Shown piece by piece: positions 1 to 64,000 of a stretch of DNA of 64,000 nucleotides. Both the position numbers and the translations under genes were made by a program. The first letter of the stretch is position 1. Each line of letters starts with the position of its first letter. This stretch comes from Myxococcota bacterium. Lineage in GTDB: Bacteria; Myxococcota_A; UBA9160; SZUA-336. The notes below the pieces were generated by a model that saw only the letters and a program-made list of their open reading frames with translations, did no database searches and was not told where the DNA came from. Location of the stretch: NCBI GenBank assembly GCA_965247115.1, contig CBDFGR010000003.1, positions 160,001 to 224,000 on the forward strand, in the 5' to 3' direction.

Positions 1-317
1 GAGACCAGCTCATGCACTTCGACTTCAACTGCCTTGCCTCGGTAGAGCCCCTCAGCGCGGATGAGCCAGCACCGAACGCCTTCACCGAGGCGTTCAACGT
101 CCTGGCACCCGGCGGCTGGGTCGCGTTCCACCTCCATGAAGAGGCCCTCCTGGGCCAGCGTGAGTCTCACTTCGCTGCCCTCGTACGCCAGATGGTCGAG
201 AGCGGCGCCATCTCACTTCACGCTAGAGAGCGCTACAGGCACCGGCTGACGACCCAGGGAGAGCCGCTGGTGCACGTCGCCTTCGTGGGTCGCAAGCACC
301 GCGACTTCGAGGCGTGA
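1..317 (+). CDS. Probable class I SAM-dependent methyltransferase, C-terminal part (truncated by window edge)
   Basis: Frame is open from the window start; FNVLAPGGWVAF resembles the LxPGG motif of class I methyltransferases. Confidence 0.55.
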   Translation, partial: DQLMHFDFNCLASVEPLSADEPAPNAFTEAFNVLAPGGWVAFHLHEEALLGQRESHFAALVRQMVESGAISLHARERYRHRLTTQGEPLVHVAFVGRKHRDFEA

Positions 318-428
318 CTTGTGGGACCCGGCGCGCGAGCGGGCGCGCGCCACCCACCTTCGCGCTGGCCTCCGGCCCGCGCTGCGCGCGCCGCGTTCCC
401 GCGGCGCTTGCCTTGTGGGGCCCCCCAA
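318..428 (+). repeat. Dispersed structured palindromic repeat, copy A
   Basis: CTTGTGGGACCC, GCGG-loop hairpin, ACCCACC, further hairpins; similar to copies at 5464, 13891 and 16790. Confidence 0.8.
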
Positions 429-473
429 TGCTCCGTTGTCTCATCGGCCCGCGTCATTGTTCCTGCGCGCCCG

Positions 474-2288
474 TCAGAGCTGAACTTGGGGACGGTCCTT
501 GATCTGGACTTTTCGCGCCGGGTTGAGGGGGAGGTGTTGGTAGAGGGGGCCCTGGTGGAAGCCCAGGCGGGTGTAGTAGCGGCGCGTTCCGATGGAGGAG
601 ATTACGGCCAGGTCGGGGTAGCCGGCGCTGCGAGCGAGGTTCGTGGCGTGGGTGATGAGGCGTCGACCGAAGCCCTGGTGTTGGGGGGCGGTAGTGGGGC
701 GCTCTCCGAGGGGGGTGAGGGCGCCGTAGACGTGGACCTCGCGGATCATGGCGCTGTTCGCGATCTCGTCGATATATGCGCGGTCCATCGGGAGTGCAAG
801 GCGGAGGAAAGCGAGGAGACGGTCGTCCGGCGTGGTCATCGACAGGAAGTGCTCGGTGCCGGTTGACGTCTCGTAGCGGAGCTCGCGGAGCTCGGCCTGA
901 CTCGCGTCGATAGCTCCGTCGCGGATCTCGCGGCTGCGGATCTCCGCGAGCCGTCGGCCCTGCGCCGCGAGTCGCGTCTCGACGACCTCGCGCAGGTTGG
1001 CGGTCCGGTTTCCGGCGACGATGTCGGTCGACGAAATGTCCCGAATCACGCGCGTGAGACGACAGTAGGCCGGCGTGCTCGGGAGCGCGTGCTCCAGCAC
1101 CTGAAGCAGCTGCTCGCGCGTGTACGGTTGCCAGGAGCCCGACCGATATTGCTTCATCAGCTCGGCGCTCTCGATCAGGCTACACGGGTAGATCTTGAGC
1201 TCATCGGGTCGGACCGCCGGATCCTCGAAGAGCCGGTCGTAGTCCTCCAGGTCCGCTTCGACGCTTGAGCCGTGCAGGTTCGGCATCCAGTGCACGTGGA
1301 TCTTGAACCCGGCTTGTCGCAGCAGGCCAAGGGCCCTCCGGGTAGTGGCTACGTCGTGACCACGCTGGTTCGCCGCCAGCACCTCGTTCGAGAGGCTCTG
1401 CACTCCGACCTGTACTTTCGTCGCACCAAGGCGCCGCAGTGCCACCACCTCTTCCGGGCTGACGTGGTCCGGGCGGGTCTCGAGAGAGATGCCGACCGCA
1501 CGGTAGCGCCGCCCTTCGTTCTCGTGCTGGGCCGCCTCGAGGTCATCCCACCCCGCGCTCTCCCACGCGCCGACCAGCGCGCCTGCGAGGCGTTCGCGCA
1601 GGTACGTAGAGACGACGGTATTGTAGGAGGGTCCCGCATCCGCACCGTGGACCGCTGCCGAGACCTCGCGAAAGTCGGGCCCGGGCGAAGCCGGGCTGGC
1701 CGCTGCGCCATCCGGACTTCCGAAGTCGTTGAGCGCGTCGATACAGCGCTTGATGAACCAGATCCGGTACGGCTCCGGATAGTACGACCACGTACCGCCG
1801 AGCACGATGAGCTCGACCTTGTCGATCGGATGACCCAGCTCGTAGTAGGCCTGCAGGCGCACCCGCGTCTGCAGGTACGGATCGAAATTCTGCTCTGCCG
1901 CGCGCTGCGCACCAGGCTCGAGCGCAAGGTAGCTCTTGGGCATGCGCACATCGCTGGGACAGAAGATGCAGCGGCCGGGACACGGGAAGGGTTTCGTCAA
2001 CACCGTGACCGGAGCGACCCCGCTCAGCGTACGCACGCGGCGCTTGCGCAGCTTTTCCAGAAAGGACGCTTCGTTCTCCCAGCCGCGCTCGCTAGCCAGC
2101 CGGCGAAAGCCCGCGATCAGCTCGGAGCGCGAGAAGAAGCCCTTGCCGTCGCGGGGGTGCTTGCGCAGAATCCGCTCCAGATCACGCTGCGAGAAGGCGG
2201 GCAGAGATCGGACCTCGGAGATGATGGCGACGAGCTCGCGTTCGTGTTGTTCTGGATCGAAGCTGGGTTTGGTCCAGCGGCTCGTCAT
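474..2288 (-). CDS. elp3: Elp3-family tRNA U34 carboxymethyltransferase (radical SAM + KAT domains)
   Basis: SGVAPVTVLTKPFPCPGRCIFCP, MPKSY..EPGAQRA, GGTW, ETRPD; C-terminal IREVHVYG..QHQGFG..YYTRLGF acetyltransferase motifs. Confidence 0.9.
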   Translation of the reverse strand: MTSRWTKPSFDPEQHERELVAIISEVRSLPAFSQRDLERILRKHPRDGKGFFSRSELIAGFRRLASERGWENEASFLEKLRKRRVRTLSGVAPVTVLTKPFPCPGRCIFCPSDVRMPKSYLALEPGAQRAAEQNFDPYLQTRVRLQAYYELGHPIDKVELIVLGGTWSYYPEPYRIWFIKRCIDALNDFGSPDGAAASPASPGPDFREVSAAVHGADAGPSYNTVVSTYLRERLAGALVGAWESAGWDDLEAAQHENEGRRYRAVGISLETRPDHVSPEEVVALRRLGATKVQVGVQSLSNEVLAANQRGHDVATTRRALGLLRQAGFKIHVHWMPNLHGSSVEADLEDYDRLFEDPAVRPDELKIYPCSLIESAELMKQYRSGSWQPYTREQLLQVLEHALPSTPAYCRLTRVIRDISSTDIVAGNRTANLREVVETRLAAQGRRLAEIRSREIRDGAIDASQAELRELRYETSTGTEHFLSMTTPDDRLLAFLRLALPMDRAYIDEIANSAMIREVHVYGALTPLGERPTTAPQHQGFGRRLITHATNLARSAGYPDLAVISSIGTRRYYTRLGFHQGPLYQHLPLNPARKVQIKDRPQVQL

Positions 2289-2312
2289 GTGGGATGCCCT
2301 CCGGGCTCAGCC

Positions 2313-3077
2313 GTGAACGACGCGACCGCTCACGCGCTCAACTCGATCAACCGCGCCTTCTACCGCGACCATGCCGTGTCCTTCCACCTGACCCGCCGCG
2401 ACCCGTGGCCGGGCTGGACGCGCCTGGTCCCGTACCTGGCGCGCGCCGGCGTGCCAGGAACTCCTCTATCCGTCCTCGAGATTGGCTGCGGAAACGCTCG
2501 CTTCGCCCGCTTCTTGTACGAGACTTTCGAGCGCCCTGTTGTGTATCGGGGCATCGACGCGAGCGCCAGCTTGCTCGAGGAAGCGCGGATCGCCACGCGC
2601 GGGATGGATGCCACACTCGAGCAGCGCGACCTGGTAGAGGATCCACTCAAGCCGCCGAGGGACGCCGCCTCCCGGGCGTGCGTTGCTGCGTTCGGCGTCC
2701 TCCACCACATTCCTGGGGCCTCTCGACGGCGGCAGCTGCTCCTGAGCATGGTCGAACGGCTCGGGCCGGGGGGCCTCCTCGCCCTCGCCTTCTGGGACTT
2801 CGGTGCGGACCCGCGCTTCGCCAAGCGGGAGCTCAGCGTATCCGAGTACAACCGCAGGGCGCCGCAGCCGGTTGACCCGCAGCAGCTCGAGCGAGGCGAC
2901 ATGCTGTTGCGCTGGGGAGCGCCGGAGGTGGATGCGCTGCGCTACTGCCATTGGCTGGATCCGGACGAGGAGCGGGAGCTTCTCGAAGGGCTGGGGCTGG
3001 TGACGGTCGCGGCCTTCGCCAGCGACGGGCGCAGCCACGCACTGAACCGGTACCGGGTGCTGTCGCGACCAGATTGA
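2313..3077 (+). CDS. Class I SAM-dependent methyltransferase, Trm9/ALKBH8-like N-terminus
   Basis: GTG start at 2313; FYRDHAVSFHLTRRDPWPG, VLEIGCGNAR motif I, GVLHHIP. Confidence 0.85.
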   Translation: MNDATAHALNSINRAFYRDHAVSFHLTRRDPWPGWTRLVPYLARAGVPGTPLSVLEIGCGNARFARFLYETFERPVVYRGIDASASLLEEARIATRGMDATLEQRDLVEDPLKPPRDAASRACVAAFGVLHHIPGASRRRQLLLSMVERLGPGGLLALAFWDFGADPRFAKRELSVSEYNRRAPQPVDPQQLERGDMLLRWGAPEVDALRYCHWLDPDEERELLEGLGLVTVAAFASDGRSHALNRYRVLSRPD

Positions 3078-3102
3078 CCAGCTGTCAAAAATGACAAACA
3101 AT
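3074..3102 (+). promoter_or_regulatory. Sigma70-like promoter with probable TetR operator in the spacer
   Basis: TTGACC-N17-AACAAT; palindrome TGTCA-AAAA-TGACA at 3083-3096. Confidence 0.55.
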
Positions 3103-3108
3103 CAGTCT

Positions 3109-3747
3109 ATGCCTTTGACCAGTCAGGACGCGGCTCCCGACCGGCGGGAACGGAGAAAGGCGGAGACCCGACGCCGGCTCCTGGACGCCGCGCGGCGGCT
3201 TTTCGTCGAGCGCGGCTACGACGCCACCCGTCCCCAGGACGTCGCTCGCCTGGCCGACGTGGGGGCCGATACCTTCTACCTGCACTTCCCGGACAAGCCG
3301 GCTGCCTTCCTGGCCTTCACCGATGAGGCTGCGAGCGAGCTCCTGGAGCACATCCGACAGCGGCTCCAGGGAACGGCGAATTTCTCGACGCAGTTCGGCG
3401 CGGCGCTCGAGGCCGTCCTCGACTACCGCGACCGGCAGCCCGGGGTGCTGCGCGCAGCCTTTGCAGACGAGGCCGTGATCTCGGCCCACCTGCCCGGCCG
3501 AGCGGGCCTGCGCGAGCGCCTGGCCAGTCAGCTGGCCGAGATGCTTCGCCGCGCCATGGCACGGAACGAGATCTATTCCGACTACGATCCGCCAGTGATC
3601 GCGTGGGGCATCGTCGGGATGGTGCAGCAGTCGTGCGGGATCGCGTGTTCCGCTGACCGCGCTCGACTCCTGGACAACCTGACCCGCTTCTGCGAGCGCG
3701 CGCTGGTGCCCAAACCGGCAGCTCCGAGTAAGGAGGTTCGAACGTGA
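3109..3747 (+). CDS. TetR/AcrR family transcriptional regulator
   Basis: RRLLDAARRLFVERGYDAT..DVARLADVG..TFYLHF HTH; start is 3109 or 3091. Confidence 0.92.
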   Translation: MPLTSQDAAPDRRERRKAETRRRLLDAARRLFVERGYDATRPQDVARLADVGADTFYLHFPDKPAAFLAFTDEAASELLEHIRQRLQGTANFSTQFGAALEAVLDYRDRQPGVLRAAFADEAVISAHLPGRAGLRERLASQLAEMLRRAMARNEIYSDYDPPVIAWGIVGMVQQSCGIACSADRARLLDNLTRFCERALVPKPAAPSKEVRT

Positions 3748-4766
3748 CCAGGCTCGTGTACTGCGAAGAAGAGCTCATGCGCTCGCACGATTACGCGCGG
3801 GAACACGTCGTGGCCGGACGCCGCATCCATGGGGGCTTCGACGCGAGCGGCACCTACATGCCTCCACGACTCGCGGTGCGCGAGCCGGCAATCGCAGCCT
3901 GGACCCACGCGCTGCGCGCGCGTGGCGGAGACTTGCTGGCGGCGGACTCCTCGTTGCTGGCAGGAAAGCGCTATCCGAGCGAGGCGCAGCAGAAGCTCCT
4001 GCTCCAGGAGGGGATTCTCCAGCCCTTCTGGAACTCACTCACCATCACCGGGAAGATCGAGGGCCGCGGGCGCTTCCTTGCAGAGGCGCAGTTCCCTGAG
4101 CTTCAGGACGTGATCTGCGAGGACATCTCAGAGATGGCCGTCGGGCACTTGAAAAAGGGTCTGCTGGTGGCGCACGGCATCGACGAGGGGGGACAGCCTG
4201 AGCTCGGCATTGGTGGGCACGACGTGATGTGGTTCGCGGCACGCGACCTCGCCTATGGAGAGACGGACTTTCCGGATCCGCCGGTGCCCGAACGGATCGG
4301 CCGACCGGAGGGAGAAGCTGCCGAGATCGAGGGGCTCTCGCTGCCTCACGATCGACTCGTTCAGTTCCTGCTCAACCTGCTCATGATCGAGTTCCGCGCC
4401 GAGCTCGGCTTCGCGTTCTCGCAGCGCCTGTTTCGCGACCCCGAGCTGTTCACCCAGCGCCGCGCAGAGTCAGAGGAGGCCGCCGAGCTGATCGGACGGA
4501 TACGCCGCGACGAGGAGATCCACGTGACCTCGCTCCGACTCTACCTGGGAGAGCTCAAGAGCCTGACCTTCCGGAAGACCGACGGCGAAGGCATCCCGGG
4601 CGCGGAGGTCATCGATCCGATCTGGCGAACGATCGTGCAGTGGGCCACCGTGGAGCAACCCAAGCTGGTAGCCGAGCGCGAACGGGGGAGCCTCAAGGCA
4701 GAGATCCTCACGCACCCCGACGGCCTCTCTATTCTGGATCGCTTCGACGGGCTCGAGGCCGCCTAG
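3744..4766 (+). CDS. Ferritin-like (diiron carboxylate) superfamily protein
   Basis: Candidate ligands IEGRG, DEGG..GHD, IEFRAE, RDEEIH (ExxH); GTGA overlap with tetR. Confidence 0.65.
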   Translation: MTRLVYCEEELMRSHDYAREHVVAGRRIHGGFDASGTYMPPRLAVREPAIAAWTHALRARGGDLLAADSSLLAGKRYPSEAQQKLLLQEGILQPFWNSLTITGKIEGRGRFLAEAQFPELQDVICEDISEMAVGHLKKGLLVAHGIDEGGQPELGIGGHDVMWFAARDLAYGETDFPDPPVPERIGRPEGEAAEIEGLSLPHDRLVQFLLNLLMIEFRAELGFAFSQRLFRDPELFTQRRAESEEAAELIGRIRRDEEIHVTSLRLYLGELKSLTFRKTDGEGIPGAEVIDPIWRTIVQWATVEQPKLVAERERGSLKAEILTHPDGLSILDRFDGLEAA

Positions 4767-5394
4767 CACCGCGCGGCGAGAGCGAAGCCTCCAGCTCCGC
4801 GAGGGCCTGATCGGGATCCTCGACCTTGATGGTGGTCATTCCGAGCTGTCTAGCGGGCTTGAGGTTCCGGCCGATGTCATCCAGGAAGACGGCGGCGCGC
4901 GGCTCCACGCCGAGCTCGGCGCACACATGCCGGTAGATCCGGGGATCCGGCTTGCGCAGGCCGACCACGCTCGACTCGACGAAGACGTGAAACAGAGGGC
5001 GCAGCTCGTGCGCTCCTGCCTCGCGCTTCTCTTCCGAAATCCAGTTGTTCGTCAGTGCCGCCACGCGCAAGCCCTGCTCGCGGATCGCGCGGATGGCAGC
5101 AATCATCTGCGGCCGCGGCCCGGCGCCTTCGGCAATGCTGGCCATCATGTCGCGCGCCGAGATCGATTGCCCGGCCCGCTCGCAGTCACGATCGAACGCG
5201 TCATAGAACTGCTCGATCGGAAGCTCCCCGCGCTCAAGCCGTGACCAAGCCCCCGACCCCCCCGTATCCACGACAACGCGATTAACAAAACCCTCGGCAA
5301 TCCCCAGTCGCCGCTCATAGCGCGCAATAGCGTGCAACGGCGAGCTCACCACCACACCACCCAGATCAAAAATCACCGCCGAGTACGCCACCAC
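4729..5394 (-). CDS. HAD-family phosphatase (epoxide hydrolase N-terminal-like)
   Basis: IFDLGGV, LTNN, RKPDPRIY, VFLDDIGRNL motifs. Confidence 0.9.
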   Translation of the reverse strand: MVAYSAVIFDLGGVVVSSPLHAIARYERRLGIAEGFVNRVVVDTGGSGAWSRLERGELPIEQFYDAFDRDCERAGQSISARDMMASIAEGAGPRPQMIAAIRAIREQGLRVAALTNNWISEEKREAGAHELRPLFHVFVESSVVGLRKPDPRIYRHVCAELGVEPRAAVFLDDIGRNLKPARQLGMTTIKVEDPDQALAELEASLSPRGARRPRARRSDPE

Positions 5395-5463
5395 GCCACT
5401 CTACAGCACCCCCCAGCTCATGATCTCGACAGCGCGCAGGCAATCGAGTGAGAGCCGGCAACC

Positions 5464-5556
5464 GCAAGCCGCGCCAAAAGGCGCGGCGCGCAGTGAGCCG
5501 CAGGCGAACGAAGGTGGGTGGAGCGCGGCCGCCCGCGCTCCAGGGCCCCACAAGAC
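5464..5556 (-). repeat. Dispersed structured palindromic repeat, copy B
   Basis: Reverse strand reads GTCTTGTGGGGCCCT GGAGCGCGG-GCGG-CCGCGCTCC ACCCACC ... GCCGCGCC-TTTT-GGCGCGGC TTGC. Confidence 0.8.
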
Positions 5557-5616
5557 AGGCTACACTCCCTCCGCTCGGGAGAGCTCGGGCAGGGAGCTGA
5601 AGAAGAGGGCTGCGTG

Positions 5617-6384
5617 ATGGAGCTCGAACGAATCGCCTTCGTTGCCGGTGACTCGGACGTCGCGCAGGCTTCGCTCCGACGCCTGCGCGATCGCTATGCG
5701 AGCAAGTCCGTCGAGGAGGCCGACATCATTGTCGCCCTCGGGGGCGACGGCTTCATGCTCGAGACCCTGCACAAGAACCGGGAGCGCGGCGTGCCTATTT
5801 ACGGCATGAATCGGGGCACGATCGGCTTCCTGATGAACAGCTACGACGAGGACGACCTACTGCAGCGCATCGAGGATGCCGACGTGACCACACTGTACCC
5901 GCTCCGCATGGAGGCGCGCAGGCAGTCGGGCGAACAGCTCGAGCTCCTCGCGATCAACGAGGTCTCGATGTTGCGTCAGACCCACCAGGCGGCAAAGCTG
6001 CGCATCTACGTGGACGAGATCGCGCGCGTGCAGGAGATGGTCTGCGACGGCGTCCTGGTCGCCACGCCCGCAGGGAGTACCGCCTACAATCTTTCCGCAC
6101 ACGGTCCGATCCTGCCGCTCGACGCGGGCGTGCTCGCACTCACGCCGATCAGCGCCTTTCGCCCACGACGCTGGCGCGGTGCTCTCCTGCCCCGCAACGC
6201 CACGGTCCGGCTCGAAGTGCTTGATCACGCGAAGCGTCCCGTGAGCTGCGCTGCGGACTCGAACGAGGTCCGCGACGTCGTCGAGGTCACGATCCGCGAA
6301 GACCGGGAGTGCGAGCTCAAGCTGCTCTTCGACAGGGGACACGGACTCGAGGAGCGCATTCTGAACGAGCAGTTCGTCCCGTAG
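5617..6384 (+). CDS. nadK: NAD kinase
   Basis: [33 protein letters not shown]. Confidence 0.95.
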
Positions 6385-6396
6385 CTCAGTGGGGAC

Positions 6397-7896
6397 CTAG
6401 AACTCCGACACCCACTTGATCGTTCCAGACACATGCATGCGCGACGGTAGGTCCGAGCCGCCGGCCTCGAGCTCTTCCGTCGTGGTAGCGGCACCGGCCG
6501 CAACGTCGAGCTGCAGGTGCGTGAAGCGCAGACCGAATCCCGCGGTGACGGTGATCCCATCGTCCCCGTCGGACGCGAGGTTCTTGTAGGCCCCGGCCCG
6601 GAGCGCGAGGCTCCCCACCCAGAAGGGGATCCGGAGCTCCGTACCCAGCGAGAGCATGCGCGAGGAGAAGCCGTCGACGTTGATGGACTCGTTCTCCGTG
6701 AGATCGTAGTCCGCGGCCAGCAGCCAGTTCGGTGTCAGATTCAGGCCGATGCCGGCGCGGATCTGCTCGTCGAGCTCCACACCGTCAGGACCGTTGCTCT
6801 TGAACTCCGGCGTGTTCAGGTTCTTTGCGACGACCCCGACGCGGAGCCAGTCCACGGGCTTGAGCAAGACCCCGACGTCTACCGCCATGCGTTGGCTGGT
6901 CTCCCTGTTGTTGGAATCGGTGATGTCATCGACCAGATCATCCGTACCGGTGATGTCGTCGTACTGGATAAAGGTGTAGTACGACATCCCGTATACAGCG
7001 CGGACGCTGGCCCCGACACCGATCCGCTCGCTGAACAGAGGATGCCCGTAGGCAAGCCCGACCTCCTGCGTCAGGAGCCCCTGCACGAGCACGCCGCTCC
7101 CGTTCCGCGAGAGATCGAGTGCTGTGATCCCGCCGGTCGCGTTCGCGACGCGCGAGACGATGTCCTGGATGGGCAGCGTCGACGTGTCGAGCCCTGCGAG
7201 CTCCGCCTGGAAGACGAGCTCCTCGGCCTGGTCCTGAGACCAGGTCCCGAGAGCCAACGCAATGGTGTCGGCGAGCGCCTGGCTGCCAGCATTCGTGAAG
7301 ACCCCGGAACGGTCGGCGCCCACACCCACCACGTTCGCCACCTGGGTGAGCGCATCGAGATCGTCACTGAAGGAAAGCCCTGTGAGGTCGAGGATCGGGT
7401 CGAGCCCAAAGGAGCCGTTCGTCTTGGTACTGAGCATCAGGCCCCGCCTGCGGAAGTTCAGCCCCGTGTCCAGGCCGGTCAGGAATCCCTCGGCGTCGGC
7501 TCCCAGGGAGACCAGCTTGTCTGCAAGCGCGAGTGAATCCTGCAGCTCGGCCGCGGTCAAGACCTGGCCGGCTTGAATCTTGGTCAGAACCGCATCAAAG
7601 CTGTTCGCGTCGATGAACTGGACGATGTCGTCGGCATCGCGAATCACCTCGCCCACGGACAGGGCCGTTGCGCTGAAGGGCAGCTCAAACTCCGACGACT
7701 GCGTGAAGACCAGCGCACCCGGGTTCCAGTGCGCGGCCCGGTTGTCGTTGACGATGGCAACTCCAGCGCCGCCCATTGCCTGATACCGCGAGCCCTGGAT
7801 CGCCCACTCCTCCGCCCTTGCGGTAGACGCGAGGACCGCGTGAATGCATAAAAGGGTTGCTGCTACCAAGAGCAGGAGACGGCCGTGCTTACTCAT
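6397..7896 (-). CDS. TraF-like/FadL-like outer membrane beta-barrel protein
   Basis: Signal peptide, GSRYQAMGGAGVA..AAHWNPGAL, amphipathic strands, terminal Phe; GGAGGGG RBS before ATG 7896. Confidence 0.75.
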   Translation of the reverse strand: MSKHGRLLLLVAATLLCIHAVLASTARAEEWAIQGSRYQAMGGAGVAIVNDNRAAHWNPGALVFTQSSEFELPFSATALSVGEVIRDADDIVQFIDANSFDAVLTKIQAGQVLTAAELQDSLALADKLVSLGADAEGFLTGLDTGLNFRRRGLMLSTKTNGSFGLDPILDLTGLSFSDDLDALTQVANVVGVGADRSGVFTNAGSQALADTIALALGTWSQDQAEELVFQAELAGLDTSTLPIQDIVSRVANATGGITALDLSRNGSGVLVQGLLTQEVGLAYGHPLFSERIGVGASVRAVYGMSYYTFIQYDDITGTDDLVDDITDSNNRETSQRMAVDVGVLLKPVDWLRVGVVAKNLNTPEFKSNGPDGVELDEQIRAGIGLNLTPNWLLAADYDLTENESINVDGFSSRMLSLGTELRIPFWVGSLALRAGAYKNLASDGDDGITVTAGFGLRFTHLQLDVAAGAATTTEELEAGGSDLPSRMHVSGTIKWVSEF

Positions 7897-8074
7897 GTGT
7901 TCCCCTCCCGACGGAGTGCGTGGCTGTGCGGCCGACCGGATCGGCCCGCTTCTGTTCGGAGCTTCGTCGAGCGGGCCCCAAACTTGAGGAGGCGGGCGAC
8001 GGCTCAGCTTCCCGAGCTCTTCCACACAGACAGCTGCCTCGCGCCTTTGGCTGCACGAGTTGCAGCGTCGTTGC

Positions 8075-8127
8075 GTATCGACGCCCTCGGTCCGGCGGCT
8101 AAGGGCAGCCTCGCGATCTGCCGAAAC
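8075..8127. promoter_or_regulatory. Back-to-back sigma28/WhiG-like promoter candidates
   Basis: Minus strand TTAG-N16-GTCGATAC (8075-8102); plus strand TAAG-N16-GCCGAAAC (8100-8127). Confidence 0.5.
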
Positions 8128-8143
8128 AGCAGCCGAGGTGGCT

Positions 8144-8821
8144 GTGCTCCGCTCGACTTCCGTCTACGACCGAACGCGAGTGCTCAAGGCGGCGGCTCGC
8201 GCGCGCTCCAAGCGTCGTCGCAAGAAGGCGATCGCGCTCTACCGCTGGGTGCTCGCCGTCGAGCCGGGCAACGCGGAGATTCACGGCAAGCTCGCCCCCC
8301 TGCTCGCTCGCACCGGCCAGACCTTCGATGCCTGGGTGAGCTACCGTCGCGCCGCGCGAGGCCTGGCACGAGAGGGGTTGACGGAGAAGGCGCTGGGGAT
8401 CTACCGGGAGGCGGGGAGCTACCTGCCTCGGCAGCTCGAGACCTGGCTTGCCATCTTCGAGCTGGAGCGGCAGCGAGGCCGCGACGCCGACGCGAGAGAG
8501 GCCCTCCTCGAGGGTCGCCGGCGCTTCCGGGGCCGACGCTTTCGCCCGCAGGCGATCTACCTGCTCAGGCGCATGCGCACCGTCGATCCCTGGGAGCTCG
8601 AGACCGTCCTCGATCTCTCGCTGCTGCTCGCCAAGACCGGCCAGCGCCGCGAGGCGGAGATGCTGCTTCGGGAGATGGGGTCCCGCTGCAGGGGACGCCC
8701 GCTGCGGCGCGTGCGCACGGCCCAGTGGAGGATGAGTCCATCCATCGCCAACACCTGGCTGTGGCTGCACGCCATGTTCCAGACGGGCGGAAGGTCGGCG
8801 CCCGCCCGAGCCTCCCGCTAG
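8144..8821 (+). CDS. Basic TPR-repeat protein
   Basis: KAIALYRWVLAVEPGNAEIHGKLA TPR-like helices; GAGGTG before GTG 8144; start uncertain. Confidence 0.7.
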   Translation: MLRSTSVYDRTRVLKAAARARSKRRRKKAIALYRWVLAVEPGNAEIHGKLAPLLARTGQTFDAWVSYRRAARGLAREGLTEKALGIYREAGSYLPRQLETWLAIFELERQRGRDADAREALLEGRRRFRGRRFRPQAIYLLRRMRTVDPWELETVLDLSLLLAKTGQRREAEMLLREMGSRCRGRPLRRVRTAQWRMSPSIANTWLWLHAMFQTGGRSAPARASR

Positions 8822-8824
8822 CGA

Positions 8825-9142
8825 CTAGGGCTGCACGAGCGGGGTCGCGGATCTCTTCCACCCGCTGACCCGACAGCCGAGACAGCGTATGAAGGTCGCC
8901 TCTGCGGGACCCCTCACGAGCACGTCGAAGAACGAGGGATCCCGGCTGAAATAGGTGAACGGCAGCGTTACCGCATAGATAGCAGCCCCGACGAGAGTAA
9001 CGCCCAAGGTCGCGGGTCGGGTGAAAAGCGCGTCCCCGGCGTACACGACGTACTGCCTGATCGGCTGTCCGTACAGCTGGTCCGCCTGTGCCGGTGCGGC
9101 CAGGCAGGTCGCGAGTAGCGTGGCCACGAGAAGTCTGCCCAT
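8825..9142 (-). CDS. Small exported/membrane conserved hypothetical protein
   Basis: Signal peptide (APAQA), D..TRP..LG..LVG..VTLPF..P..TF.RCLG pattern; GGAGG RBS. Confidence 0.7.
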   Translation of the reverse strand: MGRLLVATLLATCLAAPAQADQLYGQPIRQYVVYAGDALFTRPATLGVTLVGAAIYAVTLPFTYFSRDPSFFDVLVRGPAEATFIRCLGCRVSGWKRSATPLVQP

Positions 9143-9291
9143 CACAGTTCCTCCTTCCGCATTTTTCTCGAGCGTGAGTAGTGAGGGTATTATCCCTCGT
9201 TAGCTTGGACGCCGGCAAGAAGCATGATGGTGGGTGGGCACTGCTGCCGATACGATACGCAGCGCGGCACCACGCGCGGAGGGGCAGCGAG

Positions 9292-11199
9292 ATGAGCCAC
9301 CCCTGCAAGCGCCGCGACGCGGCGCGCGCAGCCAGGGCCGTTGGCCTCTGCGGAGGTGGAAGGAGCGCAGCCCTATGGGCAATGCTCCTCCTCTTGCTCT
9401 CCCCTGCGGCCTGGGCGGGCGAGACGCTTCTGGTCATGGATGTGTCCGAGAGCATGGCCACGACGTGTCCAGCGGGCGAGGACTCCCTGCTCTCACTCGC
9501 AATCGCGAGAGTCCGAGAACACCTGGACGCTCTGCCCCCGGGCGAAGCACAAGTGGGTCTGATCGCATTTGCCGCGGAGGCCGTGGTTCTTCAGCTGCCA
9601 ACGACGGACATCGGCGCCCTCCGGACACTCGTGGCCACCGCAACGCCAGTTCCAGAGACCGCTTCGCTGCTCGGGGCCCTGGTCACCGCGGCCCGCGTCC
9701 TGGAAGAACGCGGGACAGAGCAGGGTAGTCGGATCCTCGTTTTTAGCTCCGGTGGCACCGATGCTGGCGGGCCGCTCCTCGCGCTTCTCGCCTCGCTCCA
9801 CGCACGGGGCGTGTCGGTCGAGATCGAGCTACTCGAGCCGCGCCAGTCGAGCAGCGGTGAGGCGTGGGGGAGCGTCGACACCAGGGTTCGCGCAAGCGCG
9901 TGCGCCGGCGGCGAGCCGGCCGCGGCAGGCAGCCAGATGGAGGACTCGGTCCGCCGCACCGTCGCACGCCAGCTCGGGGTTCCCGCCGAGAGCCTGAGCC
10001 CCGGCACCGACCTCGTCGAGGACCTGGGGGTGGATCGCGCTACGGCGTTCGAGGTCCTGGCGCGCATCAGCGACGAGTACGAGGTGAGGGTTCCCGATTC
10101 CGGCGATCTCACCCGGATCGGTGCGATCGCGGACTACGTGGCCAGCGTCGAGGGCGCTGGCCTCCGAACCCGAGCTCCCAGCTCCGCGTACGTCCAGACC
10201 ATCCTCTACGGGACGAACCGCAAGCCCAAGCGTTCGTCAGATCCCGTCGATCTCTACTCCAGCGAACGCAGCCGTGTCGGCCAGCTCCACTACGGCGCGT
10301 GCGAGGTTTCGATCCCGCTGCGCGCGCACAAGCCGGGCTCTCTCGAGACGCCATTTCTCGACCTCGAGTACCTGGCCGATGGGAGGCAGCACATCTCGTT
10401 GAAGAAGGTGGAGCCGATGGACAAGGCCGGTTTCTTTCGAGGCCTGCGCTCCAAGCTGCATTCGGAGGACGTGAGCGAGGGCCCGCGGGCAGACGCCATG
10501 GTCTTCATTCCGGGCTTCAACACCACGTTCGGCAGCGTGGCGCGGAGGACCGCGCAGATGTCGTACGACCTCGGCTTCCGCGGTGCTCCGATCATGTTCT
10601 CCTGGCCGTCCGACGGGAGCGCCCTTGGTTACCTGCCCGATCGCGAAGACATCGAGTGGAGCGTGCCTCATATCGAGAGGTTCCTGACGGAGATCATCGA
10701 GGAGGGGAGCCCCCGAAGGCTGCATCTGATCGCGCACAGCATGGGCAACGAGGGCCTGCTCAGGGCCCTGATGCTCATCGCGACGCGCACGAACCCAGGA
10801 GACCCACCACTCTTCGAGAACGTCATCCTGGCCGCTCCGGACTTCGACGCGCAGATCTTCGCAGAGCAGACCGCACCGCGGGTCCGCGGTCTCGCCCGAC
10901 GCTGGACAGTGTACGTCTCCGACCAGGATGGCGCGCTCAACGTGTCGAGCAAGATTCGAAGTGCAAGGCGACTCGGTCTCCCCATCACGCTCACTGCAGG
11001 AGTGGACACCGTAGATGCTACGGGAGTCGAGGTGACACCCTGGAGTGTACCCGAGTTCCACTCCTACTACGCCACGAAGCAGCTTGTTATTGCCGACCTG
11101 ATCGGCGTGCTCGAGGGACTCGACCCGTCCAGCCGCCGGCTGTTCTCCCTGATGAGCGGCGAGCTCCCCTACTGGTCGTTCACGGAGGGGCTCCCGTAG
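9292..11199 (+). CDS. Secreted vWA + ACP-like + DUF900-type alpha/beta hydrolase fusion
   Basis: DVSESM MIDAS; DLVEDLGVDR ACP-like segment; YGTNR, FIPGFN, FSWPS, IAHSMG, LAAPD; GGAGGGG RBS. Confidence 0.8.
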   Translation: MSHPCKRRDAARAARAVGLCGGGRSAALWAMLLLLLSPAAWAGETLLVMDVSESMATTCPAGEDSLLSLAIARVREHLDALPPGEAQVGLIAFAAEAVVLQLPTTDIGALRTLVATATPVPETASLLGALVTAARVLEERGTEQGSRILVFSSGGTDAGGPLLALLASLHARGVSVEIELLEPRQSSSGEAWGSVDTRVRASACAGGEPAAAGSQMEDSVRRTVARQLGVPAESLSPGTDLVEDLGVDRATAFEVLARISDEYEVRVPDSGDLTRIGAIADYVASVEGAGLRTRAPSSAYVQTILYGTNRKPKRSSDPVDLYSSERSRVGQLHYGACEVSIPLRAHKPGSLETPFLDLEYLADGRQHISLKKVEPMDKAGFFRGLRSKLHSEDVSEGPRADAMVFIPGFNTTFGSVARRTAQMSYDLGFRGAPIMFSWPSDGSALGYLPDREDIEWSVPHIERFLTEIIEEGSPRRLHLIAHSMGNEGLLRALMLIATRTNPGDPPLFENVILAAPDFDAQIFAEQTAPRVRGLARRWTVYVSDQDGALNVSSKIRSARRLGLPITLTAGVDTVDATGVEVTPWSVPEFHSYYATKQLVIADLIGVLEGLDPSSRRLFSLMSGELPYWSFTEGLP

Positions 11200-11202
11200 G
11201 AG

Positions 11203-11886
11203 CTACGATCCCTCGCCGATCCAGCGGTCCTGCCACCCCTCGTCGGGCTGCTTCTCCGCGAACTCCCAGCTCTGCGCGAAGCGTTCCCGGAACACCACGC
11301 TCTTTACCGGCTTGCGGCGTACGGGACCGTGCTTGTCGGAGGGATAGCCGATGGGAAGCAGGCTGAAGACCTGATTGCTCTCGGGAATATCCAGCATCTC
11401 CATCAGCTCGGTGACATGTCCCAGCGGCAGGTTGAAAACGGAGCCGCTGAGTCCCAGTGCTCGAGCCGCCAGCAGCAGGTTCTGGACCGCCGGGAAAGTG
11501 CTGCCGCCCGGGGTGGAGTGGCGCCCGCGCAAACCGCAGACCACGATCACGGCGGGGACCTGCGCAAGATGCTTGACGAGGTGCTCGACGCTACGCAGCG
11601 AGAGCCGGCGCGTCCGAGGAAGCGCGTCCATGAGCTCCGGCCGTTCGACGTACTCGGGCTGGTAGCGGGCCCAGCCCTCCTCCGCCCACGCCTGTAGGCT
11701 GCGCTTCACGGCCGGGTCGGTGACCACAACAAAGCGCCAGTCCTGTACGTTCTGACCGGATGGCGCTCGGATTGCCGCGTCGAACAGCTGGAAGAGCACC
11801 TCCTCGGGAATCGGATCGGGCCTGAACCTGCGCAGCGCGCGCATCGTGTACATGGTGCGAAAGAGATCGGGTCGTTCTGCGTTCAT
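11203..11886 (-). CDS. Nitroreductase family protein
   Basis: RALRRFRPDPIP, AIRAPSGQNVQDWRF, AVQNLLLAARALGL, LPIGYP. Confidence 0.92.
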   Translation of the reverse strand: MNAERPDLFRTMYTMRALRRFRPDPIPEEVLFQLFDAAIRAPSGQNVQDWRFVVVTDPAVKRSLQAWAEEGWARYQPEYVERPELMDALPRTRRLSLRSVEHLVKHLAQVPAVIVVCGLRGRHSTPGGSTFPAVQNLLLAARALGLSGSVFNLPLGHVTELMEMLDIPESNQVFSLLPIGYPSDKHGPVRRKPVKSVVFRERFAQSWEFAEKQPDEGWQDRWIGEGS

Positions 11887-11952
11887 GTGCTTCGCTCCAG
11901 TGGCGGGCCGTAGAGCGGGCCAATGTACCATGGGCCTTCTGGGGCGAAGCCG

Positions 11953-12801
11953 ATGGCTACCCTATACTGGTATGGCCCCCGTCAGGAGGAGCAGATCAGT
12001 ACTCCCGAGGACAGAGGACCTGCGGACGAGAGCTCGCCGAGCGCCGGGAGCGAGCGACCAAGCTTCGCGCAGCGCAGAGAACGACCCCGAGAAGGCGGAG
12101 CGTGGATGCTGATCGTGGCCCTGGCGGCCGCCTTCCCGATCTACTGGGGCTACCAGCGCTTCATCGCCACCGACGACGCCCAGCAAAGCTCCAGCGCAGA
12201 GGAGGAGCGAGCTGACTTTCTCGCCGTTGCCGACGACTACGCTGCAAGCCTGTTCGCGGAGGGACGGTGGGAGGAAGCAGCCAAGGCGTACCGCGTGGTG
12301 CGAGAGAGATACCTCGAGGCCAACGACGGGGTCCACGACGAGTCCGCCGCAGCCCTCCTCTTCAACCAAGCCGCGAGCGAGCTGAACCGGGGCAGGAGCG
12401 ACGTCGCGCAGACGCTTCTGCTGGAGCTTCAAGTAGAGGCGCCGACGTATCGCCCGGAGGAGATCGCGGAGCTCGTCCGGGAGACGGCCGACCGAGCCCC
12501 GACCGATCGGTACGAGTACCTGACGGCACAGGCATCGTCGGCCTTTGACGAGGGCAACTGGACGCTAGCGGTACAGCGCTACCGGGAGCTCCTGGTCCAC
12601 CTGCGTTCGATGGGGTACTCCGAGACCGACGACCTGTTCTCGCAGGCCATGTTCGACCAGGCCATGGCGTACTCGAATGAAGGTCAGTACGTGGAGGCCG
12701 AACGGATCCTGAACGACCTCAAGGCAGGCAACCCGGACTACGACCCTGCTCGCATCGACGAGCAGCACCAGCGCGTCATCGCGCTTCTCCGGGACCAGTA
12801 A
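11953..12801 (+). CDS. Membrane-anchored TPR protein
   Basis: One TM segment followed by two similar TPR-like modules; start uncertain. Confidence 0.7.
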   Translation: MATLYWYGPRQEEQISTPEDRGPADESSPSAGSERPSFAQRRERPREGGAWMLIVALAAAFPIYWGYQRFIATDDAQQSSSAEEERADFLAVADDYAASLFAEGRWEEAAKAYRVVRERYLEANDGVHDESAAALLFNQAASELNRGRSDVAQTLLLELQVEAPTYRPEEIAELVRETADRAPTDRYEYLTAQASSAFDEGNWTLAVQRYRELLVHLRSMGYSETDDLFSQAMFDQAMAYSNEGQYVEAERILNDLKAGNPDYDPARIDEQHQRVIALLRDQ

Positions 12802-13351
12802 ACCTTCGGCAGCGGAACACGAAGTCGGAGTGGCCGATCCGGAAGCGGTCGCCGTCCTGGAGGGGCTGCTCGGCTCCCTGCAAGAGACCGCGGAAGTAGG
12901 TGCCGTTCTTGCTCTCGAGGTCGCGGAGAAAGTACCGCTCGCCGGTCCGGATGATCGCAGCGTGGCGCCGGCTCACGGAGTCATCCTCGAGCGTCACCTC
13001 GACTCCAGGGTCGCGACCTACCACCGTCCTCGGGCCGGCTACGGTGAATTCGCGCCCGATCTCTCCGCCGCCGTAGACCATGAGAACCGCCTCCCGAGGC
13101 ACGGTTTCCAGCGCGGGGCCTGGGCGTTCTAGAGGAGCGGGGGCCTCAGGGGGACCGACGAAGAAGGTCGACTTCTCCAGCGCCACTCCGGAGTCGAACG
13201 CGGCCTTGCGCTGCTCCTCGCCGACGATCGCGCGCTCGGCGCTCTCCAGCTTCCTGTGGTTGCCGCGATCGCGCGCCTCGTCAGCAACGCCGTACAGGAA
13301 ATCCAGCGTCGCATCCGCAGCCGCGCGCCTCGCATCCACACTTTTGCCCAC
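12776..13351 (-). CDS. FHA domain protein
   Basis: VVGR..DDSVSRRHA..LRDLESKNGT..DGDRFRIG; start approximate. Confidence 0.88.
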   Translation of the reverse strand: MGKSVDARRAAADATLDFLYGVADEARDRGNHRKLESAERAIVGEEQRKAAFDSGVALEKSTFFVGPPEAPAPLERPGPALETVPREAVLMVYGGGEIGREFTVAGPRTVVGRDPGVEVTLEDDSVSRRHAAIIRTGERYFLRDLESKNGTYFRGLLQGAEQPLQDGDRFRIGHSDFVFRCRRFTGPGEAR

Positions 13352-13385
13352 CCGTGAACCCCCCGGACAGCCGGTCGTCCGCACC

Positions 13386-13413
13386 GAATCGGCGGGGCCG
13401 CGCGTGAACTTTA
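13386..13413 (-). promoter_or_regulatory. Sigma28/WhiG-like promoter of the FHA gene
   Basis: TAAA-N16-GCCGATTC. Confidence 0.65.
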
Positions 13414-13486
13414 GCCTGGGGGCTCCACCTTGACCCATAAGCCGCGCGCCGCGCCGCCGAGTCGCTTCCCGCCCGCAGCTCGCGTC

Positions 13487-13514
13487 TAAAGTCCGCGCTC
13501 GCCGTGACAGATAA
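13487..13514 (+). promoter_or_regulatory. Sigma28/WhiG-like promoter of the PilZ gene
   Basis: TAAA-N16-ACAGATAA. Confidence 0.55.
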
Positions 13515-13520
13515 GGGAGC

Positions 13521-13832
13521 ATGAACCCGGAGCGCAGCGCGAGTACCCGCCACGAGATCCCGGCACCCGTCGCGTACTGGGGTCCCGATCTCAGGGGCGA
13601 TGGCACGATCGCGAACATCTCCGCCTCCGGTGCCCTCATCGAGCGAGCGTCCTCTCCCGTCAGCAAAGGCACGCGCCTGGGCATCCTCGTGCGCTACTTT
13701 CCGGACGGCGCCGAGCACTGCTCGCTCGAACTCTCGTCGGAAGTCGTACGCACGACGGACGGCGGCTTCGCGGTGCAGTTTCAGAACCTCGGACCCGAAG
13801 CCCTCTTCCTTCTCTGCGGACTACTCGGCTAG
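13521..13832 (+). CDS. Stand-alone PilZ domain protein
   Basis: ERSASTRH (RxxxxR-like), NISASGA (D/NxSxxG), EVVR..FAVQF. Confidence 0.8.
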   Translation: MNPERSASTRHEIPAPVAYWGPDLRGDGTIANISASGALIERASSPVSKGTRLGILVRYFPDGAEHCSLELSSEVVRTTDGGFAVQFQNLGPEALFLLCGLLG

Positions 13833-13890
13833 CTTCCCCAAAGCTGCACGGGAGCTGCCGCCCCGGCCCCGGCCTCCGACTCCTTGCCCA

Positions 13891-14021
13891 GTCTTGCGGG
13901 ACCCGGCGCGCTAGCGGTCGCGCGCCGCCCGCCTCCGCTCAGGGCTTTGCCCTTCGCTGCGCGCGCCGCTTTCGCGGCGCTTGCAGGGTTACCCCGCCTC
14001 TACCTGCGGGTCCCGCAAGAC
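13891..14021 (+). repeat. Dispersed structured palindromic repeat, copy C (MITE/REPIN-like)
   Basis: Perfect 15-bp terminal inverted repeat GTCTTGCGGGACCCG / CGGGTCCCGCAAGAC enclosing three hairpins. Confidence 0.85.
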
Positions 14022-14080
14022 CTGACGTGGTAGGCTAAGCTCCATCGCACGTCACGTCTGGTGACGGCGCCGCCCCCGAC

Positions 14081-16558
14081 ATGGTCCGCCTACTGCAACA
14101 CGCATATCACGGGCTCTTTCTGACACGCCCGCAGACTGCTCTCACGCTCCTACTTCTGCTTCTCGCCTTCTTCTCGTACCACGCGAAGGACTTCCGGCTC
14201 GACGCCTCGGCCGACTCGCTCCTGCTGGAGAACGACAAGGATCTTCAGCTGTTCCGCGAGGTCAGCGCGCGCTACGACACCCGAGATTTCCTGGTCGTCA
14301 CCTTCACGCCCCCCGGCGACCTGTTCTCCGACGAATCCCTGTCCCTTCTCCAACGGGTTCGCGACGAGCTGCGTTCGCTCGAAGGCGTGGATTCCGTCCT
14401 GAGCATCCTGGACGTACCGCTGGTCAGGAGCTCCGACGTTCCCCTGCTACAGATGGCTGAGTCTGTCCAGACTCTGGAGACTCCCACAGTCGACCGCGCG
14501 CGGGCCCGCGATGAGCTCGTCAACAGCCCGGTCTACCGAGATCAACTGATCAGCCCGGACATGCAGACCTCGGGGCTGCTGATCAGCCTGGAGAAAGACC
14601 AGCGCCTCTCCACCCTCCAGGAGGCGCGCAACAGGCTGTTCATGAGACAGGGATCCGGGCAGCTGAGCGACGCCGACCGGCGGGAGCTGAAGGCAGTATC
14701 GGTCGCGTACAAAGCGGAGCGGGAGACGTTCAACGAGAGGCGCCATGGGGAAATCGCGCAGGTGCGAGCGGTGCTCAGCGGGTACCGCGGGCTCGTCCGT
14801 CTACACCTTGGCGGGGTGCCCATGATCGCGGACGACATGATCACCTTCGTACGGAACGACCTGATCACGTTCGGAACAGGCGTCCTCGTCTTCCTGATCG
14901 TCGTGCTGACCGTGATCTTCCGCCAGACTCGGTGGGTGGTTCTGCCCTTGCTGAGCTGCTTCTACGCTGGCATGACCATGATCGGGCTCCTCGGGCTGAT
15001 CGGTTGGGAAGTCACCGTCATCTCTTCGAACTTCCTGTCGCTGATGCTGATTATCACGATCTCCATGAACATCCACCTCGCGGTCCGATACAGACAGCTG
15101 TACGGCGACTTGCCGGAAGCCAGTCACCTCGAGCTGGTCTCCCTGACACTGCGACGGATGGTCTGGCCGTGCCTCTACACCGCGCTCACGACCATCATCG
15201 GGTTCAGCTCGCTTGTGTTCAGCAACATAAAGCCCGTGCAGGACTTCGGCTGGATGATGAGCGTCGGATTGGCAGTGGCTTTCCTGACCTGCTTCTCGCT
15301 GTTTCCCACGGTGCTGATGTTGCTCGGGAAGCCGCGGTCCGGCGTTCGCCAGCAGAAAGATCTGCGGGTCACCAGCAGGCTTGCCGCCTTCACAGAACGC
15401 CGCGGGAATGTCGTGCTGGTGGCTGCAGTCGTCATGATGATCGTCAGCGGGATCGGGATCTCGCGACTTACCGTCGAGAACAGCTTCATCAACTACTTCC
15501 GGACCGATACCGAGATCTACCAGGGCATGAAGCTCATCGACGAGAAGCTCGGGGGAACCACCCCGCTGGAGGTCCTGCTCAACCTTGATAGCGCGCCAAA
15601 AGAGGAGGAGGTGGCGGAGCTGGAGGAGCTGGACGAAGAGGACTTCGAAGACTGGGATATCGACGTGGCTGCCGCACCGGCGTACTGGTTCACTCCCCTC
15701 CGGATCGAGCGGATCAAGCAGGTCCACGACTACCTGGACGGGCTGCCTGAGGTCGGCAAGGTCCTGTCCCTCGCGTCTGTCATCCGCGTCGCAGAGGAGC
15801 TGAACGACGGCAAGGAACTCGACGGCCTCGAGCTCTCCCTGCTCTACCAGCGCTTGCCCGAGGAGGTCAAAGGGTCCCTCGTCGATCCGTACTTCTCCTT
15901 CGAGCACAACGAAGCGCGCATACAGGTCCGGATCCTGGACTCCAGGGAAGACCTGCGCCGACAGGAGCTGCTGGAACGGATCCGCGACGATCTCCACGGT
16001 CGACTGGACCTGGCTCCGGAGGACGTCACCGTGACCGGCATGCTCGTTCTCTACAACAACATGCTCCAGAGCCTGTACACGTCGCAGATCTCGACCCTGG
16101 GGGCAGTCATGGTCGGCATTGCGATCATGTTCCTCCTCCTCTTCCGGTCGGCCCTGCTCGCCGTCATCGGCATCATCCCCAACGTGCTCGCCGCCACCAC
16201 CGTCCTCGGACTGATGGGGCTTGCCGGGATTCCACTGGACATGATGACCATCACGATCGCCGCGATCACGATCGGCATCGCGGTCGATAATGCCATCCAC
16301 TACATCTACCGCTTCCGCGAGGAGTTCCCCCAGCAGCCCGGCTACGCGGAGACCCTGCGCGTCTGTCACTCGAACATCGGGAGGGCGGTGCTCTACACGT
16401 CGACGACGATCATCTTCGGCTTCTCGATCCTCATGCTCTCGAACTTCCTTCCGACCATCTACTTCGGCGCCTTGACGGGACTCGCGATGTTCATCGGACT
16501 CCTGGCATCGCTCACGCTTCTGCCACGACTTCTGCTGCTGTGGAAGCCTTTCGCCTAG
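14081..16558 (+). CDS. MMPL/RND family transporter
   Basis: Two TM bundles with large periplasmic loops; GIAVDNAIH, TTIIGFSSL. Confidence 0.92.
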   Translation: MVRLLQHAYHGLFLTRPQTALTLLLLLLAFFSYHAKDFRLDASADSLLLENDKDLQLFREVSARYDTRDFLVVTFTPPGDLFSDESLSLLQRVRDELRSLEGVDSVLSILDVPLVRSSDVPLLQMAESVQTLETPTVDRARARDELVNSPVYRDQLISPDMQTSGLLISLEKDQRLSTLQEARNRLFMRQGSGQLSDADRRELKAVSVAYKAERETFNERRHGEIAQVRAVLSGYRGLVRLHLGGVPMIADDMITFVRNDLITFGTGVLVFLIVVLTVIFRQTRWVVLPLLSCFYAGMTMIGLLGLIGWEVTVISSNFLSLMLIITISMNIHLAVRYRQLYGDLPEASHLELVSLTLRRMVWPCLYTALTTIIGFSSLVFSNIKPVQDFGWMMSVGLAVAFLTCFSLFPTVLMLLGKPRSGVRQQKDLRVTSRLAAFTERRGNVVLVAAVVMMIVSGIGISRLTVENSFINYFRTDTEIYQGMKLIDEKLGGTTPLEVLLNLDSAPKEEEVAELEELDEEDFEDWDIDVAAAPAYWFTPLRIERIKQVHDYLDGLPEVGKVLSLASVIRVAEELNDGKELDGLELSLLYQRLPEEVKGSLVDPYFSFEHNEARIQVRILDSREDLRRQELLERIRDDLHGRLDLAPEDVTVTGMLVLYNNMLQSLYTSQISTLGAVMVGIAIMFLLLFRSALLAVIGIIPNVLAATTVLGLMGLAGIPLDMMTITIAAITIGIAVDNAIHYIYRFREEFPQQPGYAETLRVCHSNIGRAVLYTSTTIIFGFSILMLSNFLPTIYFGALTGLAMFIGLLASLTLLPRLLLLWKPFA

Positions 16559-16671
16559 CGAATCCCGCACAATGGCCTGACTCCAAGGCCAGATGGCAGG
16601 CTTTTGGGGTGAAGAAGATGCGGGGCAAGCGCTGCGAACAGTCGGTCGGCCCCCGGGGAGGGGCAACCGTC

Positions 16672-16746
16672 TGGAGCGGGAGACGGGGATTGAACCCGCG
16701 ACCCATAGCTTGGGAAGCTATTGCTCTACCACTGAGCTACTCCCGC
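16672..16746 (-). tRNA. tRNA-Gly(CCC)
   Basis: GCGGGAGTAGCTCAGTGGTAGAGC AATAGCTT-CCC-AAGCTAT GGGTCGCGGGTTCAATCCCCGTCTCCCGCTCCA; cloverleaf with encoded CCA. Confidence 0.97.
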
Positions 16747-16789
16747 CCGCCACCCGAGCTTAGCACCTCTCTCGAGGCTCCTCCCAGTT

Positions 16790-16913
16790 CTTGTGGGACC
16801 CGGCCGCGGGCGGCCGCGGCCACCCACTCTTCGCGCAGGCCTGGGCCTTCGCTGCACGCGCCGCGTACGCCGCGCTGGCTGGTTGCCTGGTCGTTGCGCG
16901 TCCGTCCCGCGAC
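16790..16913 (+). repeat. Dispersed structured palindromic repeat, copy D
   Basis: CTTGTGGGACCC GGCCGCGG-GCGG-CCGCGGCC ACCCAC..., degenerate right end GTCCCGCGAC. Confidence 0.8.
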
Positions 16914-18433
16914 TAGTCGACCTGGATGGCGTCGAAGAGAGTTTCGAAGTCGTCGTCGTCCGACGCAGCCACGGGTTCGCCGACTTCGAGCGGCTCTGCA
17001 GCGGCTTCCGCCGCCTCGTCAACGCCCGTGAGGAGACTCTCCAGATCAGGGCCCGAGTCCGAGCCGACTGGCTCGGCTGTGCCCTCGACCTCGGCGGTAA
17101 TCTCCTCTGGCTCAGCCGTCCCGGCGACCGCCTCGAACTCCAGGTCGTCCATGTCGTCTTCCATCGGGCTGATGTCCAGCTCGAGCTCCGGGTCAGCGGG
17201 CGCTATGGGCGCTTCTTCGGGCTCGTCGGTCGGGAGCTGCAGCAGCCCTTCGAGATCGAAGTCTTCATCCTCGCTCCCGGAGTCGGGGGCCTCGTTCTCA
17301 GCCGCATCGACCTCCCCAACCCCGAACTCCTCGTCCGGACCGGGATCCTCGAGGTCCCCGGGGCCGCTCGGGAAGTCCTTGAACTCGAGCCCACCGGTAT
17401 CGTCCTCTTCTGGCTCCTCCCACAGCCCACTCTCCCAGCTCGAGGGTCCGGCCTCCGCCGGCCTACCTTCCTCGTCGTCGGGCAGCTCGAGCGCGACGGC
17501 CGAGGCGGAAGCTGCGGGGAGTGGCGGCACGTCCTGATTTGCAGACGATGCCGCGCGGGAACCCTCGACGTAGGGGGCGGCCGGCGGGCTGACCCTGGAT
17601 ACGGCCCGCGAGTCGTCCCCGGAACTGAGGCCCAGTTCGTCGGCAGCATCCGCGACGATCGAAGCATCGACCGGCGTGGCCTCGGCGAGAAACCCCTCGA
17701 AGATCGCGTTGTCGGCAAGCGTGTTGAGGACGCGCGGGACACCGCTCGAATAGCGGTACAGTGCCTCGATCGCCTCCTTGCCCAGAACCGGACCCGACGC
17801 TCCGGCGCAGCCGAGGCGATGCTGGATATAGGCGGTGGTCTCCTCCTGCTCCATCGGCCGCAGCTCCACACGGACGTCGATTCGCTGCTCGAGCGGTGGA
17901 TCCAAAGCGATCACGTCCGAAAGTTCTGGGAGCCCGAAGAGCACGATCGAGATCACCTTCTCGTCCTGGTGCACGAAGTTGAGCAAGCCGCGAAACTCCT
18001 CCATCGCCTGGGTGTTCCGGAACAACTGGGCCTCGTCTACGAAGAGCACCGAGTGCTGCCCCGCATCCCGAACTTCCGCAAGCCGGGCGCCGATCTGCTC
18101 GAGAAGCTGGGGGATGTGGTCGGAAGGAGTATCTACACCGAACTGCGTTGCTAGTTGGGGCAGCAGCCAGCCGTGAGCGCAGGCCGAATGCGGCACGACG
18201 ATGAGCCTCGTTGCGCAGCGCTCCTCGTCCAGGTCGGAGCGCAGGTGGTGGGCCAGGGTCGTCTTGCCGCAGCCCGGGCCGCCAATCAATACGGAGAGCC
18301 CCTTCTTCTGCTCGACACCGCGTAGCAGCCGTAGCCGCGCGCGCCGCTGTCCATCGCTCTCGAAGTAGAAGCGGCGATTCAGGTCGTTCTTGAATGGCTC
18401 AAGCTTGAGATCGTAGAACTTCAGATAATCCAT
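16913..18433 (-). CDS. ExeA/GspA-family AAA ATPase with long acidic C-terminal tail
   Basis: YDLKLEPF, GGPGCGKTT, FVDEAQ, LFGLPEL, GVPRVLNTLADNA. Confidence 0.9.
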   Translation of the reverse strand: MDYLKFYDLKLEPFKNDLNRRFYFESDGQRRARLRLLRGVEQKKGLSVLIGGPGCGKTTLAHHLRSDLDEERCATRLIVVPHSACAHGWLLPQLATQFGVDTPSDHIPQLLEQIGARLAEVRDAGQHSVLFVDEAQLFRNTQAMEEFRGLLNFVHQDEKVISIVLFGLPELSDVIALDPPLEQRIDVRVELRPMEQEETTAYIQHRLGCAGASGPVLGKEAIEALYRYSSGVPRVLNTLADNAIFEGFLAEATPVDASIVADAADELGLSSGDDSRAVSRVSPPAAPYVEGSRAASSANQDVPPLPAASASAVALELPDDEEGRPAEAGPSSWESGLWEEPEEDDTGGLEFKDFPSGPGDLEDPGPDEEFGVGEVDAAENEAPDSGSEDEDFDLEGLLQLPTDEPEEAPIAPADPELELDISPMEDDMDDLEFEAVAGTAEPEEITAEVEGTAEPVGSDSGPDLESLLTGVDEAAEAAAEPLEVGEPVAASDDDDFETLFDAIQVD

Positions 18434-18465
18434 GGTCGTCTCTGTAAAGGGGTAAGTCGCCGCAC

Positions 18466-20913
18466 TCAGGACAGCTCCTGGAGTCGGTCCGCTACCTCGC
18501 GAAACCCCGGCTTCTTGGCTGCGACCTGTTTGAACGCATCGAGCGCCCCGACCCGATCACCGGCCGCAAGGAGCGCCTCTCCGAGGTCGTACCGGAGAGA
18601 GATCGCCGAGTCGGCGCCCTCGCCGACTATCGCCAGCGCCTCTCCCAGATGCGTGGCCGCGACGGCGGCCTGGCCTAGCTCGAGCTTGCACGCGGCCATC
18701 AAAGAGAGCGTCTCGGCCGGACGCGCGCCCGCACGCTGCACCGTCTCGAGCTCGCGGACCGCGTCCTCTAGCAACCCCATCTCCTTGTAGGCGATGGCGA
18801 GGTCGTAGTGCGTCTCCGACTCCTCTTCGCCGACCTGATCCTGAATACCCTTCTTGAAGGCTGCGAAGACCTTGTCGAAGGCTGTACCAGACTTCTCAGC
18901 CGTCGCGAGGACAACATCCTCGTCCTCGAGCTCCGCCGCGAGATCGAAGTCGTCCTCGGGCTCCGGCTCGACGGCGGCAACAGCGGCCTCGGCGTCCGCC
19001 AGCAGATCCTCGAGGGTCTCCTCCGTGGCGTCGGGGAAGGTACGCTCGCTGAAGCTAGGCGGCCGCGGCAGCGGCGCAGCTTTCGGCCGCTCCAGCTTGA
19101 CCTCTGGGATCGGCGGCGCCTCGACCGGGCTCTCAGCTTCGTCGACGTGCGTATCCCCCAGCAGATCTGTGACCCCGCAGGTCACCGTCTCGCCTCGCTC
19201 GCTCAGAATCTCGCCCAGCCGCAGCATCGCCTTTGGGTGGTTCGGTGAACGAGCGAGCACCTCCCGGAGGATGCGCTCCGCTTCGGGGATCATCCCCTGC
19301 TCGAGGAAGAACTCGGCCTCCTCCAGATCCTCACTGACGCGCGCGGACTCGGCGCTCCAGTCCTCAGCGCCAAAGACGTGGGAGTCGGTCGCCCGTCCGG
19401 CAGGAGCGGATGACACCTCGAGCTCGCCGGGCTCCTCGTCCAGCTCGATGTCGATCTCGATCTCTTCGTCGTCCGGCTCCGCGCTGGGGGGCGGAGCTCT
19501 CTCGATTCCGCGCGGAGGATCGATCGAAGCGAAGGCATCGTCGCGGTCCTCCTCGTCGTCCAGAACCAGTTCGATGTCCGGCAGCGTCTCGAGGGACTCT
19601 TCTTCGAGAACGTCCTCCAGCGGAGGCTCGGCAAGCGGCTCCAGGCGAGGTTGGACAGCGGGCCCTGCGAGCGGCTCCGCTTCTACCTCGAGAGCGACTT
19701 CCTCCGGCGCCTCGATCCGGGCAAGCAGCTCCTTCGCCTCGGTGCTCGAAGGCTCGAGTCGCAGGACCTGCTGCACGAGTCGCTCGGCCTCTTCCGCATC
19801 GCCGAACTCCAACGATACCTTGGCCTCCGCCAGCAGATCGCTCGCATTGAAGAGCGGCACCGACGAACGAATGGACTGACCGAGGGCTGCATCGAGCGGA
19901 GCCCCGTCGCCGATGACCTGCCCACCCTGGTCGAGGAGCTCGTCGGCGGCCAACGTGAGCGGGTCTTCCGACTTGGGCGGCGCGGGCGGCTCCTCCTCCT
20001 CGGTCAGGAGAATGCTCGGCGAGGTCTCCCCTTCGGTATCCAGGAGCGGTTCCGCCGACACGTGCCGTTGTAAAATGTCGCGGGCCGTATCTGGCTCGCC
20101 GCGGTTCTTGTAGATCTCCGCGATCCGCCGGTAGACACCGCGCACACCCTCTGAGTCGCCGTCGGCCTCGTAGGCCATGACGAGGACCTCGTGGAACTCG
20201 ATGTCATCGCCGAAGCTAGGCAGCGCTTGCTTCAGCAGCTCGATGGCCTTCTTGGGCTGGCCGGTGCTGATCTTGACCTCCGCCAGCGTCGCGAGCGCTT
20301 CCTTGTGGGTCGGGAACGCATCGAGCGTGGCTTCTGCCACGCGCGTCGCCATCTCTGCGCTGGTATGCCTGGCGACCTCTTTCAGCAGAAGGCCGAACTC
20401 CTGCTGGGCGTCGTCTTCGAGGCCCTGCCGCAACATCAGGCTGGCCAGGTTCAGCCGATTGGGAATATTCCCCGGATCGAGCAGGGCTACCTTCTTGAGC
20501 TGATCGAAGGCTTCGCGCTTGAGGTCGTTGGCCTGACAGAACTTGACTGCGATCTGGAACTCGCGCAGTGCGTCGGAGGCCAGGCCCATGCGCTGGAAGT
20601 GATCGCCGAGCTGTATTCGCGCCTCCAGACACTCGCTGTCGACCCGAAGGATCTGCTTGAAGATCGCGACCGCCTTCGCGTCGAAGCCCCCCTTCGAAAA
20701 CTGCTGCGCTACCTGTGAGTACGCTTCGATCGCTTTCTGTTTGTCACCTTTCTTCAGGTGAAGGTCGCCGATCTTCAAGCGGACGTTCGTATCCCGGGGG
20801 TCCGCAGCTAATAGCTTTGCGTACTCCTTGAGCGCTTTGTCGTACGCTCCCTTCTGAGCGTACTTTTGCGCGGTCTCGAGCGTCTTCCGCTTCTTCTGTC
20901 CCGACGCAGCCAG
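18466..20913 (-). CDS. sgmX: SgmX-like TPR protein (T4P polarity/activation)
   Basis: N-terminal KGAYDKALKEY TPRs, acidic linker, ETHYDLAIAYKEMGL; position after aroQ/mglC; probable CTG start. Confidence 0.8.
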   Translation of the reverse strand: MAASGQKKRKTLETAQKYAQKGAYDKALKEYAKLLAADPRDTNVRLKIGDLHLKKGDKQKAIEAYSQVAQQFSKGGFDAKAVAIFKQILRVDSECLEARIQLGDHFQRMGLASDALREFQIAVKFCQANDLKREAFDQLKKVALLDPGNIPNRLNLASLMLRQGLEDDAQQEFGLLLKEVARHTSAEMATRVAEATLDAFPTHKEALATLAEVKISTGQPKKAIELLKQALPSFGDDIEFHEVLVMAYEADGDSEGVRGVYRRIAEIYKNRGEPDTARDILQRHVSAEPLLDTEGETSPSILLTEEEEPPAPPKSEDPLTLAADELLDQGGQVIGDGAPLDAALGQSIRSSVPLFNASDLLAEAKVSLEFGDAEEAERLVQQVLRLEPSSTEAKELLARIEAPEEVALEVEAEPLAGPAVQPRLEPLAEPPLEDVLEEESLETLPDIELVLDDEEDRDDAFASIDPPRGIERAPPPSAEPDDEEIEIDIELDEEPGELEVSSAPAGRATDSHVFGAEDWSAESARVSEDLEEAEFFLEQGMIPEAERILREVLARSPNHPKAMLRLGEILSERGETVTCGVTDLLGDTHVDEAESPVEAPPIPEVKLERPKAAPLPRPPSFSERTFPDATEETLEDLLADAEAAVAAVEPEPEDDFDLAAELEDEDVVLATAEKSGTAFDKVFAAFKKGIQDQVGEEESETHYDLAIAYKEMGLLEDAVRELETVQRAGARPAETLSLMAACKLELGQAAVAATHLGEALAIVGEGADSAISLRYDLGEALLAAGDRVGALDAFKQVAAKKPGFREVADRLQELS

Positions 20914-20997
20914 GTCGCAGTCCTTGCTTTCGTTCCGTCACGCGTGCGCAACACCCCCTCTAACCGAAGAGAGACGTGGAGCACGCGGCTACGGATG

Positions 20998-21025
20998 GTA
21001 TCGGCGATTCCGAAGCTTCATGTGA
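20998..21025 (-). promoter_or_regulatory. Sigma28/WhiG-like promoter of sgmX
   Basis: TCAC-N16-GCCGATAC. Confidence 0.55.
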
Positions 21026-21116
21026 GCGCTACGAGATGCGGTTGCCGCCTGCCGATCTGGCGCGACCCGACCCTGGTGCGTCACGTGTACGCGCCGGTCG
21101 GTAGTCGGAAGACGAC

Positions 21117-21548
21117 TTACTTCAGCCGGGCAACGAGGGCGCTGACGGCGAGCTCATACCCCAGTGCTCCCAGACCGCAGATCTGGCCTACCGCGATCCC
21201 CGCGACCAGCGAGCGGTGCCGGAACTCCTCCCGAGCATGAATGTTCGAGAGGTGGACCTCCACGACAGGCAGGTCGATGCCGGCGAGCGCATCTCGGAGA
21301 GCGACGCTGGTGTGCGTCAGCCCCCCGGGATTGATCACGATCCCCTGATGGGTCTGGCGGGCGGCCTGGATCCTGTCGATCAGTGCGCCCTCGTGGTTGG
21401 ACTGGTACGTGTCCACGGTGGCACCGAGCTGCGCTCCGTGCTCGCGGAGGCGCAGATCGATCTCGGCGAGCGTCGCGCGGCCATAGACCTCGGGCTCGCG
21501 TTCGCCCAGGAGGTTGAGGTTCGGGCCGTGCAGGACCAGGATCTTCAT
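21117..21548 (-). CDS. aroQ: Type II 3-dehydroquinate dehydratase
   Basis: [39 protein letters not shown]. Confidence 0.98.
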
Positions 21549-21564
21549 GACGCGCGAGTCCTAT

Positions 21565-21930
21565 CTAGAGCGCTTCCCTCAGCTCTTGTAGCACGGTCCG
21601 CACGAGGTAGCGCGCTTTTCCCAGGCTGCCGAAGGGCTCGATCGCCACCACGAGCACGAACTCGCTGTCGATCCGGCGGAACAGGACCTGGTGCCGCTCG
21701 GTCACGACGATCAGCTCGTGGAGCGCGTCGTCTCCGGAGCCGTAGAACGTACCTGCCACCTTGCTGGACTGGTCGAAGATCTGCTGGAACTCGACCGCCA
21801 GAGCTGCCAGATCGATACCTTCCTCGCGCACGTGCTCCTCGATCGGAATCCCGTCACTCGCCATGATCGCAGCGGCGCACGCTCCTGGCGTGTCGTCGAC
21901 GACGGTCGAGAGGATCTCTTTGAACGTCAC
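21565..21930 (-). CDS. mglC: Roadblock/LC7 protein, MglC-like
   Basis: FKEILSTVVDDTPGA..IMASDGIPI, GSLGKARY; syntenic with the pil cluster. Confidence 0.8.
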   Translation of the reverse strand: MTFKEILSTVVDDTPGACAAAIMASDGIPIEEHVREEGIDLAALAVEFQQIFDQSSKVAGTFYGSGDDALHELIVVTERHQVLFRRIDSEFVLVVAIEPFGSLGKARYLVRTVLQELREAL

Positions 21931-22412
21931 GCGTGTGCCCTCCCCTGTCGGAGCCGTCGAGCGTTTGCGAGCCACCGCGAGAGCTCGTCGATCACGTTCT
22001 GATCACGAGCGGAGCCGGTCTTGAGCTCGGCCCTGACGGCCAGCGCGCGCTCATCGTCCGGATTCTGCTCGAGCAAGCTCGTCGTCACGGCCAGTGCCTT
22101 GTCGGCGTGCCCTTGCTTTGCGAGCAGCCGGGCCAGCGTGGGCGTGGTGAGCGGGGACGACGGCTCGAAGTACCGCCCCGCCCGGGGGCCTTCCGCTCCC
22201 AGGACGCGCCGGATTCGGGCCACGACGAGGGGCGAGGCGCCCACATCGTCGGCCTTCACGAGGTAGGCGTCGAGCTCTGAACGAAGCTCGTCCGGTACAG
22301 GCGTGCCGTTTACCGCACGCTCGAGACAGTGGAGGGCCTCGTCGTACTCCTGGAGATCCCAGTGCAGACGAGCGATCTTCAACCGAATCTCGAGTGGCTG
22401 TTCCGCACTCAT
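21927..22412 (-). CDS. TPR-containing hypothetical protein
   Basis: TTPTLARLLAKQGHADKAL..LLEQNPD; overlaps with both neighbours. Confidence 0.75.
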   Translation of the reverse strand: MSAEQPLEIRLKIARLHWDLQEYDEALHCLERAVNGTPVPDELRSELDAYLVKADDVGASPLVVARIRRVLGAEGPRAGRYFEPSSPLTTPTLARLLAKQGHADKALAVTTSLLEQNPDDERALAVRAELKTGSARDQNVIDELSRWLANARRLRQGRAHA

Positions 22413-23485
22413 GCCATCCCCGCGAGGATCTCGTCCGGTGTGAGCCTCATGACCTCTGCGCGGCCAATTTCACGCAGAACGACGAATCCTACCCGATCGT
22501 CTCGCATCTTCTTATCGACCGCGATGGCGCGAAGGTAAGCTTCGCGGTCCGCGAGCGAAGCAGGGACCTCGGTGGGCAGACCGGCACGTTCCAGAAGCGC
22601 GCGCACCCGCTGACGTGTGCCGCGCGGACACAGCGTCCGCTCCTCGGAGAGCCGTGCTGCGTACGTCATGCCCATGGCCACCCCCTCACCGTGCGTAACC
22701 TGGCTGTAGCCCGCAACGTTCTCGATCGCGTGACCCAGCGTATGTCCGAAGTTCAGCAGCGCCCGCAGTCCCGCCTCACGCTCGTCGAGGCCGACTACCT
22801 CTGCCTTGATCGCGCAGGCGCGGGCGATCGCGTCGCAGACTGGCGTCGGCTCGAGCGCCGTGATCGCCTCCAGGTGCTCCTCGAGCCAGCGAAAGAAGTC
22901 CGCGTCCCAGATCACAGCCACCTTGATGACTTCCGCAAGTCCCGTCCGCAGCTCGCGTTCGCTCAGGCTGGAGAGCACTTCTGGATCGACCCACACCAGG
23001 CGAGGCTGATAGAAGGTCCCGATCAAGTTCTTGCCTCGCTCGTGGTTGACCGCGGTCTTGCCGCCAACGCTGGCGTCGACCTGAGCGAGGAGAGTCGTGG
23101 GAACCTGCGCGAGCGGGACACCGCGAAGGAACGTCGAGGCGACGAAGCCTGTCAGGTCGCAGGTCGCGCCGCCCCCCAGGCTGACCAAACACGTCTGGCG
23201 ATCTGCCCCGAGCTCGATCAGCTGGTCGTACAGCAAGGATGCCTGGTTCAGCGTCTTTGCGCTCTCCCCATCTGGAACCTCCAGGCTCGAGCTCTGCAGC
23301 CCGGCGCGTTTCAGCTCTGCCTCGACGACTCCGCCGTACAGGCCCGCAACCTTCGGCGTCGTCACGAGGATCGCACGCTGAAAGCCAGACTCGCTCGCCA
23401 GCACTTGGCCCAGCTCCCGGAGCGAGCCCCAGCGGATGTGGATGGGATAGCTGCGGTCGGCGAGCATCACCGAGACGGTCGTCAT
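22409..23485 (-). CDS. aroB: 3-dehydroquinate synthase
   Basis: DGESAK, GGGA..DLTGF, PTTLLAQVDASVGGKT, LNFGHTLGHAIE. Confidence 0.98.
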   Translation of the reverse strand: MTTVSVMLADRSYPIHIRWGSLRELGQVLASESGFQRAILVTTPKVAGLYGGVVEAELKRAGLQSSSLEVPDGESAKTLNQASLLYDQLIELGADRQTCLVSLGGGATCDLTGFVASTFLRGVPLAQVPTTLLAQVDASVGGKTAVNHERGKNLIGTFYQPRLVWVDPEVLSSLSERELRTGLAEVIKVAVIWDADFFRWLEEHLEAITALEPTPVCDAIARACAIKAEVVGLDEREAGLRALLNFGHTLGHAIENVAGYSQVTHGEGVAMGMTYAARLSEERTLCPRGTRQRVRALLERAGLPTEVPASLADREAYLRAIAVDKKMRDDRVGFVVLREIGRAEVMRLTPDEILAGMA

Positions 23486-24021
23486 GCCGCGTGCTCCCAA
23501 CCCAGCGCGGCGAGCACCGCGTCACAGACTTCGTCTGGCGAGCGACCGTCCGTCGGGATCCGGACCTCGGCTGCAGCGTAGCTGCAAGCGCGCTCGGCTC
23601 GCAGAGTGGTGAGGCGCTCCCTGCGACCTGTGGCGTCGAGACCCGCGAGCAAGGGCCGACCGTCCGCCTCACGCAGGCGCGCGGCCAGTGTCTCCGGCTC
23701 GGCGTCGAGCCACACCAGCGCGCCACCCCGAGGTAGCGCGCCGCGAGCGGCGTCTTGCAGGAGGGCGCCACCACCGAGAGCCACGACCGCCCGCTCTGCC
23801 GGCAGTGCCCCCAGCGCGTCCCGCTCGAGCTCGCGAAAGCGCGACTCCCCTTCGCGTCGAAAGATCTCGGCCACGGACAGACCTCTGGTCCGCTCGATCT
23901 CAGCGTCGGTGTCGATGAAGCTCCAGCCCAGGCGCTCGGCCAGCGCTCGCCCGACAACGGACTTTCCGCTGCCCATCATTCCGGTGAGCAGGATCACGCG
24001 CCGGCGATTGCCCCGGGCCAT
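23482..24021 (-). CDS. aroK: Shikimate kinase
   Basis: GMMGSGKS, FIDTD, EGESRFRELE, RPLL. Confidence 0.96.
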   Translation of the reverse strand: MARGNRRRVILLTGMMGSGKSVVGRALAERLGWSFIDTDAEIERTRGLSVAEIFRREGESRFRELERDALGALPAERAVVALGGGALLQDAARGALPRGGALVWLDAEPETLAARLREADGRPLLAGLDATGRRERLTTLRAERACSYAAAEVRIPTDGRSPDEVCDAVLAALGWEHAA

Positions 24022-24062
24022 GCGCGGCAGAGTAGCAAACCGCCAGCCAGACGAGCTGGCCG

Positions 24063-26870
24063 CTAGAGATCGTTCGTGGCTCCGAGAACGACTCTGGGTG
24101 TGACGAAGATCAGCAGCTCGCGACGTTCGTCTGCAACCGTGGCGCTGCGAAAGGCGGCCCCGAGCAGCGGGATGTCGGCCAGGAACGGCACCTTGTTGCG
24201 ATTGTGCCCGTTCTCGACCACGTAGATGCCGCCGAGCACCATGGTCTCGCCGTCGCGGACCAGGGCCTCCGTCGTCGCCTCGTTCTTGTCGATGCCGACG
24301 ACCTCGCCCGTCGCAGCGGAGAGCTGCGGCGCGTTCCGAGATACCTTGATCTTCATGATGATCGACTTGTTCGCGGTGATGTGAGGCGTGACCTTCAGCT
24401 CGAGAACGGCATCCACGAAGCTGGTCGTGATCTTGTCATCCGTGACCTCGACGAACTTGATCGCGACGCCCTGCTTGATCACGGCTTCTCGATTGTCGAG
24501 CGTCACCACGCGCGGAGACGAAATTACCTTGCCCTTACGATTCTCCTCGGCGGCCTGAAGCTGCAGGTCGAGCTGGAGGTGATCGTCGGCGCCCAGCAGG
24601 CCGAGTGTCAGCAGGCCATTGAGGGCGCCGGATACCGGGTTGGAGGTGATGAAGTTGTTGGTCTGCACGGCGTCCGGCAGGTTGATGATGTCCCCTACGG
24701 AGCCATCGCCCAGGTGCACGTCGCCACCGCCGCCGCGAGAAGCAAGCGGTCGGTAGCCGAGCCCCCAGACGGCACCAAGCGAGCGCGAGAAGTTCAGGCT
24801 CGCCTCGACGATCTTCGCCTCGATCAGCACCTGCGGAGTCTGCGTATCGATCGCCTTGAGCAGGGCCGTCGCCTCATGAATCACCGAGGGGATGTCCTTG
24901 ATGATCAGCGTGCTGGTGCGCCTATCGACGTTGACGGAGCCGCGCGGCGAGAGCAGCCGTTCGACGAGCTTGGACACTTCCTTCACGTCGGCGTAGTTCA
25001 CCGGCTGAAGCTTGACGACCAGATCTTCCAGCTTCTCCTTCGCTCGACGCTCCTGGAGGCGCGCCTCGCGTTCGATCTTCAGCGTCTCGATGGGAGCGAT
25101 CCGGAGCACGCTTCCGACACGAACAAACCCGAGACCCTTCGTGAGCAGGATCACGTCGAGTGCCTGGTCCCACGGAACGTCGACGAGGCGGATGGTGACT
25201 TTTCCATCGACCTCGTCGCCGGCGATGACGTTGAGATCGGAGACCTCCGCAATTAGGCGCAGGATGTTCCCAATGTCGGCGTCCTTGAAGTCGAGCGAGA
25301 TGCGCCGCCCCTCGTAGGCCTTGTCCTCGTCAAAGCCGCCTTCCTCGAGAATGTCGATCGAAGCCGGATCTGCGGGGCCGAACAGAAGCCCGTCCTCCGA
25401 GAGCGGGCCTCCGTACGCCTCCAGCGCGGCCTCCGAACCGGACAGGATCGGCTCCGGGCCCAGGGGCATCTCGTCGCTCTCGGCGGAGGGCGCGAGGGGC
25501 ATCACGTCGGCATCTGCTCCCTCGAGGACTGGCTCGTTCGCGCCCAGCTCGCTCGGCGGCAGGACTTCTGCATCGACGTCGAGAGCGCCCTCGGGGGCCG
25601 CTGCTCGGTCTCCGGAGTGCGACACCGAGATGACGAGCTGGCTGCCCTCCCAAACAAGCTCCGCGTTTCTGGCATCGCGGCGCCGCAGGATGACGCGGAC
25701 CTCGTTCTCGATGTCCGGTGTCTGGAAGATCGAGAACATCTCGATCGGCCCGCCGAACTCGCGCGTGTCAACCCGGCGTTCAGTGGATTTTTCCATCGTG
25801 GAGCTCAGGATCCGTACGATCAGAGTCTCTCCGTCGGGCTCGACGATGCTCGCCTTCACCTCGTGATCCATCTCGACCACTATTCGATCCACTCCCGCCA
25901 GCGACTCGAACCGCGCGCCGGAGACCGTAGCCACACCGCTCCAGGCGGACTCAGGCGCTGGTGTTGCCGAGGCGGGCGGACTCCCCGCCGCACTCGCGGG
26001 ATCGCTGCCGATCTCGATGCGGACACCTCGGTCGGAGGGCACAAGGCTGTGCTCTCCGCCGCCATCTCGCATATCGAGGACCACGCGGACCTTGTCCGCA
26101 TGCGCGCCGATTCGCACGCGTGCGACGCTGCCAAGCGCGAAGCTCTGCTTGGCGGGCTTGGCCGTGCTCTTCACCCCCCAGAAATCCACCACGATGCGAT
26201 CCGGATCCCTGAGAACGAAGGAATCCATGTTATCGATGGGTCCATCGGCCAGAACCTCGATCCCAGCGTCGATCCGCTGCACACCGACGATCTTCCCGGC
26301 CGCGCCGGGAACGAATGCCACGGGTGTCGCGGCGGGCTTCGCAGAGGGCGGGGAGGCCATCGCCTCGGGAGGCGCCGGGGCAGCGTCGGGCTCCTCGCTG
26401 ACGATCTGCTTTTCTCCCGGATCGGCGGTCGCAGCGCTCTCGGTCGACCGCAGCTCGACGACGACTTCGCCCGGCCCCGGAATCACCTCGTACTCCGAGG
26501 CCTGTTCGAGCCCGATGCTGACGCGGACCATGCTTCGCGCCAGCTTGGGATCTCCAATCTCGCTTAGCGTGACACTGCTCACGAGCCCGTTGTTCACGGA
26601 GATAGGAGAGTCGACGCGCTCGAAGGTCACGTCAGGCAGCTCGATGATCAGCCGCCGCGGATCCTCGCGCATGAAGGCAGTGTAGATAGGCTGCTCAGCA
26701 CCTCTCATGGAGATCCGCGTCACCCCGCCCTCGTCGCGGACATCGACGGCCGAGATCGTCTGGGTTTCGCGCACCGCCGCCCTCGCGTCCGGCACAGCGG
26801 CAATTGCCAGCGCCAACGCAGTGCTGATCCGGAGCACGTGCTTCATGCAGGAGATCCCCATCCGCCTCAT
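24063..26870 (-). CDS. pilQ: Type IV pilus secretin with N-terminal AMIN domains
   Basis: ISLDFKDADI, VPWDQALD, PQVLIEAKIVE, VPFLADIPLLG..ELLIFVTP. Confidence 0.97.
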   Translation of the reverse strand: MRRMGISCMKHVLRISTALALAIAAVPDARAAVRETQTISAVDVRDEGGVTRISMRGAEQPIYTAFMREDPRRLIIELPDVTFERVDSPISVNNGLVSSVTLSEIGDPKLARSMVRVSIGLEQASEYEVIPGPGEVVVELRSTESAATADPGEKQIVSEEPDAAPAPPEAMASPPSAKPAATPVAFVPGAAGKIVGVQRIDAGIEVLADGPIDNMDSFVLRDPDRIVVDFWGVKSTAKPAKQSFALGSVARVRIGAHADKVRVVLDMRDGGGEHSLVPSDRGVRIEIGSDPASAAGSPPASATPAPESAWSGVATVSGARFESLAGVDRIVVEMDHEVKASIVEPDGETLIVRILSSTMEKSTERRVDTREFGGPIEMFSIFQTPDIENEVRVILRRRDARNAELVWEGSQLVISVSHSGDRAAAPEGALDVDAEVLPPSELGANEPVLEGADADVMPLAPSAESDEMPLGPEPILSGSEAALEAYGGPLSEDGLLFGPADPASIDILEEGGFDEDKAYEGRRISLDFKDADIGNILRLIAEVSDLNVIAGDEVDGKVTIRLVDVPWDQALDVILLTKGLGFVRVGSVLRIAPIETLKIEREARLQERRAKEKLEDLVVKLQPVNYADVKEVSKLVERLLSPRGSVNVDRRTSTLIIKDIPSVIHEATALLKAIDTQTPQVLIEAKIVEASLNFSRSLGAVWGLGYRPLASRGGGGDVHLGDGSVGDIINLPDAVQTNNFITSNPVSGALNGLLTLGLLGADDHLQLDLQLQAAEENRKGKVISSPRVVTLDNREAVIKQGVAIKFVEVTDDKITTSFVDAVLELKVTPHITANKSIIMKIKVSRNAPQLSAATGEVVGIDKNEATTEALVRDGETMVLGGIYVVENGHNRNKVPFLADIPLLGAAFRSATVADERRELLIFVTPRVVLGATNDL

Positions 26871-27367
26871 CCTCCGTGCCTTTCGTACAAGTACAGATCG
26901 ACTTCCTTGGTGGTGGCCTTGTTGTGGAAGTCGATGTAAGTCTCTTTGACAACGACCCGGTTGTCGTCAATCCGTACGACGCGTCCCTTGTTCTTGCCGA
27001 TCCCGGCTCCCTCGGCCACGATGTAGCCCTTCCCCGTCGGGTCCTCGACCAGGGCCCGAGGCCTCTTCGTGGACCAGATGATCCCGGTTACGCTGAGCTG
27101 AGAGAGGTCGAAGCGCTCCAGGGGCGAGAGCGCCTCCGTGTCCTGCACGAGTTGCATCCGCTTGAGAAACGACTTGAACGGATCGGGCTTTCCGGTCGGG
27201 TCGTAGCGGTACTCTTTCTCGATGTGCTCGACGACATCCTCTTCGGTCGTCTCCGAGGCATAGATCTGGCGCTGAGCACCGCCTGCCCTTCGGCCGCCGT
27301 CGTCTGAGCAGGCCGATACGAGTACGGCAAAGGCAAGCAGGGCCGAACTCGCACGCGGGTGCGTCAC
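26867..27367 (-). CDS. pilP: T4P assembly lipoprotein PilP
   Basis: Lipobox VSAC; YDPTGKPDPF, PLERFDLSQL. Confidence 0.95.
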   Translation of the reverse strand: MTHPRASSALLAFAVLVSACSDDGGRRAGGAQRQIYASETTEEDVVEHIEKEYRYDPTGKPDPFKSFLKRMQLVQDTEALSPLERFDLSQLSVTGIIWSTKRPRALVEDPTGKGYIVAEGAGIGKNKGRVVRIDDNRVVVKETYIDFHNKATTKEVDLYLYERHGG

Positions 27368-27368
27368 G

Positions 27369-27983
27369 TCACTCGCCTCCCGCCTGCGTGGTCACATCGA
27401 TGAAGAAGTAGGTGGTCGCGATCCCCGTCACTTCGAGTCGCGGAGTATCGCTTCGATACTCGGAGAGTGACATCGCGAGCTCGGTAATGTTGACGATGCG
27501 AGAGAGCTTCGCGAGGCGATCGAAGAAGATCCCAATGTCGTGATACGCACCGTAGAGCTTCAGTGCGATCGGCACTTCTGCGTAGAAGCCCCGCTGGATC
27601 TCCCCACTGGGACGGAACTGATGGATCTCGAGGCCCGACTTCTTCCCCAGGCTGGTAATGTCCGTCAGGAGCACCGGCAGGTCGCTCGAGTTCGGAAGCT
27701 GCTGCAGCGCGGTGCGGAGCTCGACCTCCAGCTCCTTCTGCTTCTCCTGGAAGCTCGTCAAGTTCGAGGCGACTGTCTTCGCCTCGACGATGTCGCTTTC
27801 GATCTGCGTGAGCTGCGTCTTCAGCTGCCCGAGGTTCTGACGGGTACTGCTGAAGATCGTGAACCAGTAAGCGGCGACCAGGACCGCAGCGACCCCCGCC
27901 AGGATCCCGAAACGAGCGGGTGCGGGCAGCTTGTCGATCTGCTCGAGGATCTTCTTGGCGTCCAGACCTTCGCCTACTGCCAT
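27369..27983 (-). CDS. pilO: T4P assembly protein PilO
   Basis: QLPN..LPVLL.DI, FYAEVPI, GAYHDIGIFFDR..LSRIVN. Confidence 0.95.
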   Translation of the reverse strand: MAVGEGLDAKKILEQIDKLPAPARFGILAGVAAVLVAAYWFTIFSSTRQNLGQLKTQLTQIESDIVEAKTVASNLTSFQEKQKELEVELRTALQQLPNSSDLPVLLTDITSLGKKSGLEIHQFRPSGEIQRGFYAEVPIALKLYGAYHDIGIFFDRLAKLSRIVNITELAMSLSEYRSDTPRLEVTGIATTYFFIDVTTQAGGE

Positions 27984-28001
27984 AACGGTCCCTCGCCCCG
28001 C

Positions 28002-28595
28002 TCAGTGCCCGCGCCGCGCCGTCGACGCAGGTGCAGCCGCTTCTGCCAGGAGCGGCTTCATTTCTGGATAGTTCGCTTGGATCTTGAAGCTGTTGAGCTT
28101 CAGGCCGTCGATCTCCTCGAGCTTCGTCTCCAACAGCTCGACTTTGGAGAGCGACGATTCCTCGAGGCCGGTGAGGAAGGCCGCCACGATCTCGGCATCC
28201 AGACTCAGCCCCTGGAGCGCCAGCCGACCATCCTTCGCGCTCAGCTTGAGCAGCCACAAGCGCTCGGGGATCCTCGAGGCGATCTCGTCCATCAGGCGCA
28301 CGGGACCCGTGCGTGCCTTCTCGAGCTGCGCGATCACATCCAGCTTCTGCTCGATCTCCTTGCGCTCCGCCTCGAACCGCTCGACCTGCTTGCGCGTCTC
28401 CTCGAGCGAGGCCAGCTCCGCGTTCTTCTGCACGATCAGGCGTTTGTGCTGTGCGATCCGCGTGCTGACGGACAGGTGAAGGCCCACACACGCGACGATC
28501 CCGATCCCCGCAGCCACACCGAGCAGGATCCCCTGATTCCGGAGCCCCGCCTGGCGACGCGCTTCTCGGACCGGGAGTAGGTTGATCCGGATCAC
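28002..28595 (-). CDS. pilN: T4P assembly protein PilN
   Basis: N-terminal IRINLLP motif, TM, coiled coil. Confidence 0.95.
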   Translation of the reverse strand: MIRINLLPVREARRQAGLRNQGILLGVAAGIGIVACVGLHLSVSTRIAQHKRLIVQKNAELASLEETRKQVERFEAERKEIEQKLDVIAQLEKARTGPVRLMDEIASRIPERLWLLKLSAKDGRLALQGLSLDAEIVAAFLTGLEESSLSKVELLETKLEEIDGLKLNSFKIQANYPEMKPLLAEAAAPASTARRGH

Positions 28596-28597
28596 GG

Positions 28598-29656
28598 CTA
28601 GTCCATCCCTCTCATGGCGAGCCCGAGTGCCACGCACAGAGAAGGACCCAGGTCATGGAGCTGCTCCGGATCGAAGCTCCTGGTGCCAATCTCCACCTTC
28701 GAGAACGGGTCCGCGATCTCTACCGGGATCTCGATCTTCTCCTGAAAGAGCCGATCCAATCCGGCCACACGTGCCGCACCACCGCACAGGATCATCTTCT
28801 CCAACGACCCGCTCGGGCTCGTCGCGCGGTAGAAATCAAGCGAGCGCTGGATCTCCCCCAGGAGCGTTTCCGAGACCGCCCGCATCGCTTCTTCGACCTC
28901 TTGCGGTACCACGTCCTTGCTGGTTCCGGTCGTGACACCGCCGACCTTGATTCGCTCGGCCTCTTCGGAGCTGATGCCCAGCGTCTTCTGAATCTCCTCG
29001 GTGTACTGATTCCCGCCCGTGGTGATATCTCTCGTGAAGGCCGGTACGCCTCCGGTCATCACGTTGATGTTGATTACGGAGGCCCCGATGTCGACCAGCG
29101 CCACCGTGCTGTTGGCCGAGGGGCTGTAGCAGCACTCGTACATGTTGCCAACAGCAAACGAGTCGACATCCAGCACCGAGAGAGAGAGGCCTGCATCGGC
29201 GATGACGCTGGTGTAGTCATCGATCAGATCCTTCTTCGCCGCGACGAGGATCACGTCCATCTGTCCCTCGAGGCTGTCTTCCTGGAGGACCTGGTGATCG
29301 ATGTTCACCTCGTTGATGTCGAACGGGATGTATTGCTCCGCTTCCCAGCGAATCGTTTCGTCGAGCTCGTCTTCGCTCTGGATTGGCAGCGAGATCCGCT
29401 TGACGATGACCGAGTGCCCCGACACCGAGGAGGCCACCTCTTTCGAACTCGTGCCCGCCTCGTCGCACGCATCCCGAATGGCACTCGAGATCGCGGGGGC
29501 GTTCATGAAGGACCCCTGTACGATCGCTTCCGACGGCAACGCCGCATAGCCGAGCCCGGTCAGCTTGTACCCACCAGACGATGACTCGAGCTCAACGGCC
29601 TTGACCGAGCTGGATCCGATGTCCAGACCCAGGATGCACTTGTTTCGGAACAGCAT
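28598..29656 (-). CDS. pilM: T4P assembly protein PilM
   Basis: GLDIGSSSVK, EAEQYIPF, VDIGA, EIQRSLDFY. Confidence 0.97.
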   Translation of the reverse strand: MLFRNKCILGLDIGSSSVKAVELESSSGGYKLTGLGYAALPSEAIVQGSFMNAPAISSAIRDACDEAGTSSKEVASSVSGHSVIVKRISLPIQSEDELDETIRWEAEQYIPFDINEVNIDHQVLQEDSLEGQMDVILVAAKKDLIDDYTSVIADAGLSLSVLDVDSFAVGNMYECCYSPSANSTVALVDIGASVININVMTGGVPAFTRDITTGGNQYTEEIQKTLGISSEEAERIKVGGVTTGTSKDVVPQEVEEAMRAVSETLLGEIQRSLDFYRATSPSGSLEKMILCGGAARVAGLDRLFQEKIEIPVEIADPFSKVEIGTRSFDPEQLHDLGPSLCVALGLAMRGMD

Positions 29657-29666
29657 GTGATCTTCC

Positions 29667-29921
29667 TCAGATCGAACCCAACGGCTCTCCGCCGCCGCCG
29701 TGTGGTACCAGACCGTCGGGCGACTGGTCGCCGAAGACGCGATCCTTGTCGGAGACCTTGAGCCCGAGCGCGTGGAGGATCTTGCGCTTCGTGTCTAGGC
29801 GACAGGCCTTCCCGGCCTCGACACGATCGATGGTCAGGGTCGAGAGCCCGGACTTGCGAGCCAGCTCGGCCTTGCTCATCATGAGCGCTTCACGTATCCG
29901 TCTGACGTTGTTCTCAGACAC
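29667..29921 (-). CDS. Small XRE-family HTH regulator
   Basis: MSKAELARKSGLSTLTIDRVEAG. Confidence 0.88.
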   Translation of the reverse strand: MSENNVRRIREALMMSKAELARKSGLSTLTIDRVEAGKACRLDTKRKILHALGLKVSDKDRVFGDQSPDGLVPHGGGGEPLGSI

Positions 29922-29965
29922 TGACCGCCTCCGACACCGCTGTGTTCAAGCCTCTAGTCCGGGGC

Positions 29966-29993
29966 TGATCGGAGATTGATGACAGTGACTTGA
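29966..29993 (-). promoter_or_regulatory. Sigma28/WhiG-like promoter of HTH-pilMNOPQ
   Basis: TCAA-N16-TCCGATCA. Confidence 0.55.
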
Positions 29994-30064
29994 GGGCTGC
30001 AGAACCCAAGCTTTGCGTCTACGGCCAGCAGCTCTGATGCAACGCCAAAGCGGCCAGTAACGTC

Positions 30065-31003
30065 TCACTGTGCAGCCGCCGGACTGGTTCCCCAGCTGAG
30101 GTCCAGTGAATACCGTTGCAAGGTCCGCGCGCCATGCGGATCCGAGACCGACAGCTCGATCGGAAAGCTGCCGTCCGCATCGCGAGGCACTTCCCAGGTC
30201 ACGATGCCCGAGCTCGCGTCCACCCGCATGCCCGAAGGGGCCTCGAGCAGCTCGTAGGTCAGGGGCTGATCACCGTCCGGATCTGCCGCGTTTACCGCGT
30301 ACTGATACAGCCCGTCCGTGTTGAGTGTATACGTGGGCTCTGTCGTGATGCTCGGCGCGGAGTTTCCAATGAGCAGCGCGTCGGACCGGACCCAACGCCC
30401 GATGTCCGTCCCATCGAACCCCGCGAGCTCGACCTCGACTCGGTTCCCTCTCTTTGTCGTACGCGGTGGCAGCTCGGCGTCCTGCGCGTCGATGCGTCGA
30501 TCGTCGACGTACCAGCGATAGCGATACTCGATCTCGTCTCCGTCGATGTCGGTCGCACCCACGTTGGCGCGGATTGCGTCGTCGGCGAGCGCGGTCTCTG
30601 GAGAGAGCCCGAGCGAGGTAATCTGAGGAGCCGTGTTCCCGATCAGGACCTCCTCGCTGGTCCGAGAGACCGAGTCGACGCCGTCGCTGACGTGTACGAC
30701 AACATGAATTCGGTCCCCCTTCGCGAAGGAGAACGGCTTCAAGCTCTGAGCCACGCCCTTCTGGTGGAAGCCGCCGTTTCGGTACCACGCCACCTCGAGG
30801 CTGACGTCGTCGCGGTCCGGATCCTGTACGCGGACAGTTACTGAGAGACTGTCCGAAGCGGCCGGGAGCCTGGGTAGTAGCGAGACCATGTCGACCCAGG
30901 GGGGACGGTTCTCGGTGGCGACAGTGGCGTCAGGGCTGTCGCTTCCGCCACAGCAGATACACAGGGCGGCGACCACGGTAGCGCCGGTCCGAGACATCTC
31001 CAC
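30065..31003 (-). CDS. Ig-like repeat (cadherin/PKD-like) putative lipoprotein
   Basis: Three N[RTS][PA]P..D[PI]D.D beta-sandwich repeats; Cys-rich signal end. Confidence 0.75.
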   Translation of the reverse strand: MEMSRTGATVVAALCICCGGSDSPDATVATENRPPWVDMVSLLPRLPAASDSLSVTVRVQDPDRDDVSLEVAWYRNGGFHQKGVAQSLKPFSFAKGDRIHVVVHVSDGVDSVSRTSEEVLIGNTAPQITSLGLSPETALADDAIRANVGATDIDGDEIEYRYRWYVDDRRIDAQDAELPPRTTKRGNRVEVELAGFDGTDIGRWVRSDALLIGNSAPSITTEPTYTLNTDGLYQYAVNAADPDGDQPLTYELLEAPSGMRVDASSGIVTWEVPRDADGSFPIELSVSDPHGARTLQRYSLDLSWGTSPAAAQ

Positions 31004-31039
31004 ACTCCCTCCGAGCCTGGCAAGACACTGCCTTTGCGC

Positions 31040-32443
31040 TCATCTCGTATCGGAGTGCGCCGGCAGCGGATTGAGGGGAGCGATCTCGTACTCCTTGAGC
31101 TTGTACTGAAGAGCTCGCGGACTGATCTGCAGGATCCTGGCGGCCTGTGTCCGGTTTCCGGCAGTCCGTTGCAGGGCGAGCCGAATGAGCTGCTCCTCTA
31201 GAGCCCGCCCCCGCCGCTTGATCGACAGATCCTCCGTCTCCGGGCCGCCACCCGAAGGGCTCGCCAACGGGCGATCGGCGGTGAACGGAAACAGCTCAGG
31301 CGACAGGCGCTCGCCCGGCGCGAGGATCAATGCACGCTCGAGCGTGTTCTCCAGCTCGCGTGTGTTCCCCGGCCAGCCGTAGGTCCCGAGCAGATCCAGC
31401 ACCTCGTCATCCAGCGGCTCGACGGGCTTTCCCAGGCGGCGTGAGAGATCGCGCAGCAGCTGGTCCGCCAGGATCGCGAGATCTTCTCCCCGCTCGCGCA
31501 GGGGCGGGATGTGGATGCGGAGGATGTTGAGTCGGTAGAACAGATCTGCCCGAAAGCGCCCGGCCTCGACCTCCGCCTCGAGGACACGAGCCGTCGCGGA
31601 GATAATCCGCACGTCGGTTGGCAGCGGCTTCGGCTCTCCGACGGGCCGTACCTCCTCTTCCTGCAGCACACGCAGCAGCTTCACCTGCATCGCAGGCGGT
31701 AGCTCGCCGATCTCGTCCAGGAATAGCGTGCCTCCTTCGGCCTCCCGGAAGACACCGAGAGTCTCGTGCTCCGCACCTGTGAACGCGCCTTGTCGGTGCC
31801 CAAAGAGCTCGCTCTCGATCAACGTCTCGGGAATCGCCGCACAGTTGATTCCGATGAAGGCTTGCGACGAGCGATCCCCCAGGTCGTGAATCGTACGGGC
31901 GACGACCTCCTTTCCGACACCGCTCTCTCCAGTCACGAGGACCGTCGTCTTGTACTCCGACGCGCGCTCGACCAGTGAGTACACCTCGCGCATCGGCGCA
32001 GAGGAGGCGACGAGAACCGGGCTGCCCCTGCCCTCGACGAGCTCGCGGCGCAGACGCCGGTTCTCTCGACGCAGCTGCTCGCGCTCCTCCGCCTTGCGGA
32101 TGGTGAGCAGCAGCTCGTCCGCTTGAAACGGCTTGGAGAGAAAGTCATACGCTCCCCTGCGAACCGCGTCGAGCGCTTGATCGACCTCCGCGAAGGCCGA
32201 CATCATCAGGATCGTGGCGTCCGGCTGCAGGCGAAGCAGGTCGGGCAGCAGCTCGAGGCCGCTCCGCCGCGGCATGCGAACGTCGCAGAGGACAACGTCG
32301 AAGCGCTCCGCGCGGGCGAGCTCGAGCGCGTCCGCGGCGCATTCGGCGGTCCGTACCGCGTAGCCCTCCCCTTCGAGGATTAGCCGGAGACTCGTGCGGA
32401 TACCGTCCTCGTCATCAATGATCAGGATGCCGCGCTGGCTCAT
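31040..32443 (-). CDS. pilR2: Sigma54-dependent response regulator (PilR2-like)
   Basis: Receiver domain, [14 protein letters not shown], Fis HTH. Confidence 0.88.
31047..31074 (-). promoter_or_regulatory. Sigma28/WhiG-like promoter of the Ig-protein gene, inside the pilR2 3' end
   Basis: TCAA-N16-TCCGATAC. Confidence 0.55.
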
Positions 32444-33941
32444 GCTCGCCCTGCGTATCGGCGCAGGGCAAGACGAGCCTGACACAAGTCTGGCCGGGCT
32501 CACTCTCCGCCTCGAGCTGTCCGCCGAGAAGCTCCGAGAGGCGGTGAGCGTTCGACAGCCCCAGCCCCGTGCCTTCGCCGGGCTCCTTCGTGGTGAAGAA
32601 GGGGTCGAAGATCTGGGGCAGCAGTCCCGGCTCAATGCCGGGTCCGTTGTCGTGCACCTCCAGCGCCACGGCGCCCGGCTCGCGCTGTGTCAGAAAGCTG
32701 CTGGCGCCCGAATCGCCTCGTCTCCGGCTCGGCGCAGTATGCAGGTGGGTTCGCTGCGCGTGCAGCCCGATGCGGGCATCCTCCTGTCCTCTCACGGCGT
32801 GCGCCGCGTTCTCGATCAGGTTGACCAGCACCTGTTCGACGCGCCGGGCGTCGACCTCGACGTCGGGCAGGTCTTCCTCGCTCGAGAGCTCCAGCGAGAT
32901 TCCTTCGAGGAGCGGCTGCGCTCGGACGCGCTCCGCTACCCTCTCGAGCAGGACGGAGGGTGCGTGCAGCCCGGGCTCGATCGCGTCCGAACGGGAGAGA
33001 TCCAGCATCTCGCGCACCAACCCCCGGATCCGCAGCGCCTCGTCGCGGGTCCGGGTCGCCATTTCTCGGCTCTTGGGAGACAGCTCCGAGTCCCGCAAGG
33101 TCACCTCGGAGTACCCCAGTACAGCAGCGACGGGATTTCCGACCTCGTGTGCCACGCCGGCCGCCAGCTGCCCCAGCGTCGCCAGCCGCTCGCTTCTCGT
33201 GAGTGAGGTCCGGGCCCGCGTGAGCGCCGCGTTCTCGCGGGCCAGGGAGTCCGCCATCCGGTTGAAGTTCCCCGCGAGGTCTCCGAGCTCGTTCGAGTCG
33301 TCGACGGGGATCCGAGCGCTGAGATCCCCGCTTGCAATGCGTCGGGTTCCCGCGGACAGAACGCGCAGGGGCAACACGATGCGGCCGCGCAGCAGGTACG
33401 TGCCAAACGCGACAAACACCGTGGCAGCGATCAGGAGTACCCAGGCGCTGGACCAGAGCAGCGGTACCAGTCTGGCCATGAGTCGCTCGCGGCTTGCGAC
33501 CCCCACGAGAAAGCCACGCTCTCCGCTGGGGCGGGTGAGACGCACGACGAGAACGACATCTCCCAGTGGGATGCCACCCTGCTCGACGACTTCCGAGCCG
33601 CGTTGAGCGGCGTCGAACAACTTTGCGAACTCGTCCGAGGGGCTGCGCGGTGGACCGAGCCCGAGCTCCCGGCCCTTCGCGTCGAAGACACGGAAGCTAC
33701 CACCGACCGTATCGGGCCTCTGAGCCCGCGCGACGGGAGCCAGGTCTGCCAGGCGGTGGCTCTCCCTCGGCAGGCGCTCGATGAAGCGCGCCCCCATGCG
33801 GAGCCGCTCTAGCGCCTCGCTCTCGACCAGGCGGGCCGTCTGGCCGCTGAACACACCCGCCACGATCGCCAGCCCCGCGAGCATCACCACGAACAGGCTC
33901 ATGACGATCTCGAGCTGGAGGCCGCCGAATCTTCGCTTCAT
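32415..33941 (-). CDS. pilS2: HAMP-domain sensor histidine kinase (PilS2-like)
   Basis: Two TMs, HAMP, AHEVGNP H-box, DPFFTTK..GTGLGL. Confidence 0.88.
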   Translation of the reverse strand: MKRRFGGLQLEIVMSLFVVMLAGLAIVAGVFSGQTARLVESEALERLRMGARFIERLPRESHRLADLAPVARAQRPDTVGGSFRVFDAKGRELGLGPPRSPSDEFAKLFDAAQRGSEVVEQGGIPLGDVVLVVRLTRPSGERGFLVGVASRERLMARLVPLLWSSAWVLLIAATVFVAFGTYLLRGRIVLPLRVLSAGTRRIASGDLSARIPVDDSNELGDLAGNFNRMADSLARENAALTRARTSLTRSERLATLGQLAAGVAHEVGNPVAAVLGYSEVTLRDSELSPKSREMATRTRDEALRIRGLVREMLDLSRSDAIEPGLHAPSVLLERVAERVRAQPLLEGISLELSSEEDLPDVEVDARRVEQVLVNLIENAAHAVRGQEDARIGLHAQRTHLHTAPSRRRGDSGASSFLTQREPGAVALEVHDNGPGIEPGLLPQIFDPFFTTKEPGEGTGLGLSNAHRLSELLGGQLEAESEPGQTCVRLVLPCADTQGEHEPARHPDH

Positions 33942-34735
33942 CCCAGCGTGAGACCGGCGAAACCGCGCGTCACCGCGCCCGGTGCGAATAGCTGCACGAG
34001 GGCAGCGCCCGCCAGTGCCGGACCGAAAGGGATGCGCGTGAGGCGACCCGCACCGCGAAAGGCGATCAGGAAGAGTCCCCAGGCCAGGCCGAGCAGAGAG
34101 CCGAGCACGATGATCTCGAGCGCAGGCTGCAGCCCGAGAAACGCGCCCAGCATCGCGACCAGCTTCACGTCTCCCATCCCGAGACCGATCTGCCCGCGCA
34201 GCCGCTCGTAGGCCGCGGAAAGACCCCACAACATGCCGCCGGCAATCACCAGTCCGAGCAGCGCGTCGACAAGTGTCGGACCGGGTACCAGCCACGCAAG
34301 CGCGAGACCGAGTGGGATCCCGGGATACGTGATCTCATTCGGGATGATCCGGTGGTCCGCGTCGATCAAGCTGACCGCGACCAGCGTGGAGGCAAGCAGC
34401 CAGTCGACGAGGAGCCGCGGCCCGGGACCCACTTCGAGCCAGCGCAGCATCAGCAGCGCAAAGAGCGCAGCGGTCGCCGCCTCGACGAGCGGATAGCGGA
34501 TGGAGATCGGAGTCTTGCAGCGTCGGCACTTGCCGTGCAGAAATAACCACGAGACGATCGGGATGTTTGCCCACGCGGGGATCGGATCCCAGCAGACGGG
34601 ACAGCGCGAGCCCGGGTGAATGAGCGACTCGCCGTGCGGGAGCCGGTACGCAACCACGTTCAGGAAGCTACCCACGCACGCCCCGAGGAGGAGGGACGTC
34701 ACAACCAGCATTGGCGCGGGGAACTCAGCAAGCAC
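33938..34735 (-). CDS. pilD: Prepilin peptidase
   Basis: GSFLNVVAYRLP, SRCP.C, ISIRYP, GMGDVKL, PFGPAL. Confidence 0.97.
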   Translation of the reverse strand: MLAEFPAPMLVVTSLLLGACVGSFLNVVAYRLPHGESLIHPGSRCPVCWDPIPAWANIPIVSWLFLHGKCRRCKTPISIRYPLVEAATAALFALLMLRWLEVGPGPRLLVDWLLASTLVAVSLIDADHRIIPNEITYPGIPLGLALAWLVPGPTLVDALLGLVIAGGMLWGLSAAYERLRGQIGLGMGDVKLVAMLGAFLGLQPALEIIVLGSLLGLAWGLFLIAFRGAGRLTRIPFGPALAGAALVQLFAPGAVTRGFAGLTLG

Positions 34736-34791
34736 GTGGGCTTCCCGGCGGCGCGGCGCGGCCCTTCATGGTTCAGACGATAGCTACGACG

Positions 34792-35568
34792 CTACCGGAA
34801 GTCTCGCCGCTGAAACAGCAGCATGGACGCGAGCATGAGCCCGAGGGAGTACAGACACGCATAAAGAGCGCCCATCACGATGCGGGCTGTCTCGATCGCG
34901 TTGCCGGCGGAGGCGTCCGCCTTCAAGTCGAGGCGATCGAGATTCGGAAGCGACCAGTACAGTGCCTCCGTGACCGCCTTGACCGCACCCAGCTCGGACT
35001 TTCCACCGAACGCGCGCAGGTCGGACAGGAGATGACCCATGATCCAGAGCGCGAGCGTGAACATCCCTGCCAGGTAGGGTGTCGTAAAGCTCGTGAAGAA
35101 CATTGCCACCGCCGTGACGAGCGCGAGCTCCGCGAAGATGAACGCGATCCCCCACAGCAGCGGCGCGTCGACTTGGCCGCCCTTGAACTGGAGCAGGCCC
35201 ACGAAGCACGCCGTCATGAGCCCCACCTCCAAGGCGAGCAGGGTCAGCAGACCGAAGTACTTCCCCGCCATGAACTCCCAGCGGCGCACGGGCTTCGCCA
35301 GAATGGTGTAGACGGTGCGCTGGGAGATCTCTCTATAGACGAGGTTGATGCCGACGAAGATCGCCACCAGAACGCCGAAGAACGCGATCGTGGAGAGCCC
35401 GACGTCCCGGTAGATGCGGTTCTCGTCACCAATGTGGAGCCCCGCGAGCAAGATGGAGCTCGCGATCATGAGCCCGGCGAACATCAGCAGGTTGTAGAGC
35501 AGCTTGTCGCGGATCGCCTCGCGATAGGTATTTCTGGCAAGCGCCCAGACCCGGCCCAGCGAGCTCAT
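34792..35568 (-). CDS. pilI: ABC permease PilI
   Basis: NTYREAIRDK, TILAKPVRRWEFMAGK, FQRRDF; synteny. Confidence 0.9.
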   Translation of the reverse strand: MSSLGRVWALARNTYREAIRDKLLYNLLMFAGLMIASSILLAGLHIGDENRIYRDVGLSTIAFFGVLVAIFVGINLVYREISQRTVYTILAKPVRRWEFMAGKYFGLLTLLALEVGLMTACFVGLLQFKGGQVDAPLLWGIAFIFAELALVTAVAMFFTSFTTPYLAGMFTLALWIMGHLLSDLRAFGGKSELGAVKAVTEALYWSLPNLDRLDLKADASAGNAIETARIVMGALYACLYSLGLMLASMLLFQRRDFR

Positions 35569-36497
35569 GCGGCGCCCTCCCCTTCGATACCCTTGACCAG
35601 CAGGTCCTCGAGGCTGCGTCGCTTCGGCACGAGGCTCCGGATCCTGCCCGAGGCCTGGCGAACGCTATCGAGGGCCTTCTCGGCTTCGGCCTCGTCCGCA
35701 AACTCGAACAAGAACCGCGGTCCCTGTACGACGGCGCGTTGGGCGCTCGTGGCCAGCTCCTCGTACAGCTCCTCGCTGATGCCCTCTACCACCAGCTCCG
35801 CACCGGACAACTCCTGGCCGAGGAGCTCCTCGAGATAGCCTTGCTGCACGATCGTACCGCCCAGCAGGATCGCCACTTGATCGCAGATCACCTCCGCGTC
35901 CTGCAGGATGTGCGAGGTGAAAAAGATGGTCTTGCCCTCGTCGCGAAGGGCCAGAATGAGATCGCGTACGTCCCTACGCCCCAGCGGATCGAGGCCGGAC
36001 ATCGGCTCGTCGAGGATCACGATCCCCGGATCACCCACCAGCGCCTGGGCGAGACCGGCGCGCTGGCGCATGCCCTTCGAGTAGCGGCGAATCTGACGGT
36101 CGGCGGCGTCGTGAAGACCGACACGGTCGAGCAGCTTGGGGATACGCTCGCGCCGTACTTCGCGCGGGATGCTCAGCAGCGAAGCGTGGAAGTCGAGGAA
36201 CTCACGCGCTGTCAGGTACTCGTGGAAGAAGGTGCCCTCGGGCATGAAGCCGAGACTCGTGCGACTCTGCGGCTTCGAGACGGGGATCTCGCGGATCCAG
36301 GCCTCCCCGGCGCTGGGTAAGATCAGGCCTGTCAGCATCTTGATGGTCGTCGTCTTCCCCGCGCCGTTGGGTCCGATGAAGCCGAAGATCTCGCCCTTGG
36401 CAATGTCCAGATCCAGCTCGCGAACCGCGACCACGGGACGCATCCAGAAGCCGGTTCGAAACACCTTCTTCAGACCCCTTGCTCGAATCTCGCTCAC
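35565..36497 (-). CDS. pilH: ABC ATPase PilH
   Basis: [27 protein letters not shown]; synteny. Confidence 0.92.
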
Positions 36498-36510
36498 CTC
36501 TGGGTCCTCA

Positions 36511-37371
36511 CTATTCCCTCACCCGAAGGAGCTCGTGCTGCATCGAGCTCACCGCGCTGCCGGCCTCGATGCGATACGGGTTGCCCTCGGGGTCGTACGG
36601 TTCGCGGGCAAGGAAGCCCGCGCTGACCAGCGCCCCGACATCTTCCGGAACGACCCCTTGCTCGCCTTGATAGGCGGCGATCGCCGCATCGATGCGTGCG
36701 AGATCGCGTGTGATCCAGAGATCGAGGAGCCGGGCCTCGAGGTCCTTCCGGATCTCCGGATGCTCCTCCTGCTCGAGCCGCGTCTTGAGGAAGGCCATCG
36801 CTGTTTCCGGATCGCCTCCGTGCGCGTAGAGGCGCGTGGCGAGCAGCGGCAGGTAGGGAGGACCACCGCGCTTCGCGGCCTCCTCGATCCAGCGCGCCCC
36901 CTCCACGTAGTCCGCCTTCTCCATGAAGTAGTTGAAGCCCAGCAGGAAGTAGATCCGCCAGTAGTCGCTATGCCGGGAGCCCTTCTTTAGCAGTCGGATC
37001 GCAGCATCCGGGTCCATGCGCAGCCCGCTCAGGACCGAGTTCATGAGCACGTAGACGCCGGAGAAGTATGGATCGATGTCGGTAACGAGATGGGCCAGTC
37101 GCTCCGCATCCGGATAGTTCACCAGAGCCGAGCGCTCATCGCCCACGTAGTAGACCGTGCGTAGCCAGAACAAGTCGGCGACGAGCCGCTCGAAGCCCAG
37201 GGAGAGCGTACGTACAGCCTTACCATTCGGCAGAGGTCCAACGTCCCCAGCCGCTGCGCGCTCTCCGGCGTAGCCCTCCAGCCTGACGTTGGTTTTGTGC
37301 ACACCCCAGGCCGTGAGCGCAATCGCCACGCAGAGGGCCACCTCCAGACGGTATCGCCTGCTCCTAGCCAC
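36511..37371 (-). CDS. pilG: PilG-like accessory protein (Myxococcus-type)
   Basis: LGFERLVADLFWLR, TDIDPYF, DPEGNPY; located between pilA and pilH. Confidence 0.82.
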   Translation of the reverse strand: MARSRRYRLEVALCVAIALTAWGVHKTNVRLEGYAGERAAAGDVGPLPNGKAVRTLSLGFERLVADLFWLRTVYYVGDERSALVNYPDAERLAHLVTDIDPYFSGVYVLMNSVLSGLRMDPDAAIRLLKKGSRHSDYWRIYFLLGFNYFMEKADYVEGARWIEEAAKRGGPPYLPLLATRLYAHGGDPETAMAFLKTRLEQEEHPEIRKDLEARLLDLWITRDLARIDAAIAAYQGEQGVVPEDVGALVSAGFLAREPYDPEGNPYRIEAGSAVSSMQHELLRVRE

Positions 37372-37378
37372 GGTGCGT

Positions 37379-37406
37379 CGATCGACAGGGGTCCGGCACT
37401 TCTTGA
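37379..37406 (-). promoter_or_regulatory. Sigma28/WhiG-like promoter of pilGHI
   Basis: TCAA-N16-GTCGATCG. Confidence 0.5.
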
Positions 37407-37422
37407 GTCGAGGCGCCGAGGA

Positions 37423-37521
37423 CTAGAAGACGGTCAGTCCGTTGGCGGGATCGTCACAAGGATCGCCAACGATGTCCGACCTGCCCTCACCCGCGTTCGG
37501 GCGGAGGTGGAACTTGATGAG
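37423..37521 (-). pseudogene. Internally deleted pilA paralog remnant
   Basis: Encodes LIKFHLRPNAGEGRSDI-VGDPCDDPANGLTVF*; PilA has FLKFQLRSKAGEGKLNL ... VGPCDNANFGLEVF*. Confidence 0.75.
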
Positions 37522-37557
37522 GGGCTCTCTCGTCGTGGGCAGTGAGAGATCGCCGAG

Positions 37558-37588
37558 ATGGGATCCGGGACGATGTCCCGGATCCCAT
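37558..37588 (-). terminator. Hairpin downstream of pilA (terminator or mRNA stabiliser)
   Basis: ATGGGATCCGGGAC-GAT-GTCCCGGATCCCAT, perfect 14-bp stem, no U tract. Confidence 0.7.
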
Positions 37589-37612
37589 TCGGCATTCGGG
37601 CTCCGCGAGGCT

Positions 37613-38221
37613 CTAGAAGACCTCCAGGCCGAAGTTCGCGTTGTCACAAGGTCCAACCTGATGCTGCATGGCGACGGCCGCACCCGTGGTCTGGGTGAGC
37701 TGACGGTTCAGCACGGTCGTGCAGCCCAGCGTCGCGCCGATCGTGAAGTTGTTCTTCAGATCGGGCTTCTGCAGGCCCCAGATGTTCAGCGTTCCGTCAC
37801 CGTCGATGTCCGAGTTGCCGACGGCGAAGAACTGGTTGCTCGGGGGCGGGGCGTTCGTGGCAACGATGTAGTTAAAGTACACGTCGCCCTCCGGCTCCCA
37901 ACCGATGAAACAGTAGCCCGGATCGCCGGCCTGCGGCGGCGAGTTCGGACAGACGGTCCAGGCCGCCTTCTGCGAGTTGGGCGCTCCAGCCAGGGTCTGG
38001 CCCCAGTTCTGGAAAGTTCCGAGCTCTGCAAAGTAGGCTTCCTGCGCCGTGCGGATCGCGGCCAGGTTGAGCTTGCCCTCGCCCGCCTTCGATCGCAGCT
38101 GGAACTTCAGGAAGTTCGGAATCGCGATCGCCGCCAGAATCCCGATGATCGCCACGACGATCATCAGCTCGATCAGGGTAAACCCCTGCTTCTTCTTGAG
38201 CTTGTTTACCAACGAAATCAT
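37613..38221 (-). CDS. pilA: Type IVa major pilin
   Basis: KKKQG^FTLIELMIVVAIIGILAAIAIPNF; GAGGAG RBS. Confidence 0.98.
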   Translation of the reverse strand: MISLVNKLKKKQGFTLIELMIVVAIIGILAAIAIPNFLKFQLRSKAGEGKLNLAAIRTAQEAYFAELGTFQNWGQTLAGAPNSQKAAWTVCPNSPPQAGDPGYCFIGWEPEGDVYFNYIVATNAPPPSNQFFAVGNSDIDGDGTLNIWGLQKPDLKNNFTIGATLGCTTVLNRQLTQTTGAAVAMQHQVGPCDNANFGLEVF

Positions 38222-38316
38222 GTTGTCTCCTCAGTGACAGATCTTTTCTGGAAACCCTATGGGCGGGCGCTGCCAGAAGTGCCCGTCACTCGTGTTTCGG
38301 TTGCGCTTCCGACAGG

Positions 38317-38332
38317 AGCAAGGCGCGTGCCG
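38317..38332 (-). promoter_or_regulatory. Sigma54 -24/-12 promoter of pilA
   Basis: CGGCACGCGCCTTGCT (GG-N10-GC). Confidence 0.8.
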
Positions 38333-38441
38333 GGGCCTCCTGCCGCCCCACGCGTGGGCAGGGGCCGATCAAGCCGGAGGGCGCTGCTTCGGAGAGGGGG
38401 TGTTGCACCGTGGCGAGGCGGAGCTCGCGTAGTTGCCCATT

Positions 38442-38479
38442 GTGACGCTTCGCGGAACGCGAGTGACGCATCCCGTCAC
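38442..38479. promoter_or_regulatory. Candidate PilR enhancer (UAS)
   Basis: GTGACGC at 38442 and 38463; palindrome GTGACG-N5-CGTCAC at 38463-38479; 110-150 bp upstream of the sigma54 site. Confidence 0.5.
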
Positions 38480-38500
38480 CCGGACGACCGACCCAGGCGC

Positions 38501-39868
38501 TCAGTCGGAGTTCAGACCGAGCTTCTCGAGCCGGTAGCGGAGCGAACGAAAGCTGACGCCGAGCAGCTGCGCGGCCTTCTTCTTGACCCCGCCCGAGCGC
38601 TTGAGCGCCTCCTTGATGAGCCCGCTCTCGAATGCGCAGATCATCCGGTCGAGGTCGACGCCTTCCTCGGGTATCTGCTCAGACGGCTCGGGACGCGATC
38701 CCTCGAGCACGGTGGTCGGCAGACACTCGAGGTCGATACGGTCGGCACTGGAGAGGGTCAGGGCCCGCTCCACGATGTTCTCGAGCTCACGCACGTTGCC
38801 CGGGTAGTGGTACGCCTCCAGCGCGGCCAGTGCCTCCGGAGCGATCCCCGTCATGCCTCTTCCCAGCTCGAGGGCGTACTTGCGGGTGAAGTGGTGGATC
38901 AGCTCGGGGATGTCCTCCGCCCGGTCCCGGAGCGGCGGGAGGCGGATCTCGATCACGTTCAGGCGATAAAAAAGGTCCTCGCGGAAGCGACCGTCGCGCA
39001 CGTCCTCTTCGAGCATGCGGTTCGTGGCGCAGATGATTCGCACGTCGACCCGGATGTCCTGAACCCCTCCGACTGGTTTGAACGTCCGATTCTGGATCGC
39101 GCGCAGCACCTTGACCTGGAGCTGGAGCTGCATCTCGCCAATCTCGTCGAGAAAGAGGGTCCCTCCGTCCGCCGCTTCGAACAGCCCCTCCTTGTTCGCC
39201 GTGGCGCCAGTGAACGAGCCCTTGATGTGTCCGAAGAGCTCGCTCTCCAGCAAGTTCTCGGGAATGGCGCCGCAGTTCACGGCGACAAAGGCCTGCTCCC
39301 GGCGTCCCGAAAGCGAGTGGACGGCGCGCGCGATCAAGTCCTTGCCCGTGCCGCTCTCGCCCGTGATGAGCAGATTCGTCTTGCTCGTCGCCACCTGGCG
39401 TACGAGCGCAGAGACCTCCACCATCCCGCGACTGCGACCGAGGACTTCTGGTAAGGAGGTGTGCTCGCTGAGCTGACGACGCAAGCGCACGTTTTCGCTG
39501 GAGAGATCGCACTTCTCCAGCGCCTTCTCGACGACGAGCCGGATCTCGTCCACCGCACAGGGCTTGGTCAGGTAGTCGTAGGCCCCGTGCTTCATCGCCT
39601 CCACGGCCGACTCGGTCGTGCCGTACGCGGTGATCAACACGAGCAGGGTGTGTGGCGAGGCCTCCTTGACGTGGTCGAGCAGCTCCAGGCCCGTCATGCC
39701 GGGCATCTGGATGTCGCTCAGAACGAGCTCGAAGTCATCGGATTCGAGGGCGAGAATCGCCTCTCCGGCAGATCCACACACGACGACGTCGTGTCCCTCG
39801 CGCCGCAGCAGGATTTCCAGGAACTCCTGCATACTCGTCTCGTCATCAACTACCAGGATCCGTGCCAC
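38501..39868 (-). CDS. pilR: Sigma54-dependent response regulator PilR
   Basis: Receiver domain, GESGTGK, GSFTGA, SFRSLRYRLEKLG. Confidence 0.95.
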   Translation of the reverse strand: MARILVVDDETSMQEFLEILLRREGHDVVVCGSAGEAILALESDDFELVLSDIQMPGMTGLELLDHVKEASPHTLLVLITAYGTTESAVEAMKHGAYDYLTKPCAVDEIRLVVEKALEKCDLSSENVRLRRQLSEHTSLPEVLGRSRGMVEVSALVRQVATSKTNLLITGESGTGKDLIARAVHSLSGRREQAFVAVNCGAIPENLLESELFGHIKGSFTGATANKEGLFEAADGGTLFLDEIGEMQLQLQVKVLRAIQNRTFKPVGGVQDIRVDVRIICATNRMLEEDVRDGRFREDLFYRLNVIEIRLPPLRDRAEDIPELIHHFTRKYALELGRGMTGIAPEALAALEAYHYPGNVRELENIVERALTLSSADRIDLECLPTTVLEGSRPEPSEQIPEEGVDLDRMICAFESGLIKEALKRSGGVKKKAAQLLGVSFRSLRYRLEKLGLNSD

Positions 39869-39892
39869 AAGGCTCCTACTCCGTCTCGAACT

Positions 39893-39920
39893 GAATCGGC
39901 AAGCGCGGAATGTCGCTTAA
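39893..39920 (-). promoter_or_regulatory. Sigma28/WhiG-like internal promoter of pilR
   Basis: TTAA-N16-GCCGATTC in the pilS-pilR gap. Confidence 0.6.
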
Positions 39921-39922
39921 GG

Positions 39923-41536
39923 TCATCCGCTCGGCAGGAGGACGCGCACCCGAGTGCCCTCCCCCTCCGTACTGCTCACCGAAAGCTCGCCTCCGTGCGC
40001 CTCCACGACGCGGTGTACGGTTGCGAGCCCGAGCCCCGTCCCCTTGGGCCGCGTCGTGAAGAAGGGCTCGAAGACCCGTTCGAGGATGTCTGAGGGAATT
40101 CCGGAGCCCTGATCGATCACCTCGACTAGCACGCTCTCGCTGTCCTCGGACGGAATGCCGTGCTGAACTTCACCGTGCACGAGCACGCGGCCGTCCCGAG
40201 GCTCGGACTGGACCGCGTTCAACACGAGGTTCCAGAACACCTGGCGGAGCTGATCGGGATCTCCCTTCGTGCACACCTCGTCGGGAATCTCGAGGTCGAG
40301 CCGGGCCCCGCTGTGCTCGTCCGCCTCCAGTAGCTGGCGAATCTCGTCCATGAGGTCGCGCAGCGCCACGCGCTCGACCCGACCTTCTCCGGGCCGCGCG
40401 TAGCGCAGAAAGTCGCCCACCAGACGGCTCAGGCGCTCGGTCTCCCGCTGCACGATCTGCGTGAGTCGCTCGTCGCTCTCCTCGCCGGGAGGTAGATCTG
40501 CGAGCAGCAGCTCGATTGCTCCCGAGAGCGAGGCCAGCGGGTTGCGAATCTCGTGAGCCATTCCCGCTGCGAGCTGACCGACGGCGCTCAACCGCTCGCT
40601 GCGCCGCAGCCGCTCCTCCATCTCCACGATCTGCGTGAGGTCCTGAAATACGAGGATCGCGCCAACCTCGTAACCGTCAGAATCCCGCAGGGCCGAGATC
40701 GACATCCCCAGGTGGGCGTCCTGCTCATCGCGACCTCGGAAGCGCACCTGCAGGCGCGTTCCCTCGCGCTCCTGAGGCAGCGTCGGAAACAGCTCCGCGA
40801 GCGTTGGGAAGAGGTCCCCGAGCGGCTTCCCGATGATCTCGGAGGCAGCGTAGCCGGTAATGCGCTCGGCCTCTGCGTTGAAGGACATGATCTTGTCGTC
40901 GCGGTTGACGGTCAGGAGGCCGCTGGAGACGTTGTCGACGATGCGACGATAGAGCTCGGCCAGCTCGTGCAGCTCCTGGCGGCCGGTCTGAACCTGGACC
41001 GCGAGCCGCCGTGACAGCAATGCCGTGAACAGAAACGCCACCGAGTGCAGTCCGACAACGGTCAGCGCGGCAGGCGTGCTGATGACAACCTGCTGGTCGA
41101 ACGGGGGCAGCCAGGCCCCGGCCTCGCCGACCACGATCAGCCCGAAGCCCAGCATCGCGCTGAGGCAGGCGAACAGCGCACCGCGCTCTCCGGCCGTGAC
41201 CGCCGCGTTTACGATCCAGATGATGTACAGGAACTCGAACAGAGATGCCGAGCCGCCCGTGCAGTAGACGAGCCCCGTGATCAGACAGCCGTCGCCGACC
41301 AGCTCCACGGTGTGGCGGCGGGCGAAGCCACCGTGCGCGGCGAGCGCGGCATAGGCCAGGCTCAGCAGGAAACCTGCCAGCACGAGGGCGTAGAGGGCCG
41401 TCAGCTCGCGATCGGAGTACGAGGCCCCGCCGCGAACCTCGATCAGCACGGCAAGGACGAAGATGGCAGCAATCGCAACGAGCCGCGTTGCGAGAGCCTT
41501 GACCGATTCCGCCGAGCGTCGGTGTTGCGCGTCCAC
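39923..41536 (-). CDS. pilS: Sensor histidine kinase PilS
   Basis: Multi-TM N-terminus, [23 protein letters not shown]. Confidence 0.93.
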
Positions 41537-41578
41537 GTCGGTCAGATTCTCGCGGGGCGCCGAGCCAACCGCAGCGCG

Positions 41579-42787
41579 CTAGTTGACCGCTTCTGCGATC
41601 TTGAAGATCGGCAAGTACATCGCGACGAGCAGGCCGCCAATCGTGCCGCCCAGACCGACCATCATCACCGGCTCGAGCAGCGCGGTCAGCGCGTCGACGG
41701 CCGCGTCGACCTCCTCGTCGTAGAAGTCGGCGATCTTGGCCAGCATCGAGTCCATCGCGCCCGTCTGCTCTCCGACCGCGACCATCTGCGTCACCATCCC
41801 GGGAAATACCTTCGACTCCATCAGCGGCTCGGCGATCGTCTTCCCCTCCGCGATGGAGGCCTTCGTCCGCAGGATCTCGTTCTCGACCACCATGTTCCCG
41901 GCGGTGCGAGCGACAATCTCGAGCGCGTCCAGGATCGGCACCCCGGAAGAGAGCATGGTGCTCAGCGTACGGCTGAACCGCGCTACGGCAACCTTCTTGA
42001 GAAGGCCGCCGAACACCGGCGTCTTCAGAAAGACGGTGTCGAAGAAGAGCCGGCCTTTTGGTTTGGAGGTGATGAATTTGTACGCGAACACCGCGAGCAC
42101 TATCCCTCCAGCGAAGTGGAGGTAGTAGGCCTGCATGAAGTGCGAGATCGCGATCACCTTCGCGGTCGGACCCGGGAGCGCACCGCCGAAGTCGGCAAAC
42201 ATCTTCTCGAAGACGGGAATGACCTTGACAAGCATTACTACGACGACCATCGACGCGATCACCGTCACCGAGATGGGATATACCATCGCGCCCTTTACCT
42301 TCCGTTTCAGGGCGGCGGCTTTCTCCATATATTTCGCAAGGCGATTCAGAATCGTGTCGAGGATACCCCCAACCTCGCCCGCGGCTACGAGGTTCACGTA
42401 GAGACTGTCGAAGATCTTCGGGTGCTTCCCAAGCGCCTCGGAGAACGTCGAGCCACCCTCGACGTCGTGCTTGATCTCCAGAATTTTTTTCTTGAAGGTC
42501 GCGTTCTCCTGCTGTGTGCCGAGAATTTCGAGACACTGCACGAGCGGCAAGCCCGCGTCGATCATCGTGGCGAACTGCCGCGTGAACACAACGAGGTCCT
42601 TGAGAACTACCGGCGGTGCCAGGAACGGGAGGAGCTCGGTCAGATCCTTCGACTTGGCCTTGATCGTGCCGGGCATGATCGACTGGCTACGGAGCTGCGC
42701 CTCCGCGGCGGCGACACTGTCTGCTGCTATGACGCCCTTCTTGACGAGACCTTCCCTGGTCTTGCCTTCGAAGTTGTAGGTCGGCAT
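41579..42787 (-). CDS. pilC: T4P platform protein PilC
   Basis: FTRQFATMIDAGLPL, AGEVGGILD, AMYLPIF. Confidence 0.97.
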   Translation of the reverse strand: MPTYNFEGKTREGLVKKGVIAADSVAAAEAQLRSQSIMPGTIKAKSKDLTELLPFLAPPVVLKDLVVFTRQFATMIDAGLPLVQCLEILGTQQENATFKKKILEIKHDVEGGSTFSEALGKHPKIFDSLYVNLVAAGEVGGILDTILNRLAKYMEKAAALKRKVKGAMVYPISVTVIASMVVVVMLVKVIPVFEKMFADFGGALPGPTAKVIAISHFMQAYYLHFAGGIVLAVFAYKFITSKPKGRLFFDTVFLKTPVFGGLLKKVAVARFSRTLSTMLSSGVPILDALEIVARTAGNMVVENEILRTKASIAEGKTIAEPLMESKVFPGMVTQMVAVGEQTGAMDSMLAKIADFYDEEVDAAVDALTALLEPVMMVGLGGTIGGLLVAMYLPIFKIAEAVN

Positions 42788-42812
42788 TGCAGACCCCTCG
42801 TCTCAGCCCTGG

Positions 42813-43916
42813 CTAACCGGCGGTCTGGCGCTTGCCGGCGGCGCCAGGCCCCTGGGGATTCCGGATGATGCTCTCCAGCTCGACCGAGTCGGAGCTCCTC
42901 CCCATGGCATCGTCGAATGTGATCAGCCGCTTCAGATACAGCTCCGCGAGAGACTGGTTCATCGTCTGCATCCCGAACTTGTCCTGCCCGATCTGCATCT
43001 GCGAGTAGACCTGGTGGACCTTGTCCTCGCGAATCAGGTTGCGAATGGCAGGGTTTGGGACCATCACCTCCACGGCGAGCACACGACCAGGAGAGTTCGC
43101 TCGAGCGAGCAGCGTCTGAGAAACCACGCCTTCAAGCACGAAGGAGAGCTGCATGCGCACCTGCGCCTGCTGGTGCGACGGGAACACGTCGATCACGCGG
43201 TTGATCGTCTGCACCGCGGAGTTCGTGTGCAGGGTCGCAAAGCAGAGATGGCCCGTCTCGGAGACCGTGAGAGCGGCCTGAATCGTCTCCAAGTCCCGCA
43301 TCTCACCGATCAGAACTACGTCCGGATCCTGACGCAGGATGTAGCGGAGCGCGGCCTCGAAGGTCTTCGTGTCCGCCCCCACCTCACGCTGATTCACCAC
43401 GCACCCCTTGTGCGGATGCAGGTACTCGATGGGGTCTTCGATCGTGATGATGTGCCGGTGGGTGCTGACGTTGATCTGATCGATGATCGAGGCCAGCGTG
43501 GTCGACTTCCCGCTTCCCGTCGGACCCGTGAGCAGAACCAGGCCACTCGGCTTGTCCGCGAACCTCTCGATGACATCGGGCACACCAAGATCCCCGATGG
43601 GCTTGATCTCGTAGGGGATCATTCGGAACACGCCGGCGATCGCGCCCCGCTGGACGAAGATGTTCGCCCGGAAGCGCGCCAGCCCCTTGACGCCGAAGGA
43701 GAGATCCAGCTCGTTCTGCGCCTCGAAGCGGTGCTTCTGAGCGTCGGTAAGGATCGAGTAGCACGTCTGCTTCGTTTCCTGGGGAGTGAGGGGAGGCATG
43801 TTCAAGGGAACGAGCGTGCCGTCCACACGCAGCTGAGGAGCCGTGCCAGTCGTCACGTGCAGGTCCGATGCTCCCTTCTCGAGCATCGCTTTCAGCAGCT
43901 GGTGTAGGTTCGCCAT
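42813..43916 (-). CDS. pilT: Retraction ATPase PilT
   Basis: GPTGSGKSTT, TIEDPIE, LRQDPD, AIRNLIRE motif. Confidence 0.98.
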   Translation of the reverse strand: MANLHQLLKAMLEKGASDLHVTTGTAPQLRVDGTLVPLNMPPLTPQETKQTCYSILTDAQKHRFEAQNELDLSFGVKGLARFRANIFVQRGAIAGVFRMIPYEIKPIGDLGVPDVIERFADKPSGLVLLTGPTGSGKSTTLASIIDQINVSTHRHIITIEDPIEYLHPHKGCVVNQREVGADTKTFEAALRYILRQDPDVVLIGEMRDLETIQAALTVSETGHLCFATLHTNSAVQTINRVIDVFPSHQQAQVRMQLSFVLEGVVSQTLLARANSPGRVLAVEVMVPNPAIRNLIREDKVHQVYSQMQIGQDKFGMQTMNQSLAELYLKRLITFDDAMGRSSDSVELESIIRNPQGPGAAGKRQTAG

Positions 43917-43923
43917 CTCTTCC

Positions 43924-45624
43924 TCAGTTGTCGGCCATCGATACTCGGAGAGCCTCGCCAAGGGTGGTGGTCCCCTCGAGTACCTTGGTCAGCGCACTCC
44001 GGCGCAGAGAGCTCATTCCGCCACGAAGCGCCTCCCGCTTGATCTCTGCAGCACTTGCGCCGTTCAGCACGAACTCCCTCACCGTATCGGTGAGAGTCAT
44101 GACCTCGTAGACAGCGATTCGGCCTCGAAAGCCGGTCTCGGAGCAGTTTCCGCAGCCGGTTCCCATGCGCGGCTGACAGCTCGCGGCCTGCTCGCTCGTC
44201 ATGCCCGCCTTCTCCAGCTCGGCGGCGGTCACGTCATCGTCGTCTTCCACGCAGTCCTCGCAGATCTTGCGGAGAAGACGCTGCGCGACCACGCAGTTGA
44301 CCGAACTCGCGACCAGGAAGGGCTCGATGCCCATGTTGAGCAGGCGATTGATCGTACTCGGGGCATCGTTGGTGTGCAGGGTCGAGAGAACCATGTGGCC
44401 GGTGAGAGCGGCCTTGATCCCGATCTCCGCAGTCTCGAAGTCGCGGATCTCACCGACCATGATGATGTCCGGGTCCTGACGTAGGAACGCGCGTAGCGCA
44501 GACGCGAAGTTCAGCCCGATGTCCTCGCGCATCTGCACCTGGTTGATGCCCACGAGATTGAACTCGACCGGATCCTCCGCAGTCGAGATGTTCTCTGACG
44601 TGGTGTTCAGCTCGGAGAGCGCCGAGTACAAGGTGGTCGTCTTTCCTGACCCGGTCGGGCCGGTCACGAGCACCATGCCGAAGGGCTGATGAATGGAGTG
44701 CTTGAAGTCGCCGAGCTGCTTCTCCTCGAAGCCTAGCTTGGTCATGTCGAGCTGCAGGTTGCTCTTGTCGAGTAGGCGAAGAACGATCTTCTCTCCAAAG
44801 AGCGTCGGCAGAACGGAGACGCGATAGTCCATCTCCTGGTTCTTGCCCATCTTCAACTTGATGCGGCCATCCTGGGGCAGACGGCGTTCCGCGATATCGA
44901 GGTCCGCCATGATCTTGACCCGCGATGTCAGAGGGTTCTTGAGCTTTCGCGGCGGTTTCATCACCTCGTACAGCAAACCGTCAATCCGGTACCGAACTCG
45001 GAAGTCCTTCTCGTACGGCTCGATGTGAATATCAGAGGCGACCTTCTTGACCGCGTCGGTGAGGATGAGGTTGACGAGCTTGACGACCGGAGCGTCTTCC
45101 GTCTGCTGCGCGAGCTCGTCGATGTCGACAGACTCTTCGCTAGAGACGACCTCGAGATCCTCGTCGTCGAAGCCCATCATCACTTCGTCGATGGATGCAG
45201 ACGAGTCGTAGTACTTCTCGATGGCGCGCCGGATCGACTCCTCAGCCGCGACAACGACCTCGACGTTGTAGCCGGTGAGGAACTTCACGTCGTCCATCGC
45301 AAAGATGTTCGACGGGTCCGAGGTCGCGATGATCAGCGTGGACCCGGCGCGGTTGACCGGGAGGATCGTGTGCTTGTGGGCGACGTCCTCGGGTACGAGG
45401 GCGACCACCTCCGGATCGACCTCGAAGTCGTCCAGGGTGATCATCGGCACGCCGTATTGGTTCGAAACCGCTTCGGCCAGCTCGGACTCCTCGATGAAGC
45501 CGAGCTTTGTCATCTGGTAGCCGACCCGAGTACCGGTCGAGTCTGCCTCTTGCTTGGCGCGCTGGAGCTGCTCTTCCGAGAGCAGGCTCTTTTGAACCAG
45601 GAGCTCGCCGATCCGGTCGTTCAA
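43924..45624 (-). CDS. pilB: Extension ATPase PilB
   Basis: TTG start after GGAGGGG; RIGELL (MshEN-like), ASDIHIEP, GPTGSGKTT, tetracysteine motif. Confidence 0.97.
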   Translation of the reverse strand: MNDRIGELLVQKSLLSEEQLQRAKQEADSTGTRVGYQMTKLGFIEESELAEAVSNQYGVPMITLDDFEVDPEVVALVPEDVAHKHTILPVNRAGSTLIIATSDPSNIFAMDDVKFLTGYNVEVVVAAEESIRRAIEKYYDSSASIDEVMMGFDDEDLEVVSSEESVDIDELAQQTEDAPVVKLVNLILTDAVKKVASDIHIEPYEKDFRVRYRIDGLLYEVMKPPRKLKNPLTSRVKIMADLDIAERRLPQDGRIKLKMGKNQEMDYRVSVLPTLFGEKIVLRLLDKSNLQLDMTKLGFEEKQLGDFKHSIHQPFGMVLVTGPTGSGKTTTLYSALSELNTTSENISTAEDPVEFNLVGINQVQMREDIGLNFASALRAFLRQDPDIIMVGEIRDFETAEIGIKAALTGHMVLSTLHTNDAPSTINRLLNMGIEPFLVASSVNCVVAQRLLRKICEDCVEDDDDVTAAELEKAGMTSEQAASCQPRMGTGCGNCSETGFRGRIAVYEVMTLTDTVREFVLNGASAAEIKREALRGGMSSLRRSALTKVLEGTTTLGEALRVSMADN

Positions 45625-45690
45625 CGCACCCCTCCGGATCTTGCCGCACCCGCGCGCGAAGATCGCAGAATGAACCGCATTCGCGGTGTT

Positions 45691-45718
45691 GTATCGGTGG
45701 CGCTCTGAGCGAGCTTTA
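45691..45718 (-). promoter_or_regulatory. Sigma28/WhiG-like promoter of pilBTC
   Basis: TAAA-N16-ACCGATAC. Confidence 0.65.
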
Positions 45719-45828
45719 CCGAGCGCCGGGCGGAGGATGTGGCACGACCCGTACATCACCGGGGTGCAGAAGGTGCGCAACTCGGAGCTTTATCTCGGCG
45801 CGCGGTGTAGTGACGCTAGAGAGACCCT

Positions 45829-46779
45829 TCAGGCATCCGTCGCGTGCAGGAGCTGCCGGGCCGACACCACGTCTCGTGCGATCTGTTCCACGAGCGCGTC
45901 GGGACCTGGGAACTTTCGCTCCTTGCGGATCCGCGCGTGGAACGAGACCTCCACGTGACGACCGTAGAAGTCGCCCTCCATGTCGATGAGATGCGTCTCC
46001 ACGAGTACGCGTCCGGGCTCGAATGTCGGTCTGGTACCCACGTTTGTTACAGAGGGCCGGCGAACGCCCTCCTGTCCCGCAGCGTCGATAAACTGCGCGG
46101 TCGTCGCGTACACGCCGTGCGCTGGTATCAGCTCGTTCTCGGTTTCGAGATTCAGCGTGGGGAAGCCCAGTGTCCGCCCGCGCATCTCGCCCTGGACGAC
46201 GGTACCAGACACCGCGTACGGGCGACCCAGGCAGAGGGATGCCTCCGCGACGTCCCCGAGCGCCAGCGCGTCCCGGATGCGCGTGCTGGATACATCGGCA
46301 TGGCCCACCTTCACCTGCGAGATGATCTCGATGCGCATCCCGAGCTCGGGCCCGAGGCGGAGCAGCGTCTCTCCTGAGCCGCTCCGACCTTTGCCAAAGT
46401 GGAAATCCCGACCCACGTAGATCTCCGTCGGCTGGAAGCGGGCCCGGATGATGTCCCGAAGAAACGCCTCGGGTGTCAGAGACGCGAACTCGCGCGTGAA
46501 GGGCTCGCGAATGAGTACGTCAATCCCCGCCCGCTGCAGCGCGCGGGCCAGCTGGTCCCAGGTCATGAGCTGCTGCGGCGAGCCCTCGGGCGAGAGCACC
46601 TTACGAGGGTGTGGGTCGAAGGTATAGAGCGCAGTCTGCTGGCCGAGCGCTTGTCCTCGCTCGATGACGGCGCGGAGCAGGCTCTGATGTCCCAGGTGAA
46701 CGCCATCGAAGTTGCCGACGGTCAGCACGCAGCCGCTCGCCAGATCTCCCAGCTCGGCGCTGCCCTCGTAGACTCTCAT
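45829..46779 (-). CDS. ribF: Riboflavin kinase/FAD synthetase
   Basis: GNFDGVHLGHQ, VSSTRIR, GRTLGFPT, NVGTRPTF. Confidence 0.97.
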   Translation of the reverse strand: MRVYEGSAELGDLASGCVLTVGNFDGVHLGHQSLLRAVIERGQALGQQTALYTFDPHPRKVLSPEGSPQQLMTWDQLARALQRAGIDVLIREPFTREFASLTPEAFLRDIIRARFQPTEIYVGRDFHFGKGRSGSGETLLRLGPELGMRIEIISQVKVGHADVSSTRIRDALALGDVAEASLCLGRPYAVSGTVVQGEMRGRTLGFPTLNLETENELIPAHGVYATTAQFIDAAGQEGVRRPSVTNVGTRPTFEPGRVLVETHLIDMEGDFYGRHVEVSFHARIRKERKFPGPDALVEQIARDVVSARQLLHATDA

Positions 46780-46810
46780 CCGCCTCCTTTGTAGAGCCTC
46801 CGAGATTCGC

Positions 46811-46864
46811 TTGCAACGCCCGTTGCGCATGCGACACTCGTTGTGGTTGCAACGCCCGTTGCGG
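46811..46864. repeat. Three tandem 18-bp palindromic units in the divergent ribF/lptG promoter region
   Basis: TTGCAACGCCCGTTGCGC / ATGCGACACTCGTTGTGG / TTGCAACGCCCGTTGCGG. Confidence 0.75.
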
Positions 46865-46892
46865 CCGCCACGAGCGACCGTATCCTTCCCCT

Positions 46893-47963
46893 GTGCGGAC
46901 GGTCTCACGCTACCTGCTGCGCGAGTTCGCGATCGCGTCCACGGCCGTGTTCCTGGCCCTACTCGTCACCTGGATCGCTGCGGACACGCTGCTTCACATG
47001 GAGCGACTGACGGGCGACCTGGTAGCGACCCTGCGCTCGATCCTGTTCGCCTCGCTCGACGTGATCCCGCTGGGAGTACCGATGGCCTGCGTGGTCGGCA
47101 TCGTCTGGAGCCTGACTCGGGCCGTCAAGAGTCGCGAGATCACTGCGATACGCTCCGGTGGAATCCCGCTGCAGCGAGCGCTCGCTCCGATCGTACTGTG
47201 CTGCGCGGGGACCACCGCCGCTCTCGTGGTGGTTCAGGACCGAGTCTTGATCCCGACGCGGCAGGGGCTTCACGACGCCCGTCTGGCTGAGGAATCGGGC
47301 GGGCGCGGCATTCCGCAGCTCATCCACGGCCGCTGGTGGTACGCGGACGGTGAGTCCATATTCTCCGCCGGTAACTTCGAGGCGGGGGAGCTGCGAGACG
47401 TCACCCTCTTTCGCTTGGATGGCACCGGACGCATCGTGCAGCGCATCGAGGCCGAGGCGGCGGAGAACACCGAGGGTGGAACCTGGGAGTTCCGCGAGGC
47501 GCGCATCTTCGGCTTTCGTTCTGACGGCGCTCTCAGCCAGAGACACGAGTCGCTGCTCTCGCTCGAGCTCGCGCTGCGCGGAGGAGATCTCGCTCGCGCT
47601 CAGCGCCCGCCCGAGCTGGCGACGCTCGGCGCGCTTTGGCGCTCGATGCATCGCTCCCCCGTCGAGGACCAGGACGGGAGTGCGCTGCGCATCACCTTCC
47701 ACAGCAGGCTCGCGCAGCCAGCCGGAGTCCTCATTCTCGTGCTGCTCGCGATTCCTTTCGCGATCGGCGACTCCGAGCGCAGCGATTCGCTGGCCAGGGC
47801 GCTGCTCCTCTCCCTGGGGAGTGCGGCGATCTACTGGATGGCCTGGACGGTGGGGCTGCTCGCGGGGAGGGCCGGCGTCGTGCCCGCGTTCCTGCCGGTG
47901 TGGACGGTCGCGGTAGCTGGCCTGGGCGTCGGGGGCTGGCGTTTCCGCAGCCTGCAGCAGTAG
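46893..47963 (+). CDS. LptF/LptG-family LPS export permease
   Basis: RYLLREF, SREITAIRSGGI, periplasmic beta domain, 6 TMs. Confidence 0.9.
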   Translation: MRTVSRYLLREFAIASTAVFLALLVTWIAADTLLHMERLTGDLVATLRSILFASLDVIPLGVPMACVVGIVWSLTRAVKSREITAIRSGGIPLQRALAPIVLCCAGTTAALVVVQDRVLIPTRQGLHDARLAEESGGRGIPQLIHGRWWYADGESIFSAGNFEAGELRDVTLFRLDGTGRIVQRIEAEAAENTEGGTWEFREARIFGFRSDGALSQRHESLLSLELALRGGDLARAQRPPELATLGALWRSMHRSPVEDQDGSALRITFHSRLAQPAGVLILVLLAIPFAIGDSERSDSLARALLLSLGSAAIYWMAWTVGLLAGRAGVVPAFLPVWTVAVAGLGVGGWRFRSLQQ

Positions 47964-47972
47964 GAGCTCTCG

Positions 47973-49253
47973 CTACTGCAGTCTCTGGTCGGAGGCTGCG
48001 GCCTGCGGCCTCCGATCGGAGGCTGCCGCCTCAGGTTCCCGATCGGAGGCTACCCCTTCAGGTCCCCGCTCGGAGGCTACCGCCTCAGGTCCCCGATCGG
48101 AGGCTAATGCCTCAGGTCCCCGACCGGAGGCTACCGCCTCAGGTCCCCGACCGGAGGCTACCGCCTCAGGTCCCCGACCGGAGGCTACCGCCTCAGGTCC
48201 CCGACCGGAGGCTACCGCCTCAGGTCCCCGACCGGAGGCTACCGCCTCAGGTCCCCGACCGGAGGCTAACGCCTCCTCGGCCGGCGGTGCCGACACGTCC
48301 GACCGTCGCGGCGGCGCGACCTCCGAGCGCTTCGCTGGCACGGCCCCTGACCGTTTCGCCGGTGGCGCAGCCGGCTCGAAGAGGTACTTCAAGAAGGGGG
48401 CATCGGGCGACAGGATGAGCGTGGTCTGGTTGTTGAGCGCCAGTCGGTACGCCTCGAGACTGCGCAGGAACTCGTAGAACTCGCGATCCCTCCCGTAGGC
48501 CTCGGCGTAGATCCGAGTGGCCCCGGCGTCACCGTCGCCCCGCAGCTTGGCGGCGTCGCGCTCGGCTGTCGACACGATGATCAGGCTCTCCTGGTCCGCG
48601 TTCGAACGGATCGCGCGCGCTTGCTCCTCGCCCTCTGCACGGAACTTCAGCGCGAAGCGATTCCGCTCGGTGCGCATGCGCCCGTAGATCTGTGGCAGGT
48701 TTGCCTGCGGGTACACGGTCCGCCGGATACGCAGGTCCTGGATGTCGATGCCCTCTGGCGCGAGTCCCGCGCGACTGATCGCAGCGATCGTGCGGGTGAT
48801 CTCCTCGCGGTCTTCCGACAGCAACTCGGCGAGTGTGTGCTTCGCCAGCGTCTGCTGCACCGAGCTGTACGTGACGGTGTCGATCCTGCGGATGGCCGCG
48901 TCGCGCGTGCGGATCCGCTTGAAGTAGAGCTCCGGATCCGCGATCCGCCAGACCGCGTAGTAGTCGACCTCGATCAGGAGCTTCTCGCTCGTTTGCAGCT
49001 CGAGAGGATCGCCCCGGTCGTAGCGCATACTCCTGCCCTCGTAGCGATAGAGCTGGTGCAGGAAGGGGATCCGGATGTACCAGCCAGGTCGATCGAGCAC
49101 GGGCTGATTCAGATGGAGTCCGAACACGATGGGGTCGGACTCGTTCAGGATCGTGCGAAACGCGACCTCACGCTCGTCGATGATGACGATGCAGTAGGAG
49201 GCGGCAACCCCCAGGAATGCCAGCAGTAACAGGCTGGGCAGTCGCCTTCTCAC
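47973..49253 (-). CDS. hflC: HflC-like SPFH protein with C-terminal 9-aa repeat tail
   Basis: VDYYAVWRIADP, RMRTER, FRAEGEE, EFYEFLRSLEAY. Confidence 0.92.
   Translation of the reverse strand: MRRRLPSLLLLAFLGVAASYCIVIIDEREVAFRTILNESDPIVFGLHLNQPVLDRPGWYIRIPFLHQLYRYEGRSMRYDRGDPLELQTSEKLLIEVDYYAVWRIADPELYFKRIRTRDAAIRRIDTVTYSSVQQTLAKHTLAELLSEDREEITRTIAAISRAGLAPEGIDIQDLRIRRTVYPQANLPQIYGRMRTERNRFALKFRAEGEEQARAIRSNADQESLIIVSTAERDAAKLRGDGDAGATRIYAEAYGRDREFYEFLRSLEAYRLALNNQTTLILSPDAPFLKYLFEPAAPPAKRSGAVPAKRSEVAPPRRSDVSAPPAEEALASGRGPEAVASGRGPEAVASGRGPEAVASGRGPEAVASGRGPEAVASGRGPEALASDRGPEAVASERGPEGVASDREPEAAASDRRPQAAASDQRLQ
47990..48275. repeat. 27-bp tandem repeat (about 10.5 units) within hflC
   Basis: Unit CGGAGGCTACCGCCTCAGGTCCCCGAC; encodes ASGRGPEAV on the minus strand. 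Confidence 0.95.
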
Positions 49254-50182
49254 GGGAGCCCGCGTCGGCCGATCGGGAGGTACGGCAGCACGCGGTCGGT
49301 GTTGCCCTCCTCCATGATCACCTTCTCGATCTGCGGCAGGATCTCCTCGAGGGTCTCGATGTAGAGGCGGCTACGGGTGACCTCGGGAGCCTTCTGGTAC
49401 TCCACGAGCACCGCCTGGAAACGATCGGCCTCGCCCTGGGCGCGCAGCACGCGGCTCTCCTTGTAGCCGCGCGCCTGGTTCACCATCTCCGCAGCAGAGC
49501 CCCGTGCCTCCGGGACTACCTTGTCCGCGTAGCCCTGGGCCTCGAGTACCGTGCGCTCGCGATCCTGCTCAGCACTCGTCACCTCGGCGAAGGCCTCCTT
49601 CACGGCCTCTGGGGGCTGGACGTCCTGCAGCTGCACGCTCTGGATGTGGATGCCCGCGCCGTACTCGTCGAGGATCGTCTGGATCCGCTGGCGCGTCGCA
49701 TCTCCGATCGGACCTCTGGCCTGGGTCAGAACGTCGTCGATCTGGCGCTGACCCACGACCGCGCGGATGGAGGCCTGCGCAACGTCACGCACGAGATCCT
49801 CGACGGGTGGCGTCACGTTGAACAGGTAATCGTACAGGTTCGAGATCCGATACTGCACGACGAACTCGAGGGTCACGAGGTTCTCGTCCCCGGTGATCAT
49901 GCGCGCTTCCTCGGGCTGATCCTCGTACTGAGCGGGGGGCCCCGTAGTGATCGTGCGGTAGCCGAACTCCTCCTCCCTCGTCACGGTGACGCGATGGAGC
50001 TCCAGACGTTCGATCCCTGGCGCGTACCACTGCAGCCCCGAGCCCGAGGTTCGGTCGTAAGCGCCCAGCCGCAGCACCACGGCCTCCTCATCCGGAGCCA
50101 CCTCGTACACACCAACGAACAGATAGGTGCCGATCCCTCCCAGTACGATCAGCAGCGCGGCATAGCGTCCCGCGAGCTTCAA
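49250..50182 (-). CDS. hflK: HflK SPFH protein
   Basis: [41 protein letters not shown]. Confidence 0.95.
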
Positions 50183-50961
50183 GCGCTACCCGGTTCGACG
50201 CGCGGCGGCAGCCCTTTGCGCGCTTCGAGGATCGGCGAGATGAGGTCGAGCGGGATGGGGAACAGGATGGTCGAGTTCTGCTCGCTCGAGATCTCGGAGA
50301 GGGTCTGCAGATAGCGCAGCTGAAGCGTGTAGGGCGACCGCGCCATGACGTCGGACGCTTCGCGCAGGCGCTCCGAGGCCTGGAACTCTCCCTCCGCGTG
50401 AATCACCTTGGCGCGGCGCTCCCGCTCCGCCTCCGCCTGCGCCGCCATGGCGCGTTGCATCTCCGTGGGCAGATCGATGTGCTTGATCTCGACGGCCCGC
50501 ACCTTGACTCCCCAGGGATCGGTACCGCGGTCGAGCTCCTCCTGGAGCTGGCGGTTGATCGCATCGCGCTCGGAGAGAATCCTGTCGAGCTCGCCCTGGC
50601 CACAGACGCTGCGCAGGGTGGTCTGCGCCAGCTGCGACGTCCCGTAGTGGAAGTTCTCGACCTTGATCAACGCGTCTTCCGGATGGAGCACACGGAAGTA
50701 GACGACGGCGTTCACCTTTACCGACACGTTGTCGCGCGTGATCACGTCCTGGGGCGGCACGTCCATGACGACCTCGCGCAGGCTCACCTTGACCAGCCGA
50801 TCGACGAAGGGGATCACGAGCCGCAGGCCCGCCTCCTTCACGCTCTGGAAACGCCCCAGGCGGAACACGACTCCGCGCTCGTACTCCTGCAGGATCCAGA
50901 CGGATTGGTACAGCAGCACAAGGACGATCAGCAGTCCGACGAACAACGGGATGCCAGCCAT
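50179..50961 (-). CDS. Stomatin/slipin SPFH protein
   Basis: [43 protein letters not shown]. Confidence 0.95.
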
Positions 50962-50963
50962 TT

Positions 50964-52328
50964 TCAGGTCCTCCCCGCGGACTCGGTAGCCTGTCGCACT
51001 CGGACAATCAGGTCGTGCACCTCGACGATCTTGACCCGTTGACCGCGCTCGATCGGCTCCTCCGACTCCGCTTTCCAGAGTTCTCCACGCACGCGAATCC
51101 GACCCTCCTGCCGAATGTCGCTCTCCGCGACCGCCTCCTGCCCCAGGAGCGCCTCGCGCCCCGAGAACTGCGGCCTGCCGAAGCTCCGACCCACACCGTA
51201 GATGACGATCGCCATGAATCCGGACAGCACGACGACCGCGGGAAAGATCACCGACCAGAAAGGCACGGTGAGATCGGAGAGCTCGGGCACGCGGAACAGC
51301 ATATACGCCCCGTAGGCAAAACAGACAATCCCGGCGGCGAAGAGCAGGCCAAAGCTCGTGATGAAGATCTCGGCTACGAGAAGAGCCAGGCCGCTGACCA
51401 TCAGCAATGCACCGATCCAGTTGATCGGAATGATCTGGAAGGCCAGACCGGCGAGGATCAAGCAGACGACGCCGACCAGGCCGGGAATGATCAGCCCCGG
51501 GCTCTGAACCTCGACGTAGAGTCCGGCCAGTCCCGCCATGAAGAGCAGCACGGCAATCGACGGATCGGAGATCAGGGCGAAGAATTTGTCGAGCGGCGCC
51601 ATCTCGAGGGGCACGACTTGTACGTCGCTGGTCGCGAGAACGACCTCTTCGCGGCCGACCTTGATCGCGCGGCCGTCGACCAGCTCGAGCAGTTGATCGA
51701 GATCGTCGGCCACGAGATCGATCACGTTCAGCTCGACCGCCTCCGCCTGGCTGATCGCGACGGAGTTGCGCACCGCGTCGATCGCCCACTCCACGTTCCG
51801 CTCGCGCTCCGCGGCGATCGACTCGATGAAGGCCGCCGTGAAGTTCTCCGCCTTCTCGTTGCGATAGTCGCGGAGGTTCGGCGCTTTTGGATCCTCCTCG
51901 TTCGGCTGTCCGGGGATCGGAGGGCTGGGCGTTGGACCCCCACCCCCCGTGAATACGGGGTGGGCCGCACCGATGCTCGTACCGGGCGACATGGCAGCCA
52001 CATGTGCGGCGAGGGTGATGAAGGTCCCGGCGGAGGCGGCCCAGGCCCCCCGAGGAGACACGTACACGATGATCGGGAGCTGCGCGTTCAGGATGGACGA
52101 GACGATGTCCTTGGTCGAATCGAGCAGGCCGCCCGGTGTGTCGAGCTCGATCACGAGCGCAACCGCGGCCTCCTCCTCACTTTGCGTGATGGCCTTCTCG
52201 ATGTAGGCGGCCACGCCTGGCGTGATGACACCATCCACGGTGATGACGTTCACGGTTCCCGCTCGCGCAGCGGCGCCAAAAGAGAGCAGCAGTCCGACCA
52301 GGAGGGCTGTCAGCGCGCGCCGCCTCAC
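50964..52328 (-). CDS. nfeD: NfeD membrane-bound ClpP-class serine protease
   Basis: [23 protein letters not shown]-terminal OB fold GELWKA. Confidence 0.95.
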
Positions 52329-53512
52329 TTCAGCACCTCTCGCACGCGATCGAGGATGCGCTGGGCAATCTCGCGCTTGGCCGCAAAGGGCACGTGAATC
52401 ACCTCCAGAGGATCGGGGCCGATGATCGACACCTCGTTCTGGTCGACGCCGAACCCGATATCAGAGCGCGAGACGTCATTGGCCACGACGAGATCACAGC
52501 CCTTCCGCTCGAGCTTGCCCCTCGCGTTCTCGATCAGATCTTCGGTCTCCGCCGCAAACGTGACGACGACTCGACCCTCCTTGCGCGAGCCCACCTCCTT
52601 CGACAGGTCCGGATTCTCGACGAGCTCTAGCACCAGCCCGGAGCGGTCCGCGCGCTTGAGCTTTCGTTCGCTCGGACGCTGGACCGAGTAGTCTGCGACC
52701 GCCGCGGCGAGGACGATGACGTCGGCGGGCTCCAGCATGCCGAGCACGGCCTCCCGCATCTCGGCCATGGTCTCGACGTCCACGCGTCTTACGCCGAAGG
52801 GCGTCGGCAAGCTGACAGGACCGGCAACCAGCATGACCTCGGCGCCGCGGCGGGCGGCCTCCTCGGCCACCGCAAAGCCCATGCGGCCCGACGAGCGGTT
52901 GGTGATCACGCGCACCGGATCGATGGGCTCGGCCGTCGGACCCGCACTCACAAGGAAGACCTTGCCGCGCAGATCGCCGCCGCAGAGGAGCTGCTCCATG
53001 GCGCCCTCGATCTCGTCCAGCTCAGCCAGGCGACCTTCGCCCGTCCACCCACAGGCGAGCTCTCCGCTGCCCGGACCGACAATGTGCGCACCACGCTCTG
53101 CGAGCAGATCGAGGTTCGCACGGGTCGCCGCGTGCTCATACATGTTCACGTTCATGGCGGGCGCAACGACCAGGGGCGCTCTTGTGGCAAGGCAAACGGT
53201 CGACAAGAAGTCGTCCGCCAGCCCGTGCGCGAGGCGCGCGATCGTGTTCGCGGTGGCGGGAGCGATGACCACAACCTCTGGCCAATCGGCCAAGTCGATG
53301 TGCGAGATCTCCGACTCCTCGGTGAGCGAGAAGAGATCCGAGCGCACGCGGTTCCCCGAGAGCGCTTGCAGCGTGAGGGCGGAGACGAAGCGCAACGCAT
53401 TGGGCGTAGCGGCAACGCGCACCTCGTGACCCTTGCGCTGCAGGATCCGAACTAGCTCGCAGGCCTTGTACGCCGCGATGCCGCCAGACACGCCGACGAG
53501 CACACGACTCAC
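52325..53512 (-). CDS. coaBC: Bifunctional PPC decarboxylase/PPC ligase
   Basis: GGIAAYKA, APAMNVNMY, GELACG, DPVRVITNRSSGRMG. Confidence 0.97.
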   Translation of the reverse strand: MSRVLVGVSGGIAAYKACELVRILQRKGHEVRVAATPNALRFVSALTLQALSGNRVRSDLFSLTEESEISHIDLADWPEVVVIAPATANTIARLAHGLADDFLSTVCLATRAPLVVAPAMNVNMYEHAATRANLDLLAERGAHIVGPGSGELACGWTGEGRLAELDEIEGAMEQLLCGGDLRGKVFLVSAGPTAEPIDPVRVITNRSSGRMGFAVAEEAARRGAEVMLVAGPVSLPTPFGVRRVDVETMAEMREAVLGMLEPADVIVLAAAVADYSVQRPSERKLKRADRSGLVLELVENPDLSKEVGSRKEGRVVVTFAAETEDLIENARGKLERKGCDLVVANDVSRSDIGFGVDQNEVSIIGPDPLEVIHVPFAAKREIAQRILDRVREVLK

Positions 53513-53589
53513 GGCTCCATCCTCCGAGATTTCACAAAATCCCGTTCAAAACCAAGTATTTCGACCGAAAGTAACTCCGCCCCGGAGTC

Positions 53590-55692
53590 GTGTCAAACCG
53601 ACTCGATCAAGCTGGCGCAGGCACACCCGAAATAGAAACCAGCACCATCGGTGGAACGACGCTGAACATCGAGACGCAGAGCGCTTTCATGGGTGCCGCG
53701 GCGGCGAGTGTGCTCCTGGTCGCCATCCTGCTGCAGCGCCGCGACCGCGTGGCACTTCTCCTGGCCGCGCTGACGCTATCCTACGTCCTCTGGGGACTCG
53801 GTCGCGGAGCTCGGGCGCTTGGCTACGAGTGGGGACCGATGCTGGCCAGCGTCTCCGTGTGCTGGATCGGCCCGCTTGCGCTCGGCTTTGCGGCGCAGCT
53901 CTCCGGCCGTCGGGCGGAGCTGAGGCGCCTCTGGCCCGTCGTGCTCGCCGCCACCCTCGGGCTCACGGGAGCCCTGCTGGCCCGGGCAACACTCGGAAGG
54001 GTCGTCGAGGTGGCCGCCCACAGCTGGGCGCTCGCCGGCCTTGGCGTCGGAGCAGGACTGCTCGTTCGCTTCCCGCACGCGGAGGATCACGACTCGCCGG
54101 ACTTCACCCGCTTGCGCTACCTGGCCATCGCCCAGGTCGGGGTGTTCGCGGGCGCCGTGTTCGATCTGCTGATGTGGGGCTATCGACTGCCGATGGTCGG
54201 CACCCTGCTCCCTCCCCTTTTCTTTCTGTACGCGGGATACCTTCATCTGGCGCGCGTGCGTGTCGCTGACCTGCGTCAGCTCCTGGGTGACACCGTCGCG
54301 TTGACTCTCATGGCGGCAGGCCTGGCCGGCCTCTTTGCCGCGATCCGAATCTGGGTCGGACTCGAGCTCGACCTGTTCATCTTCAACACCTTCGTCGCCT
54401 CTTTTGCGCTACTGCTGTTCTTCCAGCCGGTGCGCGATCGCATTCAGCGAGCGATGGACCGCACGTTCGTTGCCAGCCGTCTGGAGCTCGAGCACGGCCT
54501 GCAGCCGCTGCTGGAGCGCTTTGCTCAGATTGTGACGCTCGACGAGCTGCTTGAAGAGCTGCTCAGCACCGTCGAGCACACGGATCGCTTGCGCGCCTCC
54601 TCCATCTTTCTCTGCGACGATCCCAAGGTGGGCTTTCAGCAAGTAGGTAGCTTCGGCCTACCGCCACGCACCAGAGTCAGCTTGATGCGCGACCCGGTCT
54701 GGATCGAGGCCCTCGAGTCGCGCAACGCTCTGCTCGCGGAGGAGCTGGAGCGGGCTCGCACCTTGTCGACCAACGAGGAGGAGCGACGCCGCCTCGGCGT
54801 ACTCTGCCGGAGCATGCGCGACCTCGACGCGCAGCTCGTCCTGCCGCTGCGCGCGGAGAGTCTCGTTGGCTTCTGGACACTCACAGACGTGCGCCAGGCA
54901 GAGCCCTTCTCCACCGACGAGGTCCGCTTGCTGCGCGATGTGGCCGACCGCGTGGGCGTGACCATCGAGAACTCAAAGACCTTCGAGCGCATCCGTGCCC
55001 GCGACAACCTCGTGAGCCTCGGCGAGATGTCCGCAGGACTCGCCCACGAGATCCGCAATCCCCTCGCCACGATACGCGGCGCCCTTGCGGTCCTCGACGA
55101 CCCTGACGGCGTGCAGGACCCGGACATCCACCACGTGATCGTCGAAGAGATCCACCGGCTGGATCGCGTCGTAGAGACCTTCCTGGACTACGCACGCCCG
55201 GTCACCCGGCGCACTCCCATTGATGATATCGGCGAGTTCGCGCGCCGTTGCGTGGGCTGCGTCGCGCGCCACAACCAGCGCGAAGAGGTGAAGCTCAGCT
55301 TCGCCATCGCTGCAGCTCTGCCGACGGTGGCCGTGGGCGCCGATCAGCTCGAGCGGGTGCTGACGAACGTCGTCCAGAACGCGTACGAGGCAATTGACGG
55401 CGAAGGCGAGATCCGCGTATCTGCGCGAGTCGTGACCGCTGCGGTGCCGCTTGCGGAACACGTCGAGATCGCCATCGCCGACGACGGACGCGGGATGGAT
55501 GAGGCGACCCTGCAGCGCGCCCTGGTCCCCTTCTTTACCACCAAGGACCGAGGCACCGGACTCGGCCTGGCCCTTTGCGAGCGGCTACTGGGCGAGCACG
55601 GGGGCCTGATCGAGCTGCGCTCCAGGCCCTGGGGAGGAACGGTCGTGCTGATCCGCCTCCCGCGCGATCCCGTCGAAGTACGAGACCCATGA
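53590..55692 (+). CDS. Multi-TM, GAF-containing sensor histidine kinase
   Basis: [26 protein letters not shown]; start uncertain (GTG 53590 or CTG 53662). Confidence 0.9.
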   Translation: MSNRLDQAGAGTPEIETSTIGGTTLNIETQSAFMGAAAASVLLVAILLQRRDRVALLLAALTLSYVLWGLGRGARALGYEWGPMLASVSVCWIGPLALGFAAQLSGRRAELRRLWPVVLAATLGLTGALLARATLGRVVEVAAHSWALAGLGVGAGLLVRFPHAEDHDSPDFTRLRYLAIAQVGVFAGAVFDLLMWGYRLPMVGTLLPPLFFLYAGYLHLARVRVADLRQLLGDTVALTLMAAGLAGLFAAIRIWVGLELDLFIFNTFVASFALLLFFQPVRDRIQRAMDRTFVASRLELEHGLQPLLERFAQIVTLDELLEELLSTVEHTDRLRASSIFLCDDPKVGFQQVGSFGLPPRTRVSLMRDPVWIEALESRNALLAEELERARTLSTNEEERRRLGVLCRSMRDLDAQLVLPLRAESLVGFWTLTDVRQAEPFSTDEVRLLRDVADRVGVTIENSKTFERIRARDNLVSLGEMSAGLAHEIRNPLATIRGALAVLDDPDGVQDPDIHHVIVEEIHRLDRVVETFLDYARPVTRRTPIDDIGEFARRCVGCVARHNQREEVKLSFAIAAALPTVAVGADQLERVLTNVVQNAYEAIDGEGEIRVSARVVTAAVPLAEHVEIAIADDGRGMDEATLQRALVPFFTTKDRGTGLGLALCERLLGEHGGLIELRSRPWGGTVVLIRLPRDPVEVRDP

Positions 55693-57101
55693 GCGCCAAG
55701 AGCCATACGAACCCGCTCGAACCCGGTAGCGAACGGCGCTGTTGTGAGGGCCGTGTCCTCGTCGTCGACGACGAGGCAAACATGCGGCGGGTGCTGAGCG
55801 CACTGATTCGGCGCGACGGCTTCGAGACCGTCGAGGCAGCGAACGGCGTCGCCGCGCTGGAGATCCTGGACGAGGCCGAGGTAGATGCGGTTCTCACCGA
55901 CTTGAAGATGCCGCAGATGAACGGCATCGAGCTCCTGGCCGAGGTCCGCCGACGCCGAGTCGGTATCCCGGTGATCATGCTCACCGCGCACGGCACGATC
56001 GGGAGCGCAGTCGAGGCCTTGAAGCGCGGCGCCTTCGACTTCCTGACCAAGCCATTCGAGCCGGACGAGATCCGCCAGGTCATCACGAAGGCCGTCGCAA
56101 CGCGCAAGCTGGAGGAGACCGAGACCTGCATCGAGCCCGACGAGGATCCCGACCGGTTGCTACTCGGCCGCAGCCCCGCCCTCCGTGCCGTCAAGCAGGT
56201 CATCGAGCGTGTCGCCCCCACCGCGGCAACCGTGCTCATCAGTGGGGAGAGCGGTACCGGCAAGGAGCTGGTCGCGCGCAGCCTGCACCAGCACAGCGGC
56301 CGATACGAGCAGCCTTTCGTGAAGGTGAACTGTGCGGCGATTCCAGAGGGTCTGATCGAGAGCGAGCTATTCGGCCACGAGAAGGGCGCCTTCACCGGTG
56401 CCGCCGTGCAAAAGCCGGGACGCTTCGAGCTCGCGGACGGCGGGACCCTGTTCCTCGACGAAATCGGGGAGATGCCGCTACCCGCACAGCCCAAGCTGCT
56501 CCGGGCCATCCAGGAAGGGCGCTTTTACCGCGTGGGCGGGACCGGCACCATCTCGGTCGACGTGCGGATCGTCGCCGCGACTAACCGCGAGCTCGAAGAG
56601 GAGGTCCGCACGGGACGTTTTCGCGAAGACCTCTTCTACCGCCTGAACGTGGTCCCCATCACGCTGCCAACGTTGAGCGAGCGTCGCGAGGACATCCCCT
56701 CGCTCGCCAAATTCTTCCTGCATCGCGTCGCAGAGCGACTCGGGGTTGGCGCACGCGCTCTCTCCGCTGAGGCACTGACGACCCTTACCCGGCACGACTG
56801 GCCTGGCAACATCCGCCAGCTCGAAAACACCATCGAGCGCGCCACCCTCCTGAGTGACGGCCCCAGCATCGAGGTCGGCGACCTCCCCCCCGAGATCGCC
56901 CGCCCCTGCGAAGGCGACACAGACCCCGGCTCGTCCCTCCGCGAGCGCGTCCGCTCCGCTACTCGCCGCATCGAGCGCGAAGCCATCGTAGAAGCCCTCA
57001 CCGCCACCCAGGGTAATGTCACAAGAGCCGCCGAACAGCTAGGCCTCTCCCGCCGCGGCCTCCAACTAAAAATGAAAGAACTCGCCATCCCCCGCGAGTA
57101 A
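55689..57101 (+). CDS. Sigma54-dependent response regulator (NtrC family)
   Basis: Receiver domain, GESGTGKE, GAFTGA, HTH; ATGA overlap with the kinase gene. Confidence 0.93.
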   Translation: MSAKSHTNPLEPGSERRCCEGRVLVVDDEANMRRVLSALIRRDGFETVEAANGVAALEILDEAEVDAVLTDLKMPQMNGIELLAEVRRRRVGIPVIMLTAHGTIGSAVEALKRGAFDFLTKPFEPDEIRQVITKAVATRKLEETETCIEPDEDPDRLLLGRSPALRAVKQVIERVAPTAATVLISGESGTGKELVARSLHQHSGRYEQPFVKVNCAAIPEGLIESELFGHEKGAFTGAAVQKPGRFELADGGTLFLDEIGEMPLPAQPKLLRAIQEGRFYRVGGTGTISVDVRIVAATNRELEEEVRTGRFREDLFYRLNVVPITLPTLSERREDIPSLAKFFLHRVAERLGVGARALSAEALTTLTRHDWPGNIRQLENTIERATLLSDGPSIEVGDLPPEIARPCEGDTDPGSSLRERVRSATRRIEREAIVEALTATQGNVTRAAEQLGLSRRGLQLKMKELAIPRE

Positions 57102-57157
57102 CCCACCAACCCCCAAACACACAACCCTCGCGAGGCCGAGCCCCCTCCGGCACGCCG

Positions 57158-57285
57158 GTCGGAGGGCGGGACGTCTTTCCCGTCCCCCGCGGGACCGTGG
57201 GAGCGATACCCGAGGCAACCCCGACTCCTGTACACGCAAGGAGCGGGGGCCCGCGGGGGACGGGAAAGACGTCCCGCCCTCCGAC
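57158..57285. repeat. Perfect 36-bp inverted repeat (REPIN-like or bidirectional terminator)
   Basis: GTCGGAGGGCGGGACGTCTTTCCCGTCCCCCGCGGG at 57158-57193; reverse complement at 57250-57285; between convergent genes. Confidence 0.9.
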
Positions 57286-57305
57286 TCCCCGCCCCGTAGA
57301 GATCT

Positions 57306-57794
57306 CTACCCCCCCAGCCGCTCCCGCAACCGCTCCAGAATCACCGGCGGCACGAACTCGCTGACGTCCGCCCCAAACCGCAAGAGCTCTCGCAACCGCG
57401 ACGAGCTCACATAGAACCAGCGCTCGCTCGTCATCAAGAACACCGTCTCGAGCTCCGGATACATGTGCGTGTTCATCAAGGCCATCTCGAACTCGTACTC
57501 GAAATCGGAGAGCGCCCGAAGCCCACGGATCACGATCCTGGCGTTGCGGTTCCGCAGGTAGTCGACGAGCAACCCCGTCATCACCTCTACCCGAGCCCTG
57601 GGGCGGCCCGCGCAGGCGTCGCGCACCATCTGAATCTTCTCCTCCGGTGAGAACACTCCGGGCTTCTCGACGTTGATGCCGACCGCCACGATCAGCTCAT
57701 CGACGAGTTTGAGGGACCGATCGATCAGGTCCAGGTGCCCGTTCGTGATCGGATCAAAGCTGGCTGGATAGACACCGATCGTTTTTTCGCTCAT
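57306..57794 (-). CDS. coaD: Phosphopantetheine adenylyltransferase
   Basis: YPASFDPITNGHLD, IRGLRALSDFEYE. Confidence 0.97.
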   Translation of the reverse strand: MSEKTIGVYPASFDPITNGHLDLIDRSLKLVDELIVAVGINVEKPGVFSPEEKIQMVRDACAGRPRARVEVMTGLLVDYLRNRNARIVIRGLRALSDFEYEFEMALMNTHMYPELETVFLMTSERWFYVSSSRLRELLRFGADVSEFVPPVILERLRERLGG

Positions 57795-58356
57795 TCGTCT
57801 GCACTCCCGATCTCTCGTACCAATCGAACACCGTTTCCCCGTAGCGACGGGACTCCCGGAGTCTCAGCCGCGAACTCGGCTCGGCAGCCGTGTCCCGCTT
57901 CGAGCGCTCAGCGATGAACACCCCCGCCGGTTCCAGCAGCTCCGCGAGCCGCTCGTCGCTGACGAGCTTCTCGAGCCAATCTCCTCGATAGGGAGGGTCT
58001 GCAATGATGAGGTCGAAGCGCACCGAGTGGACACGGAACGCTCGCAACGCGCGGGACACGTCAGTGGCCGAGATCTCGGTAAAGCTCCGCAATTCCAGAT
58101 CCTCCAGGTTCCTTCTCAGCACTTTGAGAGCCGGTCTTGCCCGCTCGACGAACACGCATCCGCTCGCGCCCCGCGACAGGGCCTCGATTCCCGATGATCC
58201 GCCTCCTGCGAAAAGATCGAGGACGCGCGCTCCGCGAACCCTGGGACCGAGCCAATCGAAGAGGCCAGCCCGCGCTCGCGCCATCGTCGGACGCGTATCC
58301 GTGCCTGACACAGAGAGGAGCTTCCGACCTCGCAGGCGACCTGCAACAATACGCAT
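57754..58356 (-). CDS. rsmD: 16S rRNA m2G966 methyltransferase
   Basis: MRIVAGRLRGRKL..TRPT, LDLFAG, EALSRGA, DPPY. Confidence 0.95.
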   Translation of the reverse strand: MRIVAGRLRGRKLLSVSGTDTRPTMARARAGLFDWLGPRVRGARVLDLFAGGGSSGIEALSRGASGCVFVERARPALKVLRRNLEDLELRSFTEISATDVSRALRAFRVHSVRFDLIIADPPYRGDWLEKLVSDERLAELLEPAGVFIAERSKRDTAAEPSSRLRLRESRRYGETVFDWYERSGVQTNERKNDRCLSSQL

Positions 58357-58599
58357 AGCTCCCCTCAACCGCTGCGAGGGCGGTCGCGTCGGACGCTACC
58401 AGCCGGCAGGAGCGCCGGTCAAGCGAGCGCTCCCATGTGAAACGTGGAACGTGGACAATGTGGGAACTACGTCTGCTATCGTCTTGAACCGGCAGGAAGC
58501 TTCGCTAGCATGCCCGCCGCGAGACGACAAAGTGTGGTGTAAGGACGCGCTAGCCGCAGACTCGACACTGGCGGCTGTTGAAAGGGAGAAGGAGTCGGC

Positions 58600-58893
58600 A
58601 TGGCAGCACGAACACGTTCGCGTACGACCAAAAAGCAGGCGCGCCCCGCGAGGGTGACCAAGGGTACCTTGGAGAAGAGCAAGCGGCGCATCCCGGGACG
58701 CCTCTCGCAAATTCGGGGCGAGCGCTCACAGCGCTCGTTCGCCCGCGAGCTGGGCGTGTTCCAGCAGAACGTGAACCGCTACGAGAACGGCACGACACCT
58801 CATGCCGACTTCTTGATCACCCTGGCCATGAAGGAGAACGTCTCGCTCGACTGGCTCCTGCTGGGTCGAGGAAAGCCCCACCGGCGCGCCTAG
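58600..58893 (+). CDS. XRE-family HTH protein
   Basis: SQRSFARELGVFQQNVNRYENG, VSLDWLLLG. Confidence 0.9.
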   Translation: MAARTRSRTTKKQARPARVTKGTLEKSKRRIPGRLSQIRGERSQRSFARELGVFQQNVNRYENGTTPHADFLITLAMKENVSLDWLLLGRGKPHRRA

Positions 58894-59104
58894 TCGCGGT
58901 TTGCGTCGACGGGCCTCGTCCGCTAGAACTTTCCCACTGAGGGAAGTGGATTACCCTCTTGTCGGACTCGTCGAGGCGCAGGAGGACTGCAACTCCTGGC
59001 CCTAAGCTAGGGTCCCACAAGCAGAAATCGGTACCTGCCAGGAGGCGGGTACGAGATTTGAAGATCCCCATCGGGCGGGCGTAGGCCCTGCGATGGGAGC
59101 GTTC

Positions 59105-59437
59105 ATGCAGTACTTGTTAGGGGCCCTGGTCGTTCTATTCAATCTGGCTGACAACGCGACGACGTTCCTCTGCCTGCGCCGGCCGGTTGCCGGCTTCGAG
59201 GTGATCGAGGCGAACCCGCTGGCGCGCTGGTTGTTTGAAAGCGTAGGTCTCGTCGAGGGCCTCATCTTCGAGATGGCCGTCACCACCGCGGCCGTAGGAT
59301 TCCTGATTTGGACCACCCGGATCTCACATCGCACCAAGCTGACCATCCTGATGGTGCTGGTCGCCCTGCCGGCCTGGGCGGCGACGAACAACTACCTGGT
59401 GATCCGAGCGCTGCAGGTCCCACTGGACTGGCTCTGA
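59105..59437 (+). CDS. DUF5658-like small membrane protein
   Basis: FNLADNATT..EANPLARW; start 59105 (GGGAG RBS) or 59093. Confidence 0.75.
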   Translation: MQYLLGALVVLFNLADNATTFLCLRRPVAGFEVIEANPLARWLFESVGLVEGLIFEMAVTTAAVGFLIWTTRISHRTKLTILMVLVALPAWAATNNYLVIRALQVPLDWL

Positions 59438-60039
59438 TGCGCTCGCTCGTCGCGCTGATCCTGCTCTCCTGGCTGGCTGGGGGCCTGGCGTGCGTGAAGT
59501 GGGCCCCGTCAGGCGAAACCGACGTGAGCTCGACGGCCGAGCCGCCCGCCGAGCTCGCCGTGACCCCGGGTCCGGCCGACCAGATTGCGGCCCGCTTCGG
59601 ACACTTCCAGACCGGGCTCGCAGCCTTCGAGATTCGGCAGGTCGCACAAGTCGTTTTCGAGGAATCCGAGCGCAACGGATTCGATTGGGAGCTCGTGCTC
59701 GCGGTCATCGAGACGGAGAGCAGCTTCAACAATTTCGCGCGCTCCAACGTCGGAGCCCTTGGCTTGATGCAGATCATGCCCGCAACAGGGGAGATGTTGG
59801 CCGCACAGCTGTCGATCCCTTGGAGTGGCGCAACGACTCTGTTCGATCCCGTCGTGAACGTCAGGCTGGGAATCCGCTACCTGGCGGCTCTGCACGCCAA
59901 GTACCAAACCTGGGACGGCGCCCTGGCCGCGTACAACTGGGGCCCGACCGCGATCGACCGACGCCTCCAGCGCGGTGACACCCTACCTATCCTGTACTCA
60001 CGGGCTGTCTACGCGAGGGTGAAGCAGACGGGCCTATGA
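59437..60039 (+). CDS. Lytic transglycosylase (SLT domain), lipoprotein-like
   Basis: AVIETESSF, GALGLMQIMPAT, ALAAYNWG. Confidence 0.95.
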   Translation: MRSLVALILLSWLAGGLACVKWAPSGETDVSSTAEPPAELAVTPGPADQIAARFGHFQTGLAAFEIRQVAQVVFEESERNGFDWELVLAVIETESSFNNFARSNVGALGLMQIMPATGEMLAAQLSIPWSGATTLFDPVVNVRLGIRYLAALHAKYQTWDGALAAYNWGPTAIDRRLQRGDTLPILYSRAVYARVKQTGL

Positions 60040-61449
60040 GCCGAGTGCTCCCACGAGCGCATCGATTGCAGCATCGACGTCGAGCCGGTTTCCACGAGCC
60101 CCGTTGACGAGGATCGCGAAGGCCAGCCAGCGCCCGTCACTAGCGGGCACGACCCCGCTCAAGGAAGAGACTCGCCGCAAGTGTCCCGTCTTGCCGCGCA
60201 CGGGAACCGCGCCGTCCTCCATCCGGTCTTCCAGCGTTCCATCGAGCCCACCGAGCGGCAGTGAGGCAAGGAACTCGGGCCCGGAATCGAAGCTGCGCGC
60301 CGCGCGCCTCAGCACCGAAACGAGCGTTTGCGGCGAAACCTTGTTGCGTCGCGAGAGCCCGGAGCCATCCGCAATCACGCCCTGACGATCCTCGATGCCG
60401 ATGCTGCGCAGGAACGCCTCCATGGCTCGTGCACCCTTGGTCCACGTTGCCGGCGGTCCGTAGATGTCCGCCCCGAGTTTTTTGGTCAGCTGCTCGGCGA
60501 TGAAGTTGTTGCTGTACTTGTTGAGCTTCCAGACGATCTCGCCCACGCTCAGGCCCTCGAACTGGAAGAGTTCCCGCGCCCGGACGGGGATCTCCGCGTA
60601 GCGAGTCTGACTGCGCACCCGAACGCCTTGCGACTCGAGCTGGGTACGCAGGACCGCGGCCGCGTAGCGAGAAGGCATCGAGACGGCGCGCCGGTAGGCG
60701 AGCGGTCGGCTCCCTAGCGGAAAGGCGCCCTTGACGAGCACGCGCTCTCCTGAGCCGTCGGCAAGGGGCACTAGCTGGAGCTGCAGGCGTCGACTGCGCA
60801 GAATCGTGGTCGCATCCGATCGTGTGCGAAAGTACGACGTGTTCGGGGCGACCTGTACCCGAGCCGCGTCCCCGACAGCCGCCCCACCGATCACCTCGAT
60901 CTCGAAGGTCGAGTAGTTGACGGCAAAGCTACCCGTCGGAGCCTGGTCGCTACTGGCCGAGAAGGGGCCCCAGTCCGGATGGAACCGAAGCCCGTCGAAA
61001 TAGCTGGCGTCGATGCGAAGCCCCTCGCGGATCTCGGTGATGCCCCGCAGTCGGACCTGTTCCGCCAGCTTCCAGAGGCTCTCGGACACATGGCTCGGGT
61101 CCCCACGACCCACGATCCAGAGGGAGCCGTGAAGGACCCCCTCGTCGTCGAGCTCGCCGTCAATCATGACGGGTGTCGAGAAGTTGTGCGCCGGGCCCCA
61201 GTGCGCGAGGGCGGCCGCGCTGATCAGCAGCTTCTGGTTCGAAGCGGGCACCAGCGCCCGCTCCGCGCGATGTGCGAGCAGGCGGTCCCCGCTCTCCAGA
61301 TCCAGAACGACAACACCGACGCGGGCACCCTGAATCGCCGGATGGCGGAGGAACGCCTGCAGACCCTCCTCCAGGGCACGGGCCGCGCCCTCCTGGGGCA
61401 GCGCGATGCAGAGGAATACGAGCGCGATGAGGAGTCTTCGGGGCAGCAT
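60034..61449 (-). CDS. dacB: D-Ala-D-Ala carboxypeptidase/endopeptidase PBP4
   Basis: PASNQK (SxxK), SNN, DGSGLSR, KTG. Confidence 0.95.
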   Translation of the reverse strand: MLPRRLLIALVFLCIALPQEGAARALEEGLQAFLRHPAIQGARVGVVVLDLESGDRLLAHRAERALVPASNQKLLISAAALAHWGPAHNFSTPVMIDGELDDEGVLHGSLWIVGRGDPSHVSESLWKLAEQVRLRGITEIREGLRIDASYFDGLRFHPDWGPFSASSDQAPTGSFAVNYSTFEIEVIGGAAVGDAARVQVAPNTSYFRTRSDATTILRSRRLQLQLVPLADGSGERVLVKGAFPLGSRPLAYRRAVSMPSRYAAAVLRTQLESQGVRVRSQTRYAEIPVRARELFQFEGLSVGEIVWKLNKYSNNFIAEQLTKKLGADIYGPPATWTKGARAMEAFLRSIGIEDRQGVIADGSGLSRRNKVSPQTLVSVLRRAARSFDSGPEFLASLPLGGLDGTLEDRMEDGAVPVRGKTGHLRRVSSLSGVVPASDGRWLAFAILVNGARGNRLDVDAAIDALVGALGS

Positions 61450-61539
61450 CGGTCGCGCTGAACGGTAGGCCACCGCGACCCACGACGCAGCCGCCCCTGC
61501 AGCGCTTGCGCTTTCCCGTCCTCCCGGCATCCTGCCCAC

Positions 61540-62535
61540 GTGGGCGGAAATCACTCCAGCGAAGGCCAGGAAACGGCCGCCCGGACCTGGATCGAGTCCA
61601 CGTGCGCGACACCCGTGGTTCGGCTGCGCGAGCTTGCGGGCGGGGCAGGTGCGCGGCGGTACTGGCGGGTCGAGCTCCACGATGGACGAACCGTGGTCCT
61701 CATGCACGCGCTCCCGGAGCGCCCCGAGATCGTGCCCCCAGGCCTGCGCGATCCCGGCCCGGTCATTCCTTTCGTGGCCGTCTCGGACTACCTCGCGCGC
61801 CACGGCATCCCGGTCCCTGAGATCTACGCGGTCGAGAGCGGCCAACGCTGGATCCTGCTCGAGGACCTTGGCGATCTGCACGTGCGCGACCTCGACCCCG
61901 GCTCCAGGAACGAACGTCTTGGAGAAGCGGTTCGGCTGCTGGCGAAGCTCCACGAGCTTCCGCCGGAGGACGAGCTCCCTTTCCGGCGAGAGTTCGACGC
62001 GGCCTGGATTCGCTTCGAGCTGCAGACCTTCGCAGACGAGCTGCCTTCCGGGGCTCCGCGAGCCGCGCTCCTAGGTGAGCTCGAACGACTCGTGAAGGCT
62101 GTCTCGCAGCTGCCACGCCGGCTGTGCCTGCGCGATTATCAGAGCGAGAACCTGATGATCGACAGCACGGGGCGGCTCCGAGTGATCGACTATCAAGACG
62201 CGCTTCTGGCTCCCGTCGAGCTCGATCTGGCTGCCCTGCTTTTTGATTCCTATCTCGACATCGCCGCCCCGGAGCGGGAGCGTCTGCTTCGCGCGTACGC
62301 CCGGTGCCGCGGGGAGTCCCTCGATCCGACCGCGCTGTCGTTGCTGGTGGTACAGCGGAAGTGCAAGGACTTCGGGCGCTTTCGAAACATGATGAAGAGA
62401 GCGGGTGAAACACGCTGGAGGCTCCCGCTGGAGCGGGCCCGATCCGCCGTACTCGGCGCGCTGCCTGGGCTGCCGCCCGGCTTCGACAGGCTGGCCCAGC
62501 TCCTTTCCCGTGTGCTCCGCGAGGACAGACCCTGA
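61540..62535 (+). CDS. amgK: AmgK-like aminosugar phosphotransferase
   Basis: GGAGARRYWRV, LLEDLGD, RDYQSENLM, IDYQDAL; adjacent to murU. Confidence 0.82.
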   Translation: MGGNHSSEGQETAARTWIESTCATPVVRLRELAGGAGARRYWRVELHDGRTVVLMHALPERPEIVPPGLRDPGPVIPFVAVSDYLARHGIPVPEIYAVESGQRWILLEDLGDLHVRDLDPGSRNERLGEAVRLLAKLHELPPEDELPFRREFDAAWIRFELQTFADELPSGAPRAALLGELERLVKAVSQLPRRLCLRDYQSENLMIDSTGRLRVIDYQDALLAPVELDLAALLFDSYLDIAAPERERLLRAYARCRGESLDPTALSLLVVQRKCKDFGRFRNMMKRAGETRWRLPLERARSAVLGALPGLPPGFDRLAQLLSRVLREDRP

Positions 62536-63506
62536 GAGCAATGATCCTCAGTGCCGGTGTCGGAAACCGGATGCGCCCACTCACCGACCACTGGGCCAAG
62601 CCAGCTCTTCCGATACTGGACGAGCCGCTGATCCTGGGGCTGATCCGGACGCTGGCGAAGCAGGGCGTCGACGCCGCCATCGTCAACACGCACGCGCACA
62701 CCGATTCGCTCCTGGCTGCGCTGACCACCGCACCGATCCCCGTCGAGGTCTCGAGAGAGCCACGGCTCCTCGGGAGTGGAGGCGGAATTCGACACGTCCG
62801 CCGCTTCCTCGAGGAGTCGGAGCCGTTCGCGGTTCTGAATGGTGACATGCGCCTCGACCTTGACCTGTACGCCTTGCTGGAAGCCCACCGTGACGGGGGC
62901 GCGACCACTACGCTTGTGCTGCGCGACGACGAGCGAAAGCGAAGCTTCGGCTCGATCGGGTACGATGGCGACCGTGCCGTACGGCGGATCACGGACCGGT
63001 TGGATCTCGGGGGTGAGCTCGACTCTGGGCTGTTCGCGGGCGTGCACGTGATGAGCCCCGACGTCTTCGAGTGGATGCCCGAGCGGGAAGAGTTCCAGAT
63101 CCTGACCGACGTGTACATCCCCGCACTCGAACGCGGCGAGCGCATCCATTGCTGGCTCCAGCCGCAAGACTGCGAATGGTCGCCGGTCGGAGATCCCGCA
63201 GAGCTCCTTGCCGCGAACCTCGGGACTCTCGGCACGATCGCGCGAGACTCGGAGGAGAAGGGAATGTTCGTCGCCGCCAGCGCACGCGTCGAGGGCCGCC
63301 TCGAGGCGCCCGTCTGGGTTGGCGAGCAAGCCGAGATTGCCAGAGGCGCCCACGTGGGACCCTGGGCCGTGATCAGCGCGGGAGCGCTCGTGTCGGCCGG
63401 AACGCGGGCTGAGCGAGCCCTGATCTTACCGGGAGCTCGGCCCCCCGCAGGCGCGCAGCTGTCGAGTGCGATTGCCTTTGCAGAGAAGATCTGGCGCGAT
63501 GCTTGA
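62532..63506 (+). CDS. murU: NDP-sugar nucleotidyltransferase (MurU-like, with C-terminal beta-helix)
   Basis: (L)RAMILSAGVGNRMRPLT..KP, GSGGG, LNGD; start CTG 62532 or ATG 62541. Confidence 0.85.
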   Translation: MRAMILSAGVGNRMRPLTDHWAKPALPILDEPLILGLIRTLAKQGVDAAIVNTHAHTDSLLAALTTAPIPVEVSREPRLLGSGGGIRHVRRFLEESEPFAVLNGDMRLDLDLYALLEAHRDGGATTTLVLRDDERKRSFGSIGYDGDRAVRRITDRLDLGGELDSGLFAGVHVMSPDVFEWMPEREEFQILTDVYIPALERGERIHCWLQPQDCEWSPVGDPAELLAANLGTLGTIARDSEEKGMFVAASARVEGRLEAPVWVGEQAEIARGAHVGPWAVISAGALVSAGTRAERALILPGARPPAGAQLSSAIAFAEKIWRDA

Positions 63507-64000
63507 GATCACCTTTATCGGCACCGGGGACGCGTTCGGAAGCGGCGGGCGAAGGAACACCTCGATTCTGCTTCGGGGGCCACAGGGCTCGATCCTGCTC
63601 GACTGCGGCCCGACGACGCCGAACGGTCTCCGAGAGCTCGGCGTCGACCCGCGTGAGATCGACGCGATCGCCATCAGTCACTTCCACGGCGATCACGTGG
63701 CCGGCGTCCCTTTCATGCTGCTCGACTTCCAGTTCGAGCTCAAGCGCTCGAAGCCGCTCCAGATCTTCGGACCCGCGTCGATTCGGGAGCGTATCCAGAA
63801 GATGGCGGGCATCTTCGCCTACGACTTCCCCGAAGCGCCCAGCTACCCGCTCAGCTTCTCCGAGTACGAGGTCGGGACGCCGATGAGCGCTGCGGGCTTC
63901 GAGGTCACGCCGATGCCCGCCGTTCACCACCCACATACGCGACCGCACATGCTGCGCATCCAGAACGGCACGCGAGCCCTCGTTTTCTCAGGCGATACGG
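63499..64000 (+). CDS. MBL-fold metallohydrolase (RNase Z/BN-like), truncated by window edge
   Basis: MLEITFIGTGDAFGSGGR, LDCG, SHFHGDH (HxHxDH). Confidence 0.92.
   Translation, partial: MLEITFIGTGDAFGSGGRRNTSILLRGPQGSILLDCGPTTPNGLRELGVDPREIDAIAISHFHGDHVAGVPFMLLDFQFELKRSKPLQIFGPASIRERIQKMAGIFAYDFPEAPSYPLSFSEYEVGTPMSAAGFEVTPMPAVHHPHTRPHMLRIQNGTRALVFSGDT

Follow-up and report, generated by a model that had tools for sequence, protein, structure and literature searches.

In the canonical polar flagellar hierarchy sigma54 is followed by sigma28, with FlgM, and the control of pilA by PilR and sigma54 is likewise known. The roles of FliA and FlgM are described in PMC12871210 as well. Rewiring of a flagellar sigma factor to pili has precedents in a small number of other bacterial groups, i.e. 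Rubrobacter (PMC8325347), Actinoplanes (cited in PMC8325347 and PMC12871210) and, for Tad pili, Bdellovibrio (PMC3627812, PMC5430801). WhiG of Rubrobacter radiotolerans has TAAA/GCCGATAA promoters in a type IV pilus cluster, which contains three of the 12 TSS-confirmed promoters, and others before c-di-GMP-related genes (PMC8325347), and WhiG–pilus regulons are predicted in other Actinomycetota (PMC12871210). In Actinoplanes missouriensis, FliA/WhiG-like sigmas direct flagellar and type IV pilus genes (cited in PMC8325347 and PMC12871210). The FliA of Bdellovibrio bacteriovorus has a large non-flagellar regulon, and a FliA-dependent Tad/Flp pilus promoter was demonstrated in E. coli (PMC3627812, PMC5430801); in the attack-phase promoter table of PMC3627812, TadC was the only pilus entry found, and the same source gives growth-phase-biased expression for the type IVa pilB (Bd1509; 5.9 compared with 41.7 RPKM) and the pilM-type gene Bd0863 (14.6 compared with 148.6 RPKM). 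For the Myxococcus-type T4aP cluster, with pilR1S1, pilR2S2, pilGHI and ribF beside pilB, the word sigma is absent from the main text of PMC6060248.

The window analysed in the present study, a 64-kb stretch of DNA from a Myxococcota bacterium, contains a pil cluster and further genes (Table 1) before which an earlier note had reported ten sites of a bipartite motif with an invariant 16-bp spacer. We located all ten, each on the strand of its downstream gene and with 16 nt between the boxes; the invariance did not extend beyond them, as 15-bp spacers occur before flgM, before a second gene resembling flagellin and, in several other families, before sgmX. The motif takes the form TAAA/TCAA-N16-(G/A/T)CCGAT and has the −35 TAAA, the GCCGATAA-like −10 box and the fixed 15–16 nt spacing of a sigma28 promoter, matching both the published flagellar consensus TAAA/GCCGATAA (PMC8325347) and the TSS-mapped Bdellovibrio motif TTAAG-N16-CCGATA (PMC3627812), which supports its prediction as a sigma28-type promoter. 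The ‘Ig’ site lies within the last codons of pilR2, and an eleventh site, upstream of pilR2 itself, had been overlooked.

Table 1. Predicted promoters and genes of the window, with positions counted from its first nucleotide
Feature	Position	Strand	Evidence
sigma28-type promoter of pilB-pilT-pilC-pilS	45691..45718	-	p=0.0001
pilB extension ATPase	43924..45624	-	Pfam T2SSE + MshEN
pilT retraction ATPase	42813..43916	-	Pfam T2SSE; name from position
pilC platform protein	41579..42787	-	T2SSF
pilS sensor kinase	39923..41536	-	6TM_PilS, HisKA
sigma28-type promoter of pilR	39893..39920	-	p=0.0006
pilR sigma54 activator	38501..39868	-	Sigma54_activat + Response_reg
sigma54 -24/-12 box of pilA	38318..38331	-	box in 14/15 pilA loci
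pilA major pilin	37613..38221	-	N_methyl; typeIV_PilA_Myxo under cut-off
sigma28-type promoter of pilG-H-I-D-S2	37379..37406	-	p=0.0006
pilG-like, pilH, pilI, pilD, pilS2	32415..37329	-	ABC_tran, ABC2 membrane, Peptidase_A24, HAMP/HisKA
sigma28-type promoter of pilR2, within pilS2 3' end	32455..32482	-	p=0.0004
pilR2 sigma54 activator	31040..32443	-	domain matches
sigma28-type promoter of Ig-domain gene, within pilR2 3' end	31047..31074	-	p=0.0008
Ig-domain exported protein	30065..31003	-	He_PIG, Big_9
sigma28-type promoter of HTH-pilMNOPQ	29966..29993	-	p=0.0001
small Cro/C1-type HTH gene, first in pilM operon	29667..29921	-	HTH_26; GTG start inferred
pilM, pilN, pilO, pilP, pilQ	24063..29656	-	PilM_2, PilN, PilO, PilP, Secretin
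sigma28-type promoter of sgmX	20998..21025	-	weak here, p=0.03
sgmX-like TPR protein	18466..20913	-	NF052243 SgmX 175 bits, far under 1800 cut-off; CTG start inferred from relatives
sigma28-type promoter of PilZ gene	13487..13514	+	p=0.001
stand-alone PilZ protein	13521..13832	+	domain match
sigma28-type promoter of FHA gene	13386..13413	-	top score in window
FHA-domain protein	12776..13339	-	domain match
weak sigma28-type site upstream of TPR gene	8100..8127	+	p=0.03; retained in G002
TPR protein	8180..8821	+	domain match
TraF-like site of the earlier note, doubtful	8075..8102	-	p=0.02
alternative TraF-like site, 15-bp spacer, 64 nt upstream of ATG	7961..7987	-	score 15.5
TraF_2 / PorV-like protein	6397..7896	-	domain matches

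A matrix built from the ten sites was used to scan the genome outside the window, a score of at least 12 counting as a match. On the sense strand of non-coding upstream DNA there were 81 matches at spacer 16 compared with 9–25 for 12 other spacers, a peak seen neither antisense (11 at spacer 16; range over spacers 2–11) nor in coding DNA (203; range 107–261), and a later spacer scan gave 107 matches at 16 compared with 5–17 at others, with a minor peak at 15. These data confirm that the motif occurs above chance. Housekeeping genes, said to lack the motif, indeed scored below threshold (nadK, coaBC, rsmD, coaD and ribF, −4.9 to 8.4, coaBC being the highest). With a second matrix, for which the training set was 4641 upstream regions, all from outside the window, and which was judged against shuffled upstreams, 8 of 59 window genes reached p≤0.001, namely those of seven of the ten reported sites plus pilR2; the sgmX, TPR and TraF-like sites were weak (p=0.02–0.03). 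A strict whole-genome pattern test gave an excess in genomes G019 (13 compared with 1) and G027 (8 compared with 1), and none in G035 (13 compared with 13).

Upstream of orthologues, the pil sites are kept across the host's class. The pilB site scored at least 12 in 30/30 orthologous loci, with near-invariant boxes and a variable spacer sequence, and the HTH-pilM site was found in 20 of 21 relatives; among genomes without flagellar markers the figures were 13/13 and 11/11 respectively, although in these draft genomes flagella were taken as absent on the basis of three markers, and related genomes do not count as independent cases. The pilG site was present in 9/10 relatives, that of pilR2 in 13/18 and that of sgmX in 5/9 with a 16-bp spacer, 15-bp sites occurring in G026, G027, G035, G036 and G039. 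Two sites were confined to the host's own family: pilR (at least 11 in 9/23 relatives) and the Ig gene (9/15 homologues). The class-wide core consists of pilB, HTH-pilM and sgmX, and operon-internal genes had no site (pilT 0/25, pilC 0/25, pilS 0/18, pilD 0/10). In other classes, pilB scored at least 12 in 4 of 37 FliA-positive genomes, at scattered positions, and in none of 22 FliA-negative genomes; the predicted pilB sigma28 site is specific to the host's class.

The sigma28-family factor that had been postulated elsewhere in the genome exists in two copies, one 11 kb past the window end, and the genome also encodes one FlgM-like protein and a flagellum. The two FliA/WhiG sigmas score 278.9 and 278.4 bits against TIGR02479 (cut-off 189.6) and are near-identical in regions 2.4 and 4.2. 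All seven solved-structure matches of FliA at E≤1e-30 are sigma factors, five labelled FliA or WhiG and the top two labelled ‘RNA polymerase sigma factor’ only. The FlgM-like protein passes PF04316 (28.8 bits; cut-off 25), falls under the TIGR03824 cut-off and has FlgM as its two best, weak, PDB matches (E 0.04 and 0.15); its gene is present in own-family genomes without an FlhA match, e.g. 5/5 of genus g10, which speaks against release of the sigma by flagellar export of FlgM in those genomes. Both fliA and flgM lie outside flagellar clusters, near the pil cluster: fliA shares a contig with pilB, 25–33 kb apart, in 17 of 41 genomes and was in none of 14 flagellar-cluster stretches examined. 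FliA was found in 30/30 good genomes of the class, and FlgI, FlhA and flagellin each in 14/30.

From these comparisons we consider it highly probable that the motif represents a sigma28-type promoter that is conserved and lies in the correct orientation, likely read by the host FliAs and likely switching on the type IVa pilus machine, polarity genes, PilZ/FHA signalling and, in the host's own family, late flagellar genes. As such promoters lie at pil, polarity and signalling genes and are kept where no flagellar genes were found, FliA is likely a pilus and surface-motility switch in such relatives. In the flagellated families f5 and f6 the flagellins have a sigma54 box and no sigma28 site (11/11 loci), so that in these families the likely role of FliA is at pili and not at the filament; in f1, 17/17 flagellin loci lack a sigma54 box and 12 of these score at least 12 for sigma28. 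The retention of the sites in relatives without a flagellar marker, together with the sigma54-only flagellins of f5/f6, argues that the pilus link is independent of flagellar genes, and a full swap of duties, with FliA at pili and sigma54 at flagellin, is likely in some families.

Genome-wide there are approximately 100 such predicted promoters, mostly with a 16-bp spacer and some with 15. They include flagellin, motA, flgM and flgJ-N-K-L, canonical flagellar targets through which the regulon here would span both motility systems, and are enriched upstream of PilZ (12/26) and FHA (4/6) genes. Sites also precede genes without an obvious motility link, for an Hsp70 and for Lon-like and Rho-like proteins, names assigned partly from N-terminal sequence. 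This breadth bears on the strongest alternative, that these are FliA promoters of a broad life-phase programme resembling the Bdellovibrio attack phase, pili being one output and the FHA, PilZ, TPR and TraF-like genes needing no pilus role; it shares the promoter identity with our explanation and differs on the roles of these genes. The roughly 100 sites, with DivIVA, bactofilin, Hsp70, lytic transglycosylase and HDOD-GGDEF among the top-scoring genes, would suit such a programme, as would the Bdellovibrio FliA motif at 92 of 140 attack-phase promoters (PMC3627812) and the sparse distribution, unlike that of core pil genes, of the FHA gene (one homologue in 40 relatives, in G036, likewise with a site) and the TraF-like gene (6/40). 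However, the class-wide core sites are those of pilB, HTH-pilM and sgmX, the Ig gene lies within the pil cluster, and sites also precede an MglB-like gene, the genes of two additional PilT/PilU ATPases and 4 of the 18 pilin genes; we regard this alternative as a real contender that falls somewhat short of even chances.

The claim that FHA, PilZ, TPR, Ig and TraF-like genes are unrecognised regulon members holds up well for FHA, PilZ and Ig, and less so for the other two. For the TraF-like gene, the spacer of the site first proposed is 17 nt long in G002, a genome of the same genus, which retains the boxes of the alternative site; homologues have strong sites in G031 and G035 but not in G005 and G039.

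It is improbable that another DNA-binding protein, such as an ECF or group 2 sigma or the conserved HTH protein encoded first in the pilM operon, reads the motif and that its sigma28 likeness is incidental. The genome does hold many more sigma70-family genes, with a total of 18 region-4 matches above the Pfam threshold, but only the two FliAs are TIGR02479-positive, the motif is the same as the sigma28 consensus in the literature and is found upstream of flagellin, flgM and motA, and none of the 22 FliA-negative genomes outside the class has a pilB site. That the sites arose by chance in GC-rich DNA, or are relics without function, is scarcely credible, for although the words TCAAG and GCCGAT are common in coding DNA (approximately 200 coding matches per spacer) and each of the three weak sites could be a chance match, the excess is specific to spacer, strand and upstream position and the boxes are conserved over seven families with spacers free to vary, a conservation on which we rejected a chance origin for the pilB, HTH-pilM, pilG and pilR2 sites.

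A sigma28-family factor had been proposed as master regulator of pilus motility, but fliA and pilA themselves have sigma54 boxes. Upstream of fliA the box was found in 79/79 loci (controls 1 and 3), and at both fliA and pilA a GG-N10-GC box is accompanied by a nearby sigma54 activator gene. Since fliA has this box and is located behind such a gene, FliA is likely a middle tier and not the master. No sigma28 site was found at pilA (score −0.8), so it is not a direct sigma28 target; the pilG-like gene had no family match and is named from position only. In the FliA-promoter reading, the activator encoded beside fliA would turn on fliA; FliA would then transcribe pilBTCS, pilR, pilGHID, pilR2, HTH-pilMNOPQ, sgmX and approximately 100 other units; and PilR with sigma54 would transcribe pilA. 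In the own family, the short FlgM-like protein, whose gene also has a sigma28 site, may damp FliA. In the host strain the activator gene that precedes fliA1 carries a frameshift ahead of its HTH and is separated from fliA1 by an insertion sequence, which may weaken the top tier there.

Taken together, we tentatively propose, as a reading with rather less than an even chance of holding in full, that sigma28 serves class-wide primarily the type IVa pilus and polarity, in a sigma54–sigma28–sigma54 cascade copying the flagellar hierarchy, that the f5/f6 flagellum is wholly under sigma54, and that the own-family FlgM-like anti-sigma outlives the export gate and would be freed by a different signal, perhaps a checkpoint in pilus assembly. 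This raises the question of which cue frees it where no flagellar export gate was found. The predicted sites outline, at the level of motifs, how surface motility may be wired in a large class of uncultured Myxococcota, and they yield approximately 100 candidate genes for pilus or polarity roles, among them many single-domain PilZ and FHA proteins, the Ig protein and the conserved HTH.

In gene content and in its ribF–pilB neighbourhood the locus resembles the Myxococcus-type cluster (PMC6060248). With Rubrobacter WhiG it shares sigma28-family promoters within the pilus cluster and before c-di-GMP-related genes (PMC8325347), but here the machine is Gram-negative, of Myxococcus type IVa with polarity genes, a sigma54 tier stands above fliA and at pilA, predicted sites number approximately 100 rather than 12–20, and the RsiG signature E(X)3S(X)2R(X)3Q(X)3D of the RsiG-(c-di-GMP)-WhiG switch (PMC12871210) has no match in 5191 called proteins, one family having a FlgM-like gene instead. 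As in A. missouriensis, one sigma family governs flagellum and pili in the host's own family, but that organism belongs to another phylum and a zoospore context (PMC8325347, PMC12871210), whereas here the pilus link also exists where no flagellar marker was found or flagellin has a sigma54 box only. Like the canonical flagellar hierarchy, the host has sigma54 boxes at flgB, flgF and fliA and sigma28 sites at the late flagellar genes; unlike it, most sigma28 sites lie at non-flagellar genes, and relatives in which no flagellar export gene was detected still have FlgM-like genes. Bdellovibrio FliA is similar in motif, spacing and a large regulon beyond flagella (PMC3627812, PMC5430801), but the predicted targets most strongly conserved here are pilB and pilM.

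All ten sigma28-type promoter sites claimed for the window by the earlier note were recovered at the same coordinates and on the same strands, which confirms the observation itself. A first matrix, built from these ten sites, gave 81 sense-strand upstream matches outside the window at a spacer of 16 bp compared with 9-25 at twelve other spacers, and no spacer-16 peak was found with it in antisense or coding DNA outside the window. We also trained a second matrix, starting from a sigma28-consensus seed and using only 4641 upstream regions outside the window, and this converged on T(C/A)AAG-N15-(G/A)CCGAT. By the second matrix, 8 of the 59 window genes carried a site with p<=0.001, i.e. pilB, pilR, pilG, the Ig gene, the HTH gene preceding pilM (HTH-pilM), PilZ, FHA and pilR2, the last being an addition to the original list; the sgmX, TPR and TraF-like sites were weak, with p=0.02-0.03 only. 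Housekeeping genes scored 8.4 or less, in line with the claim that the motif is absent before them.

Across the upstream regions of the genome under study (G000), a score of at least 14 was reached 107 times at spacer 16, 17 times at spacer 15 and 5-16 times at other spacers. The second matrix placed 99 upstream regions at 14 or above, as against 7.2 in shuffled and 38 in antisense sequence, but as these were the regions on which it was trained, the independent weight lies with the first-matrix scan, the window and the relatives. Real sites with a 15-bp spacer occur before flgM and a second flagellin-like gene of G000 and before sgmX in five relatives (G026, G027, G035, G036 and G039), and the spacer can thus no longer be called an invariant 16 bp.

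The G000 assembly comprises 5.17 Mb in three contigs and is 98% complete. Genes were called with a custom dicodon model (5191 genes) and named from Pfam and NCBIfam matches, whereas pilG, RomR-like and MglA-like are labels that we presume from position or N-terminal likeness only. The window carries a Myxococcus-type type IVa pilus cluster in the order pilB-T-C-S-R-A-G-H-I-D-S2-R2, with the Ig gene and the HTH gene, and also pilM-N-O-P-Q, aroK/B/Q and an sgmX-like gene. Adjoining pilB is ribF, a neighbourhood that part of an earlier report describes for Myxococcus-type clusters (PMC6060248). The features are located in the table.

Locations of genes and sequence features in the window or on contigs C2 and C3 of G000, and at one locus of the relative G019 (L numbers are DNA stretches of loci)
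Feature	Location	Remarks
Window	G000:C3:160001-224000	
vWA fusion gene	window 9181-11199	unusual fusion of vWA, phosphopantetheine-attachment (ACP-like) and DUF900 alpha/beta hydrolase
sgmX-like gene	window 18466-20913	apparently CTG start, TTG or GTG in relatives; shortened by 45 codons in ORF-finder calls
Small HTH gene	window 29667-29921	in 21 relatives (54-97% identity) the first gene of the pilMNOPQ operon
Similar small HTH gene	C3:1749439	also with sigma28 site
Inverted-repeat-like words GTGAC...CGTCAC	window 38445-38480	5' of pilA sigma54 box; PilR might bind here; comparable words precede pilA in relatives
Major-pilin-like gene	C3:30966-31574	length and N_methyl score equal to pilA
Another major-pilin-like gene	C2:1677753-1678367	own sigma54 box
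FliA1	C3:235073-235828	11 kb beyond window end
FliA2	C3:523166-523924	
Frameshifted activator gene and transposase gene	G000:C3:232126-234691 (L342:1727-4292)	
Transposase with same N-terminus	C3:1929107	before fliR, at edge of one flagellar piece
Transposase with same N-terminus	C2:1603754	after fliQ, at edge of a second flagellar piece
Stand-alone divergent flagellin-like gene	C2:1355130-1355930 (also L104, L110-L112)	away from flagellar clusters; 40-47% identity to main flagellin in relatives; strong sigma28 site, spacer mostly 15 bp
RpoD-like group 2 sigma gene	C2:1050666-1052114	candidate sigma28 site 205 nt upstream
Locus of G019	G019:C53:63991-83980 (L325)	fliA1 missing between activator gene and FlgM-like gene

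Conservation was assessed in a class sample of 41 genomes from seven families, which are related, so that counts are not independent trials. The pilB site scored at least 12 in 30/30 loci (own genome counted), with near-invariant boxes flanking a variable spacer sequence; a leave-one-out matrix found it in 28/30, and at spacers 12-14, 18 and 19 in 0/30. In 25 pil-cluster stretches of relatives, with a site score of at least 11, the motif stood before pilB in 23/25, HTH-pilM in 20/21, pilG in 9/10, pilR2 in 13/18, pilR in 9/23, Ig in 9/15 and sgmX in 5/9, the pilR and Ig sites being confined to the own family. Operon-internal genes gave 0/25 (pilT), 0/25 (pilC), 0/18 (pilS), 0/10 (pilD), 2/21 (pilM) and 1/11 (pilH), and pilA itself 2/14. 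In none of these 25 stretches could the PilZ, FHA or TraF-like gene be found; in a separate search, homologues of FHA were detected in 1/40 relatives (E<=1e-18) and of TraF-like in 6/40 (E<=1e-25). An apparent conservation of the TPR gene was discarded, as the matches were to sgmX, leaving conservation in the relative G002 alone. A strict whole-genome pattern gave 13 versus 1 in G019 and 8 versus 1 in G027, no excess in G035 (13 versus 13), and 1 versus 0 and 0 versus 0 in two FliA-negative genomes. The small HTH protein encoded before pilM is a possible feedback regulator.

Outside the class, where 59 of 83 PilB loci were covered, the pilB site occurred in 4/37 FliA-positive and 0/22 FliA-negative genomes, and a phylum-wide pilB regulon was rejected for these 59 loci because a consistent site was absent. 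Among other phylum members, G041, G078 and family f23 (FliA in 6/7, FlhA in 0/7) have FliA with no FlhA match and no clear pilB site.

The sigma28-family factor that the earlier note expected elsewhere in the genome exists in two copies, FliA1 and FliA2, both above the TIGR02479 cut-off. Their promoter-reading regions are near-identical, and they therefore probably read the same sites. The closest relatives of the G000 FliA all come from metagenome assemblies. In a midpoint-rooted tree with long outgroup branches the FliAs of the class fall into a single clade (100/98), within which FliA2 makes up a subclade among the own-family rows; the FliA rows examined from the own-family genus g10 are of FliA2 type. 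G019 retains FliA2, the FlgM-like gene and the pil sites. Directly after FliA1 lies a 67-aa FlgM-like gene with its own 15-bp-spacer sigma28 site, whose product has FlgM as its two best, weak, structural matches and would inhibit FliA. Such genes occur in 20/24 own-family genomes, some without flagellar markers, and in 0/16 genomes of other families. The signature expected for RsiG-type control was not found among the called proteins of G000. The candidate site at the group 2 sigma gene hints at a possible sigma cascade.

FliA probably sits below a sigma54 tier. Of the fliA loci with sufficient flanking sequence, 79/79 have a sigma54 box no more than 200 nt upstream of the gene (1 and 3 in the controls), and such a box also precedes pilA in 14/15 loci. 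In G000 each of flgB, flgF, pilA and the two fliA genes has a sigma54 box upstream, and a strict sigma54 pattern matches only 20 genes. A sigma54 activator gene lies 5' of FliA1. In 17/41 genomes fliA shares a contig with pilB at a distance of 25-33 kb, in a conserved gene order, and 0/14 flagellar-cluster stretches contain it. We infer that this activator would drive fliA, that FliA would transcribe from the sigma28-type sites and that PilR would drive pilA; the regulon interpretation of the earlier note is partly supported. In G000 the activator gene carries a frameshift before the HTH part, and between it and fliA1 lies an insertion sequence with a transposase gene. The frameshift is matched, at low depth, by contigs of sequencing runs X1 and X2 (one sample); in runs X5 and X6 the frame is intact and the insertion absent. 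Such transposase copies may also have split one flagellar cluster in two.

That pili are present instead of flagella was rejected for G000, which has flgB to fliQ, flhB-flhA-flhF, flgF to flgL, fliC-D-S and motA, mostly named by N-terminal sequence and order. Among good-quality class genomes, PilB and FliA are each present in 30/30 and FlgI, FlhA and flagellin each in 14/30; genomes lacking flagellar markers have the pilB site in 13/13 and the HTH-pilM site in 11/11. Both flagellin genes of G000 have sigma28 sites, as do flgJ-N-K-L, motA and flgM; the site of the main flagellin scores 14.4 by the first matrix and 8.9 by the second. The flgJ-N-K-L site is present in 6/6 own-family clusters, and no such site was found before flgN/flgK in seven clusters of f5 and f6, two other flagellated families. 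In f5/f6 the flagellin gene is preceded by a sigma54 box but by no sigma28 site at 11/11 loci (seven genomes), whereas own-family flagellins have a sigma54 box in 0/17 loci and a sigma28 score of at least 12 in 12/17, the others scoring 8-12. Given these promoters, FliA in f5/f6 probably has the pili as its task, with the filament genes left to sigma54. The family split in flagellin promoter type parallels the presence of the FlgM-like gene (L085-L112).

Sites scoring at least 12 precede 146/5190 genes in G000, including 12/26 PilZ, 4/6 FHA and 4/18 pilin genes. The window FHA and PilZ genes thus belong to regulon-enriched families, which supports co-regulation with the pilus genes, as the earlier note had suggested, but not a pilus function. 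Among 20 selected targets were DivIVA, a bactofilin, an Hsp70, a sigma54 activator, two more PilT/PilU ATPases, a zinc-ribbon protein, an MglB-like roadblock protein and an HDOD-GGDEF protein; for three of the 20, Pfam gave no match.

A literature search that left out most subscription journals and bioRxiv supplements yielded no paper in which sigma28 controls the type IVa pili of Myxococcota. Such control of type IV pili is itself already known: parts of PMC8325347 describe it, with TSS support, for Rubrobacter WhiG, and in parts of PMC12871210 it is predicted in further Actinomycetota and reported in Actinoplanes. In Bdellovibrio, according to sections of PMC5430801, FliA acts on the Tad/Flp operon, and excerpts of PMC3627812 describe a large attack-phase regulon with motif and spacing as in G000. 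Supplement rows of the latter list pilB and the pilM-type Bd0863 as growth-phase biased, the opposite of what would be expected under FliA control. The wiring of type IVa pili in the class of G000 therefore differs from that in Bdellovibrio.
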